NCBI GenBank assembly: GCA_000002445.1
Contig: CP000069.1
Coordinates: 960,001 to 1,024,000 of the forward strand
Length of the DNA stretch: 64,000 nt
Direction of reading: 5' to 3'
From: Trypanosoma brucei
Lineage: Eukaryota
Shown: in pieces, positions 1 to 64,000 of the stretch
How the letters are laid out: each line of letters starts with the position of its first letter
How positions within the stretch are numbered: the first letter of the stretch is position 1
Program-made: the position numbers and the translations under genes
The notes under the pieces: model-generated
Seen by the model: the letters and a program-made list of their open reading frames with translations, nothing else
What the model was told of the DNA's origin: nothing
The model's database searches: none

Positions 1-845
1 ACCGTTCCTGCAGTCACTCTTTCAGTAAAGATATTCATTCTACGGGTATATCCGATGACAGCTCGTACCTGCTTCATCAGAACGGAGGGCGTGGAACCGA
101 CAAGCATTACAGTTCCTTCTCCAGCGGTGGAAGTATTCTTCGGGAAGAGCGCGAAAAGATCGAGTTTCAGTTAAGCCTCCCCCTGGATGAAATGCGGCGC
201 TGCGTAAGGGAGGAAACTCGCCGTTTGGACACGACTATTAGTACCCCCATTAAACGAATATGAGGCTTCTGCCTGTAATTTCATAATGAAGCAGCAGACT
301 AGACTATGATCAGTTGTATTTGTTTTTTTTTTATTTTTCGAGACAACGTGTCGTGGTGAGTGTTGTTTTTTTTGTTCCACAACGTATGCAGTACGGCGTG
401 GAGGGAAACAGTGGCAACGACAACAATAGATATAAACGGTTAACGTATGAATCGATGGATGCAGGTAACAAAAGCAGTAATTTATGTATGATGCCAATAC
501 GACAAACCGTTAAAGGCTTCGTGATTTTAATGAAAAGCATGACGGTTACATAATTTTGCAAAATAATGAGGGAGGAAAAATCTTGAAATGCCCCCCCTCG
601 TTGCTGCCCTTCCATCTAAGTTAACCGATAGAACAAAGAAGAAACATACATTTTGTGTACACTACACAGAGCAAAGTAATAGTAAAATATAAAAGGTAAG
701 AGCAAACAATAGCAATAATCAGGGACAAAAGATATGTATGTATGTTTCTTCTCTCTCCGTATTTGTATCGGGTGCTCGCAATGCTAAATTATACTCGTTT
801 CCCATTTCCTGTATCTTCTTTCAATCCCTTCTTTTTCCTCTTCTT

Positions 846-870
846 CCCTTCCCTTCCCTTCCCTTCCCTT
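846..870. repeat. (CCCTT)5 microsatellite
   Basis: cccttcccttcccttcccttccctt, read directly. Confidence 0.9.
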
Positions 871-1565
871 TTTTTCCTTTTCCGCACACCCATCCTTTTC
901 CCTTATCCCACAAGGAGATGTTTAATGGAAAGTGGACCCCCTATGGAAAGTGAGCGACGGATGGTGCAAGCGGGTGAGGTATATAATAATAAATGTGAAG
1001 GTTAGTGTGGTGTTTGACCCCCTTTTTTTCTTTTTCTCTCCCTCCCCTAACGTTCCCACTATATCAGGATGAGTATGTGGGCATGAATCCTTCTTCCTGT
1101 ACTTCATTAACACTAACATTTTTAACTGATGGTGTGAAGGATGTGATTGAGGATACCACTGCTATTAACTGTGGAAATAATACAATTACCTTTTGGATGA
1201 AGGTGTATTGTTCCTCTAAATGAAGAAAAGGTGGTGTAAGAAAAAGCACTGGAAAAGAGAAGAACAATATATGTTTTTTTTTTTTAACCTTTCGAGTCGC
1301 CAATCGAGGCATTTTAAAAAAACTTTCTGCGCTCTCATTGTTGCGATCATGTATGTTCCGTTTTGTATCTTCTTTTTTTTTTACCACCTCCTCTCCACCA
1401 TCGGTTTTTTTTTCTGGTTGTTGTGGTAAAGCGCTAACTACTTCGTACTATTTCAATGGGGATCGCTTATTACCACGTAGCCTTGACACTGAAGTTACTA
1501 TTTTTTTTTTCGTAATTTGGTGCACTAGTTCTTGAACAAAGTAAAACTGAATAAAGTCTCGATCC

Positions 1566-1640
1566 TGCCCCTTTTCTCTCTATTTTTGTATTCTTAATCT
1601 TGTTTTTTTTCTCCCTCTTCTATTTTTTTTTGTATTGTTG
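1566..1640 (+). promoter_or_regulatory. Polypyrimidine tract upstream of the first plus-strand ORF, a candidate trans-splicing acceptor region
   Basis: A long C/T-rich run (ccccttttctctctatttttgtattcttaatcttgttttttttctccctcttctattttttttt) lies immediately 5' of the ATG at 1657. This is the expected architecture for kinetoplastid SL trans-splicing signals. Confidence 0.35.
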
Positions 1641-1656
1641 GACGAAGTGAATTCAC

Positions 1657-2628
1657 ATGTCGGATTTAGAGAAACTACGTGCTTGCTGCAGAGCAGTGGT
1701 ACGACGGCAACGAAACAATGCCACTCTTGATTTTCCATGTGTGATTTGTCAGCAGGTCATTCGTGGGCAGCATGGCAGCATGGAACATTACCGTGTCAGT
1801 CATGGCATTTGCACCAGTCACTTTGATGATGTTGCAGATCTTAACGGGTTTCTCTCGCATTTGCGCTCTCTTCTGTTGCCGGCGGGCGACACCAAATTTC
1901 ATTGTCCCGTTTGTGGTGTTTCGTGCGATGGTGAGGCGTCATTAGTTGCCCATGCCGGTCAATTGGGGCATACTTTCTGGGATGCAAGAGCAATTCCAAC
2001 ACTCGCCCCCTTTTGTATTACAGCTGTTAGTAGTGGTAATGATGAGCTGCAACACGAAGAAGATGATGAAGTCACTGGTAAAGTTATTGATCAAGCATTT
2101 TATGATGAGGATGAGGATGAGGATGAAGATGAGGAGTGGGAAGAGGAACCCGCTATGTGTTTGTTGTGCGATACAACCTCTCACAATTGCCTCCTGCATA
2201 TGAAGGAAGCTCATTCATTTGATTTTGTCGCTGCGGTTCAACAACATGAGGGCGTGAATGATGTATATGACGTCATTCGTATTGTCAATATTATTCGTGG
2301 ATGCGTTGCTGACGGTACATGTCCTCATCATTACGGTGAGGATTCCCCCGAAGCTGAGAGCTGCCGGCATGAAATTGCTTCGTCATCGCTGCTGTCGCAC
2401 TTGAGATATGAACCCTTGCATGCATTACCACGAGCGATCCCCACTGGTGACAAGGAACTTATTCCGCGACTTGTGGGGGATACTTTTATATCGTCTATTG
2501 TGGTTGGGGGAAATATAAAATTCGGTGAAACCAAGTGCCAAACTGGAGGGGATGAGGGGGAAGATTATCCAATGGTGCCCACTATGATGGAGCTGGCCGC
2601 TAAACGACTAGCAAAGGGCGGGGCATGA
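1657..2628 (+). CDS. C2H2-type zinc-finger protein (hypothetical), with an acidic DE-repeat tract
   Basis: 323-aa ORF with three C-x2-C...H-x4/5-H motifs (CVICQQ...HYRVSH, CPVCGVSCDGEASLVAHAGQLGH, CLLCDTTSHNCLLHMKEAH) and the acidic run YDEDEDEDEDEEWEEE. It is the first ORF of a same-strand array. Confidence 0.6.
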   Translation: MSDLEKLRACCRAVVRRQRNNATLDFPCVICQQVIRGQHGSMEHYRVSHGICTSHFDDVADLNGFLSHLRSLLLPAGDTKFHCPVCGVSCDGEASLVAHAGQLGHTFWDARAIPTLAPFCITAVSSGNDELQHEEDDEVTGKVIDQAFYDEDEDEDEDEEWEEEPAMCLLCDTTSHNCLLHMKEAHSFDFVAAVQQHEGVNDVYDVIRIVNIIRGCVADGTCPHHYGEDSPEAESCRHEIASSSLLSHLRYEPLHALPRAIPTGDKELIPRLVGDTFISSIVVGGNIKFGETKCQTGGDEGEDYPMVPTMMELAAKRLAKGGA

Positions 2629-3145
2629 TATAATTTTTTTCGAGACGAGGCGGCGGGGTGATCAATAAGACATGGTGGTTAAGGAGAAAAACAATAACAA
2701 TAAAACATAACATGTACTTCAAATTTTAAGGCCTGGTCCCGCTATAGGTGAGGAAAGAAAAATGAATATTGCTTCTTACCTCATTTGATCTTTCATATCG
2801 GTTTCAACTAGTCGACGAGTGCAGTTTTGGCAAAAACAATAAGCGAGGCAACAACAACAGCGGCAGCGGCCAGTCGCCTTTATGGTCCCCATGCTCGTGC
2901 GGAGTGTATATCATCGGCAGTGGGCAGGTCCGTAAGGAAGCAAAGCTTCAGAAGTGGAGTACACGGAACGTTTAATGTATTTTTGTCAGTTACGTATATT
3001 ATGTTAATATTGTTTGTTATTGTTAGCTGAACTCATTCATTTTTTTTTATTTACTCCCCGTCAGCAACCACCTCTTACTGAAGGAAGCGTATAAACGTAT
3101 TCATAGGTTAGAAGGGAAGTATAGAAAGGAACCTGGAAAGCAGCT

Positions 3146-4327
3146 TTGGGTAAGAAGAACAAAAACAGGAAGGTTTGCGTTCTATTTCATCCGAACATGG
3201 ACGATGACCTCATCCTCAACTTGGTTCGACTTGTTCGTAATGGTCGAGTTTTAGCGAGGGGGTGCGAAGAATTCATTTTTGGTGGCGTCAGGATGATGGA
3301 TTGTGGGCCGTGTACCGAAGATTACGCAAGGTTGCAAGACTACTATGCAAAAGAGGGGAATCTGTCGGAAGTTGCACTTGTTGTATCTATTAGAGGAGCT
3401 ATTGTGGAAATTTGGCGTTTTCAGGATTTTCGCTCTTTGAAGATACCTTTCCCCGCCCCAAGTAGTGCTCACCAGGCCAATTCAGCAGCTGCGAAAATGC
3501 AAGCATCCCTGAAGATATTTGTGCGAGTGATTTTTGCCTATCTTCGGATTCACGAACTTTTTTCTGAGCTCACCAACATTCGTGTTTCCGATGTGGAGGC
3601 AAAACTGGTGACAGACATGGGAGAGGTTCCAACACTGGAGGCAGATACATGTTCAAAGAGCGTTTGGGCGGTGGACGGTGTAGCGAGTGTGAAGGTCCTT
3701 TACAACAAGTTGTGGCGGATCCCAAGCCCTAATCCCAAGACATCTCCCCTAATCGATAGTAATACCACTCCACGTGAAAACTCGGTGATTGAGCTCCTGC
3801 GCCTGAGGGCAACTGCACCTGTACCAATCAATACTCGCAGTGACCGCTGCGGGGGAAGTTTGTTGGGAATGGGATCTGATTCGGCAGGCAGTGCACGGTC
3901 GGTGCCAAGCCCACTCTTTGCGCCATCCCAAATGCCAAGTTCCGTTGGCTCAACACGATTGAGTTTCACGAACAACCCAATGAAGAGCCCAATGTTACAG
4001 GTGTCATATAACCCCCTTCCTTGCGCAACAAATACAGATGACAGTTTTCCTCTCTTTAGGCCGCTACCACAAGCCGATATAGCCGCAGTTCTCGCAAGGG
4101 GTGAGGCGCTTACTCCTGCTGTACGTGGTCACACCTTTTCTAATACCCCAAGTTTTGTGGCGGGTGGTGGTTATTCATCGTCAGGGGAAGATGAAGGTGA
4201 TGTAGCGTGTACAGATGACCAACTAGTGGACTTGTTAGAAATATGTGATGGCATCTCCATCCTTGAGGAAGCCATAGATATTAATATGGTGCTGCAGCGC
4301 TTAGATACTCCGCTATTACGACCTTGA
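3146..4327 (+). CDS. Hypothetical protein (393 aa) with a Ser/Pro-rich C-terminal half
   Basis: Long uninterrupted ORF on the same strand as its neighbours. No domain recognised by eye. Confidence 0.5.
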   Translation: MGKKNKNRKVCVLFHPNMDDDLILNLVRLVRNGRVLARGCEEFIFGGVRMMDCGPCTEDYARLQDYYAKEGNLSEVALVVSIRGAIVEIWRFQDFRSLKIPFPAPSSAHQANSAAAKMQASLKIFVRVIFAYLRIHELFSELTNIRVSDVEAKLVTDMGEVPTLEADTCSKSVWAVDGVASVKVLYNKLWRIPSPNPKTSPLIDSNTTPRENSVIELLRLRATAPVPINTRSDRCGGSLLGMGSDSAGSARSVPSPLFAPSQMPSSVGSTRLSFTNNPMKSPMLQVSYNPLPCATNTDDSFPLFRPLPQADIAAVLARGEALTPAVRGHTFSNTPSFVAGGGYSSSGEDEGDVACTDDQLVDLLEICDGISILEEAIDINMVLQRLDTPLLRP

Positions 4328-5197
4328 CAGAATAAGGATGAGGAATGATATGTGGTTACTTGAGATTTTTTCCGCACCAAATAAAAATGCGGCACATCTC
4401 GATTACTGTTCTCTTCCACAGTCGATGGCAAACTTTCCCTTTCGGTCTATCAGTTTCTTTTTGTCCTCGTTGCGTACCGTGCTCAAGTCATATTTTTTGC
4501 ACCTGTATGATATGCGTAATATTGCTTTAAACATATGCGCTGATGAGTTTGTTGTGCACAACCGAGTAGCTGTCTCAGGTTATTTATTGTGTTTTGGACA
4601 CAACGCATTTGCTGGAGAAAATTGTTTTACTTTTCTCTTGTAGTATCAGTGAGTTTACCTCTTTTTTTGTATATATATTTTTTACTTCTTTCTATGCACA
4701 TCTAGACTCCATACGTGTGTTTGGTACTCACTTCACTATCGTTGCTAATTTCCGTTTGGGAGTTACAGCTGTACGTATCCCAGTTCTTTTTTCTTCTTTT
4801 GCTCTTCCTGGAATTGCTATGTGGAGTAATTCTTTCCTTATGCCAAGAAAATATGTGAGTTTAGTGGAGTGGACTGGAGAAAAAGAAAGGCCTCCACACA
4901 TCGCTGTAATTCATTCTTTACTTACTGTGTGCCCTGATGATTGCGAGAGTGGGAAAATCCACTATACAAAACAGTAGTTGTGTTCCGGAGCGAAAGTACT
5001 TTATATATATATGTATATATGTATTGAGACGTTGTTTAGGAGGACTTTCTCGTATCCCTATTGATTCCCCTCCCCCATCCGTGAAGATTTCCGTTGTATC
5101 CCTATCTGAAACTATTTCGTCGGTAACTTTTCGTTTTTCCACGATTACTACCATAGTTAGTGCCATATTTTAGGAAATAATAACGTCACTACTTCAG

Positions 5198-5923
5198 TTG
5201 CAGAGGCGTATTTTTTCTTCACATGCGTCATATACCTCACAGTTGGCCCACTGCGCCCTTACAGGCGAACGTTACTCACAGGAACTTGAAAGAGAACTGA
5301 TACGTTATGGCAAACTCATGCATTTCACGTCGTCACGTTGGATTACTGAGCAGCAGCGGCAGCGGGAAGGTTTGGCACTACGTTGCGCAGAGGAATATCC
5401 TTTTTGGCCCCATGGAGTTATGGGGCGTGAATCCGCTTCACTCATAATGAACACCGTATTCATAGAAGAAACGGATTTATTTCTTTTCTTCACACTAAGA
5501 CCTCTTCCTGTTCGTAGGTTGGCGCGTGAGGAGCACTGGCTCTTTGCAGACTGTGCGTGGAGCTCATTCAATAAAAATCAAGCGAAATTTTCTCATTTAG
5601 AGAACCTCTTAACAACCGTGAACCGAGTGGTGCGATGCTCCAATGCAAAGGATTCAGCGGTTGGACTGCAGAAATCCCATAGTTGTAAGAGCGCATATTC
5701 TTCTTTTGTTACTACAGGAGTTACCAAAAGGAATCGAGCATTTGAACTCATGTTTCCCTCTTCCGTCACGGAGGGGCGTTCAGCGGAGGTATTTTGGGTT
5801 GGCCGCAATGATATTATTTCACACAAACTGGCACTTTTTGAAAATGCTGTGTGGCTTCCCCTCAATTCTACTCCAGTGGCACCCAAATGCCTGTACAACG
5901 CGGACCAAGTAGTAATGCCTTAG
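5198..5923 (+). CDS. Hypothetical protein (241 aa)
   Basis: ORF on the array strand that fills the gap between flanking genes. No recognisable motifs. Confidence 0.35.
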   Translation: MQRRIFSSHASYTSQLAHCALTGERYSQELERELIRYGKLMHFTSSRWITEQQRQREGLALRCAEEYPFWPHGVMGRESASLIMNTVFIEETDLFLFFTLRPLPVRRLAREEHWLFADCAWSSFNKNQAKFSHLENLLTTVNRVVRCSNAKDSAVGLQKSHSCKSAYSSFVTTGVTKRNRAFELMFPSSVTEGRSAEVFWVGRNDIISHKLALFENAVWLPLNSTPVAPKCLYNADQVVMP

Positions 5924-6762
5924 TTGTTTGTTTGTTTTTTTGCGGAGATAAAGTAGAAAAGTTAGAGCAACTTCGCGTGTATATATCCCTGTGAATTGCT
6001 GGTTGTGTTTGTTTTCCGTGAACATCTTATATATATTAAATATGTATATTTTATTCCTCTTATAAACAAAAAATATTGCACCTGCACATGTAAACAACCG
6101 CACAACATGCAGATAACTAGATACATATACATATATTTACGTTTTTTTGTCCTTTAATTAATTATGTTTGATTGTTCCACTACTGTTGGTATTTATCTCC
6201 TTTACAAGTAACTGCTCTTTACTTCCCCAGTTCGACTGGGTGCATACTTACGGATGAAAGTTATTTATTCGCTACTTATTTTGTCATTTAGGACACACGA
6301 AAAAAGGGTTGTCGACCTCATCGGGGACTGCTGAGCTGCATCCGATTGCTTTATTATTTTTTATTTGTTGCTGTTGTTTTATTTTTCTTTCACCCTTTTC
6401 ATAAGAAGTCGGAGGAGGAGGAGACGACTGTTGGGGTGTTTTTTGTGAAAATCATGGGAAATAATTGTCAAAGGGTATTGGTGGGGATACTGGTTACTTA
6501 CATGAATAGCTCCTCAGATTTTTTTTTAAAACCTAAAGTAAAATAACAACGACACCGAAGTAGGTGTGAGAAAGAAAAACAAAAGGTATATTGAAAAGTG
6601 TCGAACAGTTTGAAGCAAATGGGAATGGAGAAAAGCTGTAAATCATTGCGCACTCCAACTCTTGCTTCTTTTTTTTTATGTGGTGCACGAAAAGCAAAAA
6701 GAATCGTAGAGCAAGGGTTACGCCAATCAAACGAAAGTGTGGGTACCGACGAAGATTAAGAA

Positions 6763-9700
6763 ATGCAGAGTGCATACACAATAAAGGTTAGTGAAAGGCA
6801 GGCTGATGGTGTTCGTGATGTTTCAGTCTTCCATCATGGGGAACTTCACTTTTCAACATCACACCGGAATATGAAGTGGGCCGTTCTTACGCGATTCCCA
6901 GCTCCTTTTACACAACATGGGGGCTCCTTACATCCGGCGGCAATCTCACTACCAGATGAAAAATGCGATGTCGCCTCTGCTTGTAGGGGCAACGAGAAAC
7001 AACGGGATCCAGTTGTTGTTGGGAAGAGTGATATCGACAGTGGGTCAAAACTCATGTATGAATACCTCTGCGTTTTCCACTGCGATGAACCGCGGAACCG
7101 TCTTAGTCACTACACTGCTCATCAGCCATGGACTATTTGTTCAGCGTACAGCACAGCGGACCCGGCTGCCGTGACGCACTTCGTGCTAAACAATATTAAT
7201 CCCTCCTGCGTTGTGCCCGGTCTCCGTGGTGTGTTTGTTCATGGCACACCGCAAAGTGTTCCCACTGTCCCATCACCGTTAATTCAAGTCGGTGTAAACA
7301 CCTTTCAGCCCGCTGCTGATTTGTGGTGGATGGTCTCTCAGTTGGCGATTAATCCGGTATATGTTTCCGTAGGTGGAGGTAACCCCGCCACGTGTCTTCC
7401 CACAGGCGACGCCGCAGCGAATTCAACACGCATGCATATTTACAACTGTGAGGACAACATGGAGTGCGTTGCGCCCAAATATGCACTGGTAGGGTCTACT
7501 GTTCTCGCCCAGTTTCAGGTTTCGGAAGATAGAATGATGGTGGTTGCAGTTGGTGGAAATGATGTTCGTTTGGCTATGACCACCGTTAGTGAGCACGTGG
7601 GAATTATGTTGTGGGTGTGGTGGCCCCAACGGTTGCATATGCCTAATCTCCGCGTTAAGGGTGCCTCTGTCTCGTTAACGGTGTCGGAGAGTTGCCGTGC
7701 CAACGTGCAAGTCCTGTTTCTTTTCGACGCCTCGCGTGGTTCGCTACACGTTCTGAGGACACCGGATCTTCTTACAGCTAAGGGATCGCTGGACTTACTG
7801 TTTACCATATCAACAAATTGCCCGCCCGTCGTTCTTCCCTGTATGTGCTCTTCCATGATGCAACCCATCATGGTTTGCAATAGGCCTTCTGTGAATGAAG
7901 TCGCGCTCTACTACGTCCCGGAACTATTACGAACACCACTGTCTACCAACTACATGGCCACAATGTCTCTTAGCGGGGTGCTACCTAAAAATGTTATCGT
8001 TGAAGGAGTGTCGTACCACAACGGTTCGACCGTTGTTTTCGAGGCTGCAGTGGCCGGTAGTGATAGGGAGCCATCTGTTGCAGCTAGTCATCAACAGTAT
8101 GCATTCAACTTTCCTTCACTTCTGGATGAACAACATCCGCTTGCTCGTTTCATTTTGGAGGCTCTTGAGCCGGTGTTCGAAACTGAATGTGTGGCCCTAC
8201 TGCAATGTGAGTTGCTCCGACGCTCGTGGAAAAGTAAACGCAAAGGGCAAGTATGGGACTTTGGCACTGGATGCTTAGAGCTTATTGCAAACATTGTACA
8301 CAACAGTATGTCTCCCAATAGTGACAGAAGGGGTAGTCCTTCTGGGGGGGGAAGATACGCGGCAGCGGGTGGCAGCGGTAGTGGTCGGTCCGTCAGTCAA
8401 ATGTGTGATGCTGCGCCGTCCGGTTTGGAGTTGCAAACTTCCTCAGCTTGCACGTTTGTAGACAAAAATTTTCGTCTTTGCGACGTCGTAGCGGATCCCA
8501 TTCTCATGACAGCTGACACACTGCAGAAAAATGCCTTTCGGTTTCAAGACCGAGGACATCATGAAAACCATGGAAAGTTTAGTTCTGAACTTGACCATGG
8601 AAACATATGGACAAAGAAACAATGTGGGCTATGTGTTTTCACACTCCATCTACTCTACGAAAGTCTCAAGTTACAGGAACGCTTTTGGATTCTACTTGAA
8701 CCTTTGGCACGGTTAAACCTGCGACTAAGTGAAATTATGCAGTGGTCTCAGTATACTCGTTACTACTCAACATGCTTGTGCGAAACGGAAACTGAAGATT
8801 TTGCAGGACACACCACAACTGGCGCCTCTCGAACGGGGACTACCGTTTCTTTCCAGCGCGCGCTCCCCGAGAACCTTCTTATTGAGTATTTCAAATTTCA
8901 CACCTCTTCCTCGACAGCGGCAGTTATGAGTGGTGCGCCTCCCTTATTGTATACTATTCTTCAGCGTGTGCTTAAGGGGAAAGCACGGACTTCCGGTGGT
9001 TGGCCCGCTATTCGTGGCATCACCAGCAGCAATCCACTTTCGTTGGCCAACAAACTCTTTTTTATGCTGGTAGATTGCTTCGATGCACCGCAAGTGACCG
9101 CAAGAGTACCTACGAGTTGGTGGTTCACCTTGTGCAAAGGGTTGCTGGAATATGATATTGACCCCAAATTCGTCTCAACGGAGCTCTGCGCTGGCGTTGG
9201 GCAGCCTATCGAGAGAGCGTTGTGTATTGCAAAGGACCATCCCGACGATATATGGAATGATGACTTTAATACGATAATTGGGCGTTTGGACAGGCTTCAG
9301 CACAATTTAACATCGACACGGTGCGTCAATCCAGCTGGTGATGTTGTGCGGACAGCACAAGAGAGGGCAATCGGTAGGGAGTACAGGGCCACATTGAACG
9401 ATGACGATGGTGTTATTATGCGGCCTGACTTTCCAAAGCGCTGGGGTGATTCTCGTTTAGATATTGTTCAGAGCATGTTCAATACGGCGGCACCGATCAC
9501 CCTGCCCAGTCAAGTGGATGGTACGGATGCAATATACGGTTCATTAAGGAACCTTTCAAGGAGAGCAACTGCCTTACCTGTTGGACGTGGAATGTTTACC
9601 CTATGTACGCAAAATTTTCGGGTGAGGGACAGTGTCCCGATACCTCCACTCAACCTGGAGGGGCGAACTAGTGATGGCATCACCATTACAAATAATTTTG

Positions 9701-12276
9701 AGGAGGCAGAGCCAGTGAATATCATATGGCCGCTTTTCCATAACGGGTGTGCTGCAGGACTGCGATTTCTTTCGTTGCCCCATTTCAAAGGACATCGTTC
9801 AGCAAAAGAGGAAGAATCCATCACACGGCATTGGGTGCTCTATCAGACACGAAATATTTCTTGCCCAGCATCACGATCTGGACTTCTTCTAGCTGCGGGC
9901 CTACTCGGCCACCTTAAGGTCCTTCAACGGACCGATATTTATTCCCTTCTCGTATCACCACAGTCCCAGTTCTCGGGACGCGAAGCGGTTACGATTGCTG
10001 TGTTGCTGGGGTTAAGCTGTAGTTTACGTGGCACATCAAACCCTGTTGTGTTCAATTGTGTCTCAATGCATGTGCAGTCACTTACGCCAGCCACCGAAGA
10101 CATCGAAGTTTCACTTGATGTACAAACTGCCGCCTCCGTGTCACTTGGGCTTTTGTACCAGGGAACACCCGATGCCTTTTTTGTCGAGATGTTACTCATT
10201 CAAATGTCACGTCTCCCTTCGGATGAGCATTTCCGAGACCGTGAGGGTTACGCCCTTGGTGCAGGTTTTGGTCTTGGACTGTTGCTGCTTGGAACCGGAA
10301 GCTCCCATGGCGTGCCCAATGTGGAAAACCGTTTACTGAAGTTTATGGAAGGGGCTCGCCGCGAGGCCGCACCATCCGCGTGTGAAGGACTTGAAGTATT
10401 CAACGAAGTCAACCCTGACAGCGGCCACTTTCTGACACGAGCACAAATGGCGCGAAACGCCAAGGAATCGTTTAGGAACCAATCTACACGAGTATACGAA
10501 GGCGATTGCTTTAATATAGCTGTCTCCGGTCCTGCTGCTGTGGTAGCACTGGGGTTCATTTATCTGCAAACCAACGATGCGCTCATAGCAGATAAGATTG
10601 CTCCACCCAACCGTCTTGTGGGATTGCAAGGAGTTTTCCCGGAGTTGTGCCTCCTTCGGACGATGATGTCTTCCCTTATCATGTGGTCCAAGGTTGAGCC
10701 AACACAAGAGTGGATTTTCCAGAATGTCCCATCCTGCCTACTCCGCCTCGTGCACTCACCAAAGAAAAGTGGTCTCGCTCCGTCGCAGATTCGCTATCTG
10801 ACGATGAATCTTGGTTACTGCATTGCTGGTGCTGTTCTGGCAATGGGCATGCGGTTTGCAGGTTCTATGAATGCGGACGCCAAGGTGACGGTACTTGCGG
10901 AATTAAATGGGTTTCTTCGTGGTTTTATCGGTTCTACCAAGACGGGGATCACAAGTATACAGAATTCTACGGGCGCCTTTCTTCCGTGCATTTCGGCGTG
11001 CGCGATAGCATTGGCACTAGTTACTGCTGGAACAGGTGATGTTCAATGCCTCGCTGTTATGCAAAAGTTGCACAAACGCATGAATGTGGGTTATGGCGAT
11101 CATCTTGCTATCTCCATGGCTACTGGACTTCTTTTCCTCGGTGGAGGGCAACTGACACTTTCGAACTCGCTTTCTTCTGTTGCGGCCCTTATCATGGCTT
11201 TCTACCCTGTTTGGCCTGAGACAGCGTCTGACAATAGAATGCATCTGCAAGCATTGCGACATCTATACTGTCTCGCCGTGGTTCCCCGACTTATTGAAAC
11301 AATTGATGTGCTAACGAACCGTCCGGTGTCCGTTCCTGTTCGTGTCATTGTTAATCGAGGAAGGTTGTTTCAAAATGAACCTTCGAGTGTTGTGAAAGAG
11401 ATGTGGACGCCTGTGCCGAAGGGTAGAGAAAACCAAGCGGTCCGTATGGTGACACCATGCCTCTTGCCTGAACTTAGTACAGTTGCACAAATCGAAATAA
11501 GGAGTGCTCAGCACTATAATATGACCATATGCAACATGGACCCCAATGTCATTGGTGATGGTGGTATTGTTGTTCGCGTTCTTGAGAAAAATGTAACCAG
11601 CACAGAGGACGGCAAATCTGGTCGTAGCCTTGGGGAGGAACTTGTGGTGAGCTGGATACAACGCCTATTCCATGAACAAATGCAGTTGCGGCCCGGACCA
11701 ATAGAAGCTGGGGTCATCATTGACAACGTAAACCTCTTGTTCACCTGTCAGGAAAGATTTCTAGCGGATTTGAGTCATTCCGAGCGGGAGTTTTCTTTAG
11801 ATTTTATAATGAACGTGCGTCGGACGTTAAACCGACGGTACAGCGGCCTATTGCGACATACCGGAAGGTTGTCCACGCGGCACCCTCTTTCTCAGTTGAT
11901 TAAGAAGCAGAAATCCGTGTATAGCACGGCCTCTTCTCTTGTACAGACACTTGTGAGTGATGATGGGCACTCCAGTGACCTTGCGCCTATTGCGGAAGCC
12001 CTTCTCATGTATGCCGAGGCCACAGGAATGGAGTCAACGGGTAACAGCGAAGCCTTCCACGTTTCTTTTGTCATGCAATGGCTTTCTCAGGCACTTCACT
12101 TTTACGGTCTTGTCGGACGGACAAAACCTCTGTCGCAGTTGCTAACCAAGTATACTGACGTACTTCAACGGCGGGAACAAAGGGTTTACGCACTCTACCG
12201 CATGAACCAAACCTTGTTGCTTCGCCCTGAAGTGCTTGAAGACTTGGTGGATTGCTGTGTAGAGCTGGCAAACTAA
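6763..12276 (+). CDS. Anaphase-promoting complex subunit 1 (APC1)-like giant protein containing PC (proteasome/cyclosome) repeats
   Basis: 1837-aa ORF. It has repeated Gly/Leu-rich PC-repeat-like segments (GAGFGLGLLLLGTGSSHG..., LALVTAGTGDVQCLAVMQKLHKRM..GYGDHLAISMATGLLFLGGGQLTLSNS) typical of APC1, Rpn1 and Rpn2. Its size fits APC1 rather than the proteasome subunits. Confidence 0.55.
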   Translation: MQSAYTIKVSERQADGVRDVSVFHHGELHFSTSHRNMKWAVLTRFPAPFTQHGGSLHPAAISLPDEKCDVASACRGNEKQRDPVVVGKSDIDSGSKLMYEYLCVFHCDEPRNRLSHYTAHQPWTICSAYSTADPAAVTHFVLNNINPSCVVPGLRGVFVHGTPQSVPTVPSPLIQVGVNTFQPAADLWWMVSQLAINPVYVSVGGGNPATCLPTGDAAANSTRMHIYNCEDNMECVAPKYALVGSTVLAQFQVSEDRMMVVAVGGNDVRLAMTTVSEHVGIMLWVWWPQRLHMPNLRVKGASVSLTVSESCRANVQVLFLFDASRGSLHVLRTPDLLTAKGSLDLLFTISTNCPPVVLPCMCSSMMQPIMVCNRPSVNEVALYYVPELLRTPLSTNYMATMSLSGVLPKNVIVEGVSYHNGSTVVFEAAVAGSDREPSVAASHQQYAFNFPSLLDEQHPLARFILEALEPVFETECVALLQCELLRRSWKSKRKGQVWDFGTGCLELIANIVHNSMSPNSDRRGSPSGGGRYAAAGGSGSGRSVSQMCDAAPSGLELQTSSACTFVDKNFRLCDVVADPILMTADTLQKNAFRFQDRGHHENHGKFSSELDHGNIWTKKQCGLCVFTLHLLYESLKLQERFWILLEPLARLNLRLSEIMQWSQYTRYYSTCLCETETEDFAGHTTTGASRTGTTVSFQRALPENLLIEYFKFHTSSSTAAVMSGAPPLLYTILQRVLKGKARTSGGWPAIRGITSSNPLSLANKLFFMLVDCFDAPQVTARVPTSWWFTLCKGLLEYDIDPKFVSTELCAGVGQPIERALCIAKDHPDDIWNDDFNTIIGRLDRLQHNLTSTRCVNPAGDVVRTAQERAIGREYRATLNDDDGVIMRPDFPKRWGDSRLDIVQSMFNTAAPITLPSQVDGTDAIYGSLRNLSRRATALPVGRGMFTLCTQNFRVRDSVPIPPLNLEGRTSDGITITNNFEEAEPVNIIWPLFHNGCAAGLRFLSLPHFKGHRSAKEEESITRHWVLYQTRNISCPASRSGLLLAAGLLGHLKVLQRTDIYSLLVSPQSQFSGREAVTIAVLLGLSCSLRGTSNPVVFNCVSMHVQSLTPATEDIEVSLDVQTAASVSLGLLYQGTPDAFFVEMLLIQMSRLPSDEHFRDREGYALGAGFGLGLLLLGTGSSHGVPNVENRLLKFMEGARREAAPSACEGLEVFNEVNPDSGHFLTRAQMARNAKESFRNQSTRVYEGDCFNIAVSGPAAVVALGFIYLQTNDALIADKIAPPNRLVGLQGVFPELCLLRTMMSSLIMWSKVEPTQEWIFQNVPSCLLRLVHSPKKSGLAPSQIRYLTMNLGYCIAGAVLAMGMRFAGSMNADAKVTVLAELNGFLRGFIGSTKTGITSIQNSTGAFLPCISACAIALALVTAGTGDVQCLAVMQKLHKRMNVGYGDHLAISMATGLLFLGGGQLTLSNSLSSVAALIMAFYPVWPETASDNRMHLQALRHLYCLAVVPRLIETIDVLTNRPVSVPVRVIVNRGRLFQNEPSSVVKEMWTPVPKGRENQAVRMVTPCLLPELSTVAQIEIRSAQHYNMTICNMDPNVIGDGGIVVRVLEKNVTSTEDGKSGRSLGEELVVSWIQRLFHEQMQLRPGPIEAGVIIDNVNLLFTCQERFLADLSHSEREFSLDFIMNVRRTLNRRYSGLLRHTGRLSTRHPLSQLIKKQKSVYSTASSLVQTLVSDDGHSSDLAPIAEALLMYAEATGMESTGNSEAFHVSFVMQWLSQALHFYGLVGRTKPLSQLLTKYTDVLQRREQRVYALYRMNQTLLLRPEVLEDLVDCCVELAN

Positions 12277-12729
12277 CCGTGCATGCGCAAACGTGCGTGC
12301 GCGCCTATAGATTCGAACCGTATCCTTGAATTTTATACTTCTTTTGACCTCCATCTACCATCAGATGGTCGCCGGGTGTTGTGTGCCCGATAGTGCTGTT
12401 TTGCTATAGCGTATGTCAGTGTACATTTCATCCCCAGTTTTGCCTCCTTTTAACCTGCTGGTACATAAAGTACAGTTTAAAGGGGTAGCAGTTGCACATC
12501 ACTTTGGACCTTTCTTTTGAGTTTCCTCCCGAAAATTAATCTCCCACTTTCCTCATTTCTATCCCTTGACCCTGCCGTATTCACGCGAACACGTTTGTGT
12601 GTGATCTTTAACTACATGTTCAGTAACTGTAAGTGAATAGAAGAAGGTAGCACACTTTGTAGGAATATACGCATTGAAGGTTATATTTTTGTTACTTATA
12701 TTATTGTTTCACTGCTATCTATCATCACT

Positions 12730-13122
12730 ATGGATGATGATAAACTTGTGATGTTTGACGCCAATGGCGCCATACGCATGTACGACCCGGAGAAATTCGA
12801 CCAACTAGTGAAGACGATCGAAGTCGAAAAACGCTTTACCACACGTATGGACGAGTTCAAGAACATCGTCAATCAGACTATGTCGATTGTTGAGCAACTG
12901 GGAAAGGCCATTGAAGAGGAAAAATTGAAAGCGATTGGATCTCGCAACATCGTAGAAAGCGAAGCAGAGGAGCGCTTTCGCACTGTACAGGAGGCGCAAG
13001 TAAGGCTCCGTGAAAAGCAAGCGGAACTCGACCGTTATATTGCAGAATATGATTCATTGAAGAAAGTGGAACAAGAACAGGAGATGTACATCAAGCACCT
13101 GAGTCACGCCTCGCGTGAGTAG
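12730..13122 (+). CDS. IFT20: Intraflagellar transport protein 20 (IFT20)
   Basis: 130-aa coiled-coil ORF. KAIEEEKLKAIGSRN and ELDRYIAEYDSLKKVEQEQEMYI align with the conserved IFT20 core (KEAENEKMKAIGARN...[23 protein letters not shown]). The size also matches IFT20. Confidence 0.8.
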   Translation: MDDDKLVMFDANGAIRMYDPEKFDQLVKTIEVEKRFTTRMDEFKNIVNQTMSIVEQLGKAIEEEKLKAIGSRNIVESEAEERFRTVQEAQVRLREKQAELDRYIAEYDSLKKVEQEQEMYIKHLSHASRE

Positions 13123-13716
13123 CTGGACACAGTTAACATGGATAGAGTGATTATGTTTACGGGTGTATGTACGATGAAGGAAAGGGAAAGGAAGGGATGA
13201 CAGCAGCTAAAATATTATTTTATGTCACGTATTCCTCTCCCCTTCCCATGTGCCCCTTGTCTCGTATGCTTCGGTTCACATCTGGGAGAACAAGGGGGGA
13301 AGTGGAGGTAACATTAACGGTGAGTATAGATTTTTGTTTATGATTGCTTGATGGTTGATGCGGGTAGTTCTTTTGTTTTTGGGGCTACTCATGCGATCTG
13401 TTTGTTCATATATATATTCTCGGTAGCTACGAGCACATCTCTCATTCTTTATTTTATTTACAAGTGTTTTGCAGCAAAACTATTGCTTACTCATTTGCTA
13501 TGTTTACTTTATTACTGCCTTCCACCTTGTCATTCCCCTCCCATCCCTACCCCGGTCGTTTTCGTTACTGGTTTTAAAACCGACTTCCAATAGGAAACTG
13601 TGGGCAGGACGTCGAATTTGGAATTCATTGCAGAAAAAGCAAGTGTTTAGGCAAAGGGGAAAGGATAGAGGCTTATCAGCTAGAAAATTTCCGTGTAGTT
13701 TTCCACCACGTCTCAG

Positions 13717-15009
13717 ATGGAACTGCAGTCGCTTATAGACACGGTGAGTTTGCAAAAACTGCTGCTTCTGGGTGCCTTGTTGCGTTTAATTCTTATCGCG
13801 TATGCATTCTTTCATGATCAATGGTTTAGGGTAAAATATACGGATATTGATTACATGATCGTTGTGGATGGGGCGCGACACATGTGGAATGGGGGCTCTC
13901 CTTTCGATCGCACGACGTTTCGTTATACCCCCCTTCTTGCTGCGTTAGTGATGCCCAGCATTTGGATTGCGAATCCCATGGGAAAGTTGATATTCGCTTC
14001 TTCGGACTTAGGTGCGGCGTGGTATTGTTACGGTGTGCTGAAAAGTTTTGCCAAGGAAAGAAGTGCGAAGTGGATGGTGTCTTTATTTATCTTGTTTAAT
14101 CCGATTGTTCTGAGTGTGTCCACACGGGGGAACAGCGACATGCTGGTTACTTTCATGAGTTTGATGGTTTTGTCTAAGTTCGCTCGTCGTAAGTGCTATC
14201 AAGCAGCGGCCGTTCTTGGTTTCGCCGTTCACTTTAAGATATACCCGATAATATATGCTCTTCCGCTTACCCTTGGTGTGTGGGAACAATCTGTTGCGGC
14301 GAGCACAAACACGTGGAGACGGGTGGTCAAAACAGCAGTCGTCGTGTCAATATGCGCACTAATGGCTGCAATTTCCTTCGCAGTACCCACGGTCCTTTGT
14401 TACATGAAGTATGGACAACAGTACCTCAACGAGGCCTTTATTTACCATGTATATCGCGAAGATCATCGTCACAACTTTTCACCGTATTGGTTGCTGATGT
14501 ATCTCAACATGGCGAGACGTCATCTGGGACAAGGTGTTGACTTCTCCCCGCGCCTCGTTGCGTTTGCTCCTCAGGCAGTGGTGTTGAGTTTTGTATCGTA
14601 CAAACTCCGCCGCAACACGGCGCATGCTTGCTGTGTGCAGACGGTGTTGTTCGTTGCCTTTAATAAAGTGTGCACTGTACAATATTTTGTGTGGTTTATC
14701 CCCTTTCTTGCGTTCCTTTTCTGTGAGCCAAAAGAGGTGGAGGACGACGAAAGTGGTGGCAGCGGTGCGTTCAAATTTTTTTCCTGGGTGAAGGCGCTCG
14801 GTGTGGTGCTGATGTGGGCAGCAACCATTCCTCTATGGGTCACCACCGCCGTGCCGCTGGAGTTTCACGGTTATAGTGACTTTGCACAACTCTGGATTGT
14901 TTCGTGCCTTTTCTTTTTGGCGATGGTTGTACTCGCTTCCATGTTAGCACGCATTGCGTATCGGGTTCAGTGTACGAAGTGTTCAGCGAAGTCGATCAAA
15001 GTAGCTTAG
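13717..15009 (+). CDS. GPI14: GPI mannosyltransferase I (PIG-M / GPI14 family), a multi-pass ER membrane protein
   Basis: 430-aa ORF with the PIG-M signature region KYTDIDYMIVVDGARHMWNGGSPFDRTTFRYTPLL (human PIG-M has [35 protein letters not shown]). It has many predicted TM helices. Confidence 0.85.
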   Translation: MELQSLIDTVSLQKLLLLGALLRLILIAYAFFHDQWFRVKYTDIDYMIVVDGARHMWNGGSPFDRTTFRYTPLLAALVMPSIWIANPMGKLIFASSDLGAAWYCYGVLKSFAKERSAKWMVSLFILFNPIVLSVSTRGNSDMLVTFMSLMVLSKFARRKCYQAAAVLGFAVHFKIYPIIYALPLTLGVWEQSVAASTNTWRRVVKTAVVVSICALMAAISFAVPTVLCYMKYGQQYLNEAFIYHVYREDHRHNFSPYWLLMYLNMARRHLGQGVDFSPRLVAFAPQAVVLSFVSYKLRRNTAHACCVQTVLFVAFNKVCTVQYFVWFIPFLAFLFCEPKEVEDDESGGSGAFKFFSWVKALGVVLMWAATIPLWVTTAVPLEFHGYSDFAQLWIVSCLFFLAMVVLASMLARIAYRVQCTKCSAKSIKVA

Positions 15010-15096
15010 CGCGGTGTTGTCGATGTCTTACAGTTGGCTTGCAAGTGGGTGTTTGCTTCGCGGTGGATTGGTTTAACCCGTAAGAGAGTACTCAAC

Positions 15097-15150
15097 ATCC
15101 CTTCCCCAACCTGCGTTTTCTCATTTCTTTTTTTTTTTGGAGTTTTTTGT
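15097..15150 (+). promoter_or_regulatory. Polypyrimidine tract upstream of the calpain-like gene, a candidate trans-splicing region
   Basis: ctgcgttttctcatttctttttttttttggagttttttgtcac precedes the ORF that starts at 15469. Confidence 0.3.
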
Positions 15151-15468
15151 CACATTGAAATATAAGGAAAGCGTCGACCGTATTACATACCCGTAATTCC
15201 TTTAACACCACATTCGTCCACGTGTCCACGTCACCCAAACCTTGTTACTTGAAACCGAATTAGTTATCTCTTATCTTGTTACATCGTACGATAAACACTT
15301 CTTTTTTCTGTAAGTCTCATTCGCCCACTTTCCGCTTCTACTCCTGAAGGTTACGCTTCACGCTCCCGTTTGGGTTAGAACAAAGGAGGAATATAAACAA
15401 AGAAGGGAGAGGGGAGAACTGTCCGCAAGGGAGAGTGATCCTTAATATTTTCTCTAGAAGGGATTGCA

Positions 15469-18400
15469 ATGGTTGTGAGTCTTTCCGGTTATTCTCCGCG
15501 GGAAGTATACGAGGTAGAGTGTGCCAAATTTAACTGCAAAAAGAATAGTGCAATATGTAACTTCCTTTCGGAGCGGCCGGATGACTTTAAAAGCATCAGC
15601 GTTATTGATTTATCAAAGAATTTTGTGGGGCCAAAAGGTGTTCTGCCTCTTCTGGAGGTTGTTCGTCTCTGTGAAAATCTCGAACTTTTGAATCTGTGCG
15701 GTCAACAACTAGATAAAAACGCTATTGACGCACTCTGTTTGGTGTTGCGTAGTCATCCCACTGTAATTCATTTAAATCTCTCGGCCAATCCACTTAGTAT
15801 GTCGGCAGGTACATCGCTTCTCTTGCTGGCGAAGGACAATCCGCTTATTCAGCACATCAACCTCACAGATAGCTTCATCAAACCATCTGTTCTGTTGGCG
15901 ATTAATGCACAATTGGAGAGAAACAGAGAATATAGAGGTAAGGAAGCGGACCGAGCAGATATAATTTCAAACGTGCAAAGGAATGAGAAATTAAACGGTG
16001 GTGATGTTAGAATACCCTTGCAGACATCGCAAGAGAGAGGGGAAGTTCTTTCAAGGCCTATGCAACCGATTGTGCAAGACCAAAATGTGACATCGCGTGA
16101 AACAGATGATCAGGCATACGATTCCTTGTATCCCCATGATTTGGGTGCCCTTTTGGCTAGTTTTACACATGAGGTTCATGATGTCTTGTTTGATGAAGAT
16201 CCGACATCATACGTAGCGAAATATTGCTCGGTGCGGCGGACATGCTTTCACGATGCAGACTTTCGTGCTGATAGAGTCCCTCTTCGTCGCGGTGTTAGGC
16301 GGTGGGATGCCTTCGCCTGGAGGCGTGTGAGCAAGTTGTTTCCATCAGCAACGTTACTTCCGGAAGCTGGGGAAGATAAGACACTGGTATTCCCTCGCGA
16401 ATGCTTCCAAGCATATTCGTGGGTTTTTACCTGCGTTGAGGCTGTTTTCAAGGATGCGGCAATCCTTCGTGATACTCTTTTCACTTCTTACGATGTGGAT
16501 CACGGTGTTTATGGTATTCGCGTGTATGTGGATGGGCGGTGGCGGTACGTTATAGTCGATGACTATCTTCCCGTTAACGAGAAGAACGAACTCATGTTCA
16601 CAAAACCCGTTGACAATAAATACTTCTGGCCTTGTATACTAGAGAAAGCATTAGCCAAGATGTACGGTGGTTATTTGGCACTTGATATAGAATTTATTTT
16701 GGAGTCCGTTCCACGAGCCCTTTCGATGACTCCTGAAGCAACCACCCCAACGAACACGCCACTACTTGCGTCCAACGGTTTTCCGAACACTGTGGAGTGT
16801 CGTGATGACGATGTACGGCGTACGAGCTGCGCCAAAACACTACAAGACCTCAGTGGTGGGGTGGGTATTACTCGCTTCCTGCGTACTGCTGAATTTCAGA
16901 AGGATGAGTGGTGGGCCTCTATGCTAGATATGTCTAGGTCTGGTGCTATTATGGTGGGGATAACAGACTTTGAAAATGCCCTTCCCGGTATAGAGACGGC
17001 TCACGCATACCGCATTACCCACGTGCAGCAGGTTGGTGGAATAAAGCTCGTCATGCTTTCCAGTCAGTGGTCGCCCCAGCAGTGGAAGGGCGATTGGTCA
17101 GATGATTCTTGTCTATGGCAGTCTCATCGTGATGTCAGTATGACTCTTCGAAAAAAAAGGTTGGCCGGCGACCACTTTGGGTTTTGGATGTCGTATAACG
17201 ACTTCCTTTCGGTTTTTATTCAGGTGCATATTTGTCATGTGTTTAATGGCTTTACACAGCATGTTGTGGAGTGTGAGTGGGGTAGGGACACCGCAGGGGG
17301 GCCATGCTTTGACCATCACTGGCACCTCAATCCACACTTCAAACTGCGACTGTCAGAGAACACGCTCTTTTTCATCAACCTTTCCCTACCGGACACGCGC
17401 TTTGCACCAACGTGCGTTAAGGCGATGGGGATGCATATTCTTAACAGCCCGCGGTACCCGGTATGCTACCTACATAACACGCAAGATTGTGTCGTCGCAA
17501 CCGATTATGTGGAGACGGACTCGATTTCCGTAGAGGGCAATTTTACAAAAGAAGGTGTTTATTGGATAGTTCCCAGTGCTGACTTGACAGGGGTAATGAG
17601 CAGGTTCATCCTCCGCATGTTTGTGAGCTCACCATTTGTTTTCTCTTCAGAAGTGATTGGCAACCACTGGAATACGCTGAAATTCTCCGATATCATAGAG
17701 TGTAGTGGCGAATTCTGTGCGGGGGATGACAACGCGCAAGTGCTTATTCGGTTTCTCACAAATGACAAGATTAGAGAGGAGGTGTCGGTAGGTCCAATTG
17801 TTGTGAAGGTGGCAACACCAGAGGATAAGAACCTTGCGATTGGGCTGTTCCTTGTACATTCAAGTTTTGCGGGATCGAAGGCGTCCAGGACCCTTGGAGT
17901 TGTGGATAAAGGGGATATTGTGGCTTCGAGTCCTTATGCAGTTACTGACAGGGCTTACATTATGGCAGACGTTTGCGATAACGACGTGTACACATTGATA
18001 ACATGTATTAGTCCCACCGGCTCACGCGCGGAAATCGAATACACCCTATGGAGTGCCATCCCCTCGCCGCAGCATACCATTTTACCTGTATGGGGAAGGA
18101 AAAGCGTTACAGTGTCGTGGCCTGAGGGGAGTGGTTCTTTCTATGGGGTGAAGAACAACCCGCAAATTGAGATATGCCCTGAACGCGATTTTGATACGTT
18201 CGTTATCAAGATGAACCTCGTGGAATGTAATGTGACCGATCCTGCGATTGTTCTTTTCGTGCTTCAAAACGCCGGGAATAAGGGGGATGGTATCAAGGGG
18301 AAAATACCAGCGAATCAGGTGTTAAAACGCTCTCAGTATGTGCGACACCACTTTGTACAGTGCGAGCTGCAACTGCTAGAACCGACGGACTCCCTTTTGG

Positions 18401-18501
18401 TTATTCCTTGTCTGCAGCCCACGGGGTCGAAAGGGGCGTGTGCCATAACGGTTTCAACGGAAACTTCCGATTTTTCTGTTAGAGTGTTGTCGAGTGTTTA
18501 A
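15469..18501 (+). CDS. Calpain-like cysteine peptidase family protein with N-terminal leucine-rich repeats. The catalytic Cys motif was not seen and is likely degenerate.
   Basis: 1010-aa ORF. The N-terminus carries RNI-type LRRs (IDLSKNFVGPKGVLPLLEVVRLCENLELLNLCGQQL...LNLSANPL). The central region resembles the calpain protease core around YGIRVYVDGRWRYVIVDDYLPVN...KYFWPCILEKALAKMYGGYLAL (WVALLEKAYAKLHGSY-like). No QGxxGDCW motif was found. Confidence 0.7.
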   Translation: MVVSLSGYSPREVYEVECAKFNCKKNSAICNFLSERPDDFKSISVIDLSKNFVGPKGVLPLLEVVRLCENLELLNLCGQQLDKNAIDALCLVLRSHPTVIHLNLSANPLSMSAGTSLLLLAKDNPLIQHINLTDSFIKPSVLLAINAQLERNREYRGKEADRADIISNVQRNEKLNGGDVRIPLQTSQERGEVLSRPMQPIVQDQNVTSRETDDQAYDSLYPHDLGALLASFTHEVHDVLFDEDPTSYVAKYCSVRRTCFHDADFRADRVPLRRGVRRWDAFAWRRVSKLFPSATLLPEAGEDKTLVFPRECFQAYSWVFTCVEAVFKDAAILRDTLFTSYDVDHGVYGIRVYVDGRWRYVIVDDYLPVNEKNELMFTKPVDNKYFWPCILEKALAKMYGGYLALDIEFILESVPRALSMTPEATTPTNTPLLASNGFPNTVECRDDDVRRTSCAKTLQDLSGGVGITRFLRTAEFQKDEWWASMLDMSRSGAIMVGITDFENALPGIETAHAYRITHVQQVGGIKLVMLSSQWSPQQWKGDWSDDSCLWQSHRDVSMTLRKKRLAGDHFGFWMSYNDFLSVFIQVHICHVFNGFTQHVVECEWGRDTAGGPCFDHHWHLNPHFKLRLSENTLFFINLSLPDTRFAPTCVKAMGMHILNSPRYPVCYLHNTQDCVVATDYVETDSISVEGNFTKEGVYWIVPSADLTGVMSRFILRMFVSSPFVFSSEVIGNHWNTLKFSDIIECSGEFCAGDDNAQVLIRFLTNDKIREEVSVGPIVVKVATPEDKNLAIGLFLVHSSFAGSKASRTLGVVDKGDIVASSPYAVTDRAYIMADVCDNDVYTLITCISPTGSRAEIEYTLWSAIPSPQHTILPVWGRKSVTVSWPEGSGSFYGVKNNPQIEICPERDFDTFVIKMNLVECNVTDPAIVLFVLQNAGNKGDGIKGKIPANQVLKRSQYVRHHFVQCELQLLEPTDSLLVIPCLQPTGSKGACAITVSTETSDFSVRVLSSV

Positions 18502-18988
18502 ACAATTGAGAGAGGAGTATGATGGTGGATATTCACTGGTGAAATGTGGCACCACGAATTAATAATGGTGGGCAGTGCCCACTGGTGGGTGGGGGTGAGG
18601 GGAATTGCACCTAATTTTCACATGTAAAGTGTTTTCCTTCAGGCGATCGAAAGAAAACGGCAGGCGTCAGTACTGTTGGTGTTGATTTTGTATGTTTAAT
18701 GTGTTTACGAACCAACAAAAGGGAGGAATGTTTACGTATACATGCGGATTAGACTCACTGTCTCCTATTGCACTTGCTGTTGTTTGTAACTGGTGTGCTT
18801 TTGGTTAGGCGTCAGCTCTGTAATAATATCTGATGGCCGGAAAGCCATAACAGTAACCGTACACTTTACTTTGTTTCTTACGTGGCATCCTCTTCACATC
18901 TCCACACCCTTTCACATGCACATTTGTCGATGATAACGTACAAGTTGGGCTAACGAAAAACGAAGCAGAGTAAGTATAAACCACGGAG

Positions 18989-19708
18989 ATGAGCACCGAA
19001 GACATTCTGATTGAATGCCCTCTTAATGTTGAGGTTGAGGAAGAAGCAGATGGCATCAACGATGTTGTTCGTTTAGAGGAAAATCAATTATCTACTGCAC
19101 AACTACTCTGTCGAATTACGTCCCTCATCGCGATTGGGGCGTTTATATACTTAACTTTTTGGAACAACTCTCAGTTCTGGGCCGTAGTATTTGTCTATCA
19201 TCCATTGTTTATGGTAGTTGCTTTTATGGGCGCGCTTCCCGAGCTCATGTGCACTGTTGCTGGTTTTCATAGTCGGAAGTTTCCATTTAGTCGCGTCATA
19301 AGAACGCATCTCAAGTGGACTATGGTGTTTAAGGCATTAAGTTTGCTTGGCATAGTCGCAGTAGAGTGGACCAAATTCGTCAAATCCAAAAATCATTTCA
19401 AGTCTTGGCATGGGATTATCGGTGCCGTGTGTGAAGCTTCTCAGTTTTTGGAAGCACTCGTAGGTCTCAGCATGTATTTCAATGCTGGTGGTCGCTTCTT
19501 CAGTTCGTCTCAGGCGCGTTTGCTTCGTGTGGCGCATCGACTCCTTGCCGTCGTGGTTATTTTAACGGGATTAACTTCCATGTCGTTGGGCATGTTCACC
19601 AAGTTTGCCGTGGAAGTGTACGGAGCGTTGGCCGTGCGGGTGGCATTTGCCATTCTTCCCATTGTTTTGGCACTGTGGGGTTATGCTTGCCCCTTTGTGG
19701 CCTGGTAA
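18989..19708 (+). CDS. Multi-pass membrane protein, possibly of the cytochrome b561 / ferric-reductase type
   Basis: 239-aa ORF with about five or six hydrophobic helices and paired His residues at conserved spacing (YHPLFMVVAF, THLKWTMVF, SWHGIIGAV, AHRLLAVVV), suggestive of a di-haem b561-like fold. Confidence 0.45.
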   Translation: MSTEDILIECPLNVEVEEEADGINDVVRLEENQLSTAQLLCRITSLIAIGAFIYLTFWNNSQFWAVVFVYHPLFMVVAFMGALPELMCTVAGFHSRKFPFSRVIRTHLKWTMVFKALSLLGIVAVEWTKFVKSKNHFKSWHGIIGAVCEASQFLEALVGLSMYFNAGGRFFSSSQARLLRVAHRLLAVVVILTGLTSMSLGMFTKFAVEVYGALAVRVAFAILPIVLALWGYACPFVAW

Positions 19709-20154
19709 ATGAACGAAAGAATCAAAAAGAGAAATAGGGCAGGGTATACTAAAAAGGTGCACGAAAAGGCATTTGGTCTGAGGGGTGGTCGTCAACAAGA
19801 AAAGAAATGTTGCTGGGGAGTTTTGTCCAAAAAAAAATAAAATAATAGTGATAACCCTTTCATTTGGAAGCTTGTGCTCCTCTGTTCTTTGCTGCTTTTT
19901 TTTTGTCAGCCTGCTGAGAGTGTTATGTAACCTACACCATTTATCAAATGGCAACTTGCTTTCTTGTGGTGGAGCATGCCCAAATATTTCGCTATATGGG
20001 TGTCAGGGAATGTGATAGTCTCGTCGGTTACAGTAGTGGCAGTAGGTGACTTTCTGTCGTCTTTTCCCCTCATTTGTATTGTCAGTTGTTGGTGGCACGA
20101 GTATCGTTGTGCAGGCACATACGCACGCACAGTCATACAAGGTGATATCGAAAT

Positions 20155-21150
20155 TTGCATTTACTCCTCTCTTCTCCCTTATTTTTGAATGTTGCCACCT
20201 TTTCCCCTCCCCTCCTATTTTTGTTTGATGAACATGCACCCCTGAAGAGAGAAGGGATGGGGGGGAAAACAAATGTAAAGGTTCTTGGAAGACCGACGCA
20301 ACCGACAGGAACCTTTTTTCTCCGAAGCATGGATCGTGACCCTGACAGCCGACCCTTTCTGCGGTGCGAAATGAGGCGAAGAAGTGACCGCAGTCTTCCC
20401 AATACCACTTTGTCGCTTCACTACGATGAACCTAGCCGCAGTCAGTCGAGGCAGTTAGGTGAACGCCGCCGCTTTTTCAAGCAACCCACCGAAAGTCCCT
20501 TTTCACCCGCGAGAGCCCAGCCGGAGCGCCGTCTCCTGCGCCGCGGGTCCCCCAAGTGCTACGCGTCCAGTTTGGATAGTGCTCTCTGCGTTTCACGGGA
20601 CTCGTCGCCATTCCGCTCTTCGATAAGACGTTGCCGGAAACCGCCTTTTAATGACCGGTCAGCAAGCGAACCGCGGCCCTCACGTGTTCCTCTTTCGGGT
20701 GGTCGTGGGCAACTCAACTTGGGAGATCTCGTGCCAATGCCAAAACCGCCAAAACAACGGCTTATACCACCACCCATGGAAAAGAAACCATTACGTACCG
20801 CACGGCGCCGCACACCTCTTCCGTTGTCGCAGACAACACCGGAGAGACGCAGGGGTGTGAAAATGTTTGATGCTAATGAGTACCAAAACGCGTTCGACGG
20901 GGGTCAAACCGCCTCGCTTCTGTTTAACCGTACTCCTAGTGATGTTCCAACCGCTCATCAGAGAACTCCAAGTAACATAAGTGCTCGCAGTAGTGCCTCA
21001 GTTAGATCGGACACTTCTGAAGCCGGTGTGGCAGGGCAGGCGAGGGGTCGAGACTCGCCATCCACTGCGAGGAATTCGGTCACACGGAGGGCGCGAAGCA
21101 TGACACCAACACGGCGTAATTATGATATTATTACGGGATTGCCACTATAA
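20155..21150 (+). CDS. Hypothetical basic Ser/Arg/Pro-rich low-complexity protein. The true start is probably an internal Met (MGGKTNVKVL or MDRDPDS).
   Basis: 331-aa ORF on the array strand. It is strongly biased toward R/S/P/T and has no recognisable domain. Confidence 0.4.
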   Translation: MHLLLSSPLFLNVATFSPPLLFLFDEHAPLKREGMGGKTNVKVLGRPTQPTGTFFLRSMDRDPDSRPFLRCEMRRRSDRSLPNTTLSLHYDEPSRSQSRQLGERRRFFKQPTESPFSPARAQPERRLLRRGSPKCYASSLDSALCVSRDSSPFRSSIRRCRKPPFNDRSASEPRPSRVPLSGGRGQLNLGDLVPMPKPPKQRLIPPPMEKKPLRTARRRTPLPLSQTTPERRRGVKMFDANEYQNAFDGGQTASLLFNRTPSDVPTAHQRTPSNISARSSASVRSDTSEAGVAGQARGRDSPSTARNSVTRRARSMTPTRRNYDIITGLPL

Positions 21151-21442
21151 CCTAATCGCTGTGCATGCCCTTACTCTAAGAGCAGTAGGTACTATAGAAA
21201 ACTTTTTTTTTCAGTTTCCTGTAGAACTTGATATAGATGGTAGATAGGCGTGCGAAGTACTTACTTTGTTTTATATCTTCCTCCTCCCTTTTATCCCTTG
21301 GACGTTTTTGTTATATTTATTGCGCACATACACGATACCACTTGGTTCCCCATCCCACACCCCCCGTGCTATTAAAATGCCTTCCCACAACAACTACCAC
21401 TTCATGCCATCCTCAATGAGACTACAATAGTGAAGCAAAGGA

Positions 21443-22090
21443 GTGACGGGGGGAAAAAAGATAATGGTTTACTACTTCACTCTTGCAGCCGATCCGTCGG
21501 TCATATGCTACATGGGTCGTGACAAATACGAAAACGAGAAATTAATTAAATACGGATGGCCGGAAGATATTTGGTTTCACGTTGATAACCATAGCAGTGC
21601 TCACGTTTATGTGCGTATGCCAAAGGGTAAAGGTTTAGATGATTTAACCCCTGCGATCATTGAAGAATGCTCTCAGCTCACCAAGGCGAACAGCATTGAG
21701 GGTTGTAAGCTTAACAACGTACGAGTTGTGTACACGCCCTGGAGTAACTTACACAAAACAGATGGCATGGAAGTGGGGCAGGTGGGGTTTCACAAAGAAT
21801 CTCTCCGCCGGTACCATACCGTTGAAAAAAAAAACAATGCTATGTTGAACAAACTGGAAAAAACAAAAGTCACGAAAGACGACGTTGATTTCCAAACTTT
21901 AAAAGACGAACGGGATGCGGAGGAGAGACGAGAGAAGCGACAGGCTTTAGCAGCCCAACAACAGCGCGAAAAAAAAGAAGCTGCGGCTCGGAAGAAGGCC
22001 GAAGAACTACGCTCGTACGCGTCGCTTATGGTTGAGTCGAAGATGCGAACAAATCAGGAACATATTCCAGATGAAGATGACTTCATGTGA
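21443..22090 (+). CDS. CCDC25 / NFACT-R (DUF814) family protein
   Basis: 215-aa ORF. [40 protein letters not shown]...[36 protein letters not shown] is nearly collinear with human CCDC25 ([37 protein letters not shown]...[36 protein letters not shown]). Confidence 0.85.
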   Translation: [215 protein letters not shown]

Positions 22091-22413
22091 ACTCTGGAGA
22101 TCTTTCCACGAAGTAGCAACTTCTTTCCCCCCTCCCCCTTCTAGTTGGTGTATCACTTCGCCAGTATACATCTCAAGGGTGTCACGTTTAAGTGCTGCTG
22201 ACGTTTCCTTGGAAAAGAGGAAGGAAAGCGAAATTGTTTCGAGTTGCTGTGTGATCGAGGAAATCGATGGTTGCCTGAAAATTTCTAAAACCTCCCCTCT
22301 CAATTCTTTCTCTCCCTCACATTTCTTCACCGGAGGCTGGCACACACAAAAAAAAAAAGTACAGAAGAGAGGGTTGATCTATAAGTTGTTGCTGCGAAAG
22401 AGTTGTAGCACAA

Positions 22414-24009
22414 ATGCTCTTGGGATGCCGTCGGTTTGTCACACACGCCGTCGGACAATCTTTCCCCCACGTAACTTCTCCATTACGTGGTAAGCGGTTG
22501 CTGCGCTTGCGCCATGGCTGCCCTCGCGCTAAACCACTGCTCTCCGCCGAAGGGGATTTGCACACAACGCCGTTGGACCGTCCCCCGCCAACAGATATGC
22601 CACTCGCGTACTTGCAGGGGGAGATTTTGGATATGGAGAAGTATCGGACAGAAGAAGCTGTTTGGTCGAGAAACACAGTGCGGGAAGCATGGAATGCAAT
22701 TAACCACACACTGCACGATACGACCCCCGGCGTTGATGCAACGAAGAAGAAGGAGATAATTGAAAAAGACCTTGTAGGCTTGGCTCTCTGCACGTCATAT
22801 GCGGAAGTGAAGCACCTTCTTTCTCTGTTGACGCCCTCGCTTCGTTCACATATTGTTTCTCAGCCCTCCTATAAACAAACCGAGGTGGAGGAGTTTTTTC
22901 TCCATCTTGGACAAGACATCGAAGTGAGAGGTGCGGATTGGGTGATTCAGGTTCCGCCCCCGTCGGTGACCGATTTGCGTTATACCCTTGAGCGGGTGGG
23001 CCGATTTGGCGATGACGGCCGTGGGTGTATTGGACACACGCCGCATCGAGTAGCCGTGTGGCGCGGGCGGTTGGGGGAACCGTTAGGACTCACTATTCGT
23101 GTGGGACGTTATGTGCCGAATGTTGCCAGGGCATTGGTTCCTCTTGCGCGACGAGGTAGTGTTTTGATACTCTCCAAGGCGGGTATGGGAAAGACCACAA
23201 TCCTGAGAGACCTCGCTGCTTCCCTCTCTCGTGATCCGGCGAAACCCCGCGTTATGGTCGTTGATACCTCGAACGAAATTGGAGGTGATAGCCCGATGCC
23301 GCTGCCTTTTCTAGGGCGTTGTCGCCGTATCCAGGTCCCGCGTCGCGAGGAGCAACAAGAAGTAATGAAACAAATTCTTCAAAACCACTCACCGGAGTAC
23401 GTAATTGTTGATGAGGTTTCCACTACCGCCGAAGCAGAAGTAACGTGGTCCATTTCCCAACGGGGAGTTCATCTCGTTGCCACATGCCATGGCGAAAGTT
23501 TAGCGGGGTTATTGCAAAACCAGTCACTGAACTTGTTGGTGGGAGGCACCGCGCATGCATTTCTTAGTAACGAGGAGCGGCGGTTACGGAACAAGATCAA
23601 GAAAACTATCCTCGAGAGGCCGCATTCATCACCGTTTAAGTTTGTTGTGGAACTCCATTCACGGAAATTCGCTCATCTTTATGTGGATGTAAACCAGGCT
23701 GTTGATTGTCTTTTGGACCAGGGGGATGCGAGACGAAGTGCACGGATTGGGAAAACAATTGCCATTGATGAGCCACTGCCAGATGAGGTGATGGGTTTAG
23801 TTATGTCTCAAGAAAAGGAAGGTTCATATGCAAGAGAGCCGTCACACGAATCGTGGAGTGAGTGCAACGATGATGACAGTTGCGCCCTCGCCGGGCGGGA
23901 GGGGTGGCGGCCAAACAACCGGCCCGAGAGGCAGCGAGGGACTCGGTCGCATGGATGTCGAAAAAGATCAAATGACGACTTGTTGGACGAACTGAATAAC
24001 TTTAATTAA
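22414..24009 (+). CDS. SpoIIIAA / ycf45-like P-loop ATPase with a long N-terminal extension
   Basis: 531-aa ORF. The Walker A region GMGKTTILRDLAASLS, then VMVVDTSNEIGG, then Walker B-like YVIVDEVST and VHLVATCHGESLAGLL, follow the order and spacing of bacterial SpoIIIAA (GKTTLLRDLARQLS, VDERSEIAG, VLIVDEIG, VITTAHG). Confidence 0.55.
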   Translation: MLLGCRRFVTHAVGQSFPHVTSPLRGKRLLRLRHGCPRAKPLLSAEGDLHTTPLDRPPPTDMPLAYLQGEILDMEKYRTEEAVWSRNTVREAWNAINHTLHDTTPGVDATKKKEIIEKDLVGLALCTSYAEVKHLLSLLTPSLRSHIVSQPSYKQTEVEEFFLHLGQDIEVRGADWVIQVPPPSVTDLRYTLERVGRFGDDGRGCIGHTPHRVAVWRGRLGEPLGLTIRVGRYVPNVARALVPLARRGSVLILSKAGMGKTTILRDLAASLSRDPAKPRVMVVDTSNEIGGDSPMPLPFLGRCRRIQVPRREEQQEVMKQILQNHSPEYVIVDEVSTTAEAEVTWSISQRGVHLVATCHGESLAGLLQNQSLNLLVGGTAHAFLSNEERRLRNKIKKTILERPHSSPFKFVVELHSRKFAHLYVDVNQAVDCLLDQGDARRSARIGKTIAIDEPLPDEVMGLVMSQEKEGSYAREPSHESWSECNDDDSCALAGREGWRPNNRPERQRGTRSHGCRKRSNDDLLDELNNFN

Positions 24010-24344
24010 GGCACCAATTTTTATCCAACGATAAGCTACAGAACAAAAAAAAAGTACATACTAAGGGTTTTCTTTCAAAAACAGAAACATACCGACTTGC
24101 CCCAGCACATACTGGACGGAAACGCCGGATTCGAGGAATATCAGAACATCTCGCACGTAGCAAAGGCTCCTGTCATCACGTTTTGATACTTTTTTCTTCT
24201 TCTTCTTGAATAGTCCCTAGATTTCTTCCAACGTCAGCACTTTTGTTTAAACTTTCTCTTTCTGATTTCTTTTTTAATTGTCTGTAAATATGTATTTGCG
24301 GTCCTGCTCAGCCATAGTTAATTACGCCCACTAGCAAAGGGCAG

Positions 24345-24836
24345 ATGATATCATTGCGGGGAAACATAGGTTTGCTTACCCGGCGGCGCCACGCCGTTAT
24401 CACTCTCCACTCTGCATTAGAGTTGTGTGGTGTCACACGTTACAAGAGTTCATTACCCAACAGCGCATTAACTGCTCGAACAGCGGAGGCCCTCTATTCC
24501 ATGGAACATTACCATAAGCAATGCCTCAATGAGGATGAGCGTCGGCAAGTCGAAGTGCAAGCTTGGGAAGAACTAATGAACCTTCCTGATGCTGCAGTGG
24601 AGGATGCGTCCTCAAGCGTTGTCGCCGACATTCTCGGTTCCTGGTGCTATTTTTCGAAATTTTGGGACCGAGGAATACAAGGCCCCAACCCATCAGACAG
24701 TCCTGAAGAAAACAACGTCAAAAAGGTCAATGTTCCTCTAATCGCAAGGGAATTCCACCGACCCCATTCCCCATCAACAGTTGACACGGCACCACCACCC
24801 CGCGCGAATCCACTAGATGAAGTGCTGGACTTTTGA
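24345..24836 (+). CDS. Hypothetical small protein (163 aa), the last ORF of the plus-strand array
   Basis: ORF only. No motifs recognised. The start codon is uncertain. Confidence 0.3.
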   Translation: MISLRGNIGLLTRRRHAVITLHSALELCGVTRYKSSLPNSALTARTAEALYSMEHYHKQCLNEDERRQVEVQAWEELMNLPDAAVEDASSSVVADILGSWCYFSKFWDRGIQGPNPSDSPEENNVKKVNVPLIAREFHRPHSPSTVDTAPPPRANPLDEVLDF

Positions 24837-25923
24837 ATAAGAATTTTTTAAAAATGTAACACCGCATACTTTTACATATTTTCTCCCGACATTTTTTAAT
24901 TTACCGACAATTCCGTACATCACCCCTCAATTCACCACAACATTTCCCCGAAACCTCGTCAAGGAAAAAAAAGAAAATATGGTTTTCTTCACGAACGCGC
25001 AATCGGCAACAAAGCAAAACAAACTGAAAACAACGTAGATCTTCAAAAAAGCAAGGAGAATCCCAAGGAACAAGAAAATACAAATACATACTATCACCTT
25101 CACCACCAACATAAAAGAAGAAGCATTTTACAAAACTATGAAAAAGCTGAGGGGTCGACACCCCCTTCGGAGTGTAATTTTTGAAGAGAATTACCGAATA
25201 GAAACGGGAGTTTCGTATACCGCTCTGGATGAAAGCTTTCCTGTTGTTCATGGCTTTTTTTTTCGTATCGAAGGGGGGAAGGTACACTTTTGTCGGCGTG
25301 CAAGTGAGTTTAGCACGTAGTCGCCACACAAATACTGAGGCATTTAGTGGGCTGGTAAATGAACTCAAATCATTTTCCAACTGGAGGGAAATATCAGAGA
25401 AACTTACGTGGGAGATTATATGTGTACATCAAGAGGACTGGAAAAGCGTTGCGGATGTTCAGAATTGCGAGGCAACGGGTGAAGCGAGAATGAAGAGAAT
25501 TCGTACTCAGTCTGGCAGTACAAATTGTCCGCGTGAGGATCGAAGAGGAGTTAATAAAGCTAATGCTCTTTGGAAAATGTTTTTTTTTTTCAGTACCGTC
25601 TTCGGGTGGGAAAGAATGCGATTCCCACTTTGTTTTCTTCCGCTGTGACGGACTCCAGTGTGAGTACCTTACAGACACTTCTTCCCTGATAATGTCTTCA
25701 TATCAACATCATTTATTTTGATTACTCTAATGAGATGAATACTTATGTTATGTTGATTTGAATATAACCGATGTGTCTCCCTTTTTATATTCATAAATAA
25801 TTAGATGCGAAATACCATACTTATTTAACCTGTTTGCAAAATAATGTGTTGATTGACATATACGTTATGTTCACCTACATTTTTTTGCATATAGTCTCAC
25901 CATGCTTGTACACTTGCCCAATT

Positions 25924-25934
25924 GGGGGGGGGGG
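25924..25934. repeat. G11 homopolymer
   Basis: attggggggggggggctaaaa, read directly. Confidence 0.9.
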
Positions 25935-26059
25935 CTAAAAACAAAGCATGTTACATGAGTACGCAAATACATTTTTAACAATTTATTCGTTTTTATTTGG
26001 CTTCTTATGAAGTGAGGACAAACTTCACATTGTTGAGTAGCTAAGTTCTTTTCGCAGCC

Positions 26060-26125
26060 TCATGATAATAATAATAATTATTAATATTGTATGCCTTACA
26101 TTGTCACGTAAGAGGAGGAGGAGTG
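26060..26125 (+). repeat. Single degenerate element resembling a VSG-associated 70-bp repeat
   Basis: tgataataataataattattaatattgtatg....gaggaggaggagtg: a (TAA)n tract followed by a GT-rich tract and a GAG-rich tract. This resembles the tripartite 70-bp repeat found upstream of T. brucei VSGs. Only one imperfect unit is present. Confidence 0.3.
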
Positions 26126-26999
26126 AAACAAATGCTATTTGTTTAAGTTAGGTTTTTTCTATCTTCTCTTTTCATTGTTCACATAAACATTGCATGTTAG
26201 TGTTTTCGACAAAGCAGTGCATTCAACAATATTAGCATTTTTCAGTAATAATAAAACATAAATATATCTATGTGTTCCTCTCTATTTATATTTTTAATGT
26301 GCATGCGCTTACGGTACGAAAGAAAACATCTATTGTATTAAATTTTTACCACTTATTACAACTTAATAGTTGGATTCCTGCATGGTGCACTCCAACTCTC
26401 CCTTCCTATCTGCTTATCTACAACACTTTTATTTCTCACATACCATCACATGATTCTAATAGGGATATGGTTATACTAGCTGATTCCGTGATAGCTTCCC
26501 CCCTTGGTTTTTTTTCCAAAAATGACGGGAAATGATACGAGAGATGTTGGGACCTCCAACGAAAATTCGTTTCTGTTACTTTGACAAGTACATGATACAG
26601 TGTTAGACTTAAATGCGGGGATGGAGTTCATTAAAGGACAGATGAAAATACAGAGAGATGAAATTGCGTCTATGGATATGAGACTTAGCAAACAAATGAA
26701 AATACGGGAGGAAAAAGGTGTGGATATAAGTAGGACGTTGAATTGGCTGACGTTACTGGTTGAAAATGAGCGTCCTGGTGCATATGAATCTGCGTACAAT
26801 GTAATACAGCGCGTAATCTCATATGACGATAATAAGGGATTGCTGGGGTTGCATGCTGAGGAAAGGGTTGCTAACCTTCGGGCAGATGAAAAATGCCATA
26901 CCAGGTTCGACCGAAATGGGCCGATATTGCATGTTATCACCTCTAAGAAGGGTTGGTCATGCACAGATTTTGGTGGAAGAGATGCATGCGACATGTTTG

Positions 27000-27150
27000 T
27001 GCGCAAGGAGACGGTACGTATGTGGCACAGAATCCGAGCACATTTGGATGATTGGTTACCGACTGGCTCCCAAGTGTCCCAACAGCCCCTCTTACTTGTT
27101 TGTTCTCGGGAGATCGGAAAATCCTGTGGTCGGGAGAATACAGCGATGTG
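27000..27150 (-). mobile_element. Degenerate ingi-related (DIRE-like) fragment on the minus strand. It is 5'-truncated inside the AP-endonuclease region and may extend further toward about 26.5 kb.
   Basis: The reverse complement of 27100-27150 reads cacatcgctgtattctcccgaccaca..., matching the internal ingi site catcgctgtattctcccgataccgaccaccatcaca at 27762 in copy 1. Downstream similarity (gagaacaaacaag against gagacgacacagac) decays quickly. Confidence 0.4.
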
Positions 27151-27376
27151 CCCTGACGATGCCAGCCACCTCAACGTGGTGTCAGAGTCCAGTACCCCGT
27201 CTCATCGGGGGAAGCCAAGAGCCAGCAGCGTTCCTTTCATGGGCAACACTGCTGTGCTCCGGCTACGGCATCATACAGCACAGGGATCAGCAGCGTCTTG
27301 CTGGGACACCGTTTTTCATTTGTCGGTCCATGGGCACGTGCCAGCGTGTCATCAGCAGTATATCATCCACACTAAG

Positions 27377-30300
27377 ATGCTGCTGTCCGGTGATGTGGAA
27401 GAGAATCCCGGCCCGTCGTTGCGCGGGATGCAGTGGAACTGCGCCGGGCTATCTCAAGGAAAGAGATTAGCATTAGCACGTCGGCATACATCCCACCAAA
27501 ACGCACATTCACGGCAAATGACTTAGATACGCTTCTGACGACCGACGGTGCCCAGCTCATCGGTGCAGACGCTAACGCACACGCGTTGGTATGGGATCGC
27601 GCGAGCCCACCAAATACCAAGGGTGAAACCCTCACACAGTGGTGCATTGACAACCAGCTTCTGGTCTGTAACACTGGTGAGTGCACCAGGTACGCCCGCC
27701 ACCACGTGAAGCCCACCCCTGATATGACGCTATCAAGGAATTTCACAGTGTCCAGGTGGACATCGCTGTATTCTCCCGATACCGACCACCATCACATATT
27801 TTTCGACGTTATTGTTGGAGACGACACAGACTCACTGAGCTGCCCGCGGCTTTGAAAACCCATGTACGCATAGCTAAAAGCTGACTGGAGGAATTTCCGT
27901 CTCAAGGTTGACGAGTTCTGCAGAAAAATTGGTAGAGAATAACGTCAACACCCTGAAACAGAAATTGAGCTCCGCCATCCGCATTGCGACGAAGGTCTCC
28001 GTTCCCCGTGGCTGCAGAGCAACGCCACCACATGGGACACCTGCGCTCGCGAAACTCGATGAAGAGATCGCTGGATACGGACCCTCTCACCGAAGGGAAA
28101 AGTTGGTAGCCACGCGTAAGCAGATCCTGGACCGCACCACAAAGAAGAGATGGAGCACGCTATGCTCCAGACTTGCGGTGTCAGACCGCTGCAGTTGGCA
28201 CATTGTCAAGAAAGTATACGCGCCACGACCACTAACCACACCGGCTGTACTTGTTGATAACGCGGCCATCACGGACTACCGTCAAGCTGAGAGGTTCAGT
28301 AAACTGTACTCATCCCGCGCAAGAAGGCACCCCGACTCACACCCACCGGCACCCATAAAGACGATAGCGAGTGAGTTTAGTCTCATCACGATAGCTGAAC
28401 TACGGAGATCGATCAAACTGCTACCGAGTGGATCCGCAGCCGGACCTGATTGCTTATACAACGAGGCATTACAACATCTCGGTAGAGCAGCGCTGAATGT
28501 TGTGCTGAGGCTATTCAATGAGAGCCTACGAATGGGAGCCGTGCCGTCTGCATGGAAGACCGGTGTTATCATCCCCATCCTGAAGGCCAGAAAAAAGGAA
28601 GAGTACCCCGAATCTTACAGGCCTGTGACGCTCACGAGCTGTCTCTGCAAAGTCATGGAGCGCATAATTGCCGCAAGGTTTAGAGACACTGTTGAGTCCC
28701 AGCTGACGCCGCAGCAATCAGGCTTTCGCCCCGGATGCTCACCGCTCGAACAACTCCTGCACGTCTGCGCTGCCCTCTGCCGTCCCACGCACCAATATCG
28801 TACAGGTGCTGTATTCGTTGACTACGAGAAGGCATTTGACACAGTAGACCACGACAAAATTGCGGGGGAAATGCACAGAATGAAGGTATCACCCCACATT
28901 GTGAAGTGGTGCGTATCATTTCTGAGTAACCGAACTGGTAGAGTGAGATTCAAGGAGAAACTTTCCAGAAGCAGAACATTTGAGCGAGGAGTGCCACAAG
29001 GAACTCTCCTTGGCCCAATCATGTTCATAATTGTCATGAACTCGTTGAGCCAACGCCTTGCAGAAGTGCCGTTGCTGCAGCACGGATTCTTTGCAGACGA
29101 CCTGACGCTACTTGCGAGGCACACAGAGGGATGTCATCAACCAGACGCTACAATGCGGCCTAAACGTGGTGTTACAGTGGTCAAAAGAGTACTTCATGTC
29201 TATCAATGTAGCGAAAACAAAGTTCACACTCTTCGGGTTCACAGAGCGCCACCCCCTTACATTACAACTGGAAGGCGAAAGAATAGGAGCTGACAGGACA
29301 CCGAAGCTTCTAGGAGTAACATTCCAGTGTCTGCAAGGGATGGCAACACATGCGGCCGAAACGAGACGCAAGATGGACTTCCGACTACTGCAGATAACAG
29401 TCATCTCAGCTTCTATATGGGGGCCAATACGACAAGTGCTGAGAGCTTTTTATCTAGCACTCGTACAGGCACGCACCATGTGTGGCATTGAGGTATGGTA
29501 CTGGGACGCTTCGGAACGAAGTCGCGACCTCCTTGCAGCAGCACAACACAAAGCCAGTCGAATCATAGCTGGCATACCGCATGGGACGCGCGAAGAGGAC
29601 TCTCTGCTGGAAGCAAACCTCCTGCCACTCAAGACGACCACTCTTGTGCGCAGCATGAAATTCATGCTGATGTGTGAGTCACGAGGCGGATGTTTGCGGC
29701 GCAGTGCTGAGGAAGTATACCACAGCAAACACCCAGTCAGAGCCCTACACTCCCGCATCATGCGGTCCTACCCCCACCTCCGCATTGAGCCACGCGAGCA
29801 CCCACTAGAGACATCGACGCTCCGCCACAGCTGCCGACCGATATTTCACACGCAGATAAAGCCTGTGTGCGCTGATGACCCTGACAATGTCAAAAGGGAG
29901 GCTTCCGAAAAGTGATTGCACGGCATTTTTCACGGAGGGGGAAGGAGCCACCGCGGCGAGTGCACTACGAATTGTGGACTGATGGATCCGTGCCCCTCGG
30001 TGAGAAGTCCGGATCAACTGCCCTGCTCTATAGAAACAACACGCTGATTTGTGCACCCGAGACCGGAGCAGGGGAACTTTCATGCAGTTACAGAGCGGAA
30101 TGCGTAGCATTAGAGATAGGACTGTAACGGCTGCTGAAATGGCTTCTGGCATACAGAAGCACACCGAGCAGGTTGTCCATCTTCTCTGACTCGCTGTCAA
30201 TGTTAACAGCACTGCAGACGGGCCCCCTATCCGTAACGGACCCAATTCTGAGACGACTATGGAGGCTTCTGCTTCAAGTTGAGAGAAGGAAGGTGCGTAT

Positions 30301-31883
30301 CCGACTGCAATTTGCGTCCGGCCATTGTGGCGTGAAACGGAATGAGGTTTGCGATGAAATGGCCAAAAAGGCCGCTGATTTACCACAGTTGCGAGACGCA
30401 TGGATCCCCGACATCATTGCTTATGCGAAGCGAGTGCTTAGGTCGGAAGAAGTCTATGAGAACACTCATAGGTTTGGTATCACGGGCAACCACTTTCCAA
30501 CAAAACATAAAGAAGAACTGACGGGGGAAGAAGAAACGGCACTGGCACGCTTTCGGGTTGGAGTCTTCAAGATACTATGGATGGATGTTGCGAAAGATCA
30601 ACCCGAGTGTGCCTCCACAGTGCCGATGGTGCAACCCGCAACATGCAGCAATAGGGCCAACAATACAAACAGTCCCAACTGTTGCGACACGCACTCTTCA
30701 GAGAACCTCCGAACCAACTAAATGTACGGAATGTGATGCCACATACCAATACCTGTCGAATGCTGTAACGCACATGGTAAACAAACATGGCTTTGTGCGA
30801 GCTGATGCCCTCCGGAGGATCAAATACGGCGATGCAACACCCGCAGTGGACATCCTCCCGGAGCCCTCTCCAGTGGTGGCGATCGTTCCTCTACCATCGA
30901 GCATACGAGTCCTGATGAGACCGCAGGTGCTTTACTGTACCCTCTGTGCCTCCAAATTCGCAGTGCCAGGCCGACTATTACACCATCTTAGAACAATACA
31001 TGGCATAGGCAGCGGTAGTTGCCGCGTGAAAAGGGGGCGAGAGAGCGAGGACTCAGTGCAAGGAGATGGTAGCGTCCCAGCAGCCCCAGCCCCTCAGGAA
31101 ACACGGAAGCTGCCGTTTCAATGTGACCTGTGCGAGGCGAGCTTCAGTACACGTTCTTCCCTGTCACTACACAAGAAATTCAAGCATAAGAGCATAGTGA
31201 CGGAGGACGGTACCGTGGTGTTGGTGCAATTCCCTCGTAAGCGTGCCCGTGAGGGAAACGTTGACGTCCCGGGGAAAGGCGAGGTGCAGTGTGGTGTGTG
31301 TCAAAAAGTGCTCAGTTGCAGGGACTCCCTCATCCGACACTGTAAGGCTTTCCACAAAGGTGAGGGAGTCGAGCTTAAATGCAGCAAAAGCACAAAATTG
31401 CGTGCCACTGATTCCCCGCATACAAATGCATCCATGTTGGTGCGCCCGACATGCGGAAGGCAGTGTGCTAGCAAAACTGGCCTCACCCTACATCAAAAGA
31501 AGATGCACGGTATGAAGGTAGAGCGCGCTGTTACCAGCCAACGCGGCGACTGCGAAGAAACGTCGCTGCACCTGATGAGCTGTCCCAGTTTGAAGGAGTT
31601 ACGTGTCAGGCTTGCAGTAGAAGGTGAGTGTGTGCAGGATATATGTTTTTCCAAAAGGCTGGCGCAATTTCTCATTGCGGTTGAACGGAGCCGGCCGCAG
31701 GTGAAGTCCTCCCCCAATGTAACAGTCATACAACCCACTCTCCCTTCTGCAACTTCCCAGCTTATTGCCGAGTGTGGAGCTAGCAGGAAAAGCACCGGAC
31801 GCTGGAATAGTCCAGACACCCTCAGAGACAGAGGGGGTATGCAGTTAACAAGCAACAGAAACAGAAAGAGGGAGAGAGAATAA
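27377..31883 (+). pseudogene. ingi polyprotein ORF (APE-RT-RNase H-ZnF) disrupted by multiple frameshifts
   Basis: The ORF track shows successive fragments 26600-27526, 27433-27855, 27908-29293, 29112-29915, 30173-30721 and 30558-31883 in different frames. Together they reconstitute one retrotransposon polyprotein. Confidence 0.75.
27392..27415 (+). other. 2A-like co-translational ribosome-skipping motif (D-V-E-E-N-P-G-P) at the N-terminus of the ingi ORF
   Basis: The codons gat gtg gaa gag aat ccc ggc ccg encode ...MLLSGDVEENPGPSLRGMQWNCAGL... The motif lies about 12 codons upstream of the APE domain start (QWNCAGL) and conforms to the canonical D(V/I)ExNPGP. Confidence 0.8.
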
Positions 31884-33611
31884 TAAACAAATAACAAAAT
31901 TCAAAACAAAAGGATTGCTAATTGACATTTTTGTGAGAGTCCGGGGTGGGAGGCTTCTCGCCCCGTCTGCTGTATTCCGTTCAACTGCGGAGCTACAACA
32001 AAACGTTATAGAGAGGGTGTGTTAGGATGAATAATAAAGGGAGACTCTGCCACAGTCGCCAGACCGATAGCATCTCAGGGCTCTACGGTGATGGCTGATG
32101 GCCGTGCCAGTGGGGGGAAACTCTCACGAAGGCACGAAAAAAAAAATTTTTAAAGTCTATAGGCAAACCTCTACCCTGATATGGCTAATGTTATCCGCTA
32201 AGAGATTTTGTTCGTGTCAGTATAAGCAGATGTCTCATGCCACAAGAGAATTTACGTATGGTTTTTGCTGCAAACAAACCAAATGATATACTTAAGTTTA
32301 CGTGTTTTCTTTCTTATAATTGAAATAGATGACATTATTTTGTCCATCTTTTTTTCCTTTTCTACTGACCAATCGCCTTCCGTATTTCTCATCCTGATGT
32401 CGAATATTATTCCTGTTTCCTCATTTTTTATTTCAGTAAACAGCAATTTTGCACAGCTATCACTCGACAAAAAATATGTTAATAATCTGAATAGTAATGA
32501 TTATATTATTATAAGAGAACACATTCATGTACGCCACTACTTCTCCCAGTAACAACGATAATCATACATAACATTGTATGTGCGTGTTCACGCGTTTCTC
32601 GTACATTATCATTTCTTTTGTTGTAATGTCCCTGTTTGAGTCATCTCAATTGCGAGTTATTATAACTCTGGTTGTCCCTCCACTATCTTTGTTTGGGGGT
32701 GGTGGGGTGTGTTAATGCTCTTTGCATGTGGAGTGGGGATAGAGGAATAGGGCCCTGCTTATGTGAAGAGTGTGTGAAGTAAGGATGATGAGAGTTACTT
32801 ATAAGGTGTGTAATTATTTTGCGTGTGGAAAATGGTCTAAATGAGGGTGCTGAGAGGGAAGGTCTCTAATTATTCTGGGACTGTTTTGTGTGCTAGCAAC
32901 TAACATAATATTCCATCATGCCAACGTATAATGAAAGGTTTCATTAATAAGCTTAATTTTCTGAGATGGTGTTTTGAAACCCCAATTGTTACCTTTACTA
33001 GTGTGTTGTTTAGGAAAATGGAACGCAAGAAGCTGTGTATACATATAGAGAGGGAAAGAAAGAGTATTTCCAGTACGCGTATGAAAGGAAGAGGATATGC
33101 TGAATAGGGCTCAGTAGCAGAGTTGTGTTCATTGGACAAGGGTAACACGTGCGTGCAAATTAGGCACGTGATGTGCCAGCGAATTAAGCTATTAAAGTAG
33201 CAACTGGAGCCAATGGAGGACTTGGAAAAATAGCATAACGTGAAGGTGCAAGTACTCATGAGGAGAATGGATAAGCTTGTTATTGATGGAAGGTGCAGCG
33301 CAGCTCAGTTGGAGGTGCGGTTACTTGGCATGATGGTTAGTGAAGTTTTTTTTTTTTGAATCAAGAAGTTAGGGAAAATGGGGTAACCAACAGGAAAACA
33401 CCTGTGAGGGAACTCAATGTTGATATACGGCTTGAGGGGAGGGTTCCATACAACTCTGTGTGCTTTGGGATGTGCTTCCTCTTTTGTTGAATGCTGCTGT
33501 AGTTGGTTTGTGTCAGGCACTTATTAATTTCGATATTTTTATGTGTCTGTTTGTTGTGTCTGTCAATAACAACAACAATTGTTATGACAAGCTTTAGTTT
33601 TCTCCTCCTTT

Positions 33612-35019
33612 TTGGCTGATGAACGTATAGGCAAAATCACGATGAGGCACGAAGCAGTGTTTGCCATTGGGATGCTTGCGGCTGTTTTATCTCCTTCCTC
33701 TCAGGGTGATTTGAATTCTTTCAAATGGAGGACTGAGATGTTTGACTGGAGCCAGTTTGCGGATGATGTGGATGAAAAAGAAAGGCACCACAACTTTGGA
33801 GAGTTCGAGACACTGCAAGATTTACAGAATTACGCAGGCAGAGGCCCCACAGCCTTCCTTCAAGAATCGTGAAAAGGAAGGAGAGATTCTGAAGAATTTG
33901 GAGGAAATGGTCAGTGAGGCAGAAGCTGTTGGTGGCAATAAGGGCTCGAACAATTCATCTAACAGCACGACAGCATATCAGGAGATGAAGAAACTATTTG
34001 AGAAGGCGAAAAAGCTTAAGGAGCAGATAGAGGTGAATAGGACAAAAGCCTTGAATGCAAGTCGCTCTGCTGAAGAAAATATGTTGAAAGCTGTGTATGG
34101 CGATGCTGTGGATGTGGCAAGAAACGAGAATAAAACTCTGGAGGAAGCCATGAGAGGAAACAAATCACTGCTGTTCAATAGTGTCTACAATGCAGACACG
34201 AGCTGCGGTTCTTTTGGAGACAAGTTAGTCGGAAAGACTCTAATTAATGACTTTTTCTGCCTATGTGTGGGAGAGGCTGTTGATTTAATTAAGAAGTTCG
34301 AAAAGCCAAATAATCATGTATATAAATTAGATGTTCCCGATAGCGATGATAACAATATATATAATGGGTTAAATTGTCCTTGTAAGGATGAAATAAGGAG
34401 ACCTAAAAATGGTAGTTGGACTATGATGGCTGCACATTGTAAAGGTGACAGCAGCAAGTGCAACCCCGACAATATAAGATACAACCATACTGAGGCATGG
34501 GATGTGATTAGTAGAGCTTGCGTGTACAAGAATATTGCATCTAATGTGAAAACCCTAAAGAGTGCATTAGCTCAGTTTGATGCGTTAGTGAATTTGGAAC
34601 AGGGCGGACATCAGGTGAAAGGTATTCTTGGTTATGTGAAAACATTAAACAACGAAAATCGCACATGCACAGGTCACACTGCTGGGTTTACATGCGTCAG
34701 TTACAACTACACACTTAAAAATGGTGGAATTCCATGGTACAACCGCCTCACTAACGCCACCAAGGAACTACAAGAAATGGCGAAGTATGCCAAAGAGGCT
34801 GACAGCCATCTTCATGAGTTGGAAGAATTCCAACATGAGGCAGAGGAAATATTTCTTGAAGTGAAGCTAGGTGGTGATGCAGAGCTATGGAAGAGTAGCC
34901 GAGGTAGGGATGATGGTGAAAGTGGCAATGCTGAAGTAAATAATAATGGATTCAACTATATAGATATAACAACTGATATTTTTACATTAATGATTCTATA
35001 TCTTTTTTGTATATTTTAG
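33612..35019 (+). pseudogene. VSG-like / VSG-related surface glycoprotein pseudogene, split by a frameshift between the signal peptide and the body
   Basis: ORF 33612-33872 provides a signal peptide (MRHEAVFAIGMLAAVLSPSSQG). The frame-shifted ORF 33742-35019 encodes a K/E-rich helical N-terminal region and a Cys-patterned middle (CLCVGE, NCPCKDE, AAHCKGDSSKCNPD, RTCTGHTAGFTCVSY). It ends in a short hydrophobic tail (DIFTLMILYLFCIF) like a GPI-addition signal. The two ORFs overlap in different frames. Confidence 0.45.
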
Positions 35020-35249
35020 TTTATTGGTACGTTACCAACATTGTTGTGTAGTGTTTCGATTCTTTATTGTTTTTATTTGGATGCGTTCTTTCTTTTTTTT
35101 TCGAGCCTGACGGTATGTGAGTTTAAAATAATTGCATTTGAATTTTTTTTTCTTTCCTTTGAATGAATAATCAATGTGGTATCACTTTTTCTTTTGTTGG
35201 AATGTGTGTCTTGTCGTTTTTTTTGCTGTTATCAAGATAGCAGCATTTT

Positions 35250-37255
35250 TTTTTTTTGAAAGCTCGCTGTCGATGCTACGACATCTTATGGGAGCTGAAA
35301 CTTTATGTAACTTTTTTTTATTGTGTATCATGCTGCGTTGTCAGTGTACTATTAGCTTGTTACTATCTGTGTCGGATAAAGCTATATTTGTCTTGTTAAT
35401 GACTTTTATAGGTTGGGTCGGAACTAGTTGTAAAAGACAAGTAGGCGTTACTGAAATTTTAATTTTCAACCATTCGCTATGGCTGTAAAAGCGTACTTGC
35501 GAGTGAAAGGCTTCTGCCTCTTTTTTTTTTTTTTGAGCCAAACGTAGAAGAGCATAGTGGAGTTTACAATTTTCATTCAGAGGAGTGGGCAGCTTTTTGT
35601 GTAGTCTATTCTCCTTTATAGGGGTGTTCCTCTCGAATGAAGAAAGTACATGTTGGAAGAGAATGAGGGGTTTCTCAATTTCTAGGAGGAATTGTGCAAG
35701 GTTCTTGGTGAACACTATCTTCTGCATATTTTTGCCCTCAAGCCCGAAGTAACTGCGGAGCACTTTAGGCTTGAGCGCGCGAGTATGTGGGTGGGATTCT
35801 CTTCGCATTCGTTGGAGTGTGTATGTTTCCTTTCAACGCAGATTTCATGTTTTTGATGGCGATGTATAGATGAGCCTGATGTTGATTGGGACGTCTTATT
35901 TCGGTTTACGAACGTGAAGTGTAGATGAAACCCTCTGACGTTGAAGCTCCGGAGCGGTGGTGGAGATTCTTTTGCTACGGAGAAGGGATGCTGTCTATGC
36001 ATTCCCCCGAAGTGCTCCATCAGGCTGTCTTTTGATACATGCGTATGACGGCATTGCGTGCAACAGGTGTCATTTAGACCTATAGTTACCGTGTTCCAAA
36101 TGAGGGATACCTCTTGTTCTGTGATGGAACGGCTCCGTTTTGTACCAGCGTTACTATCCAGGGGATGGCCTCTGCGGTGTTGAATCTTGGTGCTTGGTGT
36201 TGTTCCCCCTTTTGATTGTGATACAAAGCTGCATTGCCTGCATTGTAGCGGCTCAGATGTGCCTACTGGGTCGTGCACTGGATGCCCTCTCGTTTCCGTC
36301 GCTCGGGAGCCCTTTGTTGGAATACTTGCATTCTCTTCGAGTTCCCATTGCCTTTTTATTCCTCGCGACCCCGTTTGCGGTTGTACTTCGCAGTATTTCA
36401 TCCCGTGACTTATCACTAGTCCAATTTACGTGTGAAATATATAGCTGCGAGGTCCATATATCGCTTCATTTTCTCCAGAGGTTGAACTGGTGGTGTTATC
36501 ACTTTGTTCATTGGTGTTGGGTTGATGCGGTCGGTTTTCACTTTGTGTGCCTATCCGTTTCTCCACCACTGGAATGATGTGCTAAAGCTGACCTCTGCTC
36601 TTTATTCCATGACGCATTGTCGAGTCTCTCTGCTCAATCAATTTGAACCCACAGATTCCTCACTGGAGTGTGTTTTTTATCATATTCAGTGTGGATTATG
36701 GTTCCGCCAGTGTGGGGTGGAAAGGGACTGCCGTTGGTCATGTAGTGTTTCTGTGGCCTGCGCAATGTTAGTACACCTGCGCTCTTGGATTGAAAAAGCC
36801 ACGTTCTGCGCAAACCCATTTGTGCTGTTTGATATTTTCATCTTCTTTCCGCTTCTCCGACATTTCATCGTCTAACTTTCTCGTTTTGCCGTGAAGGCAT
36901 CGAGTTTTGTGCCATGTGAGCCCTCCTTTGTTTCCATAGGATTTGTTACAGACACTGAGCACATACGACTTCGGTGGAGGGGGCAGGGGTTATAAGGTGA
37001 ACATTCCACATCACCGAACAGCAGCATCTTAGTGTGGATGATATACTGCTGATGGCACGCTGGCACGTGCCCAGCGAACGACAAATGAAAAACGGTGTCC
37101 CAGCAAGACGCTGCTGATCCCTGTGTTGTATGATGCCGAGGCCGGAGCACAGCAGAGTTCCCCATGAAAGGAACGCTGCTGGCTCTTGGTTTCCCCCGAT
37201 GATGCGGGGTACTGGACTCTGGCACCACGTGGAGGTGGCCGGCATCGCCAGAGGG
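35250..37255 (-). mobile_element. Old degenerate ingi-related element (DIRE) on the minus strand with a large internal deletion. Its 5' Pr77/2A end lies at 37255 and its 3' T-rich end near 35250.
   Basis: The minus-strand ORF 36872-37258 encodes HLHVVPESSTPHHRGKPRASSVPFMGNSAVLRPRHHTTQGSAASCWDTVFHLS...MLLFGDVE, about 88 percent identical to copy 1 residues upstream of its 2A motif. The reverse complement of 37241-37255 is the Pr77 start (ccctctggcgatgcc). The region 36885-37000 is a weak reverse-complement match to the APE start. Minus ORFs 35715-36416 and 35341-35808 keep ingi C-terminal features (PLQCRQCSF..., CTQCRHTHVSKDSLMEHFGGMH, NLAQFLLEIEKP against KRLAQFLIAVERSRP). Poly(T) runs sit at about 35090-35260. 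Confidence 0.5.
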
Positions 37256-37402
37256 CATCGCTGTATTCTCCCGATACCGATCACCATCACATATTTTTCG
37301 ACGTTATCGTTGGAGACGACACAGACTCACTGAGCTGCCCGCGGCTTTGAAAACCCATGCACGCATAGCTAAAAGCTGACTGGAGGAATTTCCGTCTCAA
37401 GG

Positions 37403-39775
37403 TTGACGAGTTCTGCAGAAAAATTGGTAGAGAAGAATGTCAACACCCTGGAACAGAAATTGAGCTCCGCCATCCGCATTGCGACGAAGGTCTCCGTTCC
37501 CCGTGGCTGCAGAGCAACGCCACCACATTGGACACCTGCGCTCGCGAAACTCGATGAAGAGATCGCTGGATACGGACCCTCTCACCGAAGGGAAAAGTTG
37601 GTAGCCACGCGTAAGCAGATCCTGGACCGCACCACAAAGAAGAGATGGAGCACGCTATGCTCCAGACTTGCGGTGTCAGACCGCTGCAGTTGGCACATTG
37701 TCAAGAAAGTATACGCGCCACGACCACTAACCACACCGGCTGTACTTGTTGATAACGCGGCCATCACGGACTACCGTCAAGCTGAGAGGTTCAGTAAACT
37801 GTACTCATCCCGCGCAAGAAGGCACCCCGACTCACACCCACCGGCACACATAAAGACGATAGCGAGTGAGTTTAGTCTCATCACGATAGCTGAACTACGG
37901 AGATCGATCAAACTGCTACCGAGTGGATCCATAGCCGGACCTGATTGCTTATACAACGAGGCACTGCAACATCTCGGTAGAGCAGCGCTGAATGTTGTGC
38001 TGAGGCTATTCAATGAGAGCCTACGAATGGGAGCCGTGCCGTCTGCATGGAAGACCGGTGTTATCATCCCCATCCTGAAGGCCAGAAAAAAGGAAGAGTA
38101 CCCCGAATCTTACAGGCCTGTGACGCTCACGAGCTGTCTCTGCAAAGTCATGGAGCGCATAATTGCCGCAAGGTTTAGAGACACTGTTGAGTCCCAGCTG
38201 ACGCCGCAGCAATCAGGCTTTCGCCCCGGATGCTCACCGCTCGAACAACTCCTGCACGTCTGCGCTGCCCTCTGCCGTCCCACGCACCAATATCGTACAG
38301 GTGCTGTATTCGTTGACTACGAGAAGGCATTTGACACAGTAGACCACGACAAAATTGCGGGGGAAATGCACAGAATGAAGGTATCACCCCACATTGTGAA
38401 GTGGTGCGTATCATTTCTGAGTAACCGAACTGGTAGAGTGAGATTCAAGGAGAAGCTTTCCAGAAGCAGAACATTTGAGCGAGGAGTGCCACAAGGAACT
38501 GTCCTTGGCCCAATCATGTTCATTATTGTCATGAACTCGTTGAGCCAACGCCTTGCAGAAGTGCCGTTGCTGCAGCACGGATTCTTTGCAGACGACCTGA
38601 CGCTACTTGCGAGACACACAGAGAGGGATGTCATCAACCAGACGCTACAATGCGGCCTAAACGTGGTGTTACAGTGGTCAAAAGAGTACTTCATGTCTAT
38701 CAATGTAGCGAAAACAAAGTTCACACTCTTCGGGTGTATAGGGCGCCACCCCCTTACATTGCAACTGGACGGCGAAAGGATAGGAGCTGACAGGACACCG
38801 AAGCTTTTAGGAGTAACATTCCAGTGTCTGCAAGGGATGGCAACACATGCGACCGAAACGAGACGCAAGATGGACTTCCGACTACTGCAGATAACAGTCA
38901 TCTCAGCTTCTATATGGGGGCCAATACGACAAGTGCTGAGAGCTTTTTATCTAGCACTCGTACAGGCACGCACCATGTGTGGCATTGAGGTATGGTACTG
39001 GGACGCTTCGGAACGAAGTCGCGACCTCCTTGCAGCAGCACAACACAAAGCCAGTCGAATCATAGCTGGCATACCGCATGGGACGCGCAAAGAGGACTCT
39101 CTGCTGGAAGCAAACCTCCTGCCACTCAAGACGACCACTCTTGTGCGCAGCATGAAATTCATGCTGATGTGTGAGTCACGAGGCGGATGTTTGCGGCGCA
39201 GTGCTGAGGAAGTATACCACAGCAAACATCCAGTCAGAGCCCTACATTCCCGCATCATGCGGTCCTACCCCCACCTCCGCATTGAGCCACGCGAGCACCC
39301 ACTAGAGACATCGACGCTCCGCCACAGCTGCCGACCGATATTTCACACGCAGATAAAGCCTGTGTGCGCTGATGACCCTGACGATGTCAAAAGGGAGGCT
39401 CCCGAAAAGTGGATTGAACGGCATTTTGCACGGAGGGGGAAGGAGCCACCGCGACGAGAGCACTACGAATTGTGGACTGATGGATCCGTGCCCCTCGGTG
39501 AGAAGTCCGGATCAACTGCCCTGCTCTATAGAAACAACACGCTGATTTGTGCACCCAAGACCGGAGCAGGGGAACTCTCATGCAGTTACAGAGCGGAATG
39601 CGTAACATTAGAGATAGGACTGCAACGGCTGCTGAAATGGCTTCCGGCATACAGAAGCACATCGAGCAGGTTGTCCATCTTCTCTGACTCGCTGTCAATG
39701 TTAACAGCACTGCAGACAGGCCCCCTAGCCGTAACGGACCCAATTCTGAGACGACTATGGAGGCTTCTGCTTTAA
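37403..39775 (+). pseudogene. ingi copy 2 RT-RNase H ORF (790 aa), terminated by a premature stop shared with copy 3
   Basis: RT motifs (FFADD) and RNase H (ELWTDGSVPLGEKSGSTALLY). The ORF ends ...RRLWRLLL at a TAA where copy 1 has CAA (Q). Confidence 0.8.
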
Positions 39776-40055
39776 GTTCAGAGAAGGAAGGTGCGTATCC
39801 GACTGCAATTTGCGTCCGGCCATTGTGGCGTGAAACGGAATGAGGTTTTCGATGAAATGGCCAAAAAGGCCGCTGATTTACCACAGTTGCGAGACGCATG
39901 GATCCCCGACATCATTGCTTATGCGAAGCGAGTGCTTAGGTCGGAAGAAGTCCATGAGAACACTCATAGGTTTGGTATCACCTGCAACCACTTTCCAACA
40001 AAACATAAAGAAGAACTGACGAGGGAAGAGGAAACGGCACTGGCACGCTTTCGGG

Positions 40056-41519
40056 TTGGAGTCTTCAAGATACTATGGATGGATGTTGCGAAAGATCAAC
40101 CCGAGTGTGCCTCCACAGTGCCGATGGTGCAACCCGCAACATGCAGCAATAGGGCCAACAATACAAACAGTCCCAACTGTTGCGACACGCACTCTTCAGA
40201 GAACCTCCGAACCAACCAAATGTACGGAATGTGATGCCACATACCAATACCTGTCGAATGCTGTAACGCACATGGTAAACAAACATGGCTTTGTGCGAGC
40301 TGATGCCCTCCGGAGGATCAAATACGGCGATGCAACACCCGCAGTGGACATCCTCCCGGAGACCCCTCCAGTGGTGGCGATCGTTTCTTTACCATCGAGC
40401 ATACGAGTCCTGATGAGACCGCAGGTGCTTTACTGTACCCTCTGTGCCTCCAAATTCGCAGTGCCAGGCCGACTATTACACCATCTTAGAACAATACATG
40501 GCATAGGCAGCGGTAGTTGCCGCGTGAAAAGGGGGCGAGAGAGCGAGGACTCAGTGCAAGGAGATGGTAGCGTCCCAGCAGCCCCAGCCCCTCAGGAAAC
40601 ACGGAAGCTGCCGTTTCAATGTGACCTGTGCGAGGCGAGCTTCAGTACACGTTCTTCCCTGTCACTACACAAGAAATTCAAGCATAAGAGCATAGTGACG
40701 GAGGACGGTACCGTGGTGGTGTTGCAATTCCCTCGTAAGCGTGCTCGTGAGGGAAACGTTGACGTGCCGGGGAAAGGCGAGGTGCAGTGTGGTGTGTGTC
40801 CAAAAGTGCTCAGTTGCAGTGACTCCCTCATCCGACACTGTAAGGCTTTCCACAAAGGTGAGGGAGTCGAGCTTAAATGCAGCAAAAGCACAAAATTGCG
40901 TGCCACTGATTCCCCGCATACAAATGCATCCATGTTGGTGCGCCCGACATGCGGAAGGCAGTGTGCTAGCAAAACTGGCCTCACCCTACATCAAAAGAAG
41001 ATGCACGGTATGAAGGTAGAGCGCGCTGTTACCAGCCAACGCGGCGACTGCGAAGAAACGTCGCTGCACCTGATGAGCTGTCCCGGTTTGAAGGAGTTAC
41101 GTGTCAGGTTTGCGGTAGAAGGTGAGTGTGTGCAGGATATATGTTTTTCCAAAAGGCTGGCGCAATTTCTCATTGCGGTTGAACGGAGCCGGCCGCAGGT
41201 GAAGTCCTCACCTAATGTAACAGTCATACAACCCACTCTCCCTTCTGCAACTTCCCAGCTTATTGCTGAGAGTGGAGCTAGCAGGAAAAGCACCGGACGC
41301 AGGAATAGTCCAGACACCCTCAGAGAGGGGGTATGCAGTCAACAAGCAACAGAAACAGAAAGAGGGGGAGAGAATAATAAACAAAGAACAAAATTCAAAA
41401 CAAAAGGATTGCTAATTGACATTTTTGTGAGAGTCCGGGGTGGGAGGCTTCTCGCCCCATCTGCTGTATTCCGTTTAACTGCGGAACTACAACAAAACGT
41501 TATAGAGAGGGTGTGTTAG
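40056..41519 (+). pseudogene. ingi copy 2 C-terminal C2H2 zinc-finger ORF (487 aa)
   Basis: Multiple C2H2 fingers (CTECDATYQYLSNAVTHMVNKHGF, CTLCASKFAVPGRLLHHLRTIHG, CDLCEASFSTRSSLSLHKKFKHK, CGVCPKVLSCSDSLIRHCKAFH). It is frameshifted relative to the upstream ORF. Confidence 0.75.
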
Positions 41520-41568
41520 GATGAATAATAAAGGGAGACTCTGCCACAGTCGCCAGACCGATAGCATC

Positions 41569-42750
41569 TCAGGGCTCTACGGTGATGGCTGATGGCCGTG
41601 CCAGTGGGGGGAAACTCTCACGAAGGCACGAAGAAAATTCCAAAAAAAAAAAAATAGAGAAGCATATATCCTGCACACACTCACCTTCTACCGCAAACCT
41701 GACACGTAACTCCTTCAAACCGGGACAGCTCATCAAGTGCAGCGACGTTTCTTCGCAGTCGCCGCGTTGGCTGGTAACAGCGCGCTCTACCTTCATACCT
41801 TGCATCTTCTTTTGATGTAGGGTGAGGCCAGTTTTGCTAGCACACTGCCTTCCGCATGTCGGGCACACCAACATGGATGTGTTTGTATGCGGGGAATCAG
41901 TGGCACACAATTTTGTGTTTTTGCTGCATTTAAGCTCGACTCCCTCACCTTTGTGGAAAGCCTTACAGTGTCGGATGAGGGAGTCCCTGCAACTGAGCAC
42001 TTTTTGGCACACACCACACTGCACCTCGCCCTTCCCCGGGACGTCAACGTTTCCCTCACGGGCACGCTTACGAGGGAATTGCACCAACACCACGGTACCG
42101 TCCTCCGTCACTATGCTCTTATGCTTGAATTTCTTGTGTAGTGACAGGGAAGAACGTGTACTGAAGCTCGCCTCGCACAGGTCACATTGAAACGGCAGCT
42201 TCCGTGTTTCCTGAGGGGCTGGGGCTGCTGGGACGCTACCATCTCCTTGCACTGAGTCTTCGTTCTCTCTCCAACTTTTCACGCGGCAACTACCGCTACC
42301 TATGCCATGTATCGTTTGAAGGTGGTGTAATAGTCGGCCTGGCACTGCGAATTTGGAGGCACAGAGGGTACAGTAAAGCACCTGCGGTCTCATCAGGACT
42401 CGTATGCTCGATGGTAAAGAAACGATCGCCACCACTGGAGGGGGCTCCGGGAGGATGTCCACTGCGGGTGTTGCATCGCCGTATTTTATCTTTCGAAGGG
42501 CATCAGCTCGCACAAAGCCATGTTTGTTTACCATGTGCGTTACAGCATTCGACAGGTATTGGTATGTGGCATCACATTCCGTACATTTGGTTGGTTCGGA
42601 GGTTCTCTGAAGAGTGCGTGTCGCAACAGTTGGGACTGTTTGTATTGTTGGCCCTATTGCTGCATGTTGCGGGTTGCACCATCGGCACTGTGGAGGCACA
42701 CTCGGGTTGATCTTTCGCAACATCCATCCATAGTATCTTGAAGACTCCAA
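41569..42750 (-). pseudogene. ingi copy 3 C2H2 zinc-finger ORF, C-terminally truncated at the breakpoint
   Basis: It matches the copy 1 and copy 2 ZnF ORFs up to ...VQDICFS, then continues into unrelated sequence (the copy 2 poly(A) region read in reverse). Confidence 0.7.
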
Positions 42751-45662
42751 CCCGAAAGCGTGCCAGTGCCGTTTCCTCTTCCCTCGTCAGTTCTTCTTTA
42801 TGTTTTGTTGGAAAGTGGTTGCACGTGATACCAAACCTATGAGTGTTCTCATGGACTTCTTCCGACCTAAGCACTCGCTTCGCATAAGCAATGATGTCGG
42901 GGATCCATGCGTCTCGCAACTGTGGTAAATCAGCGGCCTTTTTGGCCATTTCATCGAAAACCTCATTCCGTTTCACGCCACAATGGCCGGACGCAAATTG
43001 CAGTCGGATACGCACCTTCCTTCTCTGAACTTAAAGCAGAAGCCTCCATAGTCGTCTCAGAATTGGGTCCGTTACGGCTAGGGGGCCTGTCTGCAGTGCT
43101 GTTAACATTGACAGCGAGTCAGAGAAGATGGACAACCTGCTCGATGTGCTTCTGTATGCCGGAAGCCATTTCAGCAGCCGTTGCAGTCCTATCTCTAATG
43201 TTACGCATTCCGCTCTGTAACTGCATGAGAGTTCCCCTGCTCCGGTCTTGGGTGCACAAATCAGCGTGTTGTTTCTATAGAGCAGGGCAGTTGATCCGGA
43301 CTTCTCACCGAGGGGCACGGATCCATCAGTCCACAATTCGTAGTGCTCTCGTCGCGGTGGCTCCTTCCCCCTCCGTGCAAAATGCCGTTCAATCCACTTT
43401 TCGGGAGCCTCCCTTTTGACATCGTCAGGGTCATCAGCGCACACAGGCTTTATCTGCGTGTGAAATATCGGTCGGCAGCTGTGGCGGAGCGTCGATGTCT
43501 CTAGTGGGTGCTCGCGTGGCTCAATGCGGAGGTGGGGGTAGGACCGCATGATGCGGGAATGTAGGGCTCTGACTGGATGTTTGCTGTGGTATACTTCCTC
43601 AGCACTGCGCCGCAAACATCCGCCTCGTGACTCACACATCAGCATGAATTTCATGCTGCGCACAAGAGTGGTCGTCTTGAGTGGCAGGAGGTTTGCTTCC
43701 AGCAGAGAGTCCTCTTTGCGCGTCCCATGCGGTATGCCAGCTATGATTCGACTGGCTTTGTGTTGTGCTGCTGCAAGGAGGTCGCGACTTCGTTCCGAAG
43801 CGTCCCAGTACCATACCTCAATGCCACACATGGTGCGTGCCTGTACGAGTGCTAGATAAAAAGCTCTCAGCACTTGTCGTATTGGCCCCCATATAGAAGC
43901 TGAGATGACTGTTATCTGCAGTAGTCGGAAGTCCATCTTGCGTCTCGTTTCGGTCGCATGTGTTGCCATCCCTTGCAGACACTGGAATGTTACTCCTAGA
44001 AGCTTCGGTGTCCTGTCAGCTCCTATCCTTTCGCCGTCCAGTTGCAATGTAAGGGGGTGGCGCCCTATACACCCGAAGAGTGTGAACTTTGTTTTCGCTA
44101 CATTGATAGACATGAAGTACTCTTTTGACCACTGTAACACCACGTTTAGGCCGCATTGTAGCGTCTGGTTGATGACATCCCTCTCTGTGTGTCTCGCAAG
44201 TAGCGTCAGGTCGTCTGCAAAGAATCCGTGCTGCAGCAACGGCACTTCTGCAAGGCGTTGGCTCAACGAGTTCATGACAATAATGAACATGATTGGGCCA
44301 AGGACAGTTCCTTGTGGCACTCCTCGCTCAAATGTTCTGCTTCTGGAAAGCTTCTCCTTGAATCTCACTCTACCAGTTCGGTTACTCAGAAATGATACGC
44401 ACCACTTCACAATGTGGGGTGATACCTTCATTCTGTGCATTTCCCCCGCAATTTTGTCGTGGTCTACTGTGTCAAATGCCTTCTCGTAGTCAACGAATAC
44501 AGCACCTGTACGATATTGGTGCGTGGGACGGCAGAGGGCAGCGCAGACGTGCAGGAGTTGTTCGAGCGGTGAGCATCCGGGGCGAAAGCCTGATTGCTGC
44601 GGCGTCAGCTGGGACTCAACAGTGTCTCTAAACCTTGCGGCAATTATGCGCTCCATGACTTTGCAGAGACAGCTCGTGAGCGTCACAGGCCTGTAAGAAT
44701 CGAGGTACTCTTCCTTTTTTCTGGCCTTCAGGATGGGGATGATAACACCGGTCTTCCATGCAGACGGCACGGCTCCCATTCGTAGGCTCTCATTGAATAG
44801 CCTCAGCACAACATTCAGCGCTGCTCTACCGAGATGTTGCAGTGCCTCGTTGTATAAGCAATCAGGTCCGGCTATGGATCCACTCGGTAGCAGTTTGATC
44901 GATCTCCGTAGTTCAGCTATCGTGATGAGACTAAACTCACTCGCTATCGTCTTTATGTGTGCCGGTGGGTGTGAGTCGGGGTGCCTTCTTGCGCGGGATG
45001 AGTACAGTTTACTGAACCTCTCAGCTTGACGGTAGTCCGTGATGGCCGCGTTATCAACAAGTACAGCCGGTGTGGTTAGTGGTCGTGGCGCGTATACTTT
45101 CTTGACAATGTGCCAACTGCAGCGGTCTGACACCGCAAGTCTGGAGCATAGCGTGCTCCATCTCTTCTTTGTGGTGCGGTCCAGGATCTGCTTACGCGTG
45201 GCTACCAACTTTTCCCTTCGGTGAGAGGGTCCGTATCCAGCGATCTCTTCATCGAGTTTCGCGAGCGCAGGTGTCCAATGTGGTGGCGTTGCTCTGCAGC
45301 CACGGGGAACGGAGACCTTCGTCGCAATGCGGATGGCGGAGCTCAATTTCTGTTTCAGGGTGTTGACATTCTTCTCTCTACCAATTTTCCTGCAGAGCTC
45401 GTCAACCTTGAGACGGAAATTCCTCCAGTCAGCTTTTAGCTATGCGTGCATGGGTTTTCAAAGCCGCGGGCAGCTCAGTGAGTCTGTGTCGTCTCCAACA
45501 ATAACGTCGAAAAATATGTGATGGTGGTCGGTATCGGGAGAATACAGCGATGTCCACCTGGACACTGTGAAATTCCTTGATAGCGTCATATCAGGGGTGG
45601 GCTCCACGTGGTGGCGCGCGTACCTGGTGCACTCACCAGTGTTACATACCAGAAGCTGGTTG
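41663..45662 (-). mobile_element. ingi copy 3 (minus strand), truncated at both ends. The 5' end lies in the APE domain at about 45662 and the 3' end at an internal site in the ZnF region at about 41663, so there is no 3' tail or poly(A).
   Basis: It is the reverse complement of copy 2 at about 98 percent identity and shares the same premature stop (...RRLWRLLL). The RT ORF is 43031-45346, followed by 42572-43015 and 41569-42750 on the minus strand. Homology to copy 2 stops at gatatatg (reverse complement of 41663-41670), whereas copy 2 continues there with tttttccaaaaggctggcg.... Confidence 0.85.
43031..45346 (-). pseudogene. ingi copy 3 RT-RNase H ORF (771 aa)
   Basis: Nearly identical to the copy 2 ORF. 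An extra GA near the 5' end (tagagagaagaatg against tagagaagaatg) shifts the first 19 codons out of frame. Confidence 0.8.
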
Positions 45663-47452
45663 GAACTTAAATTTAACGTTCATTGAACGGTTAAGGACTC
45701 TTGTGTGTGCGGCAACGGGCGCCAGCTTATTTACCCACTCTTGCTCTTGGGTACGTTAGCAGGACCTAATTTTCCCCGCCAGTGCTCCACAAACAAATTA
45801 TGTTGGGTCAGTGGGCGGTCACCCATACCACTGCGTATTATTGAAGCGTGCTCTGTGGGGTTGAAACGATTCGGTTCGCTGGTGGATGGATTTTCGGGTA
45901 AGTCCCGATGCACATGTGAGGCTCGCGGCCAGTGGCGTGGCTTCTGTTAAGCGTAGCGATTACGTCTTGATTCCGTTTTTCTTAGTTTGGACGGTGTGGT
46001 GGCACATGCGGAGGCGGTGTTGGTTAACAGTCGCTGATAGCACCAACTGCGCATGTCCTGTTGTATGTTTCGCTTCCAGTCCCTCAAATGGCAGGGGCTT
46101 GGTAATTGACAAGGTGGTCCGCGGAAAAGCATGTGAAGATCTGAAAGTGTGTCTTGAATCCCTGTAGATATGGAGGTGGTGGCATCAATGCGACGACTTC
46201 CCCACTTCATCTTAATATATATGTATTAGCTTGAAGGAACGCATGGGAACACGCAAAGGCACGGTGATTGCAGGCCAGCTGTGCTGAAAGATGGGATGGA
46301 AATGAGAGTACCACAAACGTGAGGGTGTACTGCTCTTCTTTCCGCACGAAGCGTTTGTGTAGTAAATGTGAGGTATGGCAGGCGGCGCGTGCAGAAACGC
46401 AGTGTACGGAAAGCGACTCCCATCATTACGGGGAAATTTCCAAGGAGAACGACAACGGAATACACGTCAGCGGTGCGTCGCGCTTCCCGACGCATTCCAA
46501 ACATCGTCTCAGGGAGTTTGAGATGTCAAGCTTCTCATATGGGAATGTGGAGAAAGAAAAGAAGCCCACGTCGTCTTATGACTGGAAATACTGGAAGCCC
46601 TTTGCTAATCCTCTCAAACGATGCCCGGCGCAAAAGATGAGACACATAATATAGGTGACGGTGACTGTGGTGTAACTCTTGCCGACGGACTCGAAGCTGG
46701 CGAAGCTCCTTCGGGAAGAAATCAATATCATTGCGAAAACCTTCGAAACCGGTGGCGGCGGGTGCTCATTCACCCCCCTTCCCCCCTGGGTTCTTGTCCT
46801 CGTCGACCTTCATTTCGCACCGCATGCGTTGAGGGCCGTTCTGTTGCCGCCATCTGGTTGATGTTGATGAAGTTCTTCTTCTTTAGCCCTTTTATTTCCG
46901 ACGAAGGTGTCGCACACACGTGGGAAAACGCAGAGTGCGTTTGTGCGTATGGGGACTGAGACGCTCAAATCACTAAATATGCAACACGCTGACGTACTGG
47001 GGGTGAAAATAAAACGATGGAAAGAAGAAAGTTACCAACTTTTCAGAAATAAGCAAGCAAGTCACAAAAAGTTTATGCTTACACATTCGTGGTAGCCTGT
47101 GGTTCAGCGGTATCAACATTGTGGTAAACAATGGTTCAGTTGTTGTTCAAATATACACATTTGCTCACACAAAAATGAGCTCATTTTTTTTTTTTTTGAA
47201 ACATTTGATAATGGTATCATTTGGAAATTGGCGATGTAGATGTTTCGATATTAAATTACAGGGTATAATGACATCCAGTGATCGCCAACTCCGGTATTCT
47301 GATTTGACAGAGGGGCATTTCCTTTCCCCCAACCTTTTAGCATCGCTTTCCATGCCCGAATTTGTAAAAAAAAAAAAAAGAAATAACCGATTTTCACTCT
47401 ATTTGTCACATCTCCAGAGTAAAAGGTTTCCTTTCAACTGTGTCTGTGTGTG

Positions 47453-48388
47453 TTACCCGTGGGGAGGGGTGTCCCGACGCGCAGTTGTCGGCGCCGGGCA
47501 GGCTGCCCTTTTCGGTGGAGTGTCGGCTTGCGCAATGCGCACAGGCAGGCAAAAACAAGGACCACAATTCGCATGGCTAAACTTTCCCCAGTCTGCCAAA
47601 TCAGTGGCTGAGTGAAGAAACTGTGCTTCCTCAATTTTGGGGCATACATCGCTTACTTCGGCTTCTGGTTTGTATAACTGTGAAAATTTCCGCGTTCGTT
47701 TTTCTAATAGACCAAGATCACGTGCCACCTTTGCCTCCTGGCGTATTGCAGCAAGATGTGCGGCATTTGCTTCCTCCACTCGCCTTATGATGCGGTGCTT
47801 CTCGTTAATCAACCTTTTAAGTTCCCTTTCTGCGTCTGCATGTGCGGCCTGGGATGAGAGTCCCTCATTTTCCTCCTGCACAACCGAGTCATATGCGTCG
47901 CATTCCTTAATCTCGTTTTTCAAAGTCTCCAGCTTGAGTCGCAGCTGCCCAACTTCCATACTAAGACTATGTATGGAGTGCTTCACTTCGAGGTATTCCC
48001 GTCTTTGCAACGCTTCTGTGGGTGATTTCTTACCAACTGTCCCCTTGCCCGTATTGAAGCACGCACCCATACCATTTATTTTGATGATCGCCTCTTTCCT
48101 CTGTGAACGCGCGGCCTCAAGTCGCAATTCCAGTTTAACCACTTCACCGTAGTCAAGCACATCAGTTGCCATGGAGGCAATCTGATCCCCCAACAGCGCC
48201 TTCTCTTCAAGCAGTTTGCCCAGCAATTCTTCAAGATACCGAAGTTCCTCCTCATCTTCGCTAAGCTCCACATTCCGACGTACTTGTTTTGCATGAGCGA
48301 ATCTTCTGGATGAGGGCCGTGCCGATTCAGCTGCTTTCCCAACTTTAACCAAAGGGGCTGTTCCCGGTCTCTTGTTCTTTAGTGTCAT
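47453..48388 (-). CDS. Hypothetical coiled-coil protein (311 aa)
   Basis: First long ORF of the minus-strand array. It is rich in heptad-like E/K/L segments (LRLEAARSQRKEAIIKI, LKLETLKNEIKE). The start is uncertain. Confidence 0.5.
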   Translation of the reverse strand: MTLKNKRPGTAPLVKVGKAAESARPSSRRFAHAKQVRRNVELSEDEEELRYLEELLGKLLEEKALLGDQIASMATDVLDYGEVVKLELRLEAARSQRKEAIIKINGMGACFNTGKGTVGKKSPTEALQRREYLEVKHSIHSLSMEVGQLRLKLETLKNEIKECDAYDSVVQEENEGLSSQAAHADAERELKRLINEKHRIIRRVEEANAAHLAAIRQEAKVARDLGLLEKRTRKFSQLYKPEAEVSDVCPKIEEAQFLHSATDLADWGKFSHANCGPCFCLPVRIAQADTPPKRAACPAPTTARRDTPPHG

Positions 48389-48863
48389 ATTTGTTTTGAT
48401 TTTTTAAAAACAAATTGTGTTGTCGTTGCTGTTGATGCGGCTTAATGTACACGTCGGGCTCGCGTGGGGAGTCGCCACACCACCGTAGGTGTCCCCCAAA
48501 GCTTTTTCACTCCGTAGTTAACGGTCTGGTGCTAGGTATTATTAGTTTTTCAGAAACGATTTATTGTAACGACGAAAAAAAAAAAGAGGAAAGAAGGGTG
48601 AAGCGGATTCCATAACCCACAACTAAATGGAAGGAAGAGAAATATCACGCGCAACACGTTAAAAGTGGCAATCTGGGGGGAGTAAGCATAAAATTAAAAA
48701 TACGGGACGGACCACGCAAACAAAATTATTACACAGTGCCATTTCTCGTGGAAGGGTGCATTCTTTACGTACAGGACCGAAAGGGGACTTTTTTCAAAAA
48801 AATAAATAAATAAAAGTAATGAACTGAGTGGTGCCAAGGAGAAGTGTGTAAAGAATAGCGCGT

Positions 48864-49913
48864 TCAAACTTGCGTCAGCAGGACATCCTTGCAATAGTCC
48901 ACCTCAAAATCCTCGAGGTCCTGTAGGTTTAGCGTTAACGTCCACAACCCGTGTGCCTTTACGCTCCGCCCCTCGCTCACTGGTGCATTGGCTACACTAA
49001 GGGGATCCATGCATTTCGTAACGGCCCACTTACGCTCCAGGGACAATTCTTCTCGAAGCGATTCCTGCATGAGATTCACAATTATGCGCCCTACGGGAAC
49101 CACTTCCCATGTGTGGTCCACCTGTTTACGCCTTATCTTACAGACACGCTTCAGTGCGTCCGCCTCTTGCACCGCCCATGCCGCTAAATGTATGTGCCGT
49201 GGTCCTTCACACGTTCCAAACAGCATATAGTCAAAGTTGCTCGTTTTATTACTAACATCGATAGCGCAGATGTCCCGGACCTTAAGTGACCGCAAAACTT
49301 CTAGTATCTCCTTTACATCTTCTATATATGCCTTCCGCCCGTCCTGCCAAGTTTCGTCGAGGGATCCCTCAACTTCCATTTCCAACAACATGTCTGCAAA
49401 CCGCTCGTCATCGTATGGAAGTGGCTGTTTCGATCCCGTGCTTGTGGGTTGCTGAATCGTCTCCTCCAGAGTGTCACTAGCCAAAACGCGGAGGGCGCTG
49501 CGACTGTTCGTCCGCTGTTCCTCCTGGCGACTGGAAATTGGAATGTTAAGCCGGGAAAATACCTGACCCTCTGGAATATCGTTTTCCCTGACGACGCCGA
49601 GTTCTGAAGAATCCCCCACTTCTCGCCGCGCACTGGCTGATCCCAGCGCATTTGTAAGATCATCCAGTTGGAGATCAACAAAATCGCTCTCCCCGCCATT
49701 GGAGAGCGGCAGCGGCGGCGGAGTCCCATCATTCGTGAACGCATCACTTGAATGCCAGCGGGCAGCTTTCAGCGGCAGGTGACAACACAACCGATTTCGC
49801 ATCCTTCCACTTTCGCGAATCAACTCAAAACAGCACCAACGAAACGAAGGCGTAGTTTGAAATACACCACGCGCATAGCAGCCAGGTGTTGATTTGCTAA
49901 AAATTCGCCGCAT
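48864..49913 (-). CDS. Ribosomal silencing factor RsfS / iojap-like (DUF143) protein with a long N-terminal extension, likely organellar
   Basis: The C-terminal about 110 aa, ILEVLRSLKVRDICAIDVSNKTSNFDYMLFGTCEGPRHIHLAAWAVQE...VVPVGRIIVNLMQESLREELSLERKW, parallels E. coli RsfS ([45 protein letters not shown]...[20 protein letters not shown]). Confidence 0.65.
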   Translation of the reverse strand: MRRIFSKSTPGCYARGVFQTTPSFRWCCFELIRESGRMRNRLCCHLPLKAARWHSSDAFTNDGTPPPLPLSNGGESDFVDLQLDDLTNALGSASARREVGDSSELGVVRENDIPEGQVFSRLNIPISSRQEEQRTNSRSALRVLASDTLEETIQQPTSTGSKQPLPYDDERFADMLLEMEVEGSLDETWQDGRKAYIEDVKEILEVLRSLKVRDICAIDVSNKTSNFDYMLFGTCEGPRHIHLAAWAVQEADALKRVCKIRRKQVDHTWEVVPVGRIIVNLMQESLREELSLERKWAVTKCMDPLSVANAPVSEGRSVKAHGLWTLTLNLQDLEDFEVDYCKDVLLTQV

Positions 49914-50023
49914 CAGTCTCCTAAAGCAAATAAAAGGAAGGCACAGTACAGGATGAGAGCGACAAACACTATCAAAAATAAAATAAAATCAAAGAACAAG
50001 CCCCCGAGAAACACGAATAAGAA

Positions 50024-50040
50024 TATATATATATATATAT
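50024..50040. repeat. (AT)n microsatellite
   Basis: atatatatatatatatat, read directly. Confidence 0.9.
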
Positions 50041-51460
50041 TCAACCGAAATGAATTGAGAACGGAACAATTCTGAAGTCATGGAATACGGCAGGATTATG
50101 ATTCAAACAAACAAATCACACAACCTCTCACTTTTTTCTCTTTGCAGGGGAAACGCAGCAGTCCTTTTTTTTGTCTACGCGAGCAAATGCGCTTCTTCAT
50201 TTTGCCTACATCCAGATCGGTTTCTCAAACGGCTGCACGGATGGAGTTTATCATCAGGTATCGTTCAGCACTAAATTTTCCACGGCAGTGCAGGGCTAAA
50301 AGATATTTAAAAAGGGAAAAGGAGTATGATTGTGTGGATCAAGGGGGAAGAAAGTAAGGCAGGCAATGTCTAGCAAAAATAAATTAATAAACAATGTAAT
50401 TAACAAACAAAAAAAAAGACCAACACATATCCGATGTATCGCTTTCAATTACAGAAAACATACACCACTTAGCCCCAAATCAAAACAAACACGCGCACAA
50501 GCACGGATTGCTAGTTAACATGGCTGCCGCAGCCTTAATTCCGCTAAAGGCTAGTCAAAAAGGACACCATGAAGTGCGCTACAGCAAATATCATTTAGAG
50601 AAATAACAAGCGTATGCGAGTTATACAGAACAAGCTAATAAATATAACAAATCAGTTGAGTACCGAAGTTGCTCCCCACCTAAGTTCGTCACAAATCGGT
50701 ACCCTCCGCGTCGCTGCGTACGCATGGCATTTCCTTCAACCACGGTAAAAACAGAAAAACATAATAACAACAAGGTTTGTGTGGCATTCATTTGGGGTGG
50801 GCTGGAAAAGAAGATAAATGTATTCATGCATACGCACATACGTATGTACAGGGAGGGGAGGAGAGGGGGGTGGAGGAGTGTTTGTAATTCGGTCATTTGT
50901 GAGAACCGAAAAGATTTAGTGTCCAACACCTCTTCTCTCTTCAAAAATTTCTGCGGTTTATCGAACACCCAACCGCGAGAAAATAAAGAGAAAAGGCGTG
51001 GAAAGTGTATGGGATCCATCAACCTTTCAGAGGGATGGAGAGTGTGTATCTACCAAACGATACCACCTCGTTGCGCATGAAACAGCTGCAACAAATTCAA
51101 ATGTTTCTTCCCTCCCCATCTCGTCCACGCCCTTTTGAAGAGGAGAGGGGGAGAAAAAGAAAGATGCACGACAGGACCTTGCGACTGCAGAGTCGGGAAA
51201 TATGTCCGGTTCCCACTTCCTCCCGTCGAAACTTTTCTCACATTCAGATATCTATCAAATAATAATAATAATATACAAGATTCTGGGGATTAGGGGAAAT
51301 GTATAGTAGAAAGACTTTGATTCCTAGGGTTGCGAATCGAAAAGTATCATTATATTTTTCCTTTGATGTGTCGTGAAACAGTTCTCCACCCTTGGGAATT
51401 TCTTTCGTTCAACTGATTCATTAGCGCGCATGCACGTGGCAGCTGAACCTATTCCTGCGT

Positions 51461-54001
51461 TCATACCTCACGGTTTTCAATCCAGTGAACGGAGCAACTC
51501 TCCTCGATGTCCTTCGCACCTTTTTTGTTTCCACGCAAGTCATTTTGCAGGTAAGTGCCACCACCGCCTTTGCACACCCAAACGCCCTCGTAGCGATTCC
51601 CATGAATTTTATTTCGCATCACATGTGGGCGACTGTTAGAGGTAACAATAATACCCGCACTGTAATTATTCAGCACTTCATTCTCTTCAATGACACCGGC
51701 ACCTTCCTGAAACACATAAATACCTGCTTCTCTTCCTTGCCGAATAATATTTCTTGACACATTTGGCGAGGCCCGCTCTTTAATGAGAATCCCGGCTCGG
51801 TTGTTCCTCCGAATTTCATTTTCGACAATAATAGGGGCAGCTTCGGCACAACAAAAGACACCTGCCTTTTGGTTGGCTGTGATGTGATTCCGTTTGAGGA
51901 CAGCATTTGCACAGGGACCCTTCGCCACCACACCGAAACTGCCATTGTTTGCTATGTGGTTCTCTTCTACCGTACCATGTGCGTTATGTAAAAAAATTCC
52001 CGTAACTCCGCCATCCACCACATCGTTTCTTTTGACACATGCAGTGCTATCCTTTTTAAGCAAGAATCCGGCCAGTTTGCAGTTCTTCACCGTATTCTTT
52101 TCAAAGAGACCATGGGCCCCTTCGAGAACAACAACACCTGCGGTTTTGGTATCACATATATGGCAGTGGGAAACAATGGCATCTACGTCACTGTTTACTG
52201 TGATGCCACTCCCATTTGAGCTTGAAATCCGGCAGCGGGATATTTTCCACTCACCCCCAACGAGAGATATGGCTCCAAAATGGGAATCCTCTTTATCATT
52301 TGCCTCAGCAGGCTCCACTGCGTATTCCTTCTTTGTCTGTCGAGCGATGTGACGAATGACGAAATTTTCTATAGTGCCCCTACCAGCTATGCAGTGTATA
52401 GCGAAGGGCCCATCACTTACTTCAACAATGGGTAGGGGATCTTCACCGATAATGCTCAAGCTGTCTGGTAAATCAGCTCCCAACACAAGTGGATCCGTGA
52501 ACACAGCTGCTTCTTTGACCACAATATTACGTACATGAGATAGTCCTTTAACAGCCTGCAGCGCGGTTTGTAGCGTTGGGTAGTCCCTGGGGACACGAAT
52601 TGTTGTATCTTTTATGTTCCGGCCCGCACCGCGAGCGAAAAAGTCAAACAAAGGTGTTACAATGTGAGGACTTGGGCTGAGACCGCTCCTATCACCACAA
52701 GATATGCGTCTCGGAGTCAGAAAACGTGATGAAGTGCTGCTTGCGCTCGATGCCCGCCACTTCACCAGTCGCATCGCCGAGCCGCTCTCATCTCTGAGCC
52801 AGTGAGTACGAGTACTTCGACCGCTACACGTGACACTGTAAGGTGTACGCTCGAGGCTGCTGCAGCTCCGCCGGCTTCGACTTGCCTTTTCAGAATCTTT
52901 TTTGCACGACTGCACGCCGTTAAAGTTTGTGGGACTTGCCATGTGCTCTGTGTCACATCCATTGCTCAACAACGCTGCGAGACTCGAGGGTGTTGCACAT
53001 CTAGGGGCGCTCGGTGTCGTGATACCATTGGATTGCACCACCGCACTTAACATGGCGTCCAAACGACACGAAATGTCTTCGAGAGAGGGCCGATCATCAG
53101 GCGATCGATATAACATATCACGCAGAAGTTCTCCCAGATGTCCGGAGAAACCCATGTCCGTTACTTGCTTCACAACCTTTTCCACAATTGAAGGATTTTC
53201 AATCACACGACTGTTTATGGGCTGCTCCTGCAAGGTGGTAAGCTCTAACATCACCACACCTAATCCCCAAACGTCTACCTTTCCATCGTACTCCTCCTGG
53301 AGCATATGTTCCGGAGCGATGTAGAGCGGTGTGCCTACAACTTTCTCTTGCGACATCCCAACCGCCACGGCCAAGCCAAAGTCACCAATCTTCACATTTC
53401 TACCCTCGTCTAGGAAAATATTTGTGGGTTTCAAATCTCTATGCAGAAACCCTTTCCTGTGAATGAATTTAAGTGCCAGAACACACTGCTTCATCCACAA
53501 AACCACACGTCTTTCCGAAATGGGGTGAAATCCAGTTGCGACAAAGCTTCTCTTCGATTTACTTATAACCACTCCCAAATCCCCGTAAGTGCATAATTCC
53601 ATAACGAGACAAACGCATATCTCATTTGGACCAATTTCCACCGCATCCTTGCCGTCTCCGCAGCTGTTATTCGTAACTACCCCAACTGCATCGACAGGCA
53701 TGTCCTCACTATATCCCTGTGAGTCGGTTGAAATAGTCGTCTTTTTGGTAGGGAATTCGAACAGCAAGCGGCGAACTTCATTTGCGTCAGACACAAGAAA
53801 AAAATCCTTGTACGACACGATGTGTGGGTAGCGTAGTTGTAGCAGTACCTTGATTTCCTTTAGCGCTGCGTTAACAGACGAAATGTCGTGGCATCGAATT
53901 ACTTTCATAGCGAATTTCCGCCCAGTTCGGACGTGAATAACACTAAGCACAGAACCCTGTGCGCCACTACCAATTGGACGGTAAATAGTGTAATCCTCCA
54001 T
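51461..54001 (-). CDS. Ser/Thr protein kinase (NEK-like catalytic domain with a large insert) fused to a C-terminal right-handed parallel beta-helix (PbH1/CASH) repeat domain
   Basis: 846-aa ORF. Kinase motifs are IGSGAQGSV, FAMKV, HRDLKPTNIFL, DFGLA and GTPLYIAPE. The C-terminal about 300 aa is a series of about 22-residue repeats with the spacing N/D-x-G-x-G-(I/V) (NNGSFGVVAKG, NQKAGVFCCAEAAPIIVENEIRRNNRAGILI, EAGIYVFQEGAGVIEENEVLNNYSAGIIVTSNS, GNRYEGVWVC), characteristic of PbH1 beta-helix repeats. Confidence 0.7.
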   Translation of the reverse strand: MEDYTIYRPIGSGAQGSVLSVIHVRTGRKFAMKVIRCHDISSVNAALKEIKVLLQLRYPHIVSYKDFFLVSDANEVRRLLFEFPTKKTTISTDSQGYSEDMPVDAVGVVTNNSCGDGKDAVEIGPNEICVCLVMELCTYGDLGVVISKSKRSFVATGFHPISERRVVLWMKQCVLALKFIHRKGFLHRDLKPTNIFLDEGRNVKIGDFGLAVAVGMSQEKVVGTPLYIAPEHMLQEEYDGKVDVWGLGVVMLELTTLQEQPINSRVIENPSIVEKVVKQVTDMGFSGHLGELLRDMLYRSPDDRPSLEDISCRLDAMLSAVVQSNGITTPSAPRCATPSSLAALLSNGCDTEHMASPTNFNGVQSCKKDSEKASRSRRSCSSLERTPYSVTCSGRSTRTHWLRDESGSAMRLVKWRASSASSTSSRFLTPRRISCGDRSGLSPSPHIVTPLFDFFARGAGRNIKDTTIRVPRDYPTLQTALQAVKGLSHVRNIVVKEAAVFTDPLVLGADLPDSLSIIGEDPLPIVEVSDGPFAIHCIAGRGTIENFVIRHIARQTKKEYAVEPAEANDKEDSHFGAISLVGGEWKISRCRISSSNGSGITVNSDVDAIVSHCHICDTKTAGVVVLEGAHGLFEKNTVKNCKLAGFLLKKDSTACVKRNDVVDGGVTGIFLHNAHGTVEENHIANNGSFGVVAKGPCANAVLKRNHITANQKAGVFCCAEAAPIIVENEIRRNNRAGILIKERASPNVSRNIIRQGREAGIYVFQEGAGVIEENEVLNNYSAGIIVTSNSRPHVMRNKIHGNRYEGVWVCKGGGGTYLQNDLRGNKKGAKDIEESCSVHWIENREV

Positions 54002-54416
54002 TGAATACTCGGGTGATTATACGCCTTTGTGTGCTAAAAGGGCACTAACAGTAATTATTCCCCTCCAAGGTACAACGCTAGGAAACAAAAGAAAAAAACG
54101 TTGCGTGGCTCCCAAGATATCACAGGCAATAATGAATACAGGTTCAGCACACATCGTAAGGATGAGGAAGAGCGCAGAGTTTCGTTGTCAAAAAGTGCGG
54201 AAGTAGACGATAATTTGGTTGAGAGAGAGAGAAACGATAAATTATATATGTATATGTTTCCTCCGCTCCATTTTTTGCTTGATTGGACCGGTGCAAAAGG
54301 GCGAATAACATGTTTGCAACTCCCACAGTCGACAACCATTCCAACAACAAACTCATGAAAGCAAACAAATACCCTACGATTTCTTAGATAGCAAGAAAAT
54401 GTGTTTAGTAAAGAAG

Positions 54417-55478
54417 CTACGCAAAGCTATGCGTCTGTGCTTTACCCAGGGTTCCACGTAATGATCGATAGCACGCCATACCGTGCAACCAACATGCAAC
54501 GGATGGGGGTGTTACTTTACCGCCTAAACAGTCTTTGATGAACAGTTCAGCTCCCTCACAATCAACGATATCATCCAAGTGCACAACTACCAGAGAATGC
54601 GGAACCGACTCAAATGCATCAAAACCAACACGACTGTCGAAGCGCGCCTGCACTTCGGCAGCGGTTTGGTTCACCTCCACCCAAAAACAAGCATCAGGTT
54701 TCATATTCTTCATGTTCTCCACAATACTGAGTAGACCTCTGTTACGGCATGCGGTGCGTTCAACACCAAGCTCATCAGCTACCTCCATCACAGCACTGTC
54801 AAATAAATGCTGAACAATCACTTCAGGGTTCACGCCACTTAGTTGCGACACCGCCTCCTCCCGTCTAAGCCTATCATTTAACAAATCACTATTTTGCACA
54901 CTATTGTGATTATGGTCAATATTATTATGGTTCCCCGTAGCAGGCCCACTTAACGGTAGTTGGCAAAGGATGTCTTGTGGCTCTGGGTGGCCACCAGGGA
55001 AGCAATAATAGCCGGGATATTCACTCACTAGCGACGAGCGACAAAACATCACAGCCTTTTCGTCGGAGGTCGTTGTAAAACACTCAATTCCGAGTGCACG
55101 AGCGAGGTATTTCCGCCTATCTGTGCCGCCGTCACTGGTAGAACGTAAAAAATAGTCGACATTCGTAGCTACTCCCATACTGGATTTATAATCTGTTATT
55201 CCAAGTTGCAAATGGCACTTACCATTATCATACTGGACAACGTTATGAAGCCGGAATTTCAATCCGTTGTGCAGTATTTTCCTTTCCAACCCCTTCATCA
55301 ACTTCCTCCACGTCTCCTCAATGATGCTATGCTCCTCTGCGAGGCCTTCCAGCCGACCAAATGAGTCATCTACCGTAACTTCCACTCTGGAAGGAGGATA
55401 CGGGTCTCCAGCACAATCTGCCGATGCGTTAAAAGCGAGGAAGATAGTTTCAAACCCGTAAATTGCACTCTTACTCAT
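54417..55478 (-). CDS. NUDT22-like Nudix-family hydrolase (UDP-sugar pyrophosphatase family)
   Basis: 353-aa ORF. KFRLHNVV and YYCFPGGHPEPQDI match human NUDT22 landmarks (KFRLHSATL...VDVPGGHPEPQAL), and the overall length is similar. Confidence 0.6.
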   Translation of the reverse strand: MSKSAIYGFETIFLAFNASADCAGDPYPPSRVEVTVDDSFGRLEGLAEEHSIIEETWRKLMKGLERKILHNGLKFRLHNVVQYDNGKCHLQLGITDYKSSMGVATNVDYFLRSTSDGGTDRRKYLARALGIECFTTTSDEKAVMFCRSSLVSEYPGYYCFPGGHPEPQDILCQLPLSGPATGNHNNIDHNHNSVQNSDLLNDRLRREEAVSQLSGVNPEVIVQHLFDSAVMEVADELGVERTACRNRGLLSIVENMKNMKPDACFWVEVNQTAAEVQARFDSRVGFDAFESVPHSLVVVHLDDIVDCEGAELFIKDCLGGKVTPPSVACWLHGMACYRSLRGTLGKAQTHSFA

Positions 55479-55910
55479 AACTTTCCCCTCTCCTTTTTTT
55501 TAGACTCCACGCATATATGCCACTTTACAACCTTATGTCTAAAACAATTAAAACCCTTTCCATGCTGCACACAAATACGTGGGAGGAAAAAGAGAAAAAG
55601 GTGCCGCAGATACACACAACTACAGGGGTGATTAAACTAAGTTCCCTCGTCATAAAGAATGATTGATTAACGATGGGGTGCGTCTCCACAGAGATTTAAA
55701 CTTTTCTCAAAACACACGAGCAGAAACAAAATAACAAAGAAACGACCGCGTTTCATGACAACGAACATTCAGTGGAGCAATGGTTATTACAGTGTTTTCA
55801 TCTACAAAGGAACCGATCAACCCACTGAAGAGGTTAGACATTTAAAAGAAATATATTGGAAAAATAAGAAACTGGAAATATGACCCGTACATTTTTTTTT
55901 AGACATAAGT

Positions 55911-58352
55911 TTACCGTTGCCCCATCAACTGGACTCCACCATTTGATGTTCCAATGGCGAGCACATTTTCTATGGGGTGCCAACAGATGGCTGTCGCCGT
56001 ATCGGTGACTGGCAGTTTGTCCAAAACCGCACCAGAACCTACATCATAAATAAAGACATTACGAGTTTCGCTTCCAACGGCTACGAGGGCACCGGTTGGC
56101 GAAAACGCAACCCCGACGGCTGTCGCATTGCTGCGGTGCTGAGCGAGCTGACGAACAGAGCGCTTTTGCCTAATATCCCACAAACGCACTGTACTATCCA
56201 TTCCCGCTGTAAGACACATGTGGAGGTGATTGCTTCCGATAGAGGCGTAACGGCCAGCTGTCAGCAACGCCACGCTGTGTATGGGTCGCGTGTGTGCTTC
56301 CTCTATCACGTTAATGTTTTGCCCAACATGTAAGTCATACACGCCGAATGACTTGTTTGACGCTGCCCACACCACAACATTGGAGGCGAAGTGATTGATA
56401 GCGTCGACCCCGACCACGTGCTGCGCCGAGGGTACTGTAAACTCGAGTGCGGGCTTCATCTTTGATTCATTCCGCTTCCTATCCAAATCCCCTCCACCAT
56501 CATCCAAACAATAACGACAGAAATTTACGCTGTTTGCAGTGGCATAGCATATAAACTTGTCCGTGTAAACAAATTTAACTGCTCGCACGTCCCTCCCCAC
56601 CTTCTGTACGATATAAGGCGAAGCGCGCTTTGTAGGCCGCCACACGGCCACTACACCATCGCATGAGCCTGTGACCACAACAGGTGCGTTAAGAGACATA
56701 TTAGCATCTATAGAGCTCAGGGGTGCAGTATGTACCCGTAATGCCGTTCCGTCGCCCTCATTCTTTGCCACCGGCATCTTCAGCATAAAAGCCGATGCGT
56801 CACCAGATGCAGTTACCAGTGCAGAGCCACTGGCGGTAAATTTAGCCGATGTTATGACAGCACGGTGAATGGGAGAAGAAAGAAGAAATCTATTAGCGGC
56901 TGTCATCGGCTGAAGAGGTCGGTTGGACAGTGGCAAAAATTTGTATCGTGGAACGGCAACGGCTGTGGACGGATGCTTGGGTGCCCTTGTAGCCCTTTCA
57001 CGCAACTTCTTCTGCCGCTGTTGCACACTCCACGGGACACTGGCGGTGTAACCGCTACTTTTGATAGGGCGTCCAAACGTCACCGGTTTATCCGTAGGCA
57101 TCTTTTTATCTCTTGCAACGCTCAATTTTCCGGTGTTCCGGGTGGAAGGGACCTTCTGCTGATTATGTTGGGGAGGTAATTGCAGGGGTTCCAGTAGATG
57201 CGGGGGCAATGGAAATCGTGCGTGCATGATGTCGCTGGAAGGATCAAAAGAATCATCACATCCATCTCCCAAAATACCATCCACGGCAGACAAGTACAAC
57301 AACTCTTGCGTGCCCGATACTAAGGCACACCATGAGCCATCTCTTGACGCCGCAGAAATCTGTGGAGTTTTCTCACCGAAAAATAACGTATTACTGTCTA
57401 ATAATTCCATCGAATTTTTGTTGTAGTAAACAACCGCATCTGTGCGCATTACTACCATTATCGACCGACCAACGACCACTTCCATCACACGGACCCCTCC
57501 ATAAAGGGATACATGCTCTGGTATATCGACATCCCGATATATCTGCTTCGTCACATCAAGGACGAAAAAAACCTGCAAATTATCCTGCTGAACCAACTTT
57601 ATTGTGCCGTCTGATAAACCAACAACAAGATGTCCTTCCTCACTACCTCCAACCGCAAAACATGTTACCTGTTGAGCTCGAGTTATAATATGACCATCCC
57701 TTTGGAGATAAGGTTCCACACTCCACCACTCTTCATTACAGTGGAGACTTACTAGATGATTTCCCCTTGAAATGGCAAACAAAATGCTGCCGCCAAAGGC
57801 AGCGAATGCTGCACCGGCTTCACCGTACCAACAACTGCAGTCCAGAAGCAACAGGGTAGGTGCCACACCATCCGCAAGATTGTACCGTAATCGGCAATCT
57901 ACCAAAGTAATTCCACAAGGAGAACACACAGCTATGGTAGTGCCGTCGGTAGACCACACAACATGGGTGGCACCAGGTGGAACACCATTACAAAGGAACT
58001 CTTCATTTAAGAGAAGCACTTCATCCGCGTCATCGTCATCATCATCTCCGTAATCATCGTTTCCGTGTCCGAAAGACAACGCAGAGCTCCACGTGAAGAG
58101 AGCTGCTGACGATTCTCCAATAACCGCAACTTTCTCTTGGAATACGGAAAGAAGGATGGGCACAAATCCCATTTCCACTAGCGGATGCATGTTGGGCTCC
58201 TCTTCTCCACATTCCCATGCGTACATGACTGCCGGCCCACTGCCGTTGCTTTGACTACACCACAGTAATCGTTGTGACGATAGAGCCATGCAGTTCACAA
58301 TTCCCCCATTTATCTGGATAGCGCGAGGCGTAGCTCCCGTTTCCTTATACAT
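55911..58352 (-). CDS. WD40-repeat protein (813 aa)
   Basis: Several WD-like units, for example TAGMDSTVRLWDIRQK, AFSPTGALVAVGSETRNVFIYDV and ICWHPIENVLAIGTSNGGVQLM, plus an acidic DDDDDDAD tract. Confidence 0.65.
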   Translation of the reverse strand: MYKETGATPRAIQINGGIVNCMALSSQRLLWCSQSNGSGPAVMYAWECGEEEPNMHPLVEMGFVPILLSVFQEKVAVIGESSAALFTWSSALSFGHGNDDYGDDDDDDADEVLLLNEEFLCNGVPPGATHVVWSTDGTTIAVCSPCGITLVDCRLRYNLADGVAPTLLLLDCSCWYGEAGAAFAAFGGSILFAISRGNHLVSLHCNEEWWSVEPYLQRDGHIITRAQQVTCFAVGGSEEGHLVVGLSDGTIKLVQQDNLQVFFVLDVTKQIYRDVDIPEHVSLYGGVRVMEVVVGRSIMVVMRTDAVVYYNKNSMELLDSNTLFFGEKTPQISAASRDGSWCALVSGTQELLYLSAVDGILGDGCDDSFDPSSDIMHARFPLPPHLLEPLQLPPQHNQQKVPSTRNTGKLSVARDKKMPTDKPVTFGRPIKSSGYTASVPWSVQQRQKKLRERATRAPKHPSTAVAVPRYKFLPLSNRPLQPMTAANRFLLSSPIHRAVITSAKFTASGSALVTASGDASAFMLKMPVAKNEGDGTALRVHTAPLSSIDANMSLNAPVVVTGSCDGVVAVWRPTKRASPYIVQKVGRDVRAVKFVYTDKFICYATANSVNFCRYCLDDGGGDLDRKRNESKMKPALEFTVPSAQHVVGVDAINHFASNVVVWAASNKSFGVYDLHVGQNINVIEEAHTRPIHSVALLTAGRYASIGSNHLHMCLTAGMDSTVRLWDIRQKRSVRQLAQHRSNATAVGVAFSPTGALVAVGSETRNVFIYDVGSGAVLDKLPVTDTATAICWHPIENVLAIGTSNGGVQLMGQR

Positions 58353-58664
58353 GGATGGGAAATCTTTATCTCCCCAGATCTTTTACTCTTGGTAATATGA
58401 TACCGCGATAGTCTCCACGAAGTAAAGGATGAACAATAAAAAAAAAAGGTGAAAAAATTTAAAAAATGTGAACACATGTTGATTCCCATTTCCTTTTTTT
58501 TACTCTTGTGTCAATACAAGACTATAAATACTCCTACAAGCGTAAGCAGAGGGCACAGTGGAGTAACTTTGAGTGGGTGACATCCACAACACTTTACTCC
58601 TTATAATATTAACACCAAACCCGTCAACCATCTCGCAATGCCTTCCCACCCCCCTCCTTCAGCG

Positions 58665-60362
58665 TCACAATGACGAATCCTGAGAAAGCATGTGTACTGT
58701 GTTAAGGAAAAGTGCATTGCTCGCAACTTTCTTCAACTCAGACCTTTCACCTCCAGAACCACCAAGCACGGCTTCGCGAGTACTCAACTCCATGATGTGT
58801 TCCATTTCCTTCAATTGCAGCAGTACATCAGTTTCATCCCTCTCAGAGGGGTACACCGCGTGGCTGCGGCCCGTCTCCTCTTCGTTAGACTCAGTGGTAT
58901 TGTCACTGCCGCTGCAAACGCTTGCACCATCGTTGAATAAGTAATCATCTAATCGGTTCACATCGTCCCCTGTAAGAGTCTGCAGACGTTCTGCCTCCTG
59001 AGCATAAGCGTAGAGCCAACTGGTACTGTGACTGCGAAGTGTCGGTACATTCATTACTTTACGTCGTAAGTTGCAGAGATAGCGCTGAGAGAAAATATCT
59101 TCACCACTTTCATTGCTTTCTTGAAGGTTTCCTCCACCTCCTTTCTTCACATCTTTGAGAAAACTTTCAATCACAGCTGCATGTGACCCCGCTACATCCC
59201 TCCGCAGGCGCTGTAGTGCAATTGTGAGCTGGAGTCCATGAAGAAGTTCCTCTTCTGTTGCTTCAACTGCGACGCAACTTTCATCTCCACCACTTGCGGA
59301 ACGCTGCTGAAGAGAATATGTCGTAGCGCAAAGCGGCGTCGAAATGAGCGATGGTGGAGCTGCTGAACAGTGTAGGTGGGCGAAAATGTAACGGGGAATG
59401 CGCAGAGGAACACGCACATAGCAACCACTTTGTGTCAGCATGCGGTATTCTTCAACTACACCGCGCACCATACTCTCTGCACCGGAGTACTGTGTTGGGG
59501 CAAGTGCACCATTCCGCAACCAATGTAGTGGCTGACGAGCGGTATGATGAAGCAGCGCAGCACGTGCAAGTGTTGGGTTTTTATCCACCAATTCGGCAAC
59601 GGGTGCTGGAACCGCAACCACAGCAAGGTGCCACGACCCTTCACGCATAGTGGAGGCCACTCGGCGCGCCCACACTTGCAACGCTTCCGTCATTTCCTCC
59701 TCAAGGAAACGCTTCCGTACTGAATCGTCTACTTCAAGTAATGTAAGAAGAGGTTCCAACCTTTCATAGCATTTATCACGGAGGGACTGCTGCTTTAGGG
59801 ACTTCTGACGGGGTCTCAACTGACCATTAGGTCGCAGGGGGACAACAAAAACGGAACCACCCATCATAATAACACGACCAACCATTCTCTGATGATAATC
59901 ATATTCCTCTGCACCCCAGCGACTGAGGTATTCACCACGTGTTCCTTCAGAGTTTTCGATGATATCTGCAAGTTCGAGCAGCAACACATCCGTTTCTTCC
60001 TCCTCCTCCTCCTCCCTCTTTACCGTGCCTTCACTTTCCGTTACTGCTGCAGTTAATCCCTGAATGGCTTCGGTCAGGTCCAAAAGCATCATGGCGGTCA
60101 CTCGCGTATCTTCATCGTTCCCCCCTAAAGATAAATAAGCCTCGAATGCGTAATAACCACACCTGTGAGTACCGGAAGAGAACAAAGTTTCCGGAAGAGA
60201 AAGAGGTGTAAGATTGCTAAAGAGATTGTCCTCCGTCCACAAATAGGAACTGGTGGCATGATAACTGCGCTGCGAGTGCTTACGCAGTGAATAAAGCAAA
60301 TCCGTACGTGTGGGCGGGGAATGTGAGTACGTACCAAGAAGAATCACATTTAGTACCATCAA
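58665..60362 (-). CDS. Hypothetical protein (565 aa) with an acidic EEEEEE tract
   Basis: Long ORF in the minus array. No motif recognised. Confidence 0.5.
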   Translation of the reverse strand: MMVLNVILLGTYSHSPPTRTDLLYSLRKHSQRSYHATSSYLWTEDNLFSNLTPLSLPETLFSSGTHRCGYYAFEAYLSLGGNDEDTRVTAMMLLDLTEAIQGLTAAVTESEGTVKREEEEEEETDVLLLELADIIENSEGTRGEYLSRWGAEEYDYHQRMVGRVIMMGGSVFVVPLRPNGQLRPRQKSLKQQSLRDKCYERLEPLLTLLEVDDSVRKRFLEEEMTEALQVWARRVASTMREGSWHLAVVAVPAPVAELVDKNPTLARAALLHHTARQPLHWLRNGALAPTQYSGAESMVRGVVEEYRMLTQSGCYVRVPLRIPRYIFAHLHCSAAPPSLISTPLCATTYSLQQRSASGGDESCVAVEATEEELLHGLQLTIALQRLRRDVAGSHAAVIESFLKDVKKGGGGNLQESNESGEDIFSQRYLCNLRRKVMNVPTLRSHSTSWLYAYAQEAERLQTLTGDDVNRLDDYLFNDGASVCSGSDNTTESNEEETGRSHAVYPSERDETDVLLQLKEMEHIMELSTREAVLGGSGGERSELKKVASNALFLNTVHMLSQDSSL

Positions 60363-60792
60363 CTAACTGAAACCCTCTTCCACCACCTCCTTCTCCTTTT
60401 TATTTTCTTTTCCTTTTAAATATTAGGGAAAACCAACAGGGTAAAAAATGAAGTGAAAAATAAAACAGCAGCAAAGCAAACTTTGGAAGCATCATGACCC
60501 ATAGAAGTTATCTGCTCTGGTATCTATCCACTGATTCCCCGTGTTATGCTGATTCGGTTTCTACAACCATTTAAGAAGAGGGGCAACAAAAAAAAAGTAA
60601 AAAAAGGAGCGTAGAATTACACTGCTACAACACAATCAGCAATAAAAAGTAAAGGAAACATATTACTCTCTATTTCGTAAGTAGTTCCTCGCTTTTTGTC
60701 CTTGTTTCATGGAATAGAAAAATAAATGTATAAATATTTATGCATACATACGTATATATAAACACGAATGTATGAATACACGTATATAAATT

Positions 60793-60817
60793 AATATATA
60801 TATATATATATATATAT
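60793..60817. repeat. (AT)12 microsatellite in the intergenic region between minus-strand genes
   Basis: atatatatatatatatatatatat, read directly. Confidence 0.9.
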
Positions 60818-61051
60818 GTATTGACGTTATCTAATTGTTTCTATAGTGTCAATATCATCCTACTTCCTTCTTACCACGTTTCTAAACCTCCGACATCTAT
60901 GATACCTTGAAACGTTTTTGAGAGTACCACCATAAAAATTGTAAGTGGTGGTGATACACGTTCAAGATTGAATACACATCAAAACACAAACTAACACATT
61001 ACTCAGGAGTTCAAAACTGAAAAAAATTAAAAAATTAAAAAATAAAAAAAG

Positions 61052-61858
61052 CTAAACAGCGAGCCTCTGCGCCAAGTCATCCAGTGCAAAAAGGCGCCGC
61101 TCCGTTGCGCCAACCACATCTTCTTCCTCTTCCCCTCCCAAAACAGAGCCACTTGACCCCGCGTTCCTTACAGGTGACTGCAAACATGAACGTGACGTAT
61201 CCTCCTTTGCAGGCGATACAAAGGCGGACAGACCGGCAACACTGCTGTTACCACTTTGTGTGCTTTGTCGGCTCTGTGTGGTGTATGAAGTGAAAGCACA
61301 ATCCCTTTTACTCGTTTTACCGGAGTCTACAATTGTCCTCCGGTCGTCATCCAGATGCGATATGGAAAAACTTTGTGTGCTAAGCGCAGCCCATTCATCT
61401 TGCAGACCCTTTTGCGCATTAACAACTTCCACCACAATACGCTCTGCAGCAAACAGTCGCTCTGAGAGAATCATACGTTCCTCTTCCGCCACCTTCAACT
61501 TCTTTTCCAGCATGTCAATGCGGTCGAACAAAGCGGAGGGATCAAACCCCTGAGGTGCTGCAACAGCCGCAGTTTCAACGATTCCAACTTTTGAGTTCGT
61601 TCTGTCATTCACAAACTTCACGTTAGGGACGTCATGACTGCGTTGGGAAGAAGCGGACGGTTTGATATCTCCTCCGCCTGCGGTTGGTATCCTTTTCTGT
61701 TTCTCATTACTGGGATCCAGACCATACTTTTTCCCCCATCGCTCCAGTTGCACATCAATTTCTTCCAACAGTTGCACAGTTCGCGCATCGTCAACCATGT
61801 TATTGTTGAGAAACATAGGTCTCCTTGTGTGTTGTGAACGCTTTTGCAGAAACAACAC
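61052..61858 (-). CDS. Hypothetical coiled-coil protein (268 aa). The probable start is an internal Met (MFLNNNMVDD).
   Basis: ORF with a heptad-rich segment (LFDRIDMLEKKLKVAEEERMILSERLFAAERIVVEV). It is the last, most upstream, ORF seen on the minus strand. Confidence 0.45.
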   Translation of the reverse strand: MLFLQKRSQHTRRPMFLNNNMVDDARTVQLLEEIDVQLERWGKKYGLDPSNEKQKRIPTAGGGDIKPSASSQRSHDVPNVKFVNDRTNSKVGIVETAAVAAPQGFDPSALFDRIDMLEKKLKVAEEERMILSERLFAAERIVVEVVNAQKGLQDEWAALSTQSFSISHLDDDRRTIVDSGKTSKRDCAFTSYTTQSRQSTQSGNSSVAGLSAFVSPAKEDTSRSCLQSPVRNAGSSGSVLGGEEEEDVVGATERRLFALDDLAQRLAV

Positions 61859-62820
61859 GGTTCAGGTTACTTTTTTCTCCTAACTTCTTTGACGGTTCTT
61901 TCCTACAACCCACAAAGCGACATCAATATCAACAGTAATAATAGTAATAAGAACATCGTCGACGGGACATAGTGAATGGAAATGGAAGGAAAACACAAGA
62001 GGAATGAATTTACGAGTATTGATGTGTGTGTGTGTGTGTCGAGGGGAGGGGAGACAACCATAATTCTAACGAAAGTACGACACGAATTTCATATTGATAT
62101 TTGTACATTAACAGGCTGTTTCACTTATTCCTTTTATGGTTTATCCACCACTTCGTTTTGCCTCTCCGCCAGTTCGCCCAGCAGTTCAAATGAGCAGATG
62201 CAGTGCTACGCCGTAGTAAAAGCTAATTAATTAATGTGTCATGCATTTGTCTATAACGTTATTTTTACTTTCCTATATGTGACGTGGTGAGAAGATAAAA
62301 GAGAGTGATAATAAAAAGTGAAAATATTGTTCATTTACTTCTACAACTTCAAAAAACTCAATTTGTAGCATCAAACTTTATAATTTTCATGATATCACGA
62401 ACACTGGAGCGGATCACAGTGATCAATGTTAATCAAACGGAATGCACTGCATAAACAAGTAAACAAGCACAAGCGCACGACAGAAATAGAAAGGAAAAAA
62501 AAAACAAACAAAAGTACTGTGGTGTGACGACAACAACAATAAAGGCAGTACGATAATTTTATTTTTGAAGAAAAAAATAATTAATTTATCGTCCATGCCG
62601 CGTTATTTACTTTTCCCTTACCATCTAGTACGTTTGTCTTTTTTTTTTTTCAACTTCTGCATATGATATTGTTTCGCTTGTTTGTCTGCTGGTTCTGTTT
62701 TCCCTCCTCACATTTTCATATTTCCTTGAAAAAAGGAAAAAAAGTAAATAAAGAAAAACATCTTTAGTAACAACAAAAAAAAGCAAATATTCCCCCCTTC
62801 GCTGTGGTTATATACACAAA

Positions 62821-62856
62821 TATATATATACATATATATATATTTATACATATATG
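62821..62856. repeat. Imperfect (TA)n / TATACA low-complexity tract
   Basis: tatatatatacatatatatatatttatacatatatg, read directly. Confidence 0.8.
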
Positions 62857-64000
62857 TCTGACGAGGGTTAAAAAAAAACCGACAACAAATATGCAAAAAA
62901 AAATCGTGAAGATTATATCTCACCACGTGTGCGAGTCTTAGTTTTTTTTTATTTTTACAAAACAAATTCTCTACCTCACTAACACTATATGTGACGAATT
63001 TTATTTTTGTGTCTTCCGTGTTTTCCTTCAACTCCTTTCCTTCTTCAAATTATTTAATTTACTTTTCTTCGCTTTCGCTTTACTCCAACCCCCACCCACT
63101 TTTTTTTTTATTTTCCTTCATCTTTTTTTTTTTAAATGTCCCCTTCTTTTTCCCCTTTGAATGGTGTGAAAACAAGAAAAAAAAAGGAAAGGAAAGATGG
63201 AAAAGGGAAAAAAAATTTCTTTGTTTCCTTCAATATATATATTTATTTATTTACCTCTCTGTTGTTGATTTCATTTCTACTGCCCTTTTCTTTTGTTCCC
63301 TTCCCCCACTCAACAAATACTTTTAAAATAATGCAAATAGATAAATATATATGTATTGTATATACGTATATTTGAACAACTTTCTAGTAAGGGAAGAAAA
63401 AATTTTAATGGATGAAAATAAATATTTCTTTGCATGAAAATGTAATGGGAAGCAAAGTGGTAAAAAATGTTGCGGAGTTTGCCCGTCACGCACAGATTTT
63501 ACTCCTACTCTCATCATATGTTGATGTTCCTCTTTTTTTTTCCCCCTTCTTCTTTTTTATTTTTTTTACTAATTTTCACTTTCATTTGTATTTCTTCCGC
63601 ATGAGGTTTTTCGTGACATATGCAAACATACACACAAAAACACAAAAAACATAAAGAAGAAAAAAAAAAGGGAACGACAAAAAACAAAAAAAGAAATTGG
63701 TGAGTGAGCCTAACAGCCAGTCAAAATAATATAAAATAATAATTTTATTTAAAAAAAAACGGCATAAATATAAATAAATACAAAACAAAAGGCATACATA
63801 TATAAACTCACACAAACAAACATACATATAAATATATAAATATATATTTTAGAGGTGAAGAGGAAAGTTGGATACACATTTTCATAAATAAAAGCAAAAT
63901 AGATTGAAATGAAATGAGAATAAATTTGAGGAGCTTTGTAAAGAGATGTTGGAAGAGGTGAGGATGGGGTGGAGGAAAGGAAATAATTTTCTTGACAAAG

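Follow-up and report, generated by a model that had tools for sequence, protein, structure and literature searches.

Tb927.6.3350 of Trypanosoma brucei, a mitochondrial YCF45-family ATPase annotated to the tripartite attachment complex

The stretch of Trypanosoma brucei DNA analysed here (GCA_000002445.1 CP000069.1:960001-1024000, 64,000 nucleotides, hereafter the window) carries the gene Tb927.6.3350, whose product is, by its alignments and profile matches, a kinetoplastid member of the YCF45 branch of SpoIIIAA-like ATPases. Its identity and localisation as a mitochondrial YCF45-family protein annotated to the tripartite attachment complex (TAC) are close to certain. As an overall explanation of the data we favour a mitochondrial, TAC-class ATPase of the PilT type that would remodel nucleic acid or nucleoprotein at the kDNA/TAC interface, to which we would give a probability of roughly 0.55. 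Gene, family, mitochondrial protein sets and tagging localisation are all already present in TriTrypDB or the literature, and nothing is newly discovered in that respect; the YCF45 name has been attached to the gene in TriTrypDB since at least 2014. Both the gene and its family were known before, and its localisation had been published; its architecture is a variant of the family's.

The open reading frame read from the window starts with ATG and encodes 531 amino acids plus a stop, exactly where a preliminary description of the same DNA, made from the sequence, had placed it. Its ATG is the first downstream of an in-frame stop at 22375. Further upstream lies a putative trans-splice acceptor region of the layout usual for trypanosomes, with polypyrimidine tracts (22291-22301 and 22304-22318) followed by AG at 22334 and at 22358-22370; an acceptor function is suggested because this layout fits the standard trypanosome trans-splicing signal.

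22291-22371, + strand: putative trans-splice acceptor region, read from the sequence
22414-24009, + strand: coding sequence of Tb927.6.3350 (YCF45-family ATPase), matched by ORF, coordinate, length and mass

Published supplements list Tb927.6.3350 at Tb927_06_v5.1:982414-984009(+), length 531, as 'hypothetical protein, conserved (YCF45)', UniProt Q584X8, 59.5 kDa. Since these coordinates are the positions of the ORF in the window plus 960000, the ORF is Tb927.6.3350 and the window is chromosome 6, 960001-1024000. The 90% cluster of the window protein includes the T. b. brucei TREU927 entry XP_845456 / Q584X8, and an entry from T. equiperdum has exactly the same sequence. The NCBI model for TREU927 has 470 amino acids and begins at Met62; the 531-residue model is favoured because R56 and P59, upstream of that methionine, are invariant in 17 kinetoplastid sequences, and because of the database mass and the upstream signals. 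The surrounding plus-strand run consists of mutually unrelated genes, namely PIG-M, calpain-like peptidase, cytochrome b561, NFACT-R, Tb927.6.3350 and an orphan 163-aa gene, the upstream PIG-M-domain ORF (13717-15009) being consistent with Tb927.6.3300 = TbGPI14.

The preliminary description had proposed a P-loop ATPase resembling SpoIIIAA and ycf45, with the region from Walker A to Walker B in SpoIIIAA order, and domain searches agree with the family assignment. Pfam model PF19568 (Spore_III_AA) matches residues 226-376 (profile positions 119-275 of 306) with 34.4 bits, where 27 is the gathering cutoff, the motifs themselves are present in the sequence, and YCF45 proteins align. All other P-loop families fell under their own Pfam cutoffs in the T. 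brucei protein, so that the scan assigned no unrelated ATPase family. PF19568 also matches all 17 of the kinetoplastid orthologues (best E 8.8e-13), and the best NCBIfam model is TIGR02858 (spore_III_AA; E 4.8e-14, 52.3 bits). Every kinetoplastid sampled has an orthologue (E down to 1e-210), and bacterial relatives reach E of about 1e-59. An exhaustive homologue search returned 3387 cluster representatives at E<=0.001. On these values the similarity to the SpoIIIAA/YCF45 family is far beyond chance.

In Bacillus subtilis, SpoIIIAA is the ATPase that serves the SpoIIIA-SpoIIQ channel, which links the mother cell to the forespore. What Tb927.6.3350 has in common with it is the ATPase core, beginning ahead of Walker A and taking in the His box, but SpoIIIAA belongs to a sporulation operon with partner genes, whereas the host here is a eukaryote, T. 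brucei, which is no endospore former, and no spoIIIAB-AH partner genes were found among the neighbours in the window. The equivalog cutoff of TIGR02858, which stands for the same function as B. subtilis SpoIIIAA, is 281.3 bits and is not reached by the 52.3 bits of the T. brucei protein. Tb927.6.3350 is not a SpoIIIAA orthologue, and the likeness is one of family.

Motif conservation was scored across 278 family sequences. Walker A, Asp box, Walker B and His box, the second so named by secretion-ATPase convention, stand in the T. brucei protein in the order found in secretion ATPases, and are followed by a conserved basic motif.

23173-23199, + strand: Walker A, SKAGMGKTT (G257, G259, K260, T261, T262), 95-99% conserved
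23257-23289, + strand: Asp box, VVDTSNEIGGD (D284, 100%; E288, 99%)
23398-23415, + strand: Walker B, YVIVDE (D333, E334), 99% conserved
23473-23493, + strand: His box, LVATCHG (T357, 97%; H359, 100%)
23563-23622, + strand: residues 384-403, conserved basic motif LSNEERRLRNKIKKTILERP (L384, E388, R392, K397, E401 and R402, 90-99% family-wide)

Arginines R203, R212, R229, R304 and R305 are likewise essentially invariant in the 278 sequences. Because the four nucleotide-binding and catalytic motifs are intact and near-invariant, Tb927.6.3350 is very probably an active ATPase, and the basic motif may represent a pore or substrate contact. The alternative of a catalytically dead scaffold that has kept only the ATPase fold could draw on the loss of accessory domains described below and on the long stem branch leading to the kinetoplastid clade, both of which suggest a changed function; it is very hard to reconcile with the retention of all catalytic residues in T. 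brucei, each conserved at >=90% in the 17-sequence kinetoplastid alignment, and we regard it as highly improbable.

A confident AlphaFold2 single-chain model built from 72 homologues (mean pLDDT 86.8, pTM 0.80) and the alignments together divide the protein as follows.

22414-22557, + strand: residues 1-48, presequence-like disordered N-terminus (charge, pLDDT, ATOM40 dependence)
22576-22818, + strand: residues 55-135, kinetoplastid-specific helical region (alignment, model)
22819-23103, + strand: residues 136-230, family-wide beta-rich N-terminal domain (invariant R203, H211, R212, R229)
23104-23733, + strand: residues 231-440, RecA-like ATPase core of the PilT/VirB11/GspE type
23836-23958, + strand: residues 475-515, variable, largely disordered linker (unconserved among kinetoplastids; pLDDT <50 for 488-515)
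23959-24006, + strand: residues 516-531, conserved C-terminal helix (consensus RKxTDEELLxELxxF, Trypanosoma to Bodo)

In the model the beta-rich domain occupies residues 160-229 and the alpha/beta ATPase core residues 240-440, followed by a short strand and helix (446-474), so that the protein has the two-domain fold, N-terminal domain plus RecA-like C-terminal domain, of the secretion ATPases. The top Foldseek neighbour is PINA (PDB 5f4h), an archaeal PilT-like 'RuvB-like Holliday junction helicase' with 14-16% identity, and the remaining top neighbours are secretion, pilus and archaellum motors, which bears out the earlier suggestion of a secretion-ATPase-like protein. The depositors' name for the 5f4h chain is 'Nucleotide binding protein PINc'; no PIN-family Pfam match was found in the T. 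brucei protein. The hexameric ATPases PilT, PilB, GspE, VirB11, DotB, FlaI and CpaF differ from Tb927.6.3350 in that only 12-19% of residues are identical and in that no membrane platform partner is known for the trypanosome protein. Pfam T2SSE (PF00437) gave no match in the T. brucei protein at E<=1, was weak in 5 of the 17 kinetoplastid orthologues (best E 0.054) and was weak in relatives too. The link to the superfamily rests on fold and motifs, since PDB searches gave no closer match: with the single protein, only Walker-A-level matches (Rho, F1 beta) were obtained, and with the profile, the sole match was an R3H protein, picked up through the bacterial rows of the alignment. The PDB sequence search found no match among solved human protein structures.

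In domain make-up the kinetoplastid proteins depart from their relatives. Members of the YCF45 family share with Tb927.6.3350 some 300 residues comprising the N-terminal beta-rich domain and an ATPase core with all the motifs; a Dormibacteraeota protein (P0073), for instance, is 41% identical to it (E 4e-66) where residues 18-322 of P0073 pair with 136-438 of the T. brucei protein. The family spans plastid-encoded ycf45 of red-lineage algae, Synechocystis slr0692, nuclear proteins of the green lineage (Chlorokybus P0120) and many Chloroflexi and Dormibacteraeota proteins. Bacterial and green-lineage relatives (P0056, P0073, P0120, P0121) carry a PTPase-like domain (PF25516) in the middle of the chain, and the bacterial relatives scanned carry a C-terminal R3H domain (PF01424). 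R3H is a single-stranded nucleic-acid-binding domain. Pfam detected neither of them in the T. brucei protein with the threshold relaxed to E<=1, nor do they figure among the 25 most widely matched of 48 families across the 17 kinetoplastid orthologues; the R3H domain that the preliminary description had suggested looking for is therefore absent from the T. brucei protein at that threshold. Several kinetoplastid orthologues nonetheless bear the name 'R3H domain-containing protein' in databases. Set beside YCF45 proteins of bacteria and plastids, the kinetoplastid protein is shown by its sequence to have lost both the PTPase-like and the R3H module. More broadly, Pfam recognised no nucleic-acid-binding domain in the T. 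brucei protein or among the families listed for the 17 kinetoplastid orthologues. Other fusions occur in the family: one member (P0094) is joined to a 3'-5' exonuclease, and another (P0053), from within the kinetoplastid-like clade, to a CCHC zinc knuckle.

In place of these modules the kinetoplastid proteins have a presequence, an added helical region of about 80 residues and a conserved C-terminal helix. Residues 1-45 have a net charge of +9, are arginine-rich and contain no Asp or Glu (orthologues range from +2 to +9), and the mean pLDDT of ten-residue blocks is 37-53 over residues 1-50 and <50 for residues 1-38; residues 1-48 are a probable mitochondrial targeting signal. The region at 55-135 is mainly helical (the helical region of the model runs from 55 to 148), with block pLDDT of 85-98, mostly 97-98, and it contains seven residues that are invariant in the 17 kinetoplastid sequences (R56, P59, W93, D119, L123, E131 and L135). 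No Pfam match covers it, and non-kinetoplastid matches begin only at about residue 112-135. An N-terminal extension of some 230 residues had been proposed; that figure was measured from the start of the Pfam match, and since P0073 aligns from residue 136 the lineage-specific part shrinks to about 135 residues. At the other end, the modelled helix spans residues 520-530 (block pLDDT 89 for 521-530), and in the multiple alignment it faces a helix that bacterial R3H domains have ahead of their RxxxH motif. It may be a truncated R3H remnant, the evidence being weak because the helix is short and acidic and the alignment places it where the sequences end.

The location of the protein also distinguishes it from the plastid, cyanobacterial or bacterial members of the family, Tb927.6.3350 being published as mitochondrial. 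It belongs to the mitochondrial reference set of the ImportOmics study, where RNAi against ATOM40, the mitochondrial import pore, lowered its abundance, with a ratio of 0.76 for whole cells (p 0.0014) and of 0.74 for organelle fractions (p 0.007), and knockdown of SAM50 or PEX14 caused no significant change. Elsewhere it is listed as mitochondrial and as rising 3-fold upon TbTim50 knockdown. The Euglena gracilis orthologue, which has an oomycete 'nucleic acid binding' protein as its best database match, was detected in purified mitochondria. The most specific localisation comes from TrypTag, a project that tagged proteins across the genome: there Tb927.6.3350 is one of only 20 proteins in the class 'Tripartite attachment complex', together with p197, p166, TAC102, TAC65, TAC60 and TAC40 (gene IDs verified), and this placement is a single high-throughput tagging annotation in which the tag could disturb the presequence or the C-terminal helix. 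The named TAC proteins share the class with Tb927.6.3350 but have no sequence relationship to it. ATOM40 dependence, the TbTim50 and TrypTag data and the acid-free, presequence-like N-terminus all speak for the mitochondrial targeting and function that had been proposed from the sequence.

The TAC, which holds the kinetoplast DNA (kDNA) in place, crosses the membranes of the mitochondrion; some of its components sit in the outer membrane, others in the unilateral filaments that face the kDNA. In the literature searched, two papers name Tb927.6.3350 in their main text; no functional experiment on it was found, nor data on kDNA missegregation, flagellum co-isolation or assembly hierarchy, and a 2026 RNAi screen for kDNA loss does not name the gene in its main text. 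Association data come from a mitochondrial polyadenylation study, in which the protein occurs at low abundance: the tandem-affinity data hold 12 rows of bait and prey for it, KPAF4 and KPAP1 among them, and BioID gave 3 peptides. With a normalised abundance of about 1e-4, the pull-down signals are weak and could be matrix background; we nevertheless take them as a hint, slight but genuine, that the protein lies close to the nucleic-acid machinery of the mitochondrion. A label as a PAMC component, given in the Euglena paper, is not corroborated by current nomenclature, in which PAMC1-4 (RESC15-18) are Tb927.1.1730, 6.1200, 10.1730 and 1.3010, and Tb927.6.3350 only co-purifies at a low level; a 2026 complexome study likewise equates PAMC with RESC15-18.

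On the favoured explanation, Tb927.6.3350 would assemble into a ring, probably a hexamer, as its structural relatives do, and ATP hydrolysis would pull on or remodel a polymer. The likeliest substrate would be nucleic acid or nucleoprotein at the kDNA/TAC interface, and the lineage-specific termini would dock the ATPase to partners standing in for the R3H module that was lost. This full mechanism of ring, ATP-driven polymer remodelling, nucleic-acid or nucleoprotein substrate and docking termini is put forward tentatively, as one that is more likely than not to prove wrong in some of its parts. Most characterised PilT-type ATPases drive membrane machines rather than acting on nucleic acid, which counts against such a substrate, and so does the lack of a recognisable nucleic-acid-binding domain in the kinetoplastid proteins. 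Such a substrate is favoured nevertheless because the family was ancestrally fused to R3H, because of the exonuclease (P0094) and zinc knuckle (P0053) fusions, because the top Foldseek neighbour is a junction helicase, and because of the KPAF4/KPAP1 tandem-affinity and BioID signal. A stronger version, in which Tb927.6.3350 is a genuine matrix-side component of the TAC supplying ATP-derived force or remodelling for kDNA attachment, release or segregation, we consider unlikely, at roughly one chance in a handful. Such a TAC motor would have been made from an R3H-type YCF45 ancestor by stripping off the nucleic-acid-binding module and gaining new docking termini. If it were true, there would be an energy-consuming motor inside what has until now been portrayed as a passive tether.

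Two other functions have to be weighed against this. The protein might instead be an accessory factor of mitochondrial RNA processing, in polyadenylation or editing, for example as an ATP-dependent remodeller of RNA-protein complexes, and not a kDNA/TAC protein at all. The 12 tandem-affinity rows with KPAF4 and KPAP1, the BioID data and the R3H domains of relatives would all fit, and so would the TrypTag list of kinetoplast-associated 'antipodal sites', which includes Tb927.2.1860 = RESC9 and so makes a kDNA-proximal signal compatible with RNA processing. However, the four PAMC subunits are other genes, recovery of Tb927.6.3350 in pull-downs was very low, and its TrypTag class is TAC and not antipodal; we judge this reading improbable, if worth keeping in mind. 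Still less probable, to our minds, is a membrane-docked motor in the style of SpoIIIAA or type II/IV secretion, energising a transport channel or the assembly of a fibre at the mitochondrial inner membrane, possibly in the membrane-spanning part of the TAC. The best Pfam and NCBIfam matches are indeed SpoIIIAA, all the top structural neighbours bar PINA are secretion, pilus or archaellum motors, and the TAC does span the mitochondrial membranes. Against this, TIGR02858 scores 52 bits where its equivalog cutoff is 281, soluble YCF45 proteins of the R3H type, at 41% identity, are far nearer to the protein than the SpoIIIAA models are, no platform partner resembling SpoIIIAB-AH, GspL/F or PilC is known or encoded nearby, and Pfam recognised no transmembrane or platform-binding element.

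The YCF45 family itself offers no functional anchor. In Synechocystis the gene (ycf45, slr0692) still goes by 'hypothetical', with no function assigned to it, and it tolerates frameshifts, which arose in it during laboratory evolution. A functional assignment was found for no YCF45 protein in the literature searched, although the family is widespread, with thousands of bacterial, plastid and protist members. Trypanosomes, where the localisation is sharp and unusual, are a tractable entry to the function of this family. Tb927.6.3350 is a candidate enzymatic part of the kDNA segregation apparatus. Segregation of kDNA is essential in the bloodstream parasite, and an enzyme at the TAC with a druggable nucleotide pocket and no match among solved human structures would be a more attractive target than the structural TAC proteins.

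The origin of the gene was approached by neighbour-joining, a crude method, applied to 298 alignment columns from 278 core domains with 100 bootstraps. Kinetoplastids and environmental sequences form a clade of 55 sequences with 100% bootstrap, which a second group containing Perkinsela (KNH04102.1) and EukProt 'PhF_6' widens to 60 sequences with 93%. We take 'PhF_6' to be a free-living prokinetoplastid. These clades show that the gene was present in the kinetoplastid common ancestor, and it is at least as old as Kinetoplastea. Beyond the kinetoplastid clade, which sits on a long stem branch, bootstrap for any sister group is <10%, and the clade is equally distant from cyanobacteria, the green lineage, Chloroflexi and Dormibacteraeota (p-distance 0.586-0.599), with near-equal profile scores of 283-296 bits for Prochlorococcus, Chloroflexi and Coccomyxa. 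The phylogeny proposed in the preliminary description thus supports the kinetoplastid clade and nothing outside it; of the ancient horizontal acquisition suggested there, the age stands, while neither transfer nor donor draws support from an equidistant clade. The related statement that eukaryotic homologues are mainly plastid ycf45 and R3H-type proteins is broadly right, but homologues have also been reported from Naegleria and Phytophthora, which lack plastids, and from the mitochondrial proteome of Euglena, and the kinetoplastid proteins are without R3H.

This bears on whether the gene could be a relic of a lost photosynthetic endosymbiont, that is, a plant-like or cyanobacterial gene that endosymbiotic transfer brought in and whose product was redirected to the mitochondrion. 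Database names such as 'Chloroplast orF' or YCF45 point that way, as does a 2009 report that classed the YCF45 proteins of Naegleria and Phytophthora as of cyanobacterial ancestry. The best non-kinetoplastid matches in the exhaustive search are PTPase-domain proteins of about 730 residues (P0119-P0121), P0120 being from the streptophyte alga Chlorokybus, and they score 212.6-223.4 bits against <=212.1 for the next, a marginal lead. The equal p-distances, the unsupported sister group, the even profile scores and the mitochondrial location of both Tb927.6.3350 and its Euglena orthologue all weigh on the other side, and we think a plastid origin distinctly improbable. There is no specific plastid signal in the kinetoplastid data, which argue against taking Tb927.6.3350 as evidence for a lost plastid in trypanosomatids. 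Two apparent closer relatives were discarded. Three sequences that the tree places as sister to the kinetoplastids (P0095, P0099 and P0226) do so with <10% support and are actually the most distant, which indicates long-branch attraction, and the 307-bit score of Chlamydomonas schloesseri P0112 is the sum over two tandem copies (142 + 137 bits).

Two gene models of different length are available for the YCF45-family (SpoIIIAA-like) ATPase gene Tb927.6.3350. The NCBI TREU927 model (XP_845456 / Q584X8) has 470 amino acids and starts at Met62, leaving out the presequence-like region encoded at 22414-22596 (+), while TriTrypDB gives 531 amino acids, the length also found in the Trypanosoma equiperdum and T. 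b. gambiense models. The 531-amino acid version is supported by the fact that R56 and P59 are conserved.

Directly 3' of this gene lies an ORF of 163 amino acids (24345-24836, +) that has no Pfam match and is Tb927.6.3360, identified from gene order. Tb927.6.3360 belongs to the mitochondrial reference set and is included in the TrypTag class 'antipodal sites' (58 proteins). Tb927.6.3350 and Tb927.6.3360 are thus neighbours whose products are both associated with the kinetoplast, an arrangement that may be coincidental in a polycistronic array.

Two other members of the YCF45/SpoIIIAA-like family carry different nucleic-acid modules. In P0094 (contig L003, 1129-3822; GCA_006365135.1) an N-terminal 3'-5' exonuclease (PF01612) is joined to the Spore_III_AA ATPase, and in P0053, which falls within the kinetoplastid-like clade, a CCHC zinc knuckle lies C-terminal to the ATPase. 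The 1753-amino acid Chlamydomonas schloesseri protein P0112 (KAG2447382.1) contains the ATPase core in two nearly identical tandem copies (residues ~562-781 and ~1425-1654), which is either a genuine duplication within the protein or the result of gene models having been merged. P0099 is a divergent member without R3H, encoded on a gene-dense 14.7 kb contig (L001) where almost none of the neighbouring genes has a Pfam match.

The window also contains a cluster of retroelements, in which an ingi-type non-LTR retrotransposon is present three times, represented by reverse transcriptase and C2H2 zinc-finger ORFs.

Retroelements and further features of the window
26600-27526, + strand, retrotransposon-hot-spot (RHS_N) fragment among the retroelements
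~27100-32130, + strand, ingi-type copy 1
33742-35019, + strand, ORF with VSG_B domain among the retroelements
~37000-41620, + strand, ingi-type copy 2
~41650-45660, - strand, ingi-type copy 3
48864-49913, - strand, ORF with RsfS (ribosomal silencing factor) domain and an N-terminal extension of ~200 amino acids
51461-54001, - strand, fusion of a protein kinase with a right-handed beta-helix/NosD-like domain

Copies 2 and 3 are arranged tail to tail, giving a 3721-nt inverted repeat with arms (37429-41149 and 41657-45377) that are 99% complementary and separated by a spacer of 507 nt, and the apparent coding-strand switch near 41.5 kb falls within this cluster. At the 5' end of copy 1, a viral 2A-like peptide, 'DVEENPGP', is encoded at 27392-27415 (+), its single occurrence across the whole window; L1Tc/ingi elements of trypanosomes are known to carry 2A sequences of this kind. 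The RHS_N fragment and the VSG_B-domain ORF occupy a chromosome-internal position. At 62001-64000, GC content drops to 0.31, compared with 0.39-0.53 in the rest of the window.

Follow-up and report, generated by a model that had tools for sequence, protein, structure and literature searches.

In Trypanosoma brucei, convergent strand-switch regions are described as zones where Pol II terminates and which carry H3.V, H4.V and base J (PMC4721609, PMC8551723), and losing H3.V/base J derepresses VSG, ESAG, RHS and pseudogenes close to termination sites (PMC4721609). VSG/ESAG islands and ingi/RIME indels interrupt the colinearity of the brucei and gambiense genomes (PMC2854126), and ES-type genes at strand-switch regions have been interpreted as secondary transpositions (PMC3605285). 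Here, we analysed a stretch of 64,000 nucleotides (the window) from chromosome 6 of T. b. brucei TREU927, and the evidence supports that the locus is a convergent strand-switch region. Very likely, it is an ancestral region of this type into which mobile and subtelomere-type DNA was dumped after the split from T. vivax.

All open reading frames (ORFs) that are at least 150 aa long and have family support lie on the plus strand up to position 24836 and on the minus strand from 47453 on. The left array encodes zf-C2H2, Tc-38, APC1-like, PIG-M, calpain, cytochrome b561, NFACT-R and AAA proteins and ends with a 163-aa RESC7-domain protein (24345-24836, plus strand; XP_845457.1 in TREU927, with PF26165 RESC7 recorded), and the right array encodes RsfS/MALSU1, a kinase, a 353-aa protein and a WD40 protein and ends with a 311-aa protein (47453-48388, minus strand; XP_845459.1). 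Both terminal proteins have exact matches in TREU927 and T. equiperdum. GC skew is positive over the left array and negative over the right one, with a cumulative maximum at about 46-47 kb, in agreement with the orientation calls of the first-pass annotation, which had the two arrays converging and proved correct.

The RESC7-domain gene has orthologues at the equivalent position in T. vivax and T. theileri. In T. vivax it faces, across a gap-free spacer of 1111 bp, the orthologue of the 311-aa gene, which is the first minus-strand gene past the strand switch and is followed on the same strand by the RsfS, 353-aa and WD40 genes. In T. theileri it stands opposite a minus-strand array including RsfS and the kinase, and the spacer of 869 bp (N runs included) contains a tRNA-Thr. 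The strand switch is ancestral, because the arrays also converge in these two species, about 1 kb apart. The T. brucei group has 20-26 kb added between the converging arrays compared to these outgroups, and the island proteins have no match at the T. vivax or T. theileri locus. The 22.6 kb island was thus probably gained later than the split from T. vivax, an age bound that is set by this split only, with T. vivax and T. theileri, and not T. congolense, as the outgroups.

The island runs from 24837 to 47452, and the earlier statement that these roughly 22 kb contain no conventional genes stands, since the sole annotated reference CDS, Tb927.6.3400, is the ORF of a repeat element. Its left end is a unique, non-coding and partly AT-rich spacer (spacer A, 24837-26599) with a (TAA)n run at 26062-26081, and its right end is a spacer of unique DNA with normal GC content and without recognisable gene or element (spacer B, 45663-47452). 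Spacer A is 98.3% identical to its counterpart in T. b. gambiense and 98.1% in T. b. equiperdum IVM-t1; for spacer B these values are 98.2% and 97.9%, with 99.8% in T. equiperdum OVI. Neither spacer gave a significant Pfam, ingi or syntenic-protein match, and no ingi-related sequence was found across 45.7-47.4 kb. A 70-bp-repeat-like element that had been proposed for the island was not confirmed: the top match to the canonical 70-bp unit is the (TAA)n run, with a score of 30, equal to the shuffle maximum. A tRNA search had also been suggested for 24.9-26.5 and 45.7-47.4 kb; no tRNA gene occurs anywhere in the window, nor does any Rfam RNA gene. Like the T. brucei centromeric strand-switch domains (Obado et al. 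2007, PMC1868937), the island lies between directional clusters and holds ingi and degenerate ingi-related sequence, but it is extremely unlikely that it belongs to the centromeric domain of chromosome 6. The defining multi-kb AT-rich tandem array, found at one site per chromosome (PMC1868937), is missing here, with zero arrays reported by Tandem Repeats Finder between 24.8 and 47.5 kb and a GC content of 0.38-0.54, and the island is likewise without rRNA genes.

The three ingi copies claimed for the island could all be located. Copy 1 (27151-32148, plus strand) begins CCCTGACGATGCC, is near full length (about 5.0 kb) and ends in an A10 tail; its ORFs are fragmented, it has several frameshifts, its extent was set by self-BLAST, and Pfam detects Exo_endo_phos_2 (47 bits), RVT_1 (E = 3.9e-35) and C2H2 fingers. 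On its 5' side lies an N-terminal RHS (retrotransposon hot spot) pseudogene fragment (26600-27150, plus strand; RHS_N at 26906-27082, 23.9 bits, cut-off 21), which is in frame with the retroelement, one ORF (26600-27526) linking RHS_N to the ingi N-terminus including a DVEENPGP 2A-like motif. The 17 nt preceding ingi exist in one version in TREU927 and OVI and in another in gambiense and IVM-t1. The C-terminal half of the RHS gene was not found downstream of copy 1; directly after the poly(A) there is instead a C-terminal ESAG1 relic (about 32304-32501, plus strand; PF03238, E = 7.7e-9, 35.8 bits, cut-off 27), covering profile positions 160-225 of 227 within an open segment at 32226-32549. Both the RHS fragment and the ESAG1 relic had been overlooked in the first-pass annotation.

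Copy 2 (37253-41654, plus strand) is short by about 610 bp at its 5' end and complete at its 3' end, where it carries an A13 tail; it contains RVT_1 (E = 7e-44) and C2H2 fingers and is 98.1% identical to copy 1 positions 27758-32143. Copy 3 (41657-45662, minus strand), truncated at both ends, corresponds to copy 1 positions 27651-31651, with 97.8% identity to copy 1 and 98.9% to copy 2 across 3896 bp. As read from the sequence, the poly(A) of copy 2 meets the truncated copy 3 via an 8-bp filler, TAGAGAAG. Arranged tail-to-tail, copies 2 and 3 form the left and right arms of an inverted repeat of 3.7-3.9 kb, which had likewise gone unnoticed; the arms show 4 differences in about 2.7 kb and 32 in the roughly 900 bp closest to the centre. 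The ingi copies look recombinant rather than like pristine insertions, because they are without target-site duplications and their flanks are hybrid (those of copy 1 have no common 8-mer, with RHS on the 5' side and ESAG1 on the 3' side), and because of the filler at the junction of copies 2 and 3.

Between copies 1 and 2 lie two further components. The first, at 33642-35016 (plus strand), had been described as a VSG-like pseudogene; it is indeed a pseudogene, full length with a signal peptide and one frameshift near 33814 (in tblastn, residues 1-58 in frame +3 and 59-455 in frame +1), and matches VSG_B (E = 6.9e-22), but its identity had to be corrected to the ESAG2/GRESAG2 family, as it shares 86% identity with an 'ESAG protein, putative' of TREU927 and 67-82% with ESAG2/GRESAG2 entries. 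ESAG2 descended from b-type VSG (PMC3605285). The strand-switch interpretation stands whatever becomes of the 'VSG-like' and '70-bp' details. The second component had been taken for two degenerate ingi-related fragments, of which the ingi relatedness was retained and the number was not, since the best reading is a single 1.76 kb dispersed repeat unit (35494-37274, minus strand). The unit runs from 37251 to 35494. Its 5' end is of the ingi type (37004-37274, matching that of ingi at 92.6% identity), and it also contains a diverged homologue of the zinc-finger region at the ingi C-terminus (E = 6e-5 pairwise, 5.8e-10 combined, tblastn). End-to-end copies are present on gambiense chromosome 3 and IVM-t1 chromosome 1 (93.7-94.8%), and a 5'-truncated copy on gambiense chromosome 10 (96%). 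Inside it lies Tb927.6.3400 (CDS 36401 to 35718, minus strand; 228 aa, identical to XP_845458.1), whose family comprises no fewer than 21 members that share 90% identity or more. As conservation of this ORF is about twice that of the remainder of its unit, at least one component of the island may not be pure junk.

Between the identical gene pair, the island measures 22.6 kb in TREU927, 20.1 kb in T. b. gambiense and 25.9 kb in IVM-t1. In gambiense, GRESAG2 is absent and a VSG C-terminal/3'UTR fragment is followed by a canonical 70-bp unit at the equivalent place, and in a gap-free stretch of IVM-t1, GRESAG2 is inverted together with the spacer upstream of it, the two running on directly into the right-hand ingi. 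Three lengths, differing cargo and an inverted segment across three assemblies uphold the genome plasticity that had been claimed for this region. Could the island mainly be what remains of a VSG expression site translocated from a telomere, or of a VSG array from a subtelomere, the ingi copies being secondary passengers? The gambiense fragment and 70-bp unit would suit such an origin, as would an ESAG6/7 pair elsewhere at a strand-switch region that was read as having transposed secondarily out of an expression site (PMC3605285). The ESAG1 relic and the ESAG2-family pseudogene moreover share their orientation. In expression-site maps, ESAG2 is located upstream of ESAG1. The ESAG1 relic here lies upstream of the ESAG2-like gene, which would reverse that order, and the window lacks a VSG, a 70-bp repeat above chance level and any ESAG beyond these two. 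Moreover, the cargo varies among the subspecies while the frame of ingi and RHS is common to them, and therefore it is the retroelements that seem to form a stable scaffold, with the ES-type genes as its exchangeable part. We consider a VSG-site origin unlikely.

The tail-to-tail junction of a plus- and a minus-strand ingi is found in all three T. brucei-group assemblies, at differing junction points. Within the window, pairwise identity of the ingi cores is 98.3-99.8%, and in IVM-t1 the left and right copies are 99.4% identical, whereas the copies of the window reach only 94.2-95.8% against every copy from the other two assemblies, even their positional orthologues; for comparison, the unique spacers are about 98% and the flanking genes 97.8-99.1% identical across assemblies. 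The ingi copies would thus evolve in concert, being closer within a genome than between positional orthologues. Some caution applies, as the TREU927 reference served to order the chromosomes of gambiense (PMC2854126), the gambiense island contains a 100-N gap, and the left part of the IVM-t1 island has a 100-N gap with the palindrome centre appearing twice, once to each side of it and in opposite orientations; some apparent strain differences may therefore be assembly artefacts. That the inverted ingi pair itself, along with some of these differences, is an artefact of repeat-rich DNA is quite improbable: short-read contigs of T. equiperdum OVI do end within ingi copies on both sides, but the window is gap-free, its arms differ at copy-specific sites, are truncated at distinct points and meet in a defined poly(A)/filler junction, the three assemblies sharing the junction are independent, and the inverted IVM-t1 segment has no gaps.

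The same inverted pair could be imagined as a functional siRNA locus that silences ingi genome-wide: read-through from either array would give a 3.9 kb hairpin RNA for Dicer to process into siRNAs, and selection together with gene conversion between the arms would preserve the arrangement. The near-identity of the arms and the recurrence of the junction would fit. Moreover, siRNAs are produced in T. brucei from ingi, from long inverted repeats and from every convergent transcription unit, selection keeping inverted repeats has been speculated on (Tschudi et al. 2012, PMC3447711), and siRNAs of these classes rise upon H3.V loss (PMC4721609). However, ingi siRNAs cover the whole element evenly on both strands and could be supplied by many dispersed copies (PMC3447711), so that no special locus is necessary, and this locus is not among the inverted repeats or chromosome 6 convergent units tabulated in that study. 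In gambiense, the left and middle copies are 96.6-96.9% identical, so the high arm identity is not conserved, and a separate junction point in every assembly resembles neutral decay at a palindrome centre. A dedicated siRNA locus therefore has little likelihood.

Returning to the ancestral strand switch turned dumping ground, the island would have been built up via retrotransposition and later reshaped by ectopic recombination, inversion and gene conversion among ingi copies. Insertions between converging arrays may be tolerated because DNA there breaks no transcription unit. The island is probably silenced by the chromatin of the termination zone (H3.V, H4.V, base J) as well as by RNAi on ingi, and would be without a dedicated function of its own. 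Termination, silencing and lack of function are what we infer for this locus, a Pol II termination zone with H3.V, H4.V and base J being expected from the literature on convergent strand-switch regions generally. Together, these data describe a real island that rearranges fast between strains, in a class of region already known and in an annotated reference genome.

Compared to known systems, the inverted ingi pair resembles the siRNA-yielding repeats IR1-IR7 (PMC3447711) in its kb-scale near-identical arms, a spacer of about 0.5 kb and an RNAi-active genome; unlike these, its arms are ingi, for which that study pooled all reads, and are 98.9% identical compared to 99-100% with at most 14 mismatches. 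The RHS N-terminus running in frame into a retroelement recalls RHS pseudogenes with ingi/RIME at a hot spot (Bringaud et al. 2002), in so far as PMC7563717 relates them, but only the N-terminal half is kept and the ESAG1 relic replaces the downstream half, so the flanks of copy 1 are hybrid. With the internal VSG/ESAG islands and ingi/RIME-mediated indels of Jackson et al. 2010 (PMC2854126), where this chromosome 6 locus is not described, it shares an interstitial position, high variability, an ingi/RHS/ES-type make-up, differences in length and content between TREU927 and DAL972, and evidence of ingi-ingi recombination; the TREU927 cargo is, in contrast, an ESAG1 relic and a GRESAG2 pseudogene and not VSG. 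Finally, as in other T. brucei convergent strand-switch regions (PMC4721609, PMC8551723), the arrays converge (last genes at 24836, plus, and 47453, minus) and the island contains the silent gene kinds (ESAG, RHS, pseudogenes) reported near termination sites, although this locus has a spacer of 22.6 kb where the outgroups have about 1 kb.

The two gene arrays of this window meet at an ancestral convergent boundary that is filled by a lineage-specific mosaic of retroelements and ES-type relics, rearranged and homogenised between strains. The first-pass annotation of the region described a real feature and its interpretation is broadly correct; its list of components is corrected here. It had called the left genes plus-stranded and the right genes minus-stranded, which is borne out by the ORF strands and by the change in skew sign. 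Every family-supported ORF of at least 150 aa lies on the plus strand up to 24836, the left array (zf-C2H2, Tc-38, APC1-like, PIG-M, calpain, cytochrome b561, NFACT-R, AAA protein, RESC7-domain protein) ending with the RESC7-domain gene (24345-24836, +, XP_845457). From 47453 every such ORF is on the minus strand, in an array (311-aa protein, RsfS/MALSU1, kinase with beta-helix, 353-aa protein, WD40 protein) that begins with the 311-aa gene p311 (47453-48388, −, XP_845459). GC skew changes from positive in the left part to negative in the right, its cumulative curve peaking at 46-47 kb, and six window-encoded proteins are exactly identical to TREU927 chr 6 entries, e.g. XP_845451 (GPI mannosyltransferase), XP_845461 (kinase) and XP_845460/62.

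The same boundary was found in the outgroups. In T. vivax a gap-free spacer of 1111 bp separates the RESC7-domain gene (+) from the p311, RsfS, 353-aa and WD40 genes, which follow in this order, all on the minus strand, and in T. theileri the RESC7-domain gene (+) is opposed, across a spacer of 869 bp (N runs included), by a minus-strand array with RsfS and kinase. The reading of the region as a convergent strand switch therefore holds, with correct gene orientations and the plus-strand RESC7-domain gene opposing a minus-strand array in both outgroups too. Neither outgroup locus has protein matches to ingi, RHS, ESAG1, ESAG2 or Tb927.6.3400, the sole annotated protein within the island (24837-47452, 22.6 kb). 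Because the T. vivax and T. theileri arrays converge at the RESC7-domain gene without island-protein matches, the comparison indicates that the convergence point is older than the T. brucei/T. vivax split and that the island was added afterwards. The T. theileri convergent spacer contains a tRNA-Thr(CGT) (L005:10815-10888); no tRNA was found at the syntenic spacer in T. vivax or the T. brucei-group loci, and the search for tRNA genes that had been proposed for the strand switch came out negative, ARAGORN and Rfam detecting no tRNA or structured-RNA gene in the whole window.

Some differences in the flanks were observed alongside. The T. vivax right array is without a kinase gene between the RsfS and 353-aa genes, and in T. 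theileri an extra 596-aa gene adjoins the strand switch, of which no relic was detected in T. brucei. Spacer B, the unique DNA at the right island end (45663-47452), was considered as its decayed orthologue, a proposal left unsupported by a best tblastn E of 0.16 in a search space of only 1.8 kb; neither spacer B nor its left-end counterpart spacer A (24837-26599) has recognisable content. The AAA+ ORF at 22414-24009 (+) encodes 531 aa, in agreement with the T. equiperdum, gambiense (T. b. gambiense DAL972) and IVM-t1 (T. b. equiperdum) models; the TREU927 entry XP_845456.1 has 470 aa, probably through a different choice of start codon in the reference annotation. At the right edge, 62000-64000 falls to 31% GC; homopolymer and TA-rich low-complexity DNA and short imperfect repeats (period 14-32) occur in it, and ORFs do not. 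This may be an extended intergenic region, or another boundary may lie just beyond it.

Within the island, self-BLAST delimited the three ingi copies that had been recognised in the first pass, numbered here from left to right. Copy 1 (27151-32148, +) is near full length, has the conserved 5' signature and 3' poly(A) of the ~5.2 kb element (5' start CCCTGACGATGCC, A10 tail), is frameshifted and carries endonuclease, RT and C2H2 domains. Copy 2 (37253-41654, +) misses ~610 bp at its 5' end and ends in an A13 tail, and copy 3 (41657-45662, −) is truncated at both ends. The ingi domain matches comprised PF14529 (47 bits), RVT_1 (E down to 7e-44) and zf-C2H2 (above cut-off), with the coding region split into several ORFs in all three copies, none of which retains a single uninterrupted ORF. 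The flanks of copy 1 share no 8-mer or longer that could represent a target-site duplication; copies 2 and 3 adjoin other elements, the copy 2 tail meeting truncated copy 3 across an 8-bp filler. The missing duplication fits recombination after insertion and is no argument against ingi identity.

The surroundings of copy 1 are hybrid, with RHS at the 5' side and ESAG1 at the 3' side. An RHS_N domain (Pfam, 23.9 bits versus a cut-off of 21; 26906-27082) lies upstream of copy 1 and in frame with it, and the ORF at 26600-27526 runs from the RHS N-terminal domain directly into the ingi N-terminus. In the open segments past 32148 no match to the second half of RHS was obtained; there is instead an ESAG1 C-terminal relic directly after the copy 1 poly(A) (PF03238, 35.8 bits versus a cut-off of 27; open segment 32226-32549, +), an element that the first-pass annotation had not listed.

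A second ES-type relic occupies 33642-35016 and is a full-length ESAG2-family (GRESAG2) pseudogene, its reading frame broken by one frameshift between residues 58 and 59. It had been described as a VSG-like pseudogene, of which the pseudogene status and the VSG-type fold (PF13206, VSG_B, E = 6.9e-22) stand and a VSG as closest relative does not: all 16 significant homologues are annotated as ESAG, ESAG2 or GRESAG2 and none as VSG, 14 of them at 67-86% identity (best 86%) and the other two being 44% and 51%-coverage matches. ESAG2 is derived from b-type VSG (PMC3605285), yet no homologue is a VSG, so that the pseudogene is VSG-like at the fold level only. The 70-bp-repeat-like element that had also been reported was dropped: the best local score against the canonical unit, 30, comes from a (TAA)n run only and equals the maximum of 20 shuffles, and no tandem array is present in the island.

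Two degenerate ingi fragments had also been proposed. Their ingi-related character was retained, and their number was not: in 45.7-47.4 kb neither a tblastn search with ingi proteins nor Pfam applied to the open segments gave a significant match, and what remains is a single, discrete dispersed repeat of 1.76 kb, running on the minus strand from 37251 down to 35494 (entry 35494-37274). End-to-end copies with 94-95% identity are present on gambiense chr 3 and IVM-t1 chr 1, and a 5'-truncated copy with 96% identity on gambiense chr 10 (L014:4153-5995, L015:4153-5990 and L016:4554-5999 among these other-chromosome loci). Its first ~270 bp are of ingi type (92.6% identity with the ingi 5' end, CCCTGG...), and its 228-aa ORF is exactly the 'hypothetical' Tb927.6.3400. 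This protein shows diverged homology to the C-terminal zinc-finger part of ingi, and no fewer than 21 'T. brucei spp.-specific' proteins sharing 90% identity or more make up its family. For 37004-37274 we considered a twin-priming-type inversion at the 5' end of copy 2 and rejected it, since this segment is the 5' end of a separate unit that is intact on other chromosomes. Among the copies the CDS diverges at about half the rate of the rest of the unit (3.1-3.7% versus 6.6-8.8%), with a dN/dS of 0.39-0.79; an A-run is internal to the unit, homology extending ~90 nt past it. The unit could represent a non-autonomous ingi relative not yet described, or else a fragment that has been domesticated. 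Tb927.6.3400, like the 'T. brucei spp.-specific' proteins related to it, is probably a repeat ORF of ingi-related origin and not an ordinary host gene. No mention of Tb927.6.3400 was found in the literature searched.

A shared 17-mer connects this repeat with the RHS junction. GGGAGAATACAGCGATG lies directly 5' of copy 1 at the junction (27132-27148, +) and occurs antisense inside every ingi copy, at 27761-27777 (−), 37256-37272 (−) and 45536-45552 (+), and in this antisense form it borders the 1.76 kb unit that interrupts copy 2. At the RHS junction of gambiense and IVM-t1, GGTTGAAACATGCTGCCCAC takes the place of GGGAGAATACAGCGATG, and the same flank is found 5' of the repeat copies at L014 and L015. 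Such flanks suggest that a target motif is preferred or, alternatively, that a conversion tract brought flank sequence with it.

Copies 2 and 3 stand tail to tail and form an inverted repeat of 3896 bp with 98.9% identity, its arms ~0.5 kb apart. Only 4 positions differ between the arms over ~2.7 kb, versus 32 in the 900 bp closest to the centre, where 40253-41149 pairs with 41657-42553, and because these differences form a mosaic, the uneven divergence points to conversion tracts and not to one clean duplication.

Comparison of the T. brucei-group assemblies supports the plasticity that had been attributed to the region. Between the same flanking genes the island measures 22.6 kb in TREU927, 20.1 kb in gambiense and 25.9 kb in IVM-t1, the last compared on either side of its middle 5.85 kb. 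Spacer A, the RHS fragment, a left (+) ingi, a right (−) ingi with an identical 5' truncation point and spacer B are common to all three, and the interior differs. The gambiense island, which contains a 100-N gap, has no GRESAG2; its left ingi is abutted by a full-length (−) ingi, followed by a VSG C-terminal domain/3'UTR fragment and a canonical 70-bp unit, a cargo that replaces GRESAG2 (composite 22008-24314 of L007/L009; FN554969.1 ~765.7-768.0 kb), and past the 70-bp unit by ~1.5 kb of unmatched DNA in which the gap lies. In gap-free sequence of IVM-t1, GRESAG2 and its upstream spacer are inverted and contiguous with the right-hand ingi, as recombination between the left and right copies, which are inverted relative to each other, would be expected to produce; the left part of this island is gapped, with palindrome centre on both sides. 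A complete RIME (ingi 5' and 3' halves; L013 reverse-complement 2038-2540), not present in TREU927, is inserted upstream of the IVM-t1 GRESAG2, whose lesion is an internal stop and not the TREU927 frameshift; the two pseudogenes were therefore inactivated independently.

The ingi copies resemble their neighbours more than their positional orthologues. Over a 1.6 kb core, identity is 98.3-99.8% among the three window copies and 99.4% between the left and right IVM-t1 copies, and window copies match any gambiense or IVM-t1 copy, positional orthologues included, at 94.2-95.8%; between assemblies the unique spacers are ~98% and the flanking genes 97.8-99.1% identical. These identities indicate concerted evolution of the ingi copies within genomes. 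In T. equiperdum OVI, whose short-read contigs end inside ingi copies, spacer B is preceded on its left, at one contig end (L001:12723-13040), by ~33 nt from the 5' end of the 1.76 kb unit. The junction of these nucleotides with ingi falls at the truncation point of copy 2, where TREU927 has that of copy 3. Either OVI has a fourth arrangement or this end of a short-read contig is chimeric.

A (+)|(−) tail-to-tail ingi junction occurs in each of the three assemblies, at a different junction point each time. This recurrence of a comparable junction, together with the location of the near-palindrome exactly where two Pol II arrays converge, makes the locus a possible hairpin source, and its long, near-identical arms are of the kind that defines an siRNA-generating long inverted repeat. 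It might accordingly be imagined as a dedicated hairpin-RNA 'master locus', likened to a piRNA cluster, that feeds ingi siRNAs into RNAi and has its arms homogenised by gene conversion. We consider this highly improbable. The inverted ingi pair may have a hairpin-siRNA role, but none is needed, since siRNAs of both strands already come from dispersed ingi copies. The Tschudi tables of inverted repeats and convergent units do not list the chr 6 locus, and the identifiers Tb927.6.3400 and Tb427.06.33xx/34xx are absent from the Reynolds supplements, the latter series also not being found in the literature searched. A centromeric domain, which in T. brucei is defined by an AT-rich tandem repeat array of several kb (PMC1868937), was rejected because no such array is present; island GC is 0.38-0.54.

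The mosaic built on an ancestral boundary can be placed in what is described of such regions. PMC4721609 and PMC8551723 present convergent strand-switch regions of T. brucei as Pol II termination zones with H3.V, H4.V and base J; PMC4721609, PMC8551723 and PMC3447711, taken jointly, describe VSG, ESAG, RHS and pseudogenes near termination zones as silenced by those marks, and siRNAs as coming from ingi, inverted repeats and convergent units alike. DNA inserted between converging arrays would be tolerated and accumulate, because insertion there would break no transcription unit, and ingi copies could then act as substrates of ectopic recombination through which cargo is imported, inverted and swapped, in an island that would itself have no dedicated function. 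The ancestral spacer of ~1 kb, a presumed termination zone, has grown to 20-26 kb, and inversion and gene conversion between ingi copies keep rearranging its contents. The locus offers a worked example of how trypanosome core chromosomes take up mobile and subtelomere-type DNA at strand-switch regions and a marker of structural polymorphism among T. brucei subspecies. It is also a spot where reference-guided assemblies are unreliable. The gambiense chromosome order was set on the TREU927 reference (PMC2854126), which qualifies the comparison of assemblies, as do the gaps in the gambiense and IVM-t1 islands and the OVI contig ends within ingi.

The sequence is part of an annotated reference genome and contains nothing new in kind. 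The region is a member of a class already described, and its novelty is low. Jackson et al. (2010, PMC2854126) describe VSG/ESAG islands in chromosome interiors and indels mediated by ingi/RIME, both of which interrupt the colinearity of brucei and gambiense, and ES-type genes at strand switches have been read as secondary transpositions (PMC3605285). With respect to the RHS hot-spot configuration summarised in PMC7563717, the second half of RHS is missing here, but the in-frame join of the RHS N-terminal part to ingi is the same.

What the first reader, a model, noticed from the sequence alone, without database searches (positions are those of the whole stretch)
27100..27200. Ingi 5' end abutting an inverted, internally truncated ingi fragment; the same junction recurs as a mirror image at 37241-37270
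At 27150|27151 the plus strand reads ...gggagaatacagcgatgtg|ccctgacgatgcc.... Read on the minus strand this is ggcatcgtcaggg|cacatcgctgtattctccc, meaning a Pr77 5' end (reverse complement) joined to the internal APE site catcgctgtattctcc. At 37255|37256 the plus strand reads ggcatcgccagaggg|catcgctgtattctccc, which is the same junction in the opposite orientation. Two loci therefore carry the same head-to-head fusion between an element's extreme 5' end and a second element truncated at the identical internal nucleotide. The two loci differ in which side is young and which is degenerate. This is not expected from independent insertions. It suggests one of three things: an ancestral head-to-head or twin-primed structure that was duplicated in inverted orientation and later partly homogenised by gene conversion; a recombination-prone site within the APE-coding sequence; or insertion-site preference of the ingi endonuclease for that ingi sequence.
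Basis: seen in the sequence. Interest (0 to 1): 0.7.

Follow-up and report, generated by a model that had tools for sequence, protein, structure and literature searches.

The report
Copied ingi retroelement junction in RHS pseudogene
Two ingi retrotransposon 5' ends in a Trypanosoma brucei chromosome 6 repeat cluster share the same 15-20 bases of upstream flank because about 240-270 bases around one junction were copied onto the other by recombination, a natural example of a known repair pathway and not a new kind of element.

Summary
The strings are at the stated coordinates. The two junctions match in mirror image over 271 nt at 92.6% identity: ingi nt 1-250 plus about 20 nt of flank.

At 37255|37256 an element 5' end does abut a 5'-truncated ingi (ingi nt 611-4998, 98% identical to ingi A) head to head. 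At 27150|27151 the flank is not an ingi fragment. It is the N-terminal part of an RHS (retrotransposon hot spot) pseudogene, in frame with the ingi. Only 15-17 nt, plus a TCGG shared by both sequences, equal antisense ingi.

The orthologous junction in T. b. gambiense DAL972 and T. b. equiperdum IVM-t1 has a different 17-mer (TTGAAACATGCTGCCCA) after the same RHS sequence. In TREU927, 27 strain-private changes cluster between -17 and +250, and 20 of them match locus B. These include a TA insertion and an A seen in no other copy.

Best reading: a TREU927-lineage ectopic gene conversion, with homology on the ingi side and microhomology (TCGG) on the RHS side, copied a locus-B-type junction onto the RHS::ingi junction.

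The element left of 37255 is an ingi 5' end fused to the 3' part of a DIRE (degenerate ingi-related element). It contains the annotated gene Tb927.6.3400.

This is ordinary biology for this genome. Interest is modest.

The parts
26603..27133 (+). N-terminal fragment of an RHS (retrotransposon hot spot) pseudogene. It ends ...SREIGKSCGR (degenerate P-loop) and is in frame with the ingi that follows.
   Evidence: Pfam RHS_N, E = 4.2e-5, above the gathering score. Translation. tblastn with T. theileri and other RHS proteins matches 26774-27130 at E = 1e-11 to 1e-12. Identical up to TCGG (27130-27133) in IVM-t1 and gambiense.
27134..27150 (+). 17-nt patch GAGAATACAGCGATGTG. Its first 16 nt, with the preceding TCGG, make a 20-nt identity (27130-27149) to antisense ingi nt 629-610. 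The patch is specific to TREU927.
   Evidence: The orthologous 17 nt in IVM-t1 and gambiense read TTGAAACATGCTGCCCA.
27151..32148 (+). Ingi A, full length (4,998 nt, A10 tail, several broken reading frames). Carries Pr77 at its 5' end and a 2A-like motif LLSGDVEENPGP at 27380-27415. No target-site duplication.
27134..27400 (+). Inferred gene-conversion tract. Its minimum extent is -16 to +219 (27135-27369). It is bounded on the left by TCGG and on the right by the end of homology with the locus B element at ingi nt 250.
   Evidence: Differences per 100 nt between strains. There are 27 TREU927-private sites and 20 match locus B. The TA insertion at +209/210 and the A at +219 are shared only by A and B among 10 copies.
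27760..27779 (+). Native internal ingi 20-mer ACATCGCTGTATTCTCCCGA (ingi nt 610-629, end of the endonuclease domain). It is the reverse complement of 27130-27149.
   Evidence: The same sequence is in ingi C.
35522..37255 (-). Locus B element. It consists of ingi-type nt 1-250 (37255-37004) fused to the 3' part of a DIRE, with an A15 run at 35537-35522. It contains the Tb927.6.3400 reading frame (35715-36401) and belongs to a dispersed repeat family.
   Evidence: Weak colinear match to the ingi C-terminal zinc-finger region. 21-member cluster at 90% identity on many chromosomes. Copies at 94-96% identity in L008, L010 and L011. DIRE colinearity with ingi.
37256..41656 (+). Ingi B, 5'-truncated at ingi nt 611, with a complete 3' end and A14 tail. 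It is 98.1% identical to ingi A. Its first 20 nt are the sequence shared with locus A.
41657..45662 (-). Ingi C (ingi nt ~501-4505) on the opposite strand. With ingi B it forms a 3.9-kb inverted repeat at 98.9% identity.

Best explanation
The window is T. brucei brucei TREU927 chromosome 6, at a convergent strand-switch region filled with ingi, RHS, DIRE and VSG debris.

Locus B (37255|37256). This is a nested junction. An element that starts exactly at ingi nt 1 (Pr77), and consists of ingi 1-250 plus a DIRE 3' part, lies in antisense orientation against ingi nt 611 of a resident ingi. It most likely arose by retrotransposition into that ingi, followed by rearrangement of the far side. That step is inferred.

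Locus A (27150|27151). This is a classical RHS hot-spot junction, with an ingi in frame in an RHS pseudogene. In T. b. gambiense and T. b. equiperdum this junction reads RHS...TCGG + TTGAAACATGCTGCCCA + ingi.

The copying event. In the TREU927 lineage, a stretch from 16-17 nt upstream of the ingi to about nt 220-250 inside it was overwritten with sequence from a locus-B-type junction. This carried 15-17 nt of antisense ingi into the RHS pseudogene.

Proposed mechanism. The event fits ectopic, non-reciprocal repair. Strand invasion would occur in the shared 250-nt ingi 5' region. Synthesis would run across the donor junction. The repair would then be resolved on the RHS side at the 4-nt microhomology TCGG. 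[quoted passage not shown]

Shown here: the anatomy, the strain polymorphism, the clustering of private changes and their match to locus B. Inferred: the break, the direction of synthesis, the use of TCGG, and whether the donor was this locus B or a paralogue.
For: 1. The flank of A is RHS, not ingi.
2. TREU927, IVM-t1 and gambiense are identical up to ...CCTGTGGTCGG. They then differ in the next 17 nt. TREU927 equals locus B at 10 of the 12 variable sites there.
3. Divergence between TREU927 and the other strains is 0-4 per 100 nt in most of the RHS flank (one 100-nt bin holds an 18-nt indel). It is 20-22 per 100 nt at the junction bin and 5-7 in the next 200 nt. It drops to 2-4 beyond ingi nt 250, exactly where homology between A and the locus B element ends.
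4. Of 27 TREU927-private sites between -17 and +250, 20 match locus B. The TA insertion at +209/210 and the A at +219 occur only in A and B among 10 ingi/RIME/DIRE 5' ends compared.
5. The locus B junction is real and older than TREU927. It is present in T. equiperdum OVI.
6. One-sided gene conversion in T. brucei, with homologous recombination on one side and microhomology joining on the other, is documented. It copied 28-1084 bp, and classical NHEJ was not seen (PMC3045614).
7. No target-site duplication flanks ingi A or the locus B element. A genuine RIME insertion in the same region of IVM-t1 has a perfect 12-nt duplication. So these two junctions are products of recombination, not untouched insertions.
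Against: - A and locus B are only 92.6-93% identical across the tract. Twelve sites are private to B and five or more are private to A. Either the event is old, or the tract is patchy, or the donor was another B-type copy. The OVI copy is only 95% identical to TREU927 locus B.
- Six of the ten ingi-internal sites where A matches B are simply the family consensus.
- TCGG (4 nt) is below the 5-20 bp microhomology range reported in PMC3045614.
- Ingi bodies differ by 3-10% between all three strains, so background exchange among copies is high and blurs tract boundaries.
- I could not obtain DNA of intact T. brucei RHS genes or of RHS clusters. I therefore could not show directly that TTGAAACATGCTGCCCA is the native RHS sequence.
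- The same 20-mer also precedes an ingi 5' end inside a DIRE on other chromosomes. The 'ancestral' locus A junction may itself be an older patch.
Confidence: 0.6

Rival explanations
1. Independent retrotransposition into the same preferred target. Under this reading the ingi endonuclease recognises the motif around TCGGGAGAATACAGCGATG. This motif occurs in antisense inside the ingi endonuclease-coding region and, by chance or homology, at this RHS hot spot. Two elements would then have landed at the same sequence.
For: Ingi/RIME insertions are known to have a 12-bp target duplication preceded by an 11-bp consensus (Bringaud et al. 2004, recalled from memory, not read here). The few flanks sampled here show xGTxGGxT at -23 to -16. 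The RHS site GGTCGGTT fits this, and the locus B site TATCGGGA fits partly. This could explain the origin of locus B.
Against: The orthologous RHS site in two other subspecies does not contain the 15-17-mer, so it was not a pre-existing target. Neither element has a target-site duplication. Target preference does not explain the A/B-specific variants shared inside the element at +209 to +219. None of the other 5' ends sampled in other loci has this flank.
Confidence: 0.1
2. RNA-mediated copying. A transcript reading from antisense ingi into a B-type element, and escaping 5' processing, would be reverse-transcribed. This gives an ingi copy with a 17-nt 5' extension (5' transduction or template jump) that then replaced the resident copy at the RHS hot spot.
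For: Both locus A states, in TREU927 and in the other strains, have exactly 17 nt between RHS...TCGG and element nt 1. Each 17-mer equals the flank of an ingi-type 5' end elsewhere. This would fit a fixed-length 5' extension.
Against: It requires precise replacement of the earlier ingi at the same nucleotide, without a new target duplication or a second copy. The private-change cluster ends at about +250, the limit of DNA homology with the locus B element, whereas a new insertion would replace the whole 5-kb element. The body beyond +250 is as close to the other strains as any ingi body is.
Confidence: 0.1
3. An ancestral head-to-head or twin-primed pair of ingi elements was duplicated in inverted orientation, and the two copies then decayed on opposite sides.
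For: Locus B really is a head-to-head arrangement. The region has large inverted ingi repeats and an inversion polymorphism between strains.
Against: The sequence left of 27130 is RHS coding sequence with no ingi similarity. The mirror homology is only 271 nt. Gambiense and IVM-t1 lack the patch at locus A. Twin priming would give an inverted 5' segment continuous with the same element. It would not give an element's nt 1 abutting nt 611 of a copy that extends 4.4 kb.
Confidence: 0.04
4. Assembly artefact. One junction would be a mis-joined or duplicated copy of the other.
For: The region is highly repetitive. Other assemblies break or carry N gaps here.
Against: A and B differ at about 7% of positions and share only 271 nt. 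The locus B junction is independently present in T. equiperdum OVI. The RHS::ingi join at the same RHS nucleotide is present in two other assemblies.
Confidence: 0.03

Closest known systems
RHS pseudogenes carrying RIME/ingi at the 'hot spot' (Bringaud et al. 2002, Eukaryot Cell 1:137; summarised in PMC7563717)
   Same: An ingi sits in the same orientation and reading frame as an RHS gene, a few codons after the P-loop (GKS), and splits the gene.
   Different: In TREU927 the last 15-17 nt before the ingi are antisense ingi sequence, not the sequence found at the orthologous junction in two other subspecies. No RHS C-terminal half and no target duplication follow the ingi.
[quoted passage not shown]
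   Same: A few hundred bp are copied non-reciprocally from an ectopic donor. One end of the tract lies in real homology and the other at a microhomology. The inferred tract of about 240-270 bp lies within the 28-1084 bp observed experimentally.
   Different: This is a natural event inferred from strain comparison, not an induced break. The microhomology is 4 nt, below the typical 5-20 bp. The donor lies about 10 kb away on the same chromosome in inverted orientation, or may be an unsampled paralogue.
Chimeric ingi/RIME elements lacking target-site duplications, attributed to recombination between copies (Bringaud et al. 2004, Mol Biol Evol 21:520; from memory, paper not held)
   Same: Ingi A and the locus B element both lack duplications and have mosaic 5' regions.
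   Different: Here the exchanged segment extends beyond the element into 15-17 nt of the donor's flank. That is what makes the event visible.
DIRE (degenerate ingi/L1Tc-related elements) and RIME
   Same: The locus B element shares ingi nt 1-250, as RIME does. Its remainder matches a DIRE 3' region with zinc-finger remnants.
   Different: It is not a RIME, because the 3' half is not the last 250 nt of ingi. It is not a whole DIRE either. In L008 and L010 the same Pr77 + DIRE-3' unit sits inside a longer DIRE.
L1 twin priming / 5' inversion
   Same: Head-to-head arrangement of sequences from the same LINE family.
   Different: The inverted partner is a separate 4.4-kb copy with its own poly(A). 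The junction involves the intact nt 1 of one element. Neither feature is expected from twin priming.

Membership tests
ingi (Tbingi) non-LTR retrotransposon | About 5 kb long, with the conserved ~77-79-nt 5' signature (Pr77) at nt 1 and a poly(A) 3' end | tested here: met
   27151-32148 is 4,998 nt, starts CCCTGACGATGCC... and ends in A10.
ingi (Tbingi) non-LTR retrotransposon | Encodes an AP-endonuclease and a reverse transcriptase | tested here: met
   RVT_1 hits at E = 4e-35 and 7e-44. Homologues of the 5' reading frame carry Exo_endo_phos domains.
ingi (Tbingi) non-LTR retrotransposon | 12-bp target-site duplication | tested here: not met
   None for ingi A: the flanks are ...ACAGCGATGTG and TTTTTAAAGTCT. 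The copy is therefore post-insertionally recombined.
RHS (retrotransposon hot spot) gene family | RHS N-terminal domain followed by the P-loop GxxGxGKS | tested here: met
   Pfam RHS_N at 23.9 bits against a cut-off of 21. Degenerate P-loop SREIGKS. tblastn with RHS proteins at E ~ 1e-11.
RHS (retrotransposon hot spot) gene family | RIME/ingi inserted a few codons after the P-loop, in the same orientation and frame | tested here: met
   GKS, then 8 codons, then ingi nt 1. A reading frame runs 26600-27526 across the junction. Description in PMC7563717.
RHS (retrotransposon hot spot) gene family | The sequence at the hot spot is the same as in other T. brucei RHS::RIME/ingi junctions | not testable with these tools
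   No T. brucei RHS cluster DNA could be fetched. The protein searches returned only T. theileri and T. cruzi RHS. TREU927 is not in the contig look-up.
RIME | First ~250 nt plus last ~250 nt of ingi, about 500 bp in total | tested here: not met
   The locus B element has ingi 1-250 but then 1.5 kb of DIRE-type sequence. A true RIME for comparison is at L002 18397-18899.
DIRE (degenerate ingi-related element) | Colinear with the ingi coding sequence at low protein-level identity, with reading frames decayed | tested here: met
   The L010 copy is colinear with ingi nt 1-3482 and 3555-4538 at 30-45% translated identity. The window reading frame matches the ingi zinc-finger region at 24% over 115 aa, E = 3e-6.
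[quoted passage not shown] | Non-reciprocal copy from a donor that keeps its own sequence | tested here: met
   Locus B keeps the junction. Locus A gains it only in TREU927.
[quoted passage not shown] | Homology at one end of the tract and microhomology at the other | tested here: inconclusive
   The right end lies within or at the end of the 250-nt shared ingi region. The left end is at TCGG, only 4 nt.
[quoted passage not shown] | RAD51 dependence and initiation by a double-strand break | not testable with these tools
   Requires experiments (PMC3045614).
L1-type twin priming | The inverted 5' segment and the direct 3' segment derive from one RNA, within one target duplication | tested here: not met
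   The two partners are different elements: Pr77 + DIRE 3' against ingi 611-4998 with its own A14 tail. There is no duplication.

The most novel reading that the evidence does not exclude
Ingi-type 5' junctions may behave as exchangeable cassettes of about 17 nt of flank plus the Pr77 region, spread between loci by one-sided gene conversion. The anchor would be the short G-rich motif (..TxGG..) that the ingi target consensus places about 18 nt upstream of every insertion.

If so, the 'identical insertion position' that defines the RHS hot spot could partly reflect recombinational spread of one junction, and not repeated site-specific retrotransposition.

Two observations hint at this. First, locus A carries two different 17-mers in different strains after the same TCGG. 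Second, the non-TREU927 17-mer, together with its first ~45-80 nt of Pr77, is the same as a junction inside DIRE copies on other chromosomes.
Probability: 0.15. Interest if true: 0.55.

Novelty: new member of a known kind. Interest (0 to 1): 0.3.

Why it matters
It corrects a tempting misreading. What looks like two independent 'ingi into ingi at the same nucleotide' events is really one nested junction plus a copied patch.

It gives a clean natural example, polarised by two other subspecies, of microhomology-assisted ectopic gene conversion in T. brucei. Only the carry-over of 15-17 nt of foreign flank makes the event visible. This pathway is thought to matter for VSG and subtelomere evolution.

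It shows that the annotated gene Tb927.6.3400 and its ~20 paralogues are DIRE remnants.

It also warns that ingi flanking sequences used to infer endonuclease target preference can be contaminated by recombination.

Tried and rejected
- Searching for ingi similarity in the locus A flank with relaxed blastn and tblastx found nothing beyond 19 nt. The 'inverted ingi fragment' reading was rejected.
- A protein search with the RHS pseudogene fragment gave no hits because of the word-index limit.
- A search with the junction-spanning peptide found only 12 ingi 5' reading frames, none with an RHS or RENTAM flank.
- An HMMER scan of representatives gave RHS proteins from other species. Re-searching with one of them (T. 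theileri) returned no T. brucei RHS. Native T. brucei hot-spot DNA was therefore never obtained.
- The Bringaud 2002 and 2004 papers are not held.
- Three contig look-ups with TREU927 paralogues of Tb927.6.3400 failed because TREU927 is not in that collection.
As a result, the central 6.7 kb of the IVM-t1 locus, where its locus B junction should be, was not seen.
- An Rfam scan of the window found nothing.
- I looked for target-site duplications around ingi A, the locus B element and the L009 ingi. There are none.
- I considered a snap-back or self-templated origin of the patch from ingi A's own nt 610-629, which is an inverted 20-mer 610 nt away. I rejected it as the main explanation because the change also replaced the Pr77 region and shares private variants with locus B up to +219.

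Full report
**1. Where the window comes from.**
Ten reading frames of the window are exact matches to annotated proteins of Trypanosoma brucei brucei TREU927 chromosome 6 (AAZ11887-AAZ11904), with orthologues in T. b. gambiense DAL972, T. b. equiperdum IVM-t1 and T. equiperdum OVI. Genes run on the + strand up to about 24 kb and on the - strand from about 47 kb. The finding therefore lies in a convergent strand-switch region. That region is filled by three ingi copies, an RHS pseudogene, a VSG pseudogene and a DIRE-derived element.

**2. Checking the observation.**
- Both quoted strings are at the stated coordinates.
- An ingi starts at 27151 on the + strand and ends in A10 at 32148 (ingi A, 4,998 nt).
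- An ingi-type 5' end on the - strand starts at 37255.
- The 16-mer CATCGCTGTATTCTCC occurs four times, against 0.01 expected. Two of these are the native internal copies at ingi nt 611 of ingi A and ingi C.
- Self-BLAST gives only one mirror-image match between the two loci: 27130-27400 against 37274-37004, 92.6% over 271 nt. A junction-specific pattern hits only these two sites.
- So the recurrence is real and far beyond chance.
- The match is short. The breakpoints differ by 2 nt (...GATGTG|CCCTGACG against ...GATG|CCCTCTGGCG). The long ingi bodies A and B lie in the same orientation.

**3. What lies on each side.**

*Locus B, left side (- strand).*
- Ingi homology stops at nt 250.
- The next 1.5 kb contains the annotated gene Tb927.6.3400, a member of a 21-protein cluster at 90% identity spread over many chromosomes.
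- It has weak colinear similarity to the ingi C-terminal zinc-finger region.
- Copies at 94-96% identity occur in gambiense chromosome 2, IVM-t1 chromosome 3 and gambiense chromosome 10.
- In two of those copies the same unit sits inside a longer element that is colinear with ingi at 30-45% translated identity, which makes it a DIRE.
- The locus B element is therefore an ingi 5' end fused to a DIRE 3' part. It is not a RIME. A true RIME in IVM-t1 has ingi nt 1-249 plus the last ~250 nt.

*Locus A, left side.*
- There is no ingi similarity beyond 19-20 nt.
- The + strand frame 26603-27150 encodes an RHS N-terminal domain (Pfam RHS_N; tblastn).
- It ends in a degenerate P-loop...SREIGKSCGRENTAM, and runs in frame into the ingi.
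- This is the classical RHS hot-spot arrangement described by Bringaud et al. 2002, as summarised in PMC7563717.

**4. Strain comparison.**
I fetched the orthologous locus from IVM-t1 (L007, L002) and from gambiense (L012, L003), plus the right flank from T. equiperdum OVI (L001).

| Strain or locus | Sequence after ...AATCCTGTGGTCGG |
|---|---|
| IVM-t1, locus A | TTGAAACATGCTGCCCA\|CCCTGGTGATGCTGGCC... |
| gambiense, locus A | TTGAAACATGCTGCCCA\|CCCTGGTGATGCTGGCC... |
| TREU927, locus A | GAGAATACAGCGATGTG\|CCCTGACGATGCCAGCC... |

- All three strains are identical through ...AATCCTGTGGTCGG. The antisense-ingi patch at locus A is therefore 15-17 nt plus a TCGG shared by both partners.
- The patch is specific to the TREU927 lineage. 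Two other subspecies, including gambiense, agree on the other state, which makes the TREU927 state derived.
- Differences between TREU927 and the other two strains are 0-4 per 100 nt in most of the RHS flank; one bin holds an 18-nt indel. They are 20-22 in the junction bin, 5-7 in the next two bins, and 2-4 beyond ingi nt 250.
- Of 27 TREU927-private sites between -17 and +250, 20 match locus B. A TA insertion at +209/210 and an A at +219 are shared only by locus A and locus B among ten ingi/RIME/DIRE 5' ends.
- The cluster ends where homology between ingi A and the locus B element ends.
- The locus B junction also occurs in T. equiperdum OVI, so it is not a TREU927 assembly artefact.

**5. 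Mechanism.**
The simplest account is a non-reciprocal copy of at least 236 nt from a locus-B-type junction onto the RHS::ingi junction. One end of the tract lies in the shared ingi 5' region and the other at the TCGG microhomology.

T. brucei is reported to repair breaks by homologous recombination and microhomology-mediated joining, without classical end joining. [quoted passage not shown]

What remains inferred:
- the initiating break;
- the use of TCGG, which at 4 nt is below the reported 5-20 bp range;
- the identity of the donor. Locus A and locus B are only ~93% identical in the tract, with 12 B-private and at least 5 A-private sites, so the event is old, patchy, or came from a paralogous B-type junction.

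The origin of locus B itself is also inferred. An element whose natural nt 1 abuts an arbitrary internal ingi position is most simply a retrotransposition into antisense ingi. The site (TATCGGGAGAA, then 12 nt) partly resembles the RHS site (GGTCGGTTGAA, then 12 nt) and the xGTxGGxT pattern seen upstream of a verified 12-nt duplication. The other side of that insertion has since been lost. Neither the locus B element nor ingi A has a target-site duplication.

**6. Rivals.**
- *Independent insertion at a preferred target.* This fails for locus A, because the 'target' is absent from the orthologous site in two subspecies. It also does not explain the shared internal variants.
- *An RNA-level event (5' transduction or template jump).* This is not excluded. 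It would require exact replacement of the earlier element, and it does not predict a tract ending at +250.
- *The twin-priming or duplicated head-to-head model.* This is contradicted by the RHS flank.
- *Assembly artefact.* This is contradicted by ~7% divergence between A and B and by the independent OVI sequence.

**7. An open thread.**
The 20-mer CGGTTGAAACATGCTGC(C/A)CA, which precedes the ingi at locus A in IVM-t1 and gambiense, also precedes the Pr77 that sits inside DIRE copies on other chromosomes. The first ~45-80 nt of Pr77 are of the same variant type there.

Two possibilities remain:
- the 20-mer is native RHS hot-spot sequence that was copied into a DIRE; or
- the older locus A junction is itself a patch of the same kind.

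Both patches start after the same CGG and are 17 nt long. This would follow if the conserved GG of the ingi target pattern, about 18 nt upstream of each insertion, acts as the common microhomology. I could not test this, because no T. brucei RHS cluster DNA could be retrieved.

**8. Verdict.**
It is wrong about the anatomy of locus A.

What is there is a known set of elements (RHS hot-spot ingi, a nested ingi/DIRE junction) linked by a known repair pathway. It is a new, well-polarised instance of that pathway, not a new kind of system.

Noticed in passing
window 37253-41149 (+) and 45555-41657 (-); junction at 41656|41657: Ingi B and ingi C form a 3.9-kb inverted repeat at 98.9% identity with a ~0.5-kb spacer. 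The A14 tail of ingi B abuts antisense ingi C at about ingi nt 4505. This looks like another ingi-into-antisense-ingi join, or a fold-back rearrangement.
   Followed up: partly
window 27-46 kb compared with L007/L002 (IVM-t1) and L012/L003 (gambiense): The segment between ingi A and ingi C is inverted in IVM-t1 relative to TREU927, consistent with recombination between inverted ingi copies. Gambiense has a third layout: ingi 1 to ~3960 joined to a full antisense ingi, with no locus B junction and no match to the VSG region. The tail-to-tail breakpoints differ in all three strains.
   Followed up: partly
window ~33368-33379; L002 18397-18899: A RIME is present in IVM-t1 with a perfect 12-nt target-site duplication (TTATTTTCCCTA). 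TREU927 has the empty site. This is a clean insertion polymorphism that confirms the 12-nt duplication and the upstream TGTTGGTTACC pattern.
   Followed up: yes
window 35715-36401 (-): The annotated 'hypothetical protein' Tb927.6.3400 and about 20 paralogues at 90% or more identity ('T. brucei spp.-specific protein') are the decayed zinc-finger region of a DIRE 3' part fused to an ingi 5' end. They are probably not a host gene family.
   Followed up: partly
window 33742-35019 (+): A reading frame with a VSG_B domain (E = 7e-22) lies inside a chromosome-internal convergent strand-switch region, flanked by ingi copies. It is 91% identical to the IVM-t1 counterpart.
   Followed up: no
window 27380-27415 (+) and 37026-37004 (-): Ingi A encodes a 2A-like motif, LLSGDVEENPGP. 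In the locus B element, ingi homology breaks inside this motif (LLFGDVE|CSPYN), close to the point where RIME joins its two halves.
   Followed up: no
L008 1-3886 and L010 7110-10988: A composite unit of at least 3.9 kb (a DIRE with an ingi-type Pr77 segment at DIRE position ~3500) is 97% identical between gambiense chromosome 2 and IVM-t1 chromosome 3. The composite as a whole has been duplicated or moved.
   Followed up: partly
L007 12777-13083 (corresponds to window ~25190-25500): In IVM-t1 a short RHS C-terminal-like fragment lies upstream of the RHS N-terminal pseudogene (tblastn E = 3e-6). The same search gave no hit in the window at that threshold.
   Followed up: no

Follow-up and report, generated by a model that had tools for sequence, protein, structure and literature searches.

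What does the octapeptide DVEENPGP, encoded on chromosome 6 of Trypanosoma brucei near the 5' end of a non-LTR retrotransposon (ingi copy 1), represent, and is anything left at this locus for it to release? A first-pass annotation of 64 kb of this chromosome (hereafter the window, meaning the whole stretch of DNA that was analysed) had proposed a canonical 2A ribosome-skipping peptide at the N-terminus of this element. The Ingi-clade elements (Ingi, Tcoingi, Tvingi and L1Tc) all lack ORF1 and all carry 2A-like sequences (Odon et al., 2013, PMC3708506), and in L1Tc and Ingi the 2A is located directly upstream of the AP-endonuclease (APE) (PMC3708506). According to the account given in PMC3708506, the 2A sequences of both ingi and L1Tc have been tested and were active (Heras, 2006). 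The L1Tc 2A, for which activity has been shown in vitro and in vivo (PMC5814959, PMC1874656), presents the same picture, its action being co-translational and lowering the yield of the downstream endonuclease (PMC3894237, PMC5814959, PMC1874656). The annotation was thus correct in stating that 2A-like N-termini had been reported for the L1Tc/ingi clade (PMC3708506, PMC3894237, PMC5814959); the 2A of ingi and L1Tc is the classic cellular case of a virus-like ribosome-skipping signal, and that of ingi is already known and already assayed. The features of the locus are collected in Table 1.

Table 1. Features around the 2A motif and the neighbouring repeats, in window coordinates. L001 (T. b. gambiense), L003 and L004 (both T. 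b. equiperdum) are comparison loci.
Feature	Position	Strand	Basis
Upstream flank, open in the 2A frame	26600-27150	+	Frame scan, Pfam
RHS_N (retrotransposon hot spot protein) remnant	about 26906-27082	+	Pfam
Ingi copy 1, non-LTR retrotransposon, degenerate, 5' end kept	27151-32146	+	Homology, Pfam remnants
Pr77 / 79-bp signature of ingi-clade 5' ends	27151-27227	+	Sequence; PMC1874656
21-residue 2A tract QQYIIHTKMLLSGDVEENPGP	27353-27415	+	Comparison with T. brucei ingi copies
2-nt TA insertion	27359-27362	+	CAGTATATCATCC in copy 1 vs CAGTATCATCC in L004 ingi and L003 RIME
DVEENPGP, conserved C-terminal 2A core	27392-27415	+	Translation of the window
2A skip site	between Gly codon 27410-27412 and Pro codon 27413-27415	+	
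Remnant past the skip site: 36 codons, of which SLRGMQWNCAGLSQGKRLAL comes first and the others are out of register	27416-27526	+	Translation
Deletion junction, about 250 nt of the AP-endonuclease coding region gone	27472-27477	+	Comparison with L001, L004
1.76-kb dispersed T. brucei repeat copy	35494-37254	-	End-to-end alignment
2A-homologous stretch LLFGDVECSPYNPCP, without NPGP	36980-37024	-	Sequence comparison
Ingi copy 2, 5'-truncated, without 2A region	37253-41637	+	Equivalent to copy 1 27758-32143
Ingi copy 3, truncated 5' and 3', without 2A region	45662-41657	-	Equivalent to copy 1 27651-31651

The 2A core and its place in the ingi reading frame

Translation of the frame yields ...HQQYIIHTKMLLSGDVEENPGP before the skip site and SLRGMQWNCAGLSQGKRLAL after it (in a longer reading, ...HGHVPACHQQYIIHTKMLLSGDVEENPGP, the skip, and then SLRGMQWNCAGLSQGKRLAL), in agreement with the annotated canonical core at 27392-27415, of which the full NPGP is kept. 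Together with the preceding glycine, GDVEENPGP (27389-27415) conforms to GD(V/I)ExNPGP, the C-terminal motif by which PMC3708506 defines such peptides; a 2A further calls for some 10-12 residues of suitable sequence upstream. Within copy 1 the motif is at nt 242-265 and is in frame both with the first 20 APE residues and with 264 open codons upstream. In the homologue P0009, position 1 of the Pfam Exo_endo_phos profile corresponds to M18 of MLLSGDVEENPGPSLRGMQW, which puts the start of the APE domain five residues past the skip-site Pro and in the same frame, as expected from the annotated placement of the motif directly upstream of the ingi endonuclease.

The motif comprises only 8 residues and copy 1 has no intact downstream ORF, so one might ask whether it matches the 2A consensus by chance and is unrelated to translation of the element; we attach next to no probability to this. 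The six-frame amino-acid frequencies of the window itself predict 0.7 NPGP and 6.8e-5 D[VI]ExNPGP, the NPGP of copy 1 being the sole one in the six frames of the 64 kb, and the full 2A motif occurred in none of 300 first-order Markov-shuffled windows. For ingi and L1Tc, moreover, the motif has been both described and assayed (PMC3708506), and it lies at the same position in homologues of four Trypanosoma taxa. The junction ...KMLLSGDVEENPGPSLRGMQWN... is shared by ingi proteins from T. b. gambiense, T. b. equiperdum, T. b. brucei and T. theileri, and these taxa are the source of the 10 database homologues, out of 13, that have GDVEENPGPSLRGM at the same position. Of the remaining three, a T. 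theileri copy reads GGGVEENPGP, another sequence ends before the motif, and the last diverges after GD and is devoid of the core. All homologues of the leader peptide come from Trypanosoma. The alignment to ingi that had been proposed as a check therefore finds the motif in the APE frame and at the homologous position, and not as a chance match outside it. The T. theileri proteins labelled 'Tbingi' (P0010-P0013) bear the core at the same position in the variants SGGDVEENPGP, QSGDVEENPGP and GGGVEENPGP; as far as the literature on the ingi 2A was examined, T. theileri is absent from the motif-carrying species named there.

Over the longer tract, the last 15 residues (TKMLLS followed by GDVEENPGP) are identical in other T. 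brucei ingi copies, position 4 is His in copy 1 vs the usual Arg (IIRTKM), and QQY stands in place of the ISS of other copies because of a change of frame; the common T. brucei variant reads ...AISSIIRTKMLLSGDVEENPGP. The activity of 2A is known to be modulated by upstream context (PMC3708506), and a full-text literature search found no assay of the His/QQY variant. With the Tbingi 2A (T. brucei ingi / TRS-1; Heras et al., 2006; Odon et al., 2013, PMC3708506) the motif of copy 1 shares the family, the position and the GDVEENPGP core, whereas it differs in having His for Arg at position 4, a changed upstream frame and start codon, and a ruined downstream ORF. L1Tc2A of Trypanosoma cruzi belongs to the same clade, occupies the same place with respect to Pr77 and APE and follows the same DxExNPGP logic, but its core is DIEQNPGP (PMC3708506) and its nucleotide identity to ingi outside Pr77 is low. 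The F2A of FMDV and the T2A of Thosea asigna have the GD(V/I)ExNPGP C-terminus and presumed ribosome skipping in common with the ingi 2A; the viral sequences, however, part polyprotein domains of RNA viruses, whereas in ingi it is the polyprotein of a retrotransposon from which a short leader is parted, and the upstream tract of the ingi 2A is unrelated to the viral ones. A T. brucei sequence ending ...IIRTKMLVSGDVEENPGP was reportedly tested by Donnelly et al. in 2001.

It is thus very probable that the motif in copy 1 is the 2A (StopGo, ribosome-skipping) peptide of every Tbingi, placed between an N-terminal leader and the APE/RT/RNase H/zinc-finger polyprotein, in an element that is dead at this locus. 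Going by the literature, in an intact element the nascent ...TKMLLSGDVEENPG (...LLSGDVEENPG) in the exit tunnel would keep the Gly-Pro bond from forming, with release of the peptide made so far, after which the ribosome would either stop or go on from Pro, which would then be residue 1 of the APE-RT-RNase H-zinc-finger polyprotein. Ingi lacks ORF1, and its 2A would in this way part a leader of 60-85 residues from the enzymes, the yield of which it would probably lower. Ingi/RIME cDNA clones have been found without the spliced leader (PMC1874656).

Frame classes at the 5' end and the state of copy 1

The TA insertion upstream of the core is common to copy 1, the T. b. gambiense ingi L001 and the fragment at 37004-37254, and missing in the L004 ingi and the L003 RIME. 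Because of this insertion the 2A of copy 1 is read from the frame of the ATG at 27239 (MGNTAV) and not from that of the ATG at 27159 (MPATSTW, element nt 9), which is out of frame here and is the start used in most T. brucei homologues. According to this indel, the 5' ends of T. brucei ingi/RIME fall into two frame classes, MPATSTW vs MGNTAV, and both upstream frames are open through the leader, which suggests that the leader sequence itself may be of little importance.

The identity of copy 1 as ingi is evident from the Pr77 signature at its 5' end, from its domains, which run in the order APE, RT, RNase H, C2H2, and from the poly(A) run that closes it at the 3' end (32136-32146); the Pfam remnants follow one another as Exo_endo_phos_2, RVT_1, RNase_H and zf-C2H2, but in different frames. 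Homology to T. b. gambiense L001 and T. b. equiperdum L004 extends from 27151 to the poly(A) at 94-97% identity, with 94% over 4.7 kb to the full-length 5.2-kb ingi of T. b. equiperdum (L004 6777-12021). The window has two occurrences of the Pr77-type 5' signature, CCAGCCACCTCAACGTGGTG, one of them at 27162. An HDV-like ribozyme has been reported for Pr77; it was matched by no Rfam model in a scan of 26500-46500, in which no family reached its gathering score.

Within the endonuclease, the deletion of about 250 nt causes a frameshift; the segments absent from copy 1 are L004 7097-7347 and L001 7235-7485, and the lost protein segment is HKTLVDERIAFCLLSETR...ALTVT of P0001. The 2A frame is closed by a TAG at 27524-27526, 36 codons past the skip-site Pro. 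Over the whole of copy 1 it holds 40 stops; the longest open stretch is 471 codons, and the one long intact ORF that would go with autonomy was not found. Copy 1 is dead and unable to make its own proteins. Owing to the endonuclease deletion, the early stop and the frameshifts downstream, its 2A is a fossil and not part of a working ORF: recently inherited and preserved, with no intact protein left to release.

The upstream flank and a probably rearranged 5' junction

The open stretch of the 2A frame spans 26585-27526, contains several in-frame ATGs and overlaps the RHS_N match in the flank, and this raises the question of whether the 2A of copy 1 could be in use, host-started translation being split into an RHS-N/leader fusion and a 37-residue peptide. 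In a more general form, the 2A would free ingi proteins from host N-terminal extensions on host transcripts. Transcripts driven by Pr77 are not spliced and are translated poorly (PMC1874656, PMC3383444), so that read-through from host mRNA is conceivable. Such use is nonetheless very unlikely, since the RHS part is only a fragment, what lies downstream gives a meaningless 37-mer, open frames as long as this one are unremarkable in GC-rich repeat DNA, and 20 nt of inverted ingi at the junction point to a rearrangement and not to a clean in-frame insertion. These 20 nt, next to copy 1 at 27130-27149, match ingi nt 27760-27779 exactly in reverse complement. A 12-bp target-site duplication was not found for copy 1 (5' flank TACAGCGATGTG, 3' flank TTTTTAAAGTCT), which is consistent with later rearrangement. 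Because of the inverted 20 nt and the missing target-site duplication, we read the 5' junction of copy 1 as probably rearranged.

With the 2A regarded as a fossil, copy 1 shows only that a 2A can survive in a dead element, and it is of little import beyond correct annotation. The additions made here are small, namely the frame variant created by the TA insertion, a RIME junction that cuts through the 2A codons and a separate 1.76-kb family with a decayed 2A (see below), and they may be of use for cataloguing 2A integrity across ingi copies and for curating T. brucei repeats.

The same head-to-head junction is seen at three places (27130-27149, 37253-37274 and L002 12743-12797), in each of which the reverse complement of ingi APE nt 27760-27779 abuts an ingi-type 5' end. 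The inverted 20 nt may stem from a shared target-site preference or from rearrangement/conversion.

The RIME junction and a second site without NPGP

TbRIME is the 0.5-kb non-autonomous partner of ingi. In the T. b. equiperdum RIME, L003 3438-3685 corresponds to ingi nt 1-250 and is followed directly by the last ~246 nt of ingi, and the A/B junction falls right between GDVE and ENPGP (window 27400/27401; L003 3685/3684). Because the junction comes after GDVE, RIME retains only the upstream two-thirds of the 2A and has no NPGP core: like ingi, it includes the codons for ...KMLLSGDVE within nt 1-250, but unlike ingi it lacks ENPGP and would be unable to skip.

On the minus strand of the window GDVE is found again at 37004-37015, in the context KMLLFGDVECSPYNPCP. 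Identity between 37004-37274 (-) and 27130-27400 amounts to 93%, and the homology ends right after GAT GTG GAA (GDVE), that is, at the same nucleotide as RIME A, but with no RIME B after it. The annotation had described this inverted site as an old ingi with a mutated and inactive 2A. The inactivity can be upheld, since in view of the missing NPGP no skipping is expected here; the old ingi with point mutations cannot, as the fragment proves to be the 5' end of a 1.76-kb repeat. From 37251 to 35494 this repeat can be aligned without interruption of its ends to elements of T. b. equiperdum (L005 2653-4406, 94.7%) and T. b. gambiense (L006 2653-4407, 93.5%), the copies being 93-95% identical. It is made up of an ingi-type 5' end, an internal A-run and a C2H2-like 3' part (24% identity to the ingi C-terminus, E 1e-5), and it is without APE, RT and RNase H. 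A target-site duplication was not recognisable around the element.

That 37004-37254 (-) descends from an old ingi or RIME and lost its 2A to point mutations is accordingly unlikely. This reading could appeal to the 93% identity of the site to the first 250 nt of copy 1, and to the alignment of TATAACCCCTGCCCC with GAGAATCCCGGCCCG, which with a 9-nt gap gives 10/15 matches and sets YNPCP against ENPGP. Downstream of the fragment, however, neither the ingi APE nor the ingi 3' end / RIME B finds a match, the whole 1761 nt can be aligned end to end with repeats at other loci, and the copies at those loci (L005 and L006) read AAELGV(V/L)PEISPYNPCP in the 2A-equivalent stretch, with first 250 nt that are only 87-89% like ingi. 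Identity as a RIME was considered separately and rejected: the A half is present, and the next sequence is unlike the ingi 3' end and unlike the true RIME L003. The window copy at 37004-37254 is best read as a member of the 1.76-kb family in which the 5' 250 nt appear to have been replaced by ingi/RIME sequence, and the alignments are best explained by a replacement that would have reached the RIME-A boundary, rather than by descent with mutation.

The 1.76-kb repeat contains an intact ORF of 228 aa at 35718-36401 (-), 100% identical to Tb927.6.3400, the 90% protein cluster of which has at least 21 members on several chromosomes; dN/dS for this ORF is 0.35-0.74, a range drawn from three copies only, with 18-21 substitutions per pair. 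The element is absent from the inventories of Tbingi, TbRIME, TbDIRE (~5 kb) and TbSIDER1/2 (~570 bp) (PMC3820030, PMC2323293), and equally the family may already be annotated as DIRE-type repeats. Considered jointly, this family (with its decayed 2A, zinc-finger-like 3' part and 228-aa ORF) and the RIME junction within the 2A codons might mean that the 2A site is the boundary of a reusable 5' module in the clade, an idea that we put forward as speculative and rather doubtful.

Copies 2 and 3 and the surrounding locus

As the annotation had stated, ingi copies 2 and 3 are without the 2A through 5' truncation, their starts being equivalent to 27758 and 27651 of copy 1, past the motif. Housekeeping genes lie on the plus strand up to about 24 kb (among them a PIG-M mannosyltransferase and a calpain-like protease) and on the minus strand from about 47 kb (a kinase, an RsfS-like protein and WD40 proteins), and because these flanking genes are on the plus strand on the left and on the minus strand on the right, the repeat cluster fills a convergent strand-switch region. 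The 311-aa protein encoded at 47453-48388 (-) is identical to one in the T. brucei-group assembly GCA_001457755.2.

Among the ingi copies of this chromosome-internal locus there is also an ORF with a VSG_B domain at 33742-35019 (+), which has no ATG start and is probably a pseudogene. Copies 2 and 3 are arranged tail to tail, 37429-41149 against 41657-45377, and form within the convergent strand-switch region a 3.7-kb inverted repeat, the arms of which are 99% complementary and separated by a spacer of 507 nt; it is plausible that this inverted repeat is a source of hairpin dsRNA and siRNA.

Follow-up and report, generated by a model that had tools for sequence, protein, structure and literature searches.

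The glycoprotein ESAG2, whose function is not known, sits in the cell-body membrane through a GPI anchor (PMC4587319, PMC11298655). In Tb927, 18 ESAG2 copies lie outside the expression sites (PMC3605285, Table 2 and Discussion). Copies from expression sites (ES) and non-ES copies form two reciprocally monophyletic groups, the non-ES copies recombine often, with a significant PHI statistic, and ESAG2 has its closest outgroup among the (b-type) VSGs of T. congolense (PMC3605285). Chromosome-internal ESAG-like copies associated with retroelements at strand-switch regions have already been described as a pattern of the reference genome (PMC3605285), and the locus reported here adds one more; it is a feature of known kind in a well-studied genome. 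It lies in a 64,000-nt stretch of Trypanosoma brucei TREU927 chromosome 6 (hereafter the window), which very probably contains a chromosome-internal, GRESAG2-type pseudogene of the ESAG2 family, carrying a 2-bp deletion and embedded in a retroelement island at a convergent strand-switch region. ESAG2-related (GRESAG2) pseudogene would be the correct label for the locus, and not VSG or VR relic.

The closest described relatives are the chromosome-internal ESAG2-like or GRESAG2 genes, such as those of TREU927 chromosome 3 (protein P0001) and of the procyclin locus on chromosome 6 (P0008), to which the protein reconstructed here is colinear over its full length at 72-84% alignment identity. Lengths are similar (453-472 aa in the GRESAG2 genes, 459 aa here) and the signal peptide, the VSG_B domain, 11 conserved cysteines and the C-terminal hydrophobic tail are common to both, the tail here being almost the same as in P0001 and P0004, the latter from T. 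b. gambiense. Also as here, two T. b. gambiense loci (L002 and L003) are non-telomeric and placed beside a strand-switch region. The copy in the window differs from the GRESAG2 genes in a frameshifting 2-bp deletion after codon 57 and in its central variable segment (about residues 215-245), which is unique; unlike the procyclin-locus gene, it lies between ingi-type elements and outside the procyclin locus. ESAG2 sensu stricto, i.e. the telomeric bloodstream ES copies, which are taken to be proteins P0009-P0012, belongs to the same family and is built alike, the alignment identity being 67-69% (BLASTP 61-65%), but the N-terminal EEAVDDECTR... insertion of that clade is missing here and the copy in the window is not in an expression site. 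The features of the window are as follows.

13717-15009: GPI mannosyltransferase I, flanking gene with an exact protein match
27651-32143, plus strand: ingi-type non-LTR retroelement copy 1, with RVT_1 and C2H2 zinc-finger matches, 98% identical to copy 2 and 97.8% to copy 3
32159-35856, plus strand: duplicated ESAG2 'cassette', made up of the coding sequence together with its flanks (about 1.45 kb on the 5' side, about 0.84 kb on the 3' side)
33612-33872, plus strand: ORF A, 86 aa from a TTG, with its first ATG at 33642
33642-33707, plus strand: putative signal peptide MRHEAVFAIGMLAAVLSPSSQG, at the start of ORF A
33642-33813, plus strand: 5' part of the probable GRESAG2 pseudogene coding sequence in its original frame, from its alignment, as far as GEFETL, with 12 ESAG2/GRESAG2 N-termini
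33742-35019, plus strand: ORF B, 425 aa, overlapping ORF A in a different frame
between 33813 and 33814, plus strand: site of the putative inactivating 2-bp deletion, from DNA alignments with two paralogs
33814-35019, plus strand: remaining coding sequence in the shifted frame, from CKIYRITQAEAPQ..., with its stop codon at 35017-35019
35718-36401, minus strand: multi-copy ORF of 228 aa, 'hypothetical protein Tb927.6.3400', exact match to AAZ11899
37253-41637, plus strand: ingi copy 2, tail to tail with copy 3, completing the island
41657-45662, minus strand: ingi copy 3, tail to tail with copy 2, completing the island
48864-49913, minus strand: MALSU1, flanking gene with an exact protein match

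Of ten large flanking ORFs looked up by their exact sequence, nine are TREU927 chromosome 6 proteins within the run AAZ11887 to AAZ11904 and include, besides the two listed, a calpain-like peptidase and a ferric reductase. The plus-strand genes end at 24836 (AAZ11898) and the minus-strand genes begin at 47453 (AAZ11900), and the 22.6 kb between them therefore constitute a convergent strand-switch region, at which no tRNA genes were found. This interval holds, in order, a weak RHS_N fragment, ingi copy 1, the ESAG2 cassette, the minus-strand ORF at 35718-36401 and ingi copies 2 and 3. The ingi copy announced upstream of the gene in an earlier note on this DNA was recovered as an element with reverse transcriptase and C2H2 matches that ends at 32143 in a poly(A) run (about 32131-32143).

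The same note had described a signal-peptide ORF and a 425-aa body ORF overlapping in different frames, an arrangement borne out by ORFs A and B, both on the plus strand. Frame A tracks the family N-terminus as far as ...GEFETL, reading through ...HHNFGEFET(L) in the original frame over DNA that is alignable with the ESAG2 gene of T. b. gambiense chromosome 1, and then runs on to a stop codon at 33870-33872. Frame B resumes without loss at CKIYRITQAEAPQPSFKNREKEGEIL and continues to the C-terminal tail, and in the family alignment the frames switch exactly between GEFETL and CKIYRITQ. The DNA at this junction was compared with two T. b. gambiense DAL972 paralogs, L001 (chromosome 1, encoding P0002) and L002 (encoding P0004). 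The window reads GAGACAC--TGC where the paralogs read GAGACACTTTGC or GAGACACTGTGC, and over a longer span its GAGACAC is joined directly to TGCAAG, against GAGACACTTTGCAAG or GAGACACTGTGCAGG in the paralogs. Both paralogs have two extra bases at the junction and the lesion is therefore a 2-bp deletion, which replaces the single-nucleotide indel previously proposed near 33742-33872. The deletion-bearing form at 33813/33814 is GAGACACTGC and the paralog-like intact forms are CTTTGC or CTGTGC, in a short and T/G-rich context, C(TT/TG)TGC. The reading frame is shifted by +1 after codon 57, and no frame runs uninterrupted from signal peptide to GPI signal in the window sequence; inserting 2 nt after 33813 yields an uninterrupted ORF of 459 aa, for a family range of 453-489 aa.

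The protein features reported for the two ORFs were likewise recovered. The signal-peptide-like MRHEAVFAIGMLAAVLSPSSQG has a hydrophobic core with a mean Kyte-Doolittle value of 2.67, and the Lys/Glu-rich N-terminal half, the clustered cysteines and the GPI-signal-like tail pointed out earlier correspond, in the numbering of the repaired protein, to 12% Lys and 12% Glu in residues 59-200, with predicted long helices, to ten cysteines within residues 189-352 and to the hydrophobic C-terminal DIFTLMILYLFCIF (mean 2.3), encoded around 34969-35016. The coding sequence in the shifted frame (33814-35019) thus holds the VSG_B domain, the conserved cysteines and the tail. Both the signal peptide and the C-terminal tail, judged by alignment and hydropathy, align with their ESAG2/GRESAG2 counterparts.

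The family assignment was made with the joined protein of frames A and B as query in a search space of 5.8 billion proteins. It returned 17 homologs, the top 16 of which are named ESAG, ESAG2 or GRESAG2 and come without exception from the T. brucei group; the remaining one, the only VSG, is from T. congolense, at 27-29% identity, and none of the 17, judged by source names, is a VR or VSG-related T. brucei protein. The 12 full-length T. brucei members align colinearly over 97-100% of the query (E=3.7e-250 to 1.2e-183), the ESAG2/GRESAG2 matches showing 61-81% BLASTP identity over their full length. P0001, recorded as 'ESAG, putative', is the best of them (E=3.7e-250, 100% coverage, 81% BLASTP identity and 83.6% alignment identity). 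Together with the Pfam VSG_B match of the body (PF13206, E=6.9e-22), these homologies show that the two-ORF gene is not a product of chance. On these alignments the gene is best read as a member of the ESAG2/GRESAG2 family, and as neither a VSG nor a VR gene. Within the family, a neighbour-joining tree groups the repaired protein with P0001 (83.6%) and P0002 (79.9%), both encoded on large chromosome-sized records, and outside the tight clade of P0009-P0012. The position of the locus in the core of chromosome 6, between housekeeping genes, and its place in the tree outside that clade therefore indicate a GRESAG2-type copy and not ESAG2 sensu stricto.

The body of the gene nevertheless retains a VSG imprint. 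The ESAG2 family profile finds VSG615 as its sole match among PDB sequences (E=1.3e-8), and the AlphaFold2 prediction for the body, which shows long helices and is of middling quality (pLDDT 67.5, pTM 0.65), has its best Foldseek matches in the PDB exclusively among class-B VSGs (VSG615, mVSG1954, VSG3 and VSG11), weak as these are (E from 3.9e-3, TM 0.44-0.60); identity to solved VSGs is ~14-18%. The VSG_B domain and these fold matches fit the origin of ESAG2 from a b-type VSG, which is already known, and the earlier reading of the locus as a frameshifted surface-glycoprotein pseudogene with VSG ancestry holds to this extent. The predicted fold as such would fit shared ancestry and offers no evidence of VSG membership: the VSG_B domain and the long helical-bundle core, predicted here, are shared with the N-terminal domain of class B VSGs, but the copy in the window lies outside a VSG array and lacks the VSG C-terminal domain, the 3'UTR 16-mer and the 70-bp repeats. 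Pfam gave no match to a VSG C-terminal domain at E<=1, the C-terminus aligning with ESAG2 instead. The 16-mer TGATATATTTTAACAC, which we take to be the conserved VSG 3'UTR motif, was already noted as missing downstream and indeed has no match there at <=3 mismatches; the only match in the window, at 5809, is at chance level. A 70-bp-like element had also been claimed upstream of the gene, and this was not recovered: there is no upstream tandem repeat, positions 32000-37200 hold only a 22-nt AT-rich one, and two strings that we presume to represent the 70-bp-repeat core found no match. A bona fide VSG pseudogene or a VSG-related (VR) relic, for which the VSG_B domain, the class-B fold matches, the signal peptide and the GPI-type tail could be adduced, consequently has next to no probability in our judgement, against close homologs that are all ESAG2/GRESAG2 (full-length BLASTP identity 61-81%), a nearest VSG at 27%, and the three missing VSG hallmarks. 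Comparison with VSG domain profiles and ESAG families, as had been suggested, has in this way supported the view that this is 'not a bona fide VSG', by matching VSG_B and full-length ESAG2 and no VSG C-terminal domain; of the alternatives offered then, a VR relic or a diverged family member, it is the second that stands, with ESAG2/GRESAG2 as the family.

A more serious question is whether the gene is dead. Of the 215 positions at which the 12 full-length T. brucei homologs are invariant, 211 are retained in the repaired protein, with no loss among the 11 invariant cysteines; intact members miss 1-12 such positions in a leave-one-out control. Nei-Gojobori dN/dS is 0.27 against P0002 and 0.32 against P0004, and 0.33 between these two, both intact, with dS of about 0.4-0.5 in the P0002 and P0004 comparisons. 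Besides the single 2-bp deletion, then, the gene bears no mark of decay. A gene that is intact in reality, the deletion being a sequencing or assembly error or belonging to one haplotype of the diploid TREU927, and that encodes a functional GRESAG2 surface protein, would draw support from just these data, i.e. one lesion only, in a short T/G-rich context, near-complete retention of the invariant residues with all invariant cysteines, and a dN/dS indistinguishable from that of intact paralogs. Against it, there is no protein from the locus in a collection that includes its TREU927 neighbours, and no intact orthologue of >84% identity was found in the Trypanozoon assemblies searched; moreover, the reference chromosome is, as we take it, a finished clone-based sequence. 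This explanation is improbable in our view, and we place lower still, as very improbable, a split gene that remains in use, whether through ORF B started at the internal ATG 33763 (non-secreted), through a secreted 76-aa peptide of ORF A or through ribosomal frameshifting. Both ORFs are open, and a polypyrimidine tract with an AG just upstream of the ATG at 33642 makes a trans-spliced mRNA conceivable, but no sign of a slippery site or of a structure emerged, the function of the family needs ER entry and GPI addition, neither of which ORF B alone achieves, and neither product is in the protein collection. Looked up by exact sequence, ORF A and two versions of ORF B that begin at an ATG had no entry in that collection. 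GenBank protein numbering across the island runs AAZ11898, AAZ11899 (Tb927.6.3400), AAZ11900, with none for the pseudogene. Missing record and consecutive numbering fit a pseudogene or an absent CDS annotation, and a literature search on Tb927.6.3370 to Tb927.6.3400 retrieved nothing.

The explanation that we favour is a pseudogene of a family of GPI-anchored surface glycoproteins that descends from a b-type VSG. Through the 2-bp deletion after codon 57 the mature domain is cut off from its signal peptide. A ribosome starting at the ATG at 33642 would make 76 residues, namely the signal peptide, 35 native residues and 19 out-of-frame ones, and the 400-residue body would be left without a signal peptide of its own, so that presumably no surface protein can be made. 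Most likely the copy does nothing now, and at most it may serve as a passive partner for gene conversion within the family. Since its dN/dS equals that of intact paralogs, the inactivation is recent relative to the divergence from them. Either most of this divergence built up under constraint or gene conversion repeatedly refreshed the copy. Such a freshly inactivated copy, with one 2-bp deletion and constraint-like substitutions, is a handy marker for strain comparison or for studying gene conversion in the family.

Along the protein the best-matching paralog changes from P0002 to P0001, then to P0008/P0006 and finally to P0004/P0001, and dS against P0002 ranges from 0.24 to 0.94 between segments. 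Both observations are suggestive of mosaicism, in line with the PHI result for non-ES copies (PMC3605285). It is tempting to speculate, and we regard it as unlikely though worth stating, that the frameshifted copy acts as a silent donor or acceptor in a segmental gene conversion that diversifies GRESAG2/ESAG2, just as mosaic VSGs draw on VSG pseudogenes; lying next to ingi elements in a convergent strand-switch region, it would be well placed for such exchange.

The homology to other loci is not confined to the coding sequence. Positions 32159-35856 match L001:3549-7182 on T. b. gambiense DAL972 chromosome 1 by blastn at 76% identity over 3744 columns, and also match L002; both flanks are included in the homology, and coding sequence and flanks were therefore duplicated as a cassette. 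The copy in the window is part of this 3.7-kb cassette, duplicated between chromosome-internal loci and lying here next to Tb927.6.3400. On its left, the cassette directly follows the poly(A) run that closes ingi copy 1. A 3' transduction of the ESAG2 cassette by ingi was considered and rejected, since the 3' border (35856) lacks a poly(A) run and L001 continues upstream with unrelated sequence. As for the other T. b. gambiense loci, L002 (FN554966.1, 546295-563656) and L003 (FN554974.1, 3835211-3846578) carry chromosome-internal ESAG2 in small arrays of VSG_B-domain genes, each of which ends a plus-strand run where minus-strand housekeeping genes begin; L003 also holds VSG (Trypan_glycop) and ESAG1-like ORFs and resembles an expression-site relic.

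On T. b. gambiense DAL972 chromosome 6 the island has a counterpart whose left part, with ingi copy 1 in the same place, is conserved at 98.4% identity. This T. b. gambiense island, compared through L004 (738354-759073) and L010 (764262-785197), measures ~20 kb, against 22.6 kb in the window (24836-47453), and its interior and right side are rearranged, with differences in the orientation and completeness of the ingi elements, 2.3 kb that are unmatched and an N gap. No ESAG2 was found in the ~15.6 kb of this island that was sampled. In T. equiperdum, each edge of the island coincides with a contig break. To the left of the island, the plus-strand ORF at 22414-24009 has 531 aa in the window, in T. 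equiperdum (exact match) and in T. b. gambiense, and 470 aa in the TREU927 record AAZ11897, which is probably a difference in start-codon annotation.

Downstream of the pseudogene an inverted DIRE had been proposed. An inverted ORF is indeed present, Tb927.6.3400, with a colinear but weak similarity to the C-terminal zinc-finger region of ingi (24%, E=3e-6), which supports the proposal in part and weakly. The ORF belongs to a 90%-identity cluster of 21 members spread over many T. brucei-group chromosomes and looks like an ORF of a repeated element rather than a cellular gene; by these similarities it probably represents a piece of a degenerate ingi-related element, inverted downstream of the pseudogene. 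Ingi copies 2 and 3 form a 3.7-kb inverted repeat, the arms of which (37429-41149 and 41657-45377) are 99% complementary and separated by a 507-nt spacer; lying at a convergent strand-switch region, this pair might give rise to long hairpin or double-stranded RNA. Upstream of ingi copy 1 lies a 271-nt segment (27130-27400) that is repeated in inverted orientation, at 93% identity, just before ingi copy 2 (37004-37274), and that recurs at L001:621-866, beside ingi pieces in the T. b. gambiense chromosome 1 ESAG2 locus. An ORF over its first copy has a weak RHS_N match (E=4e-5), and the segment may be RHS or ingi 5'-end sequence.
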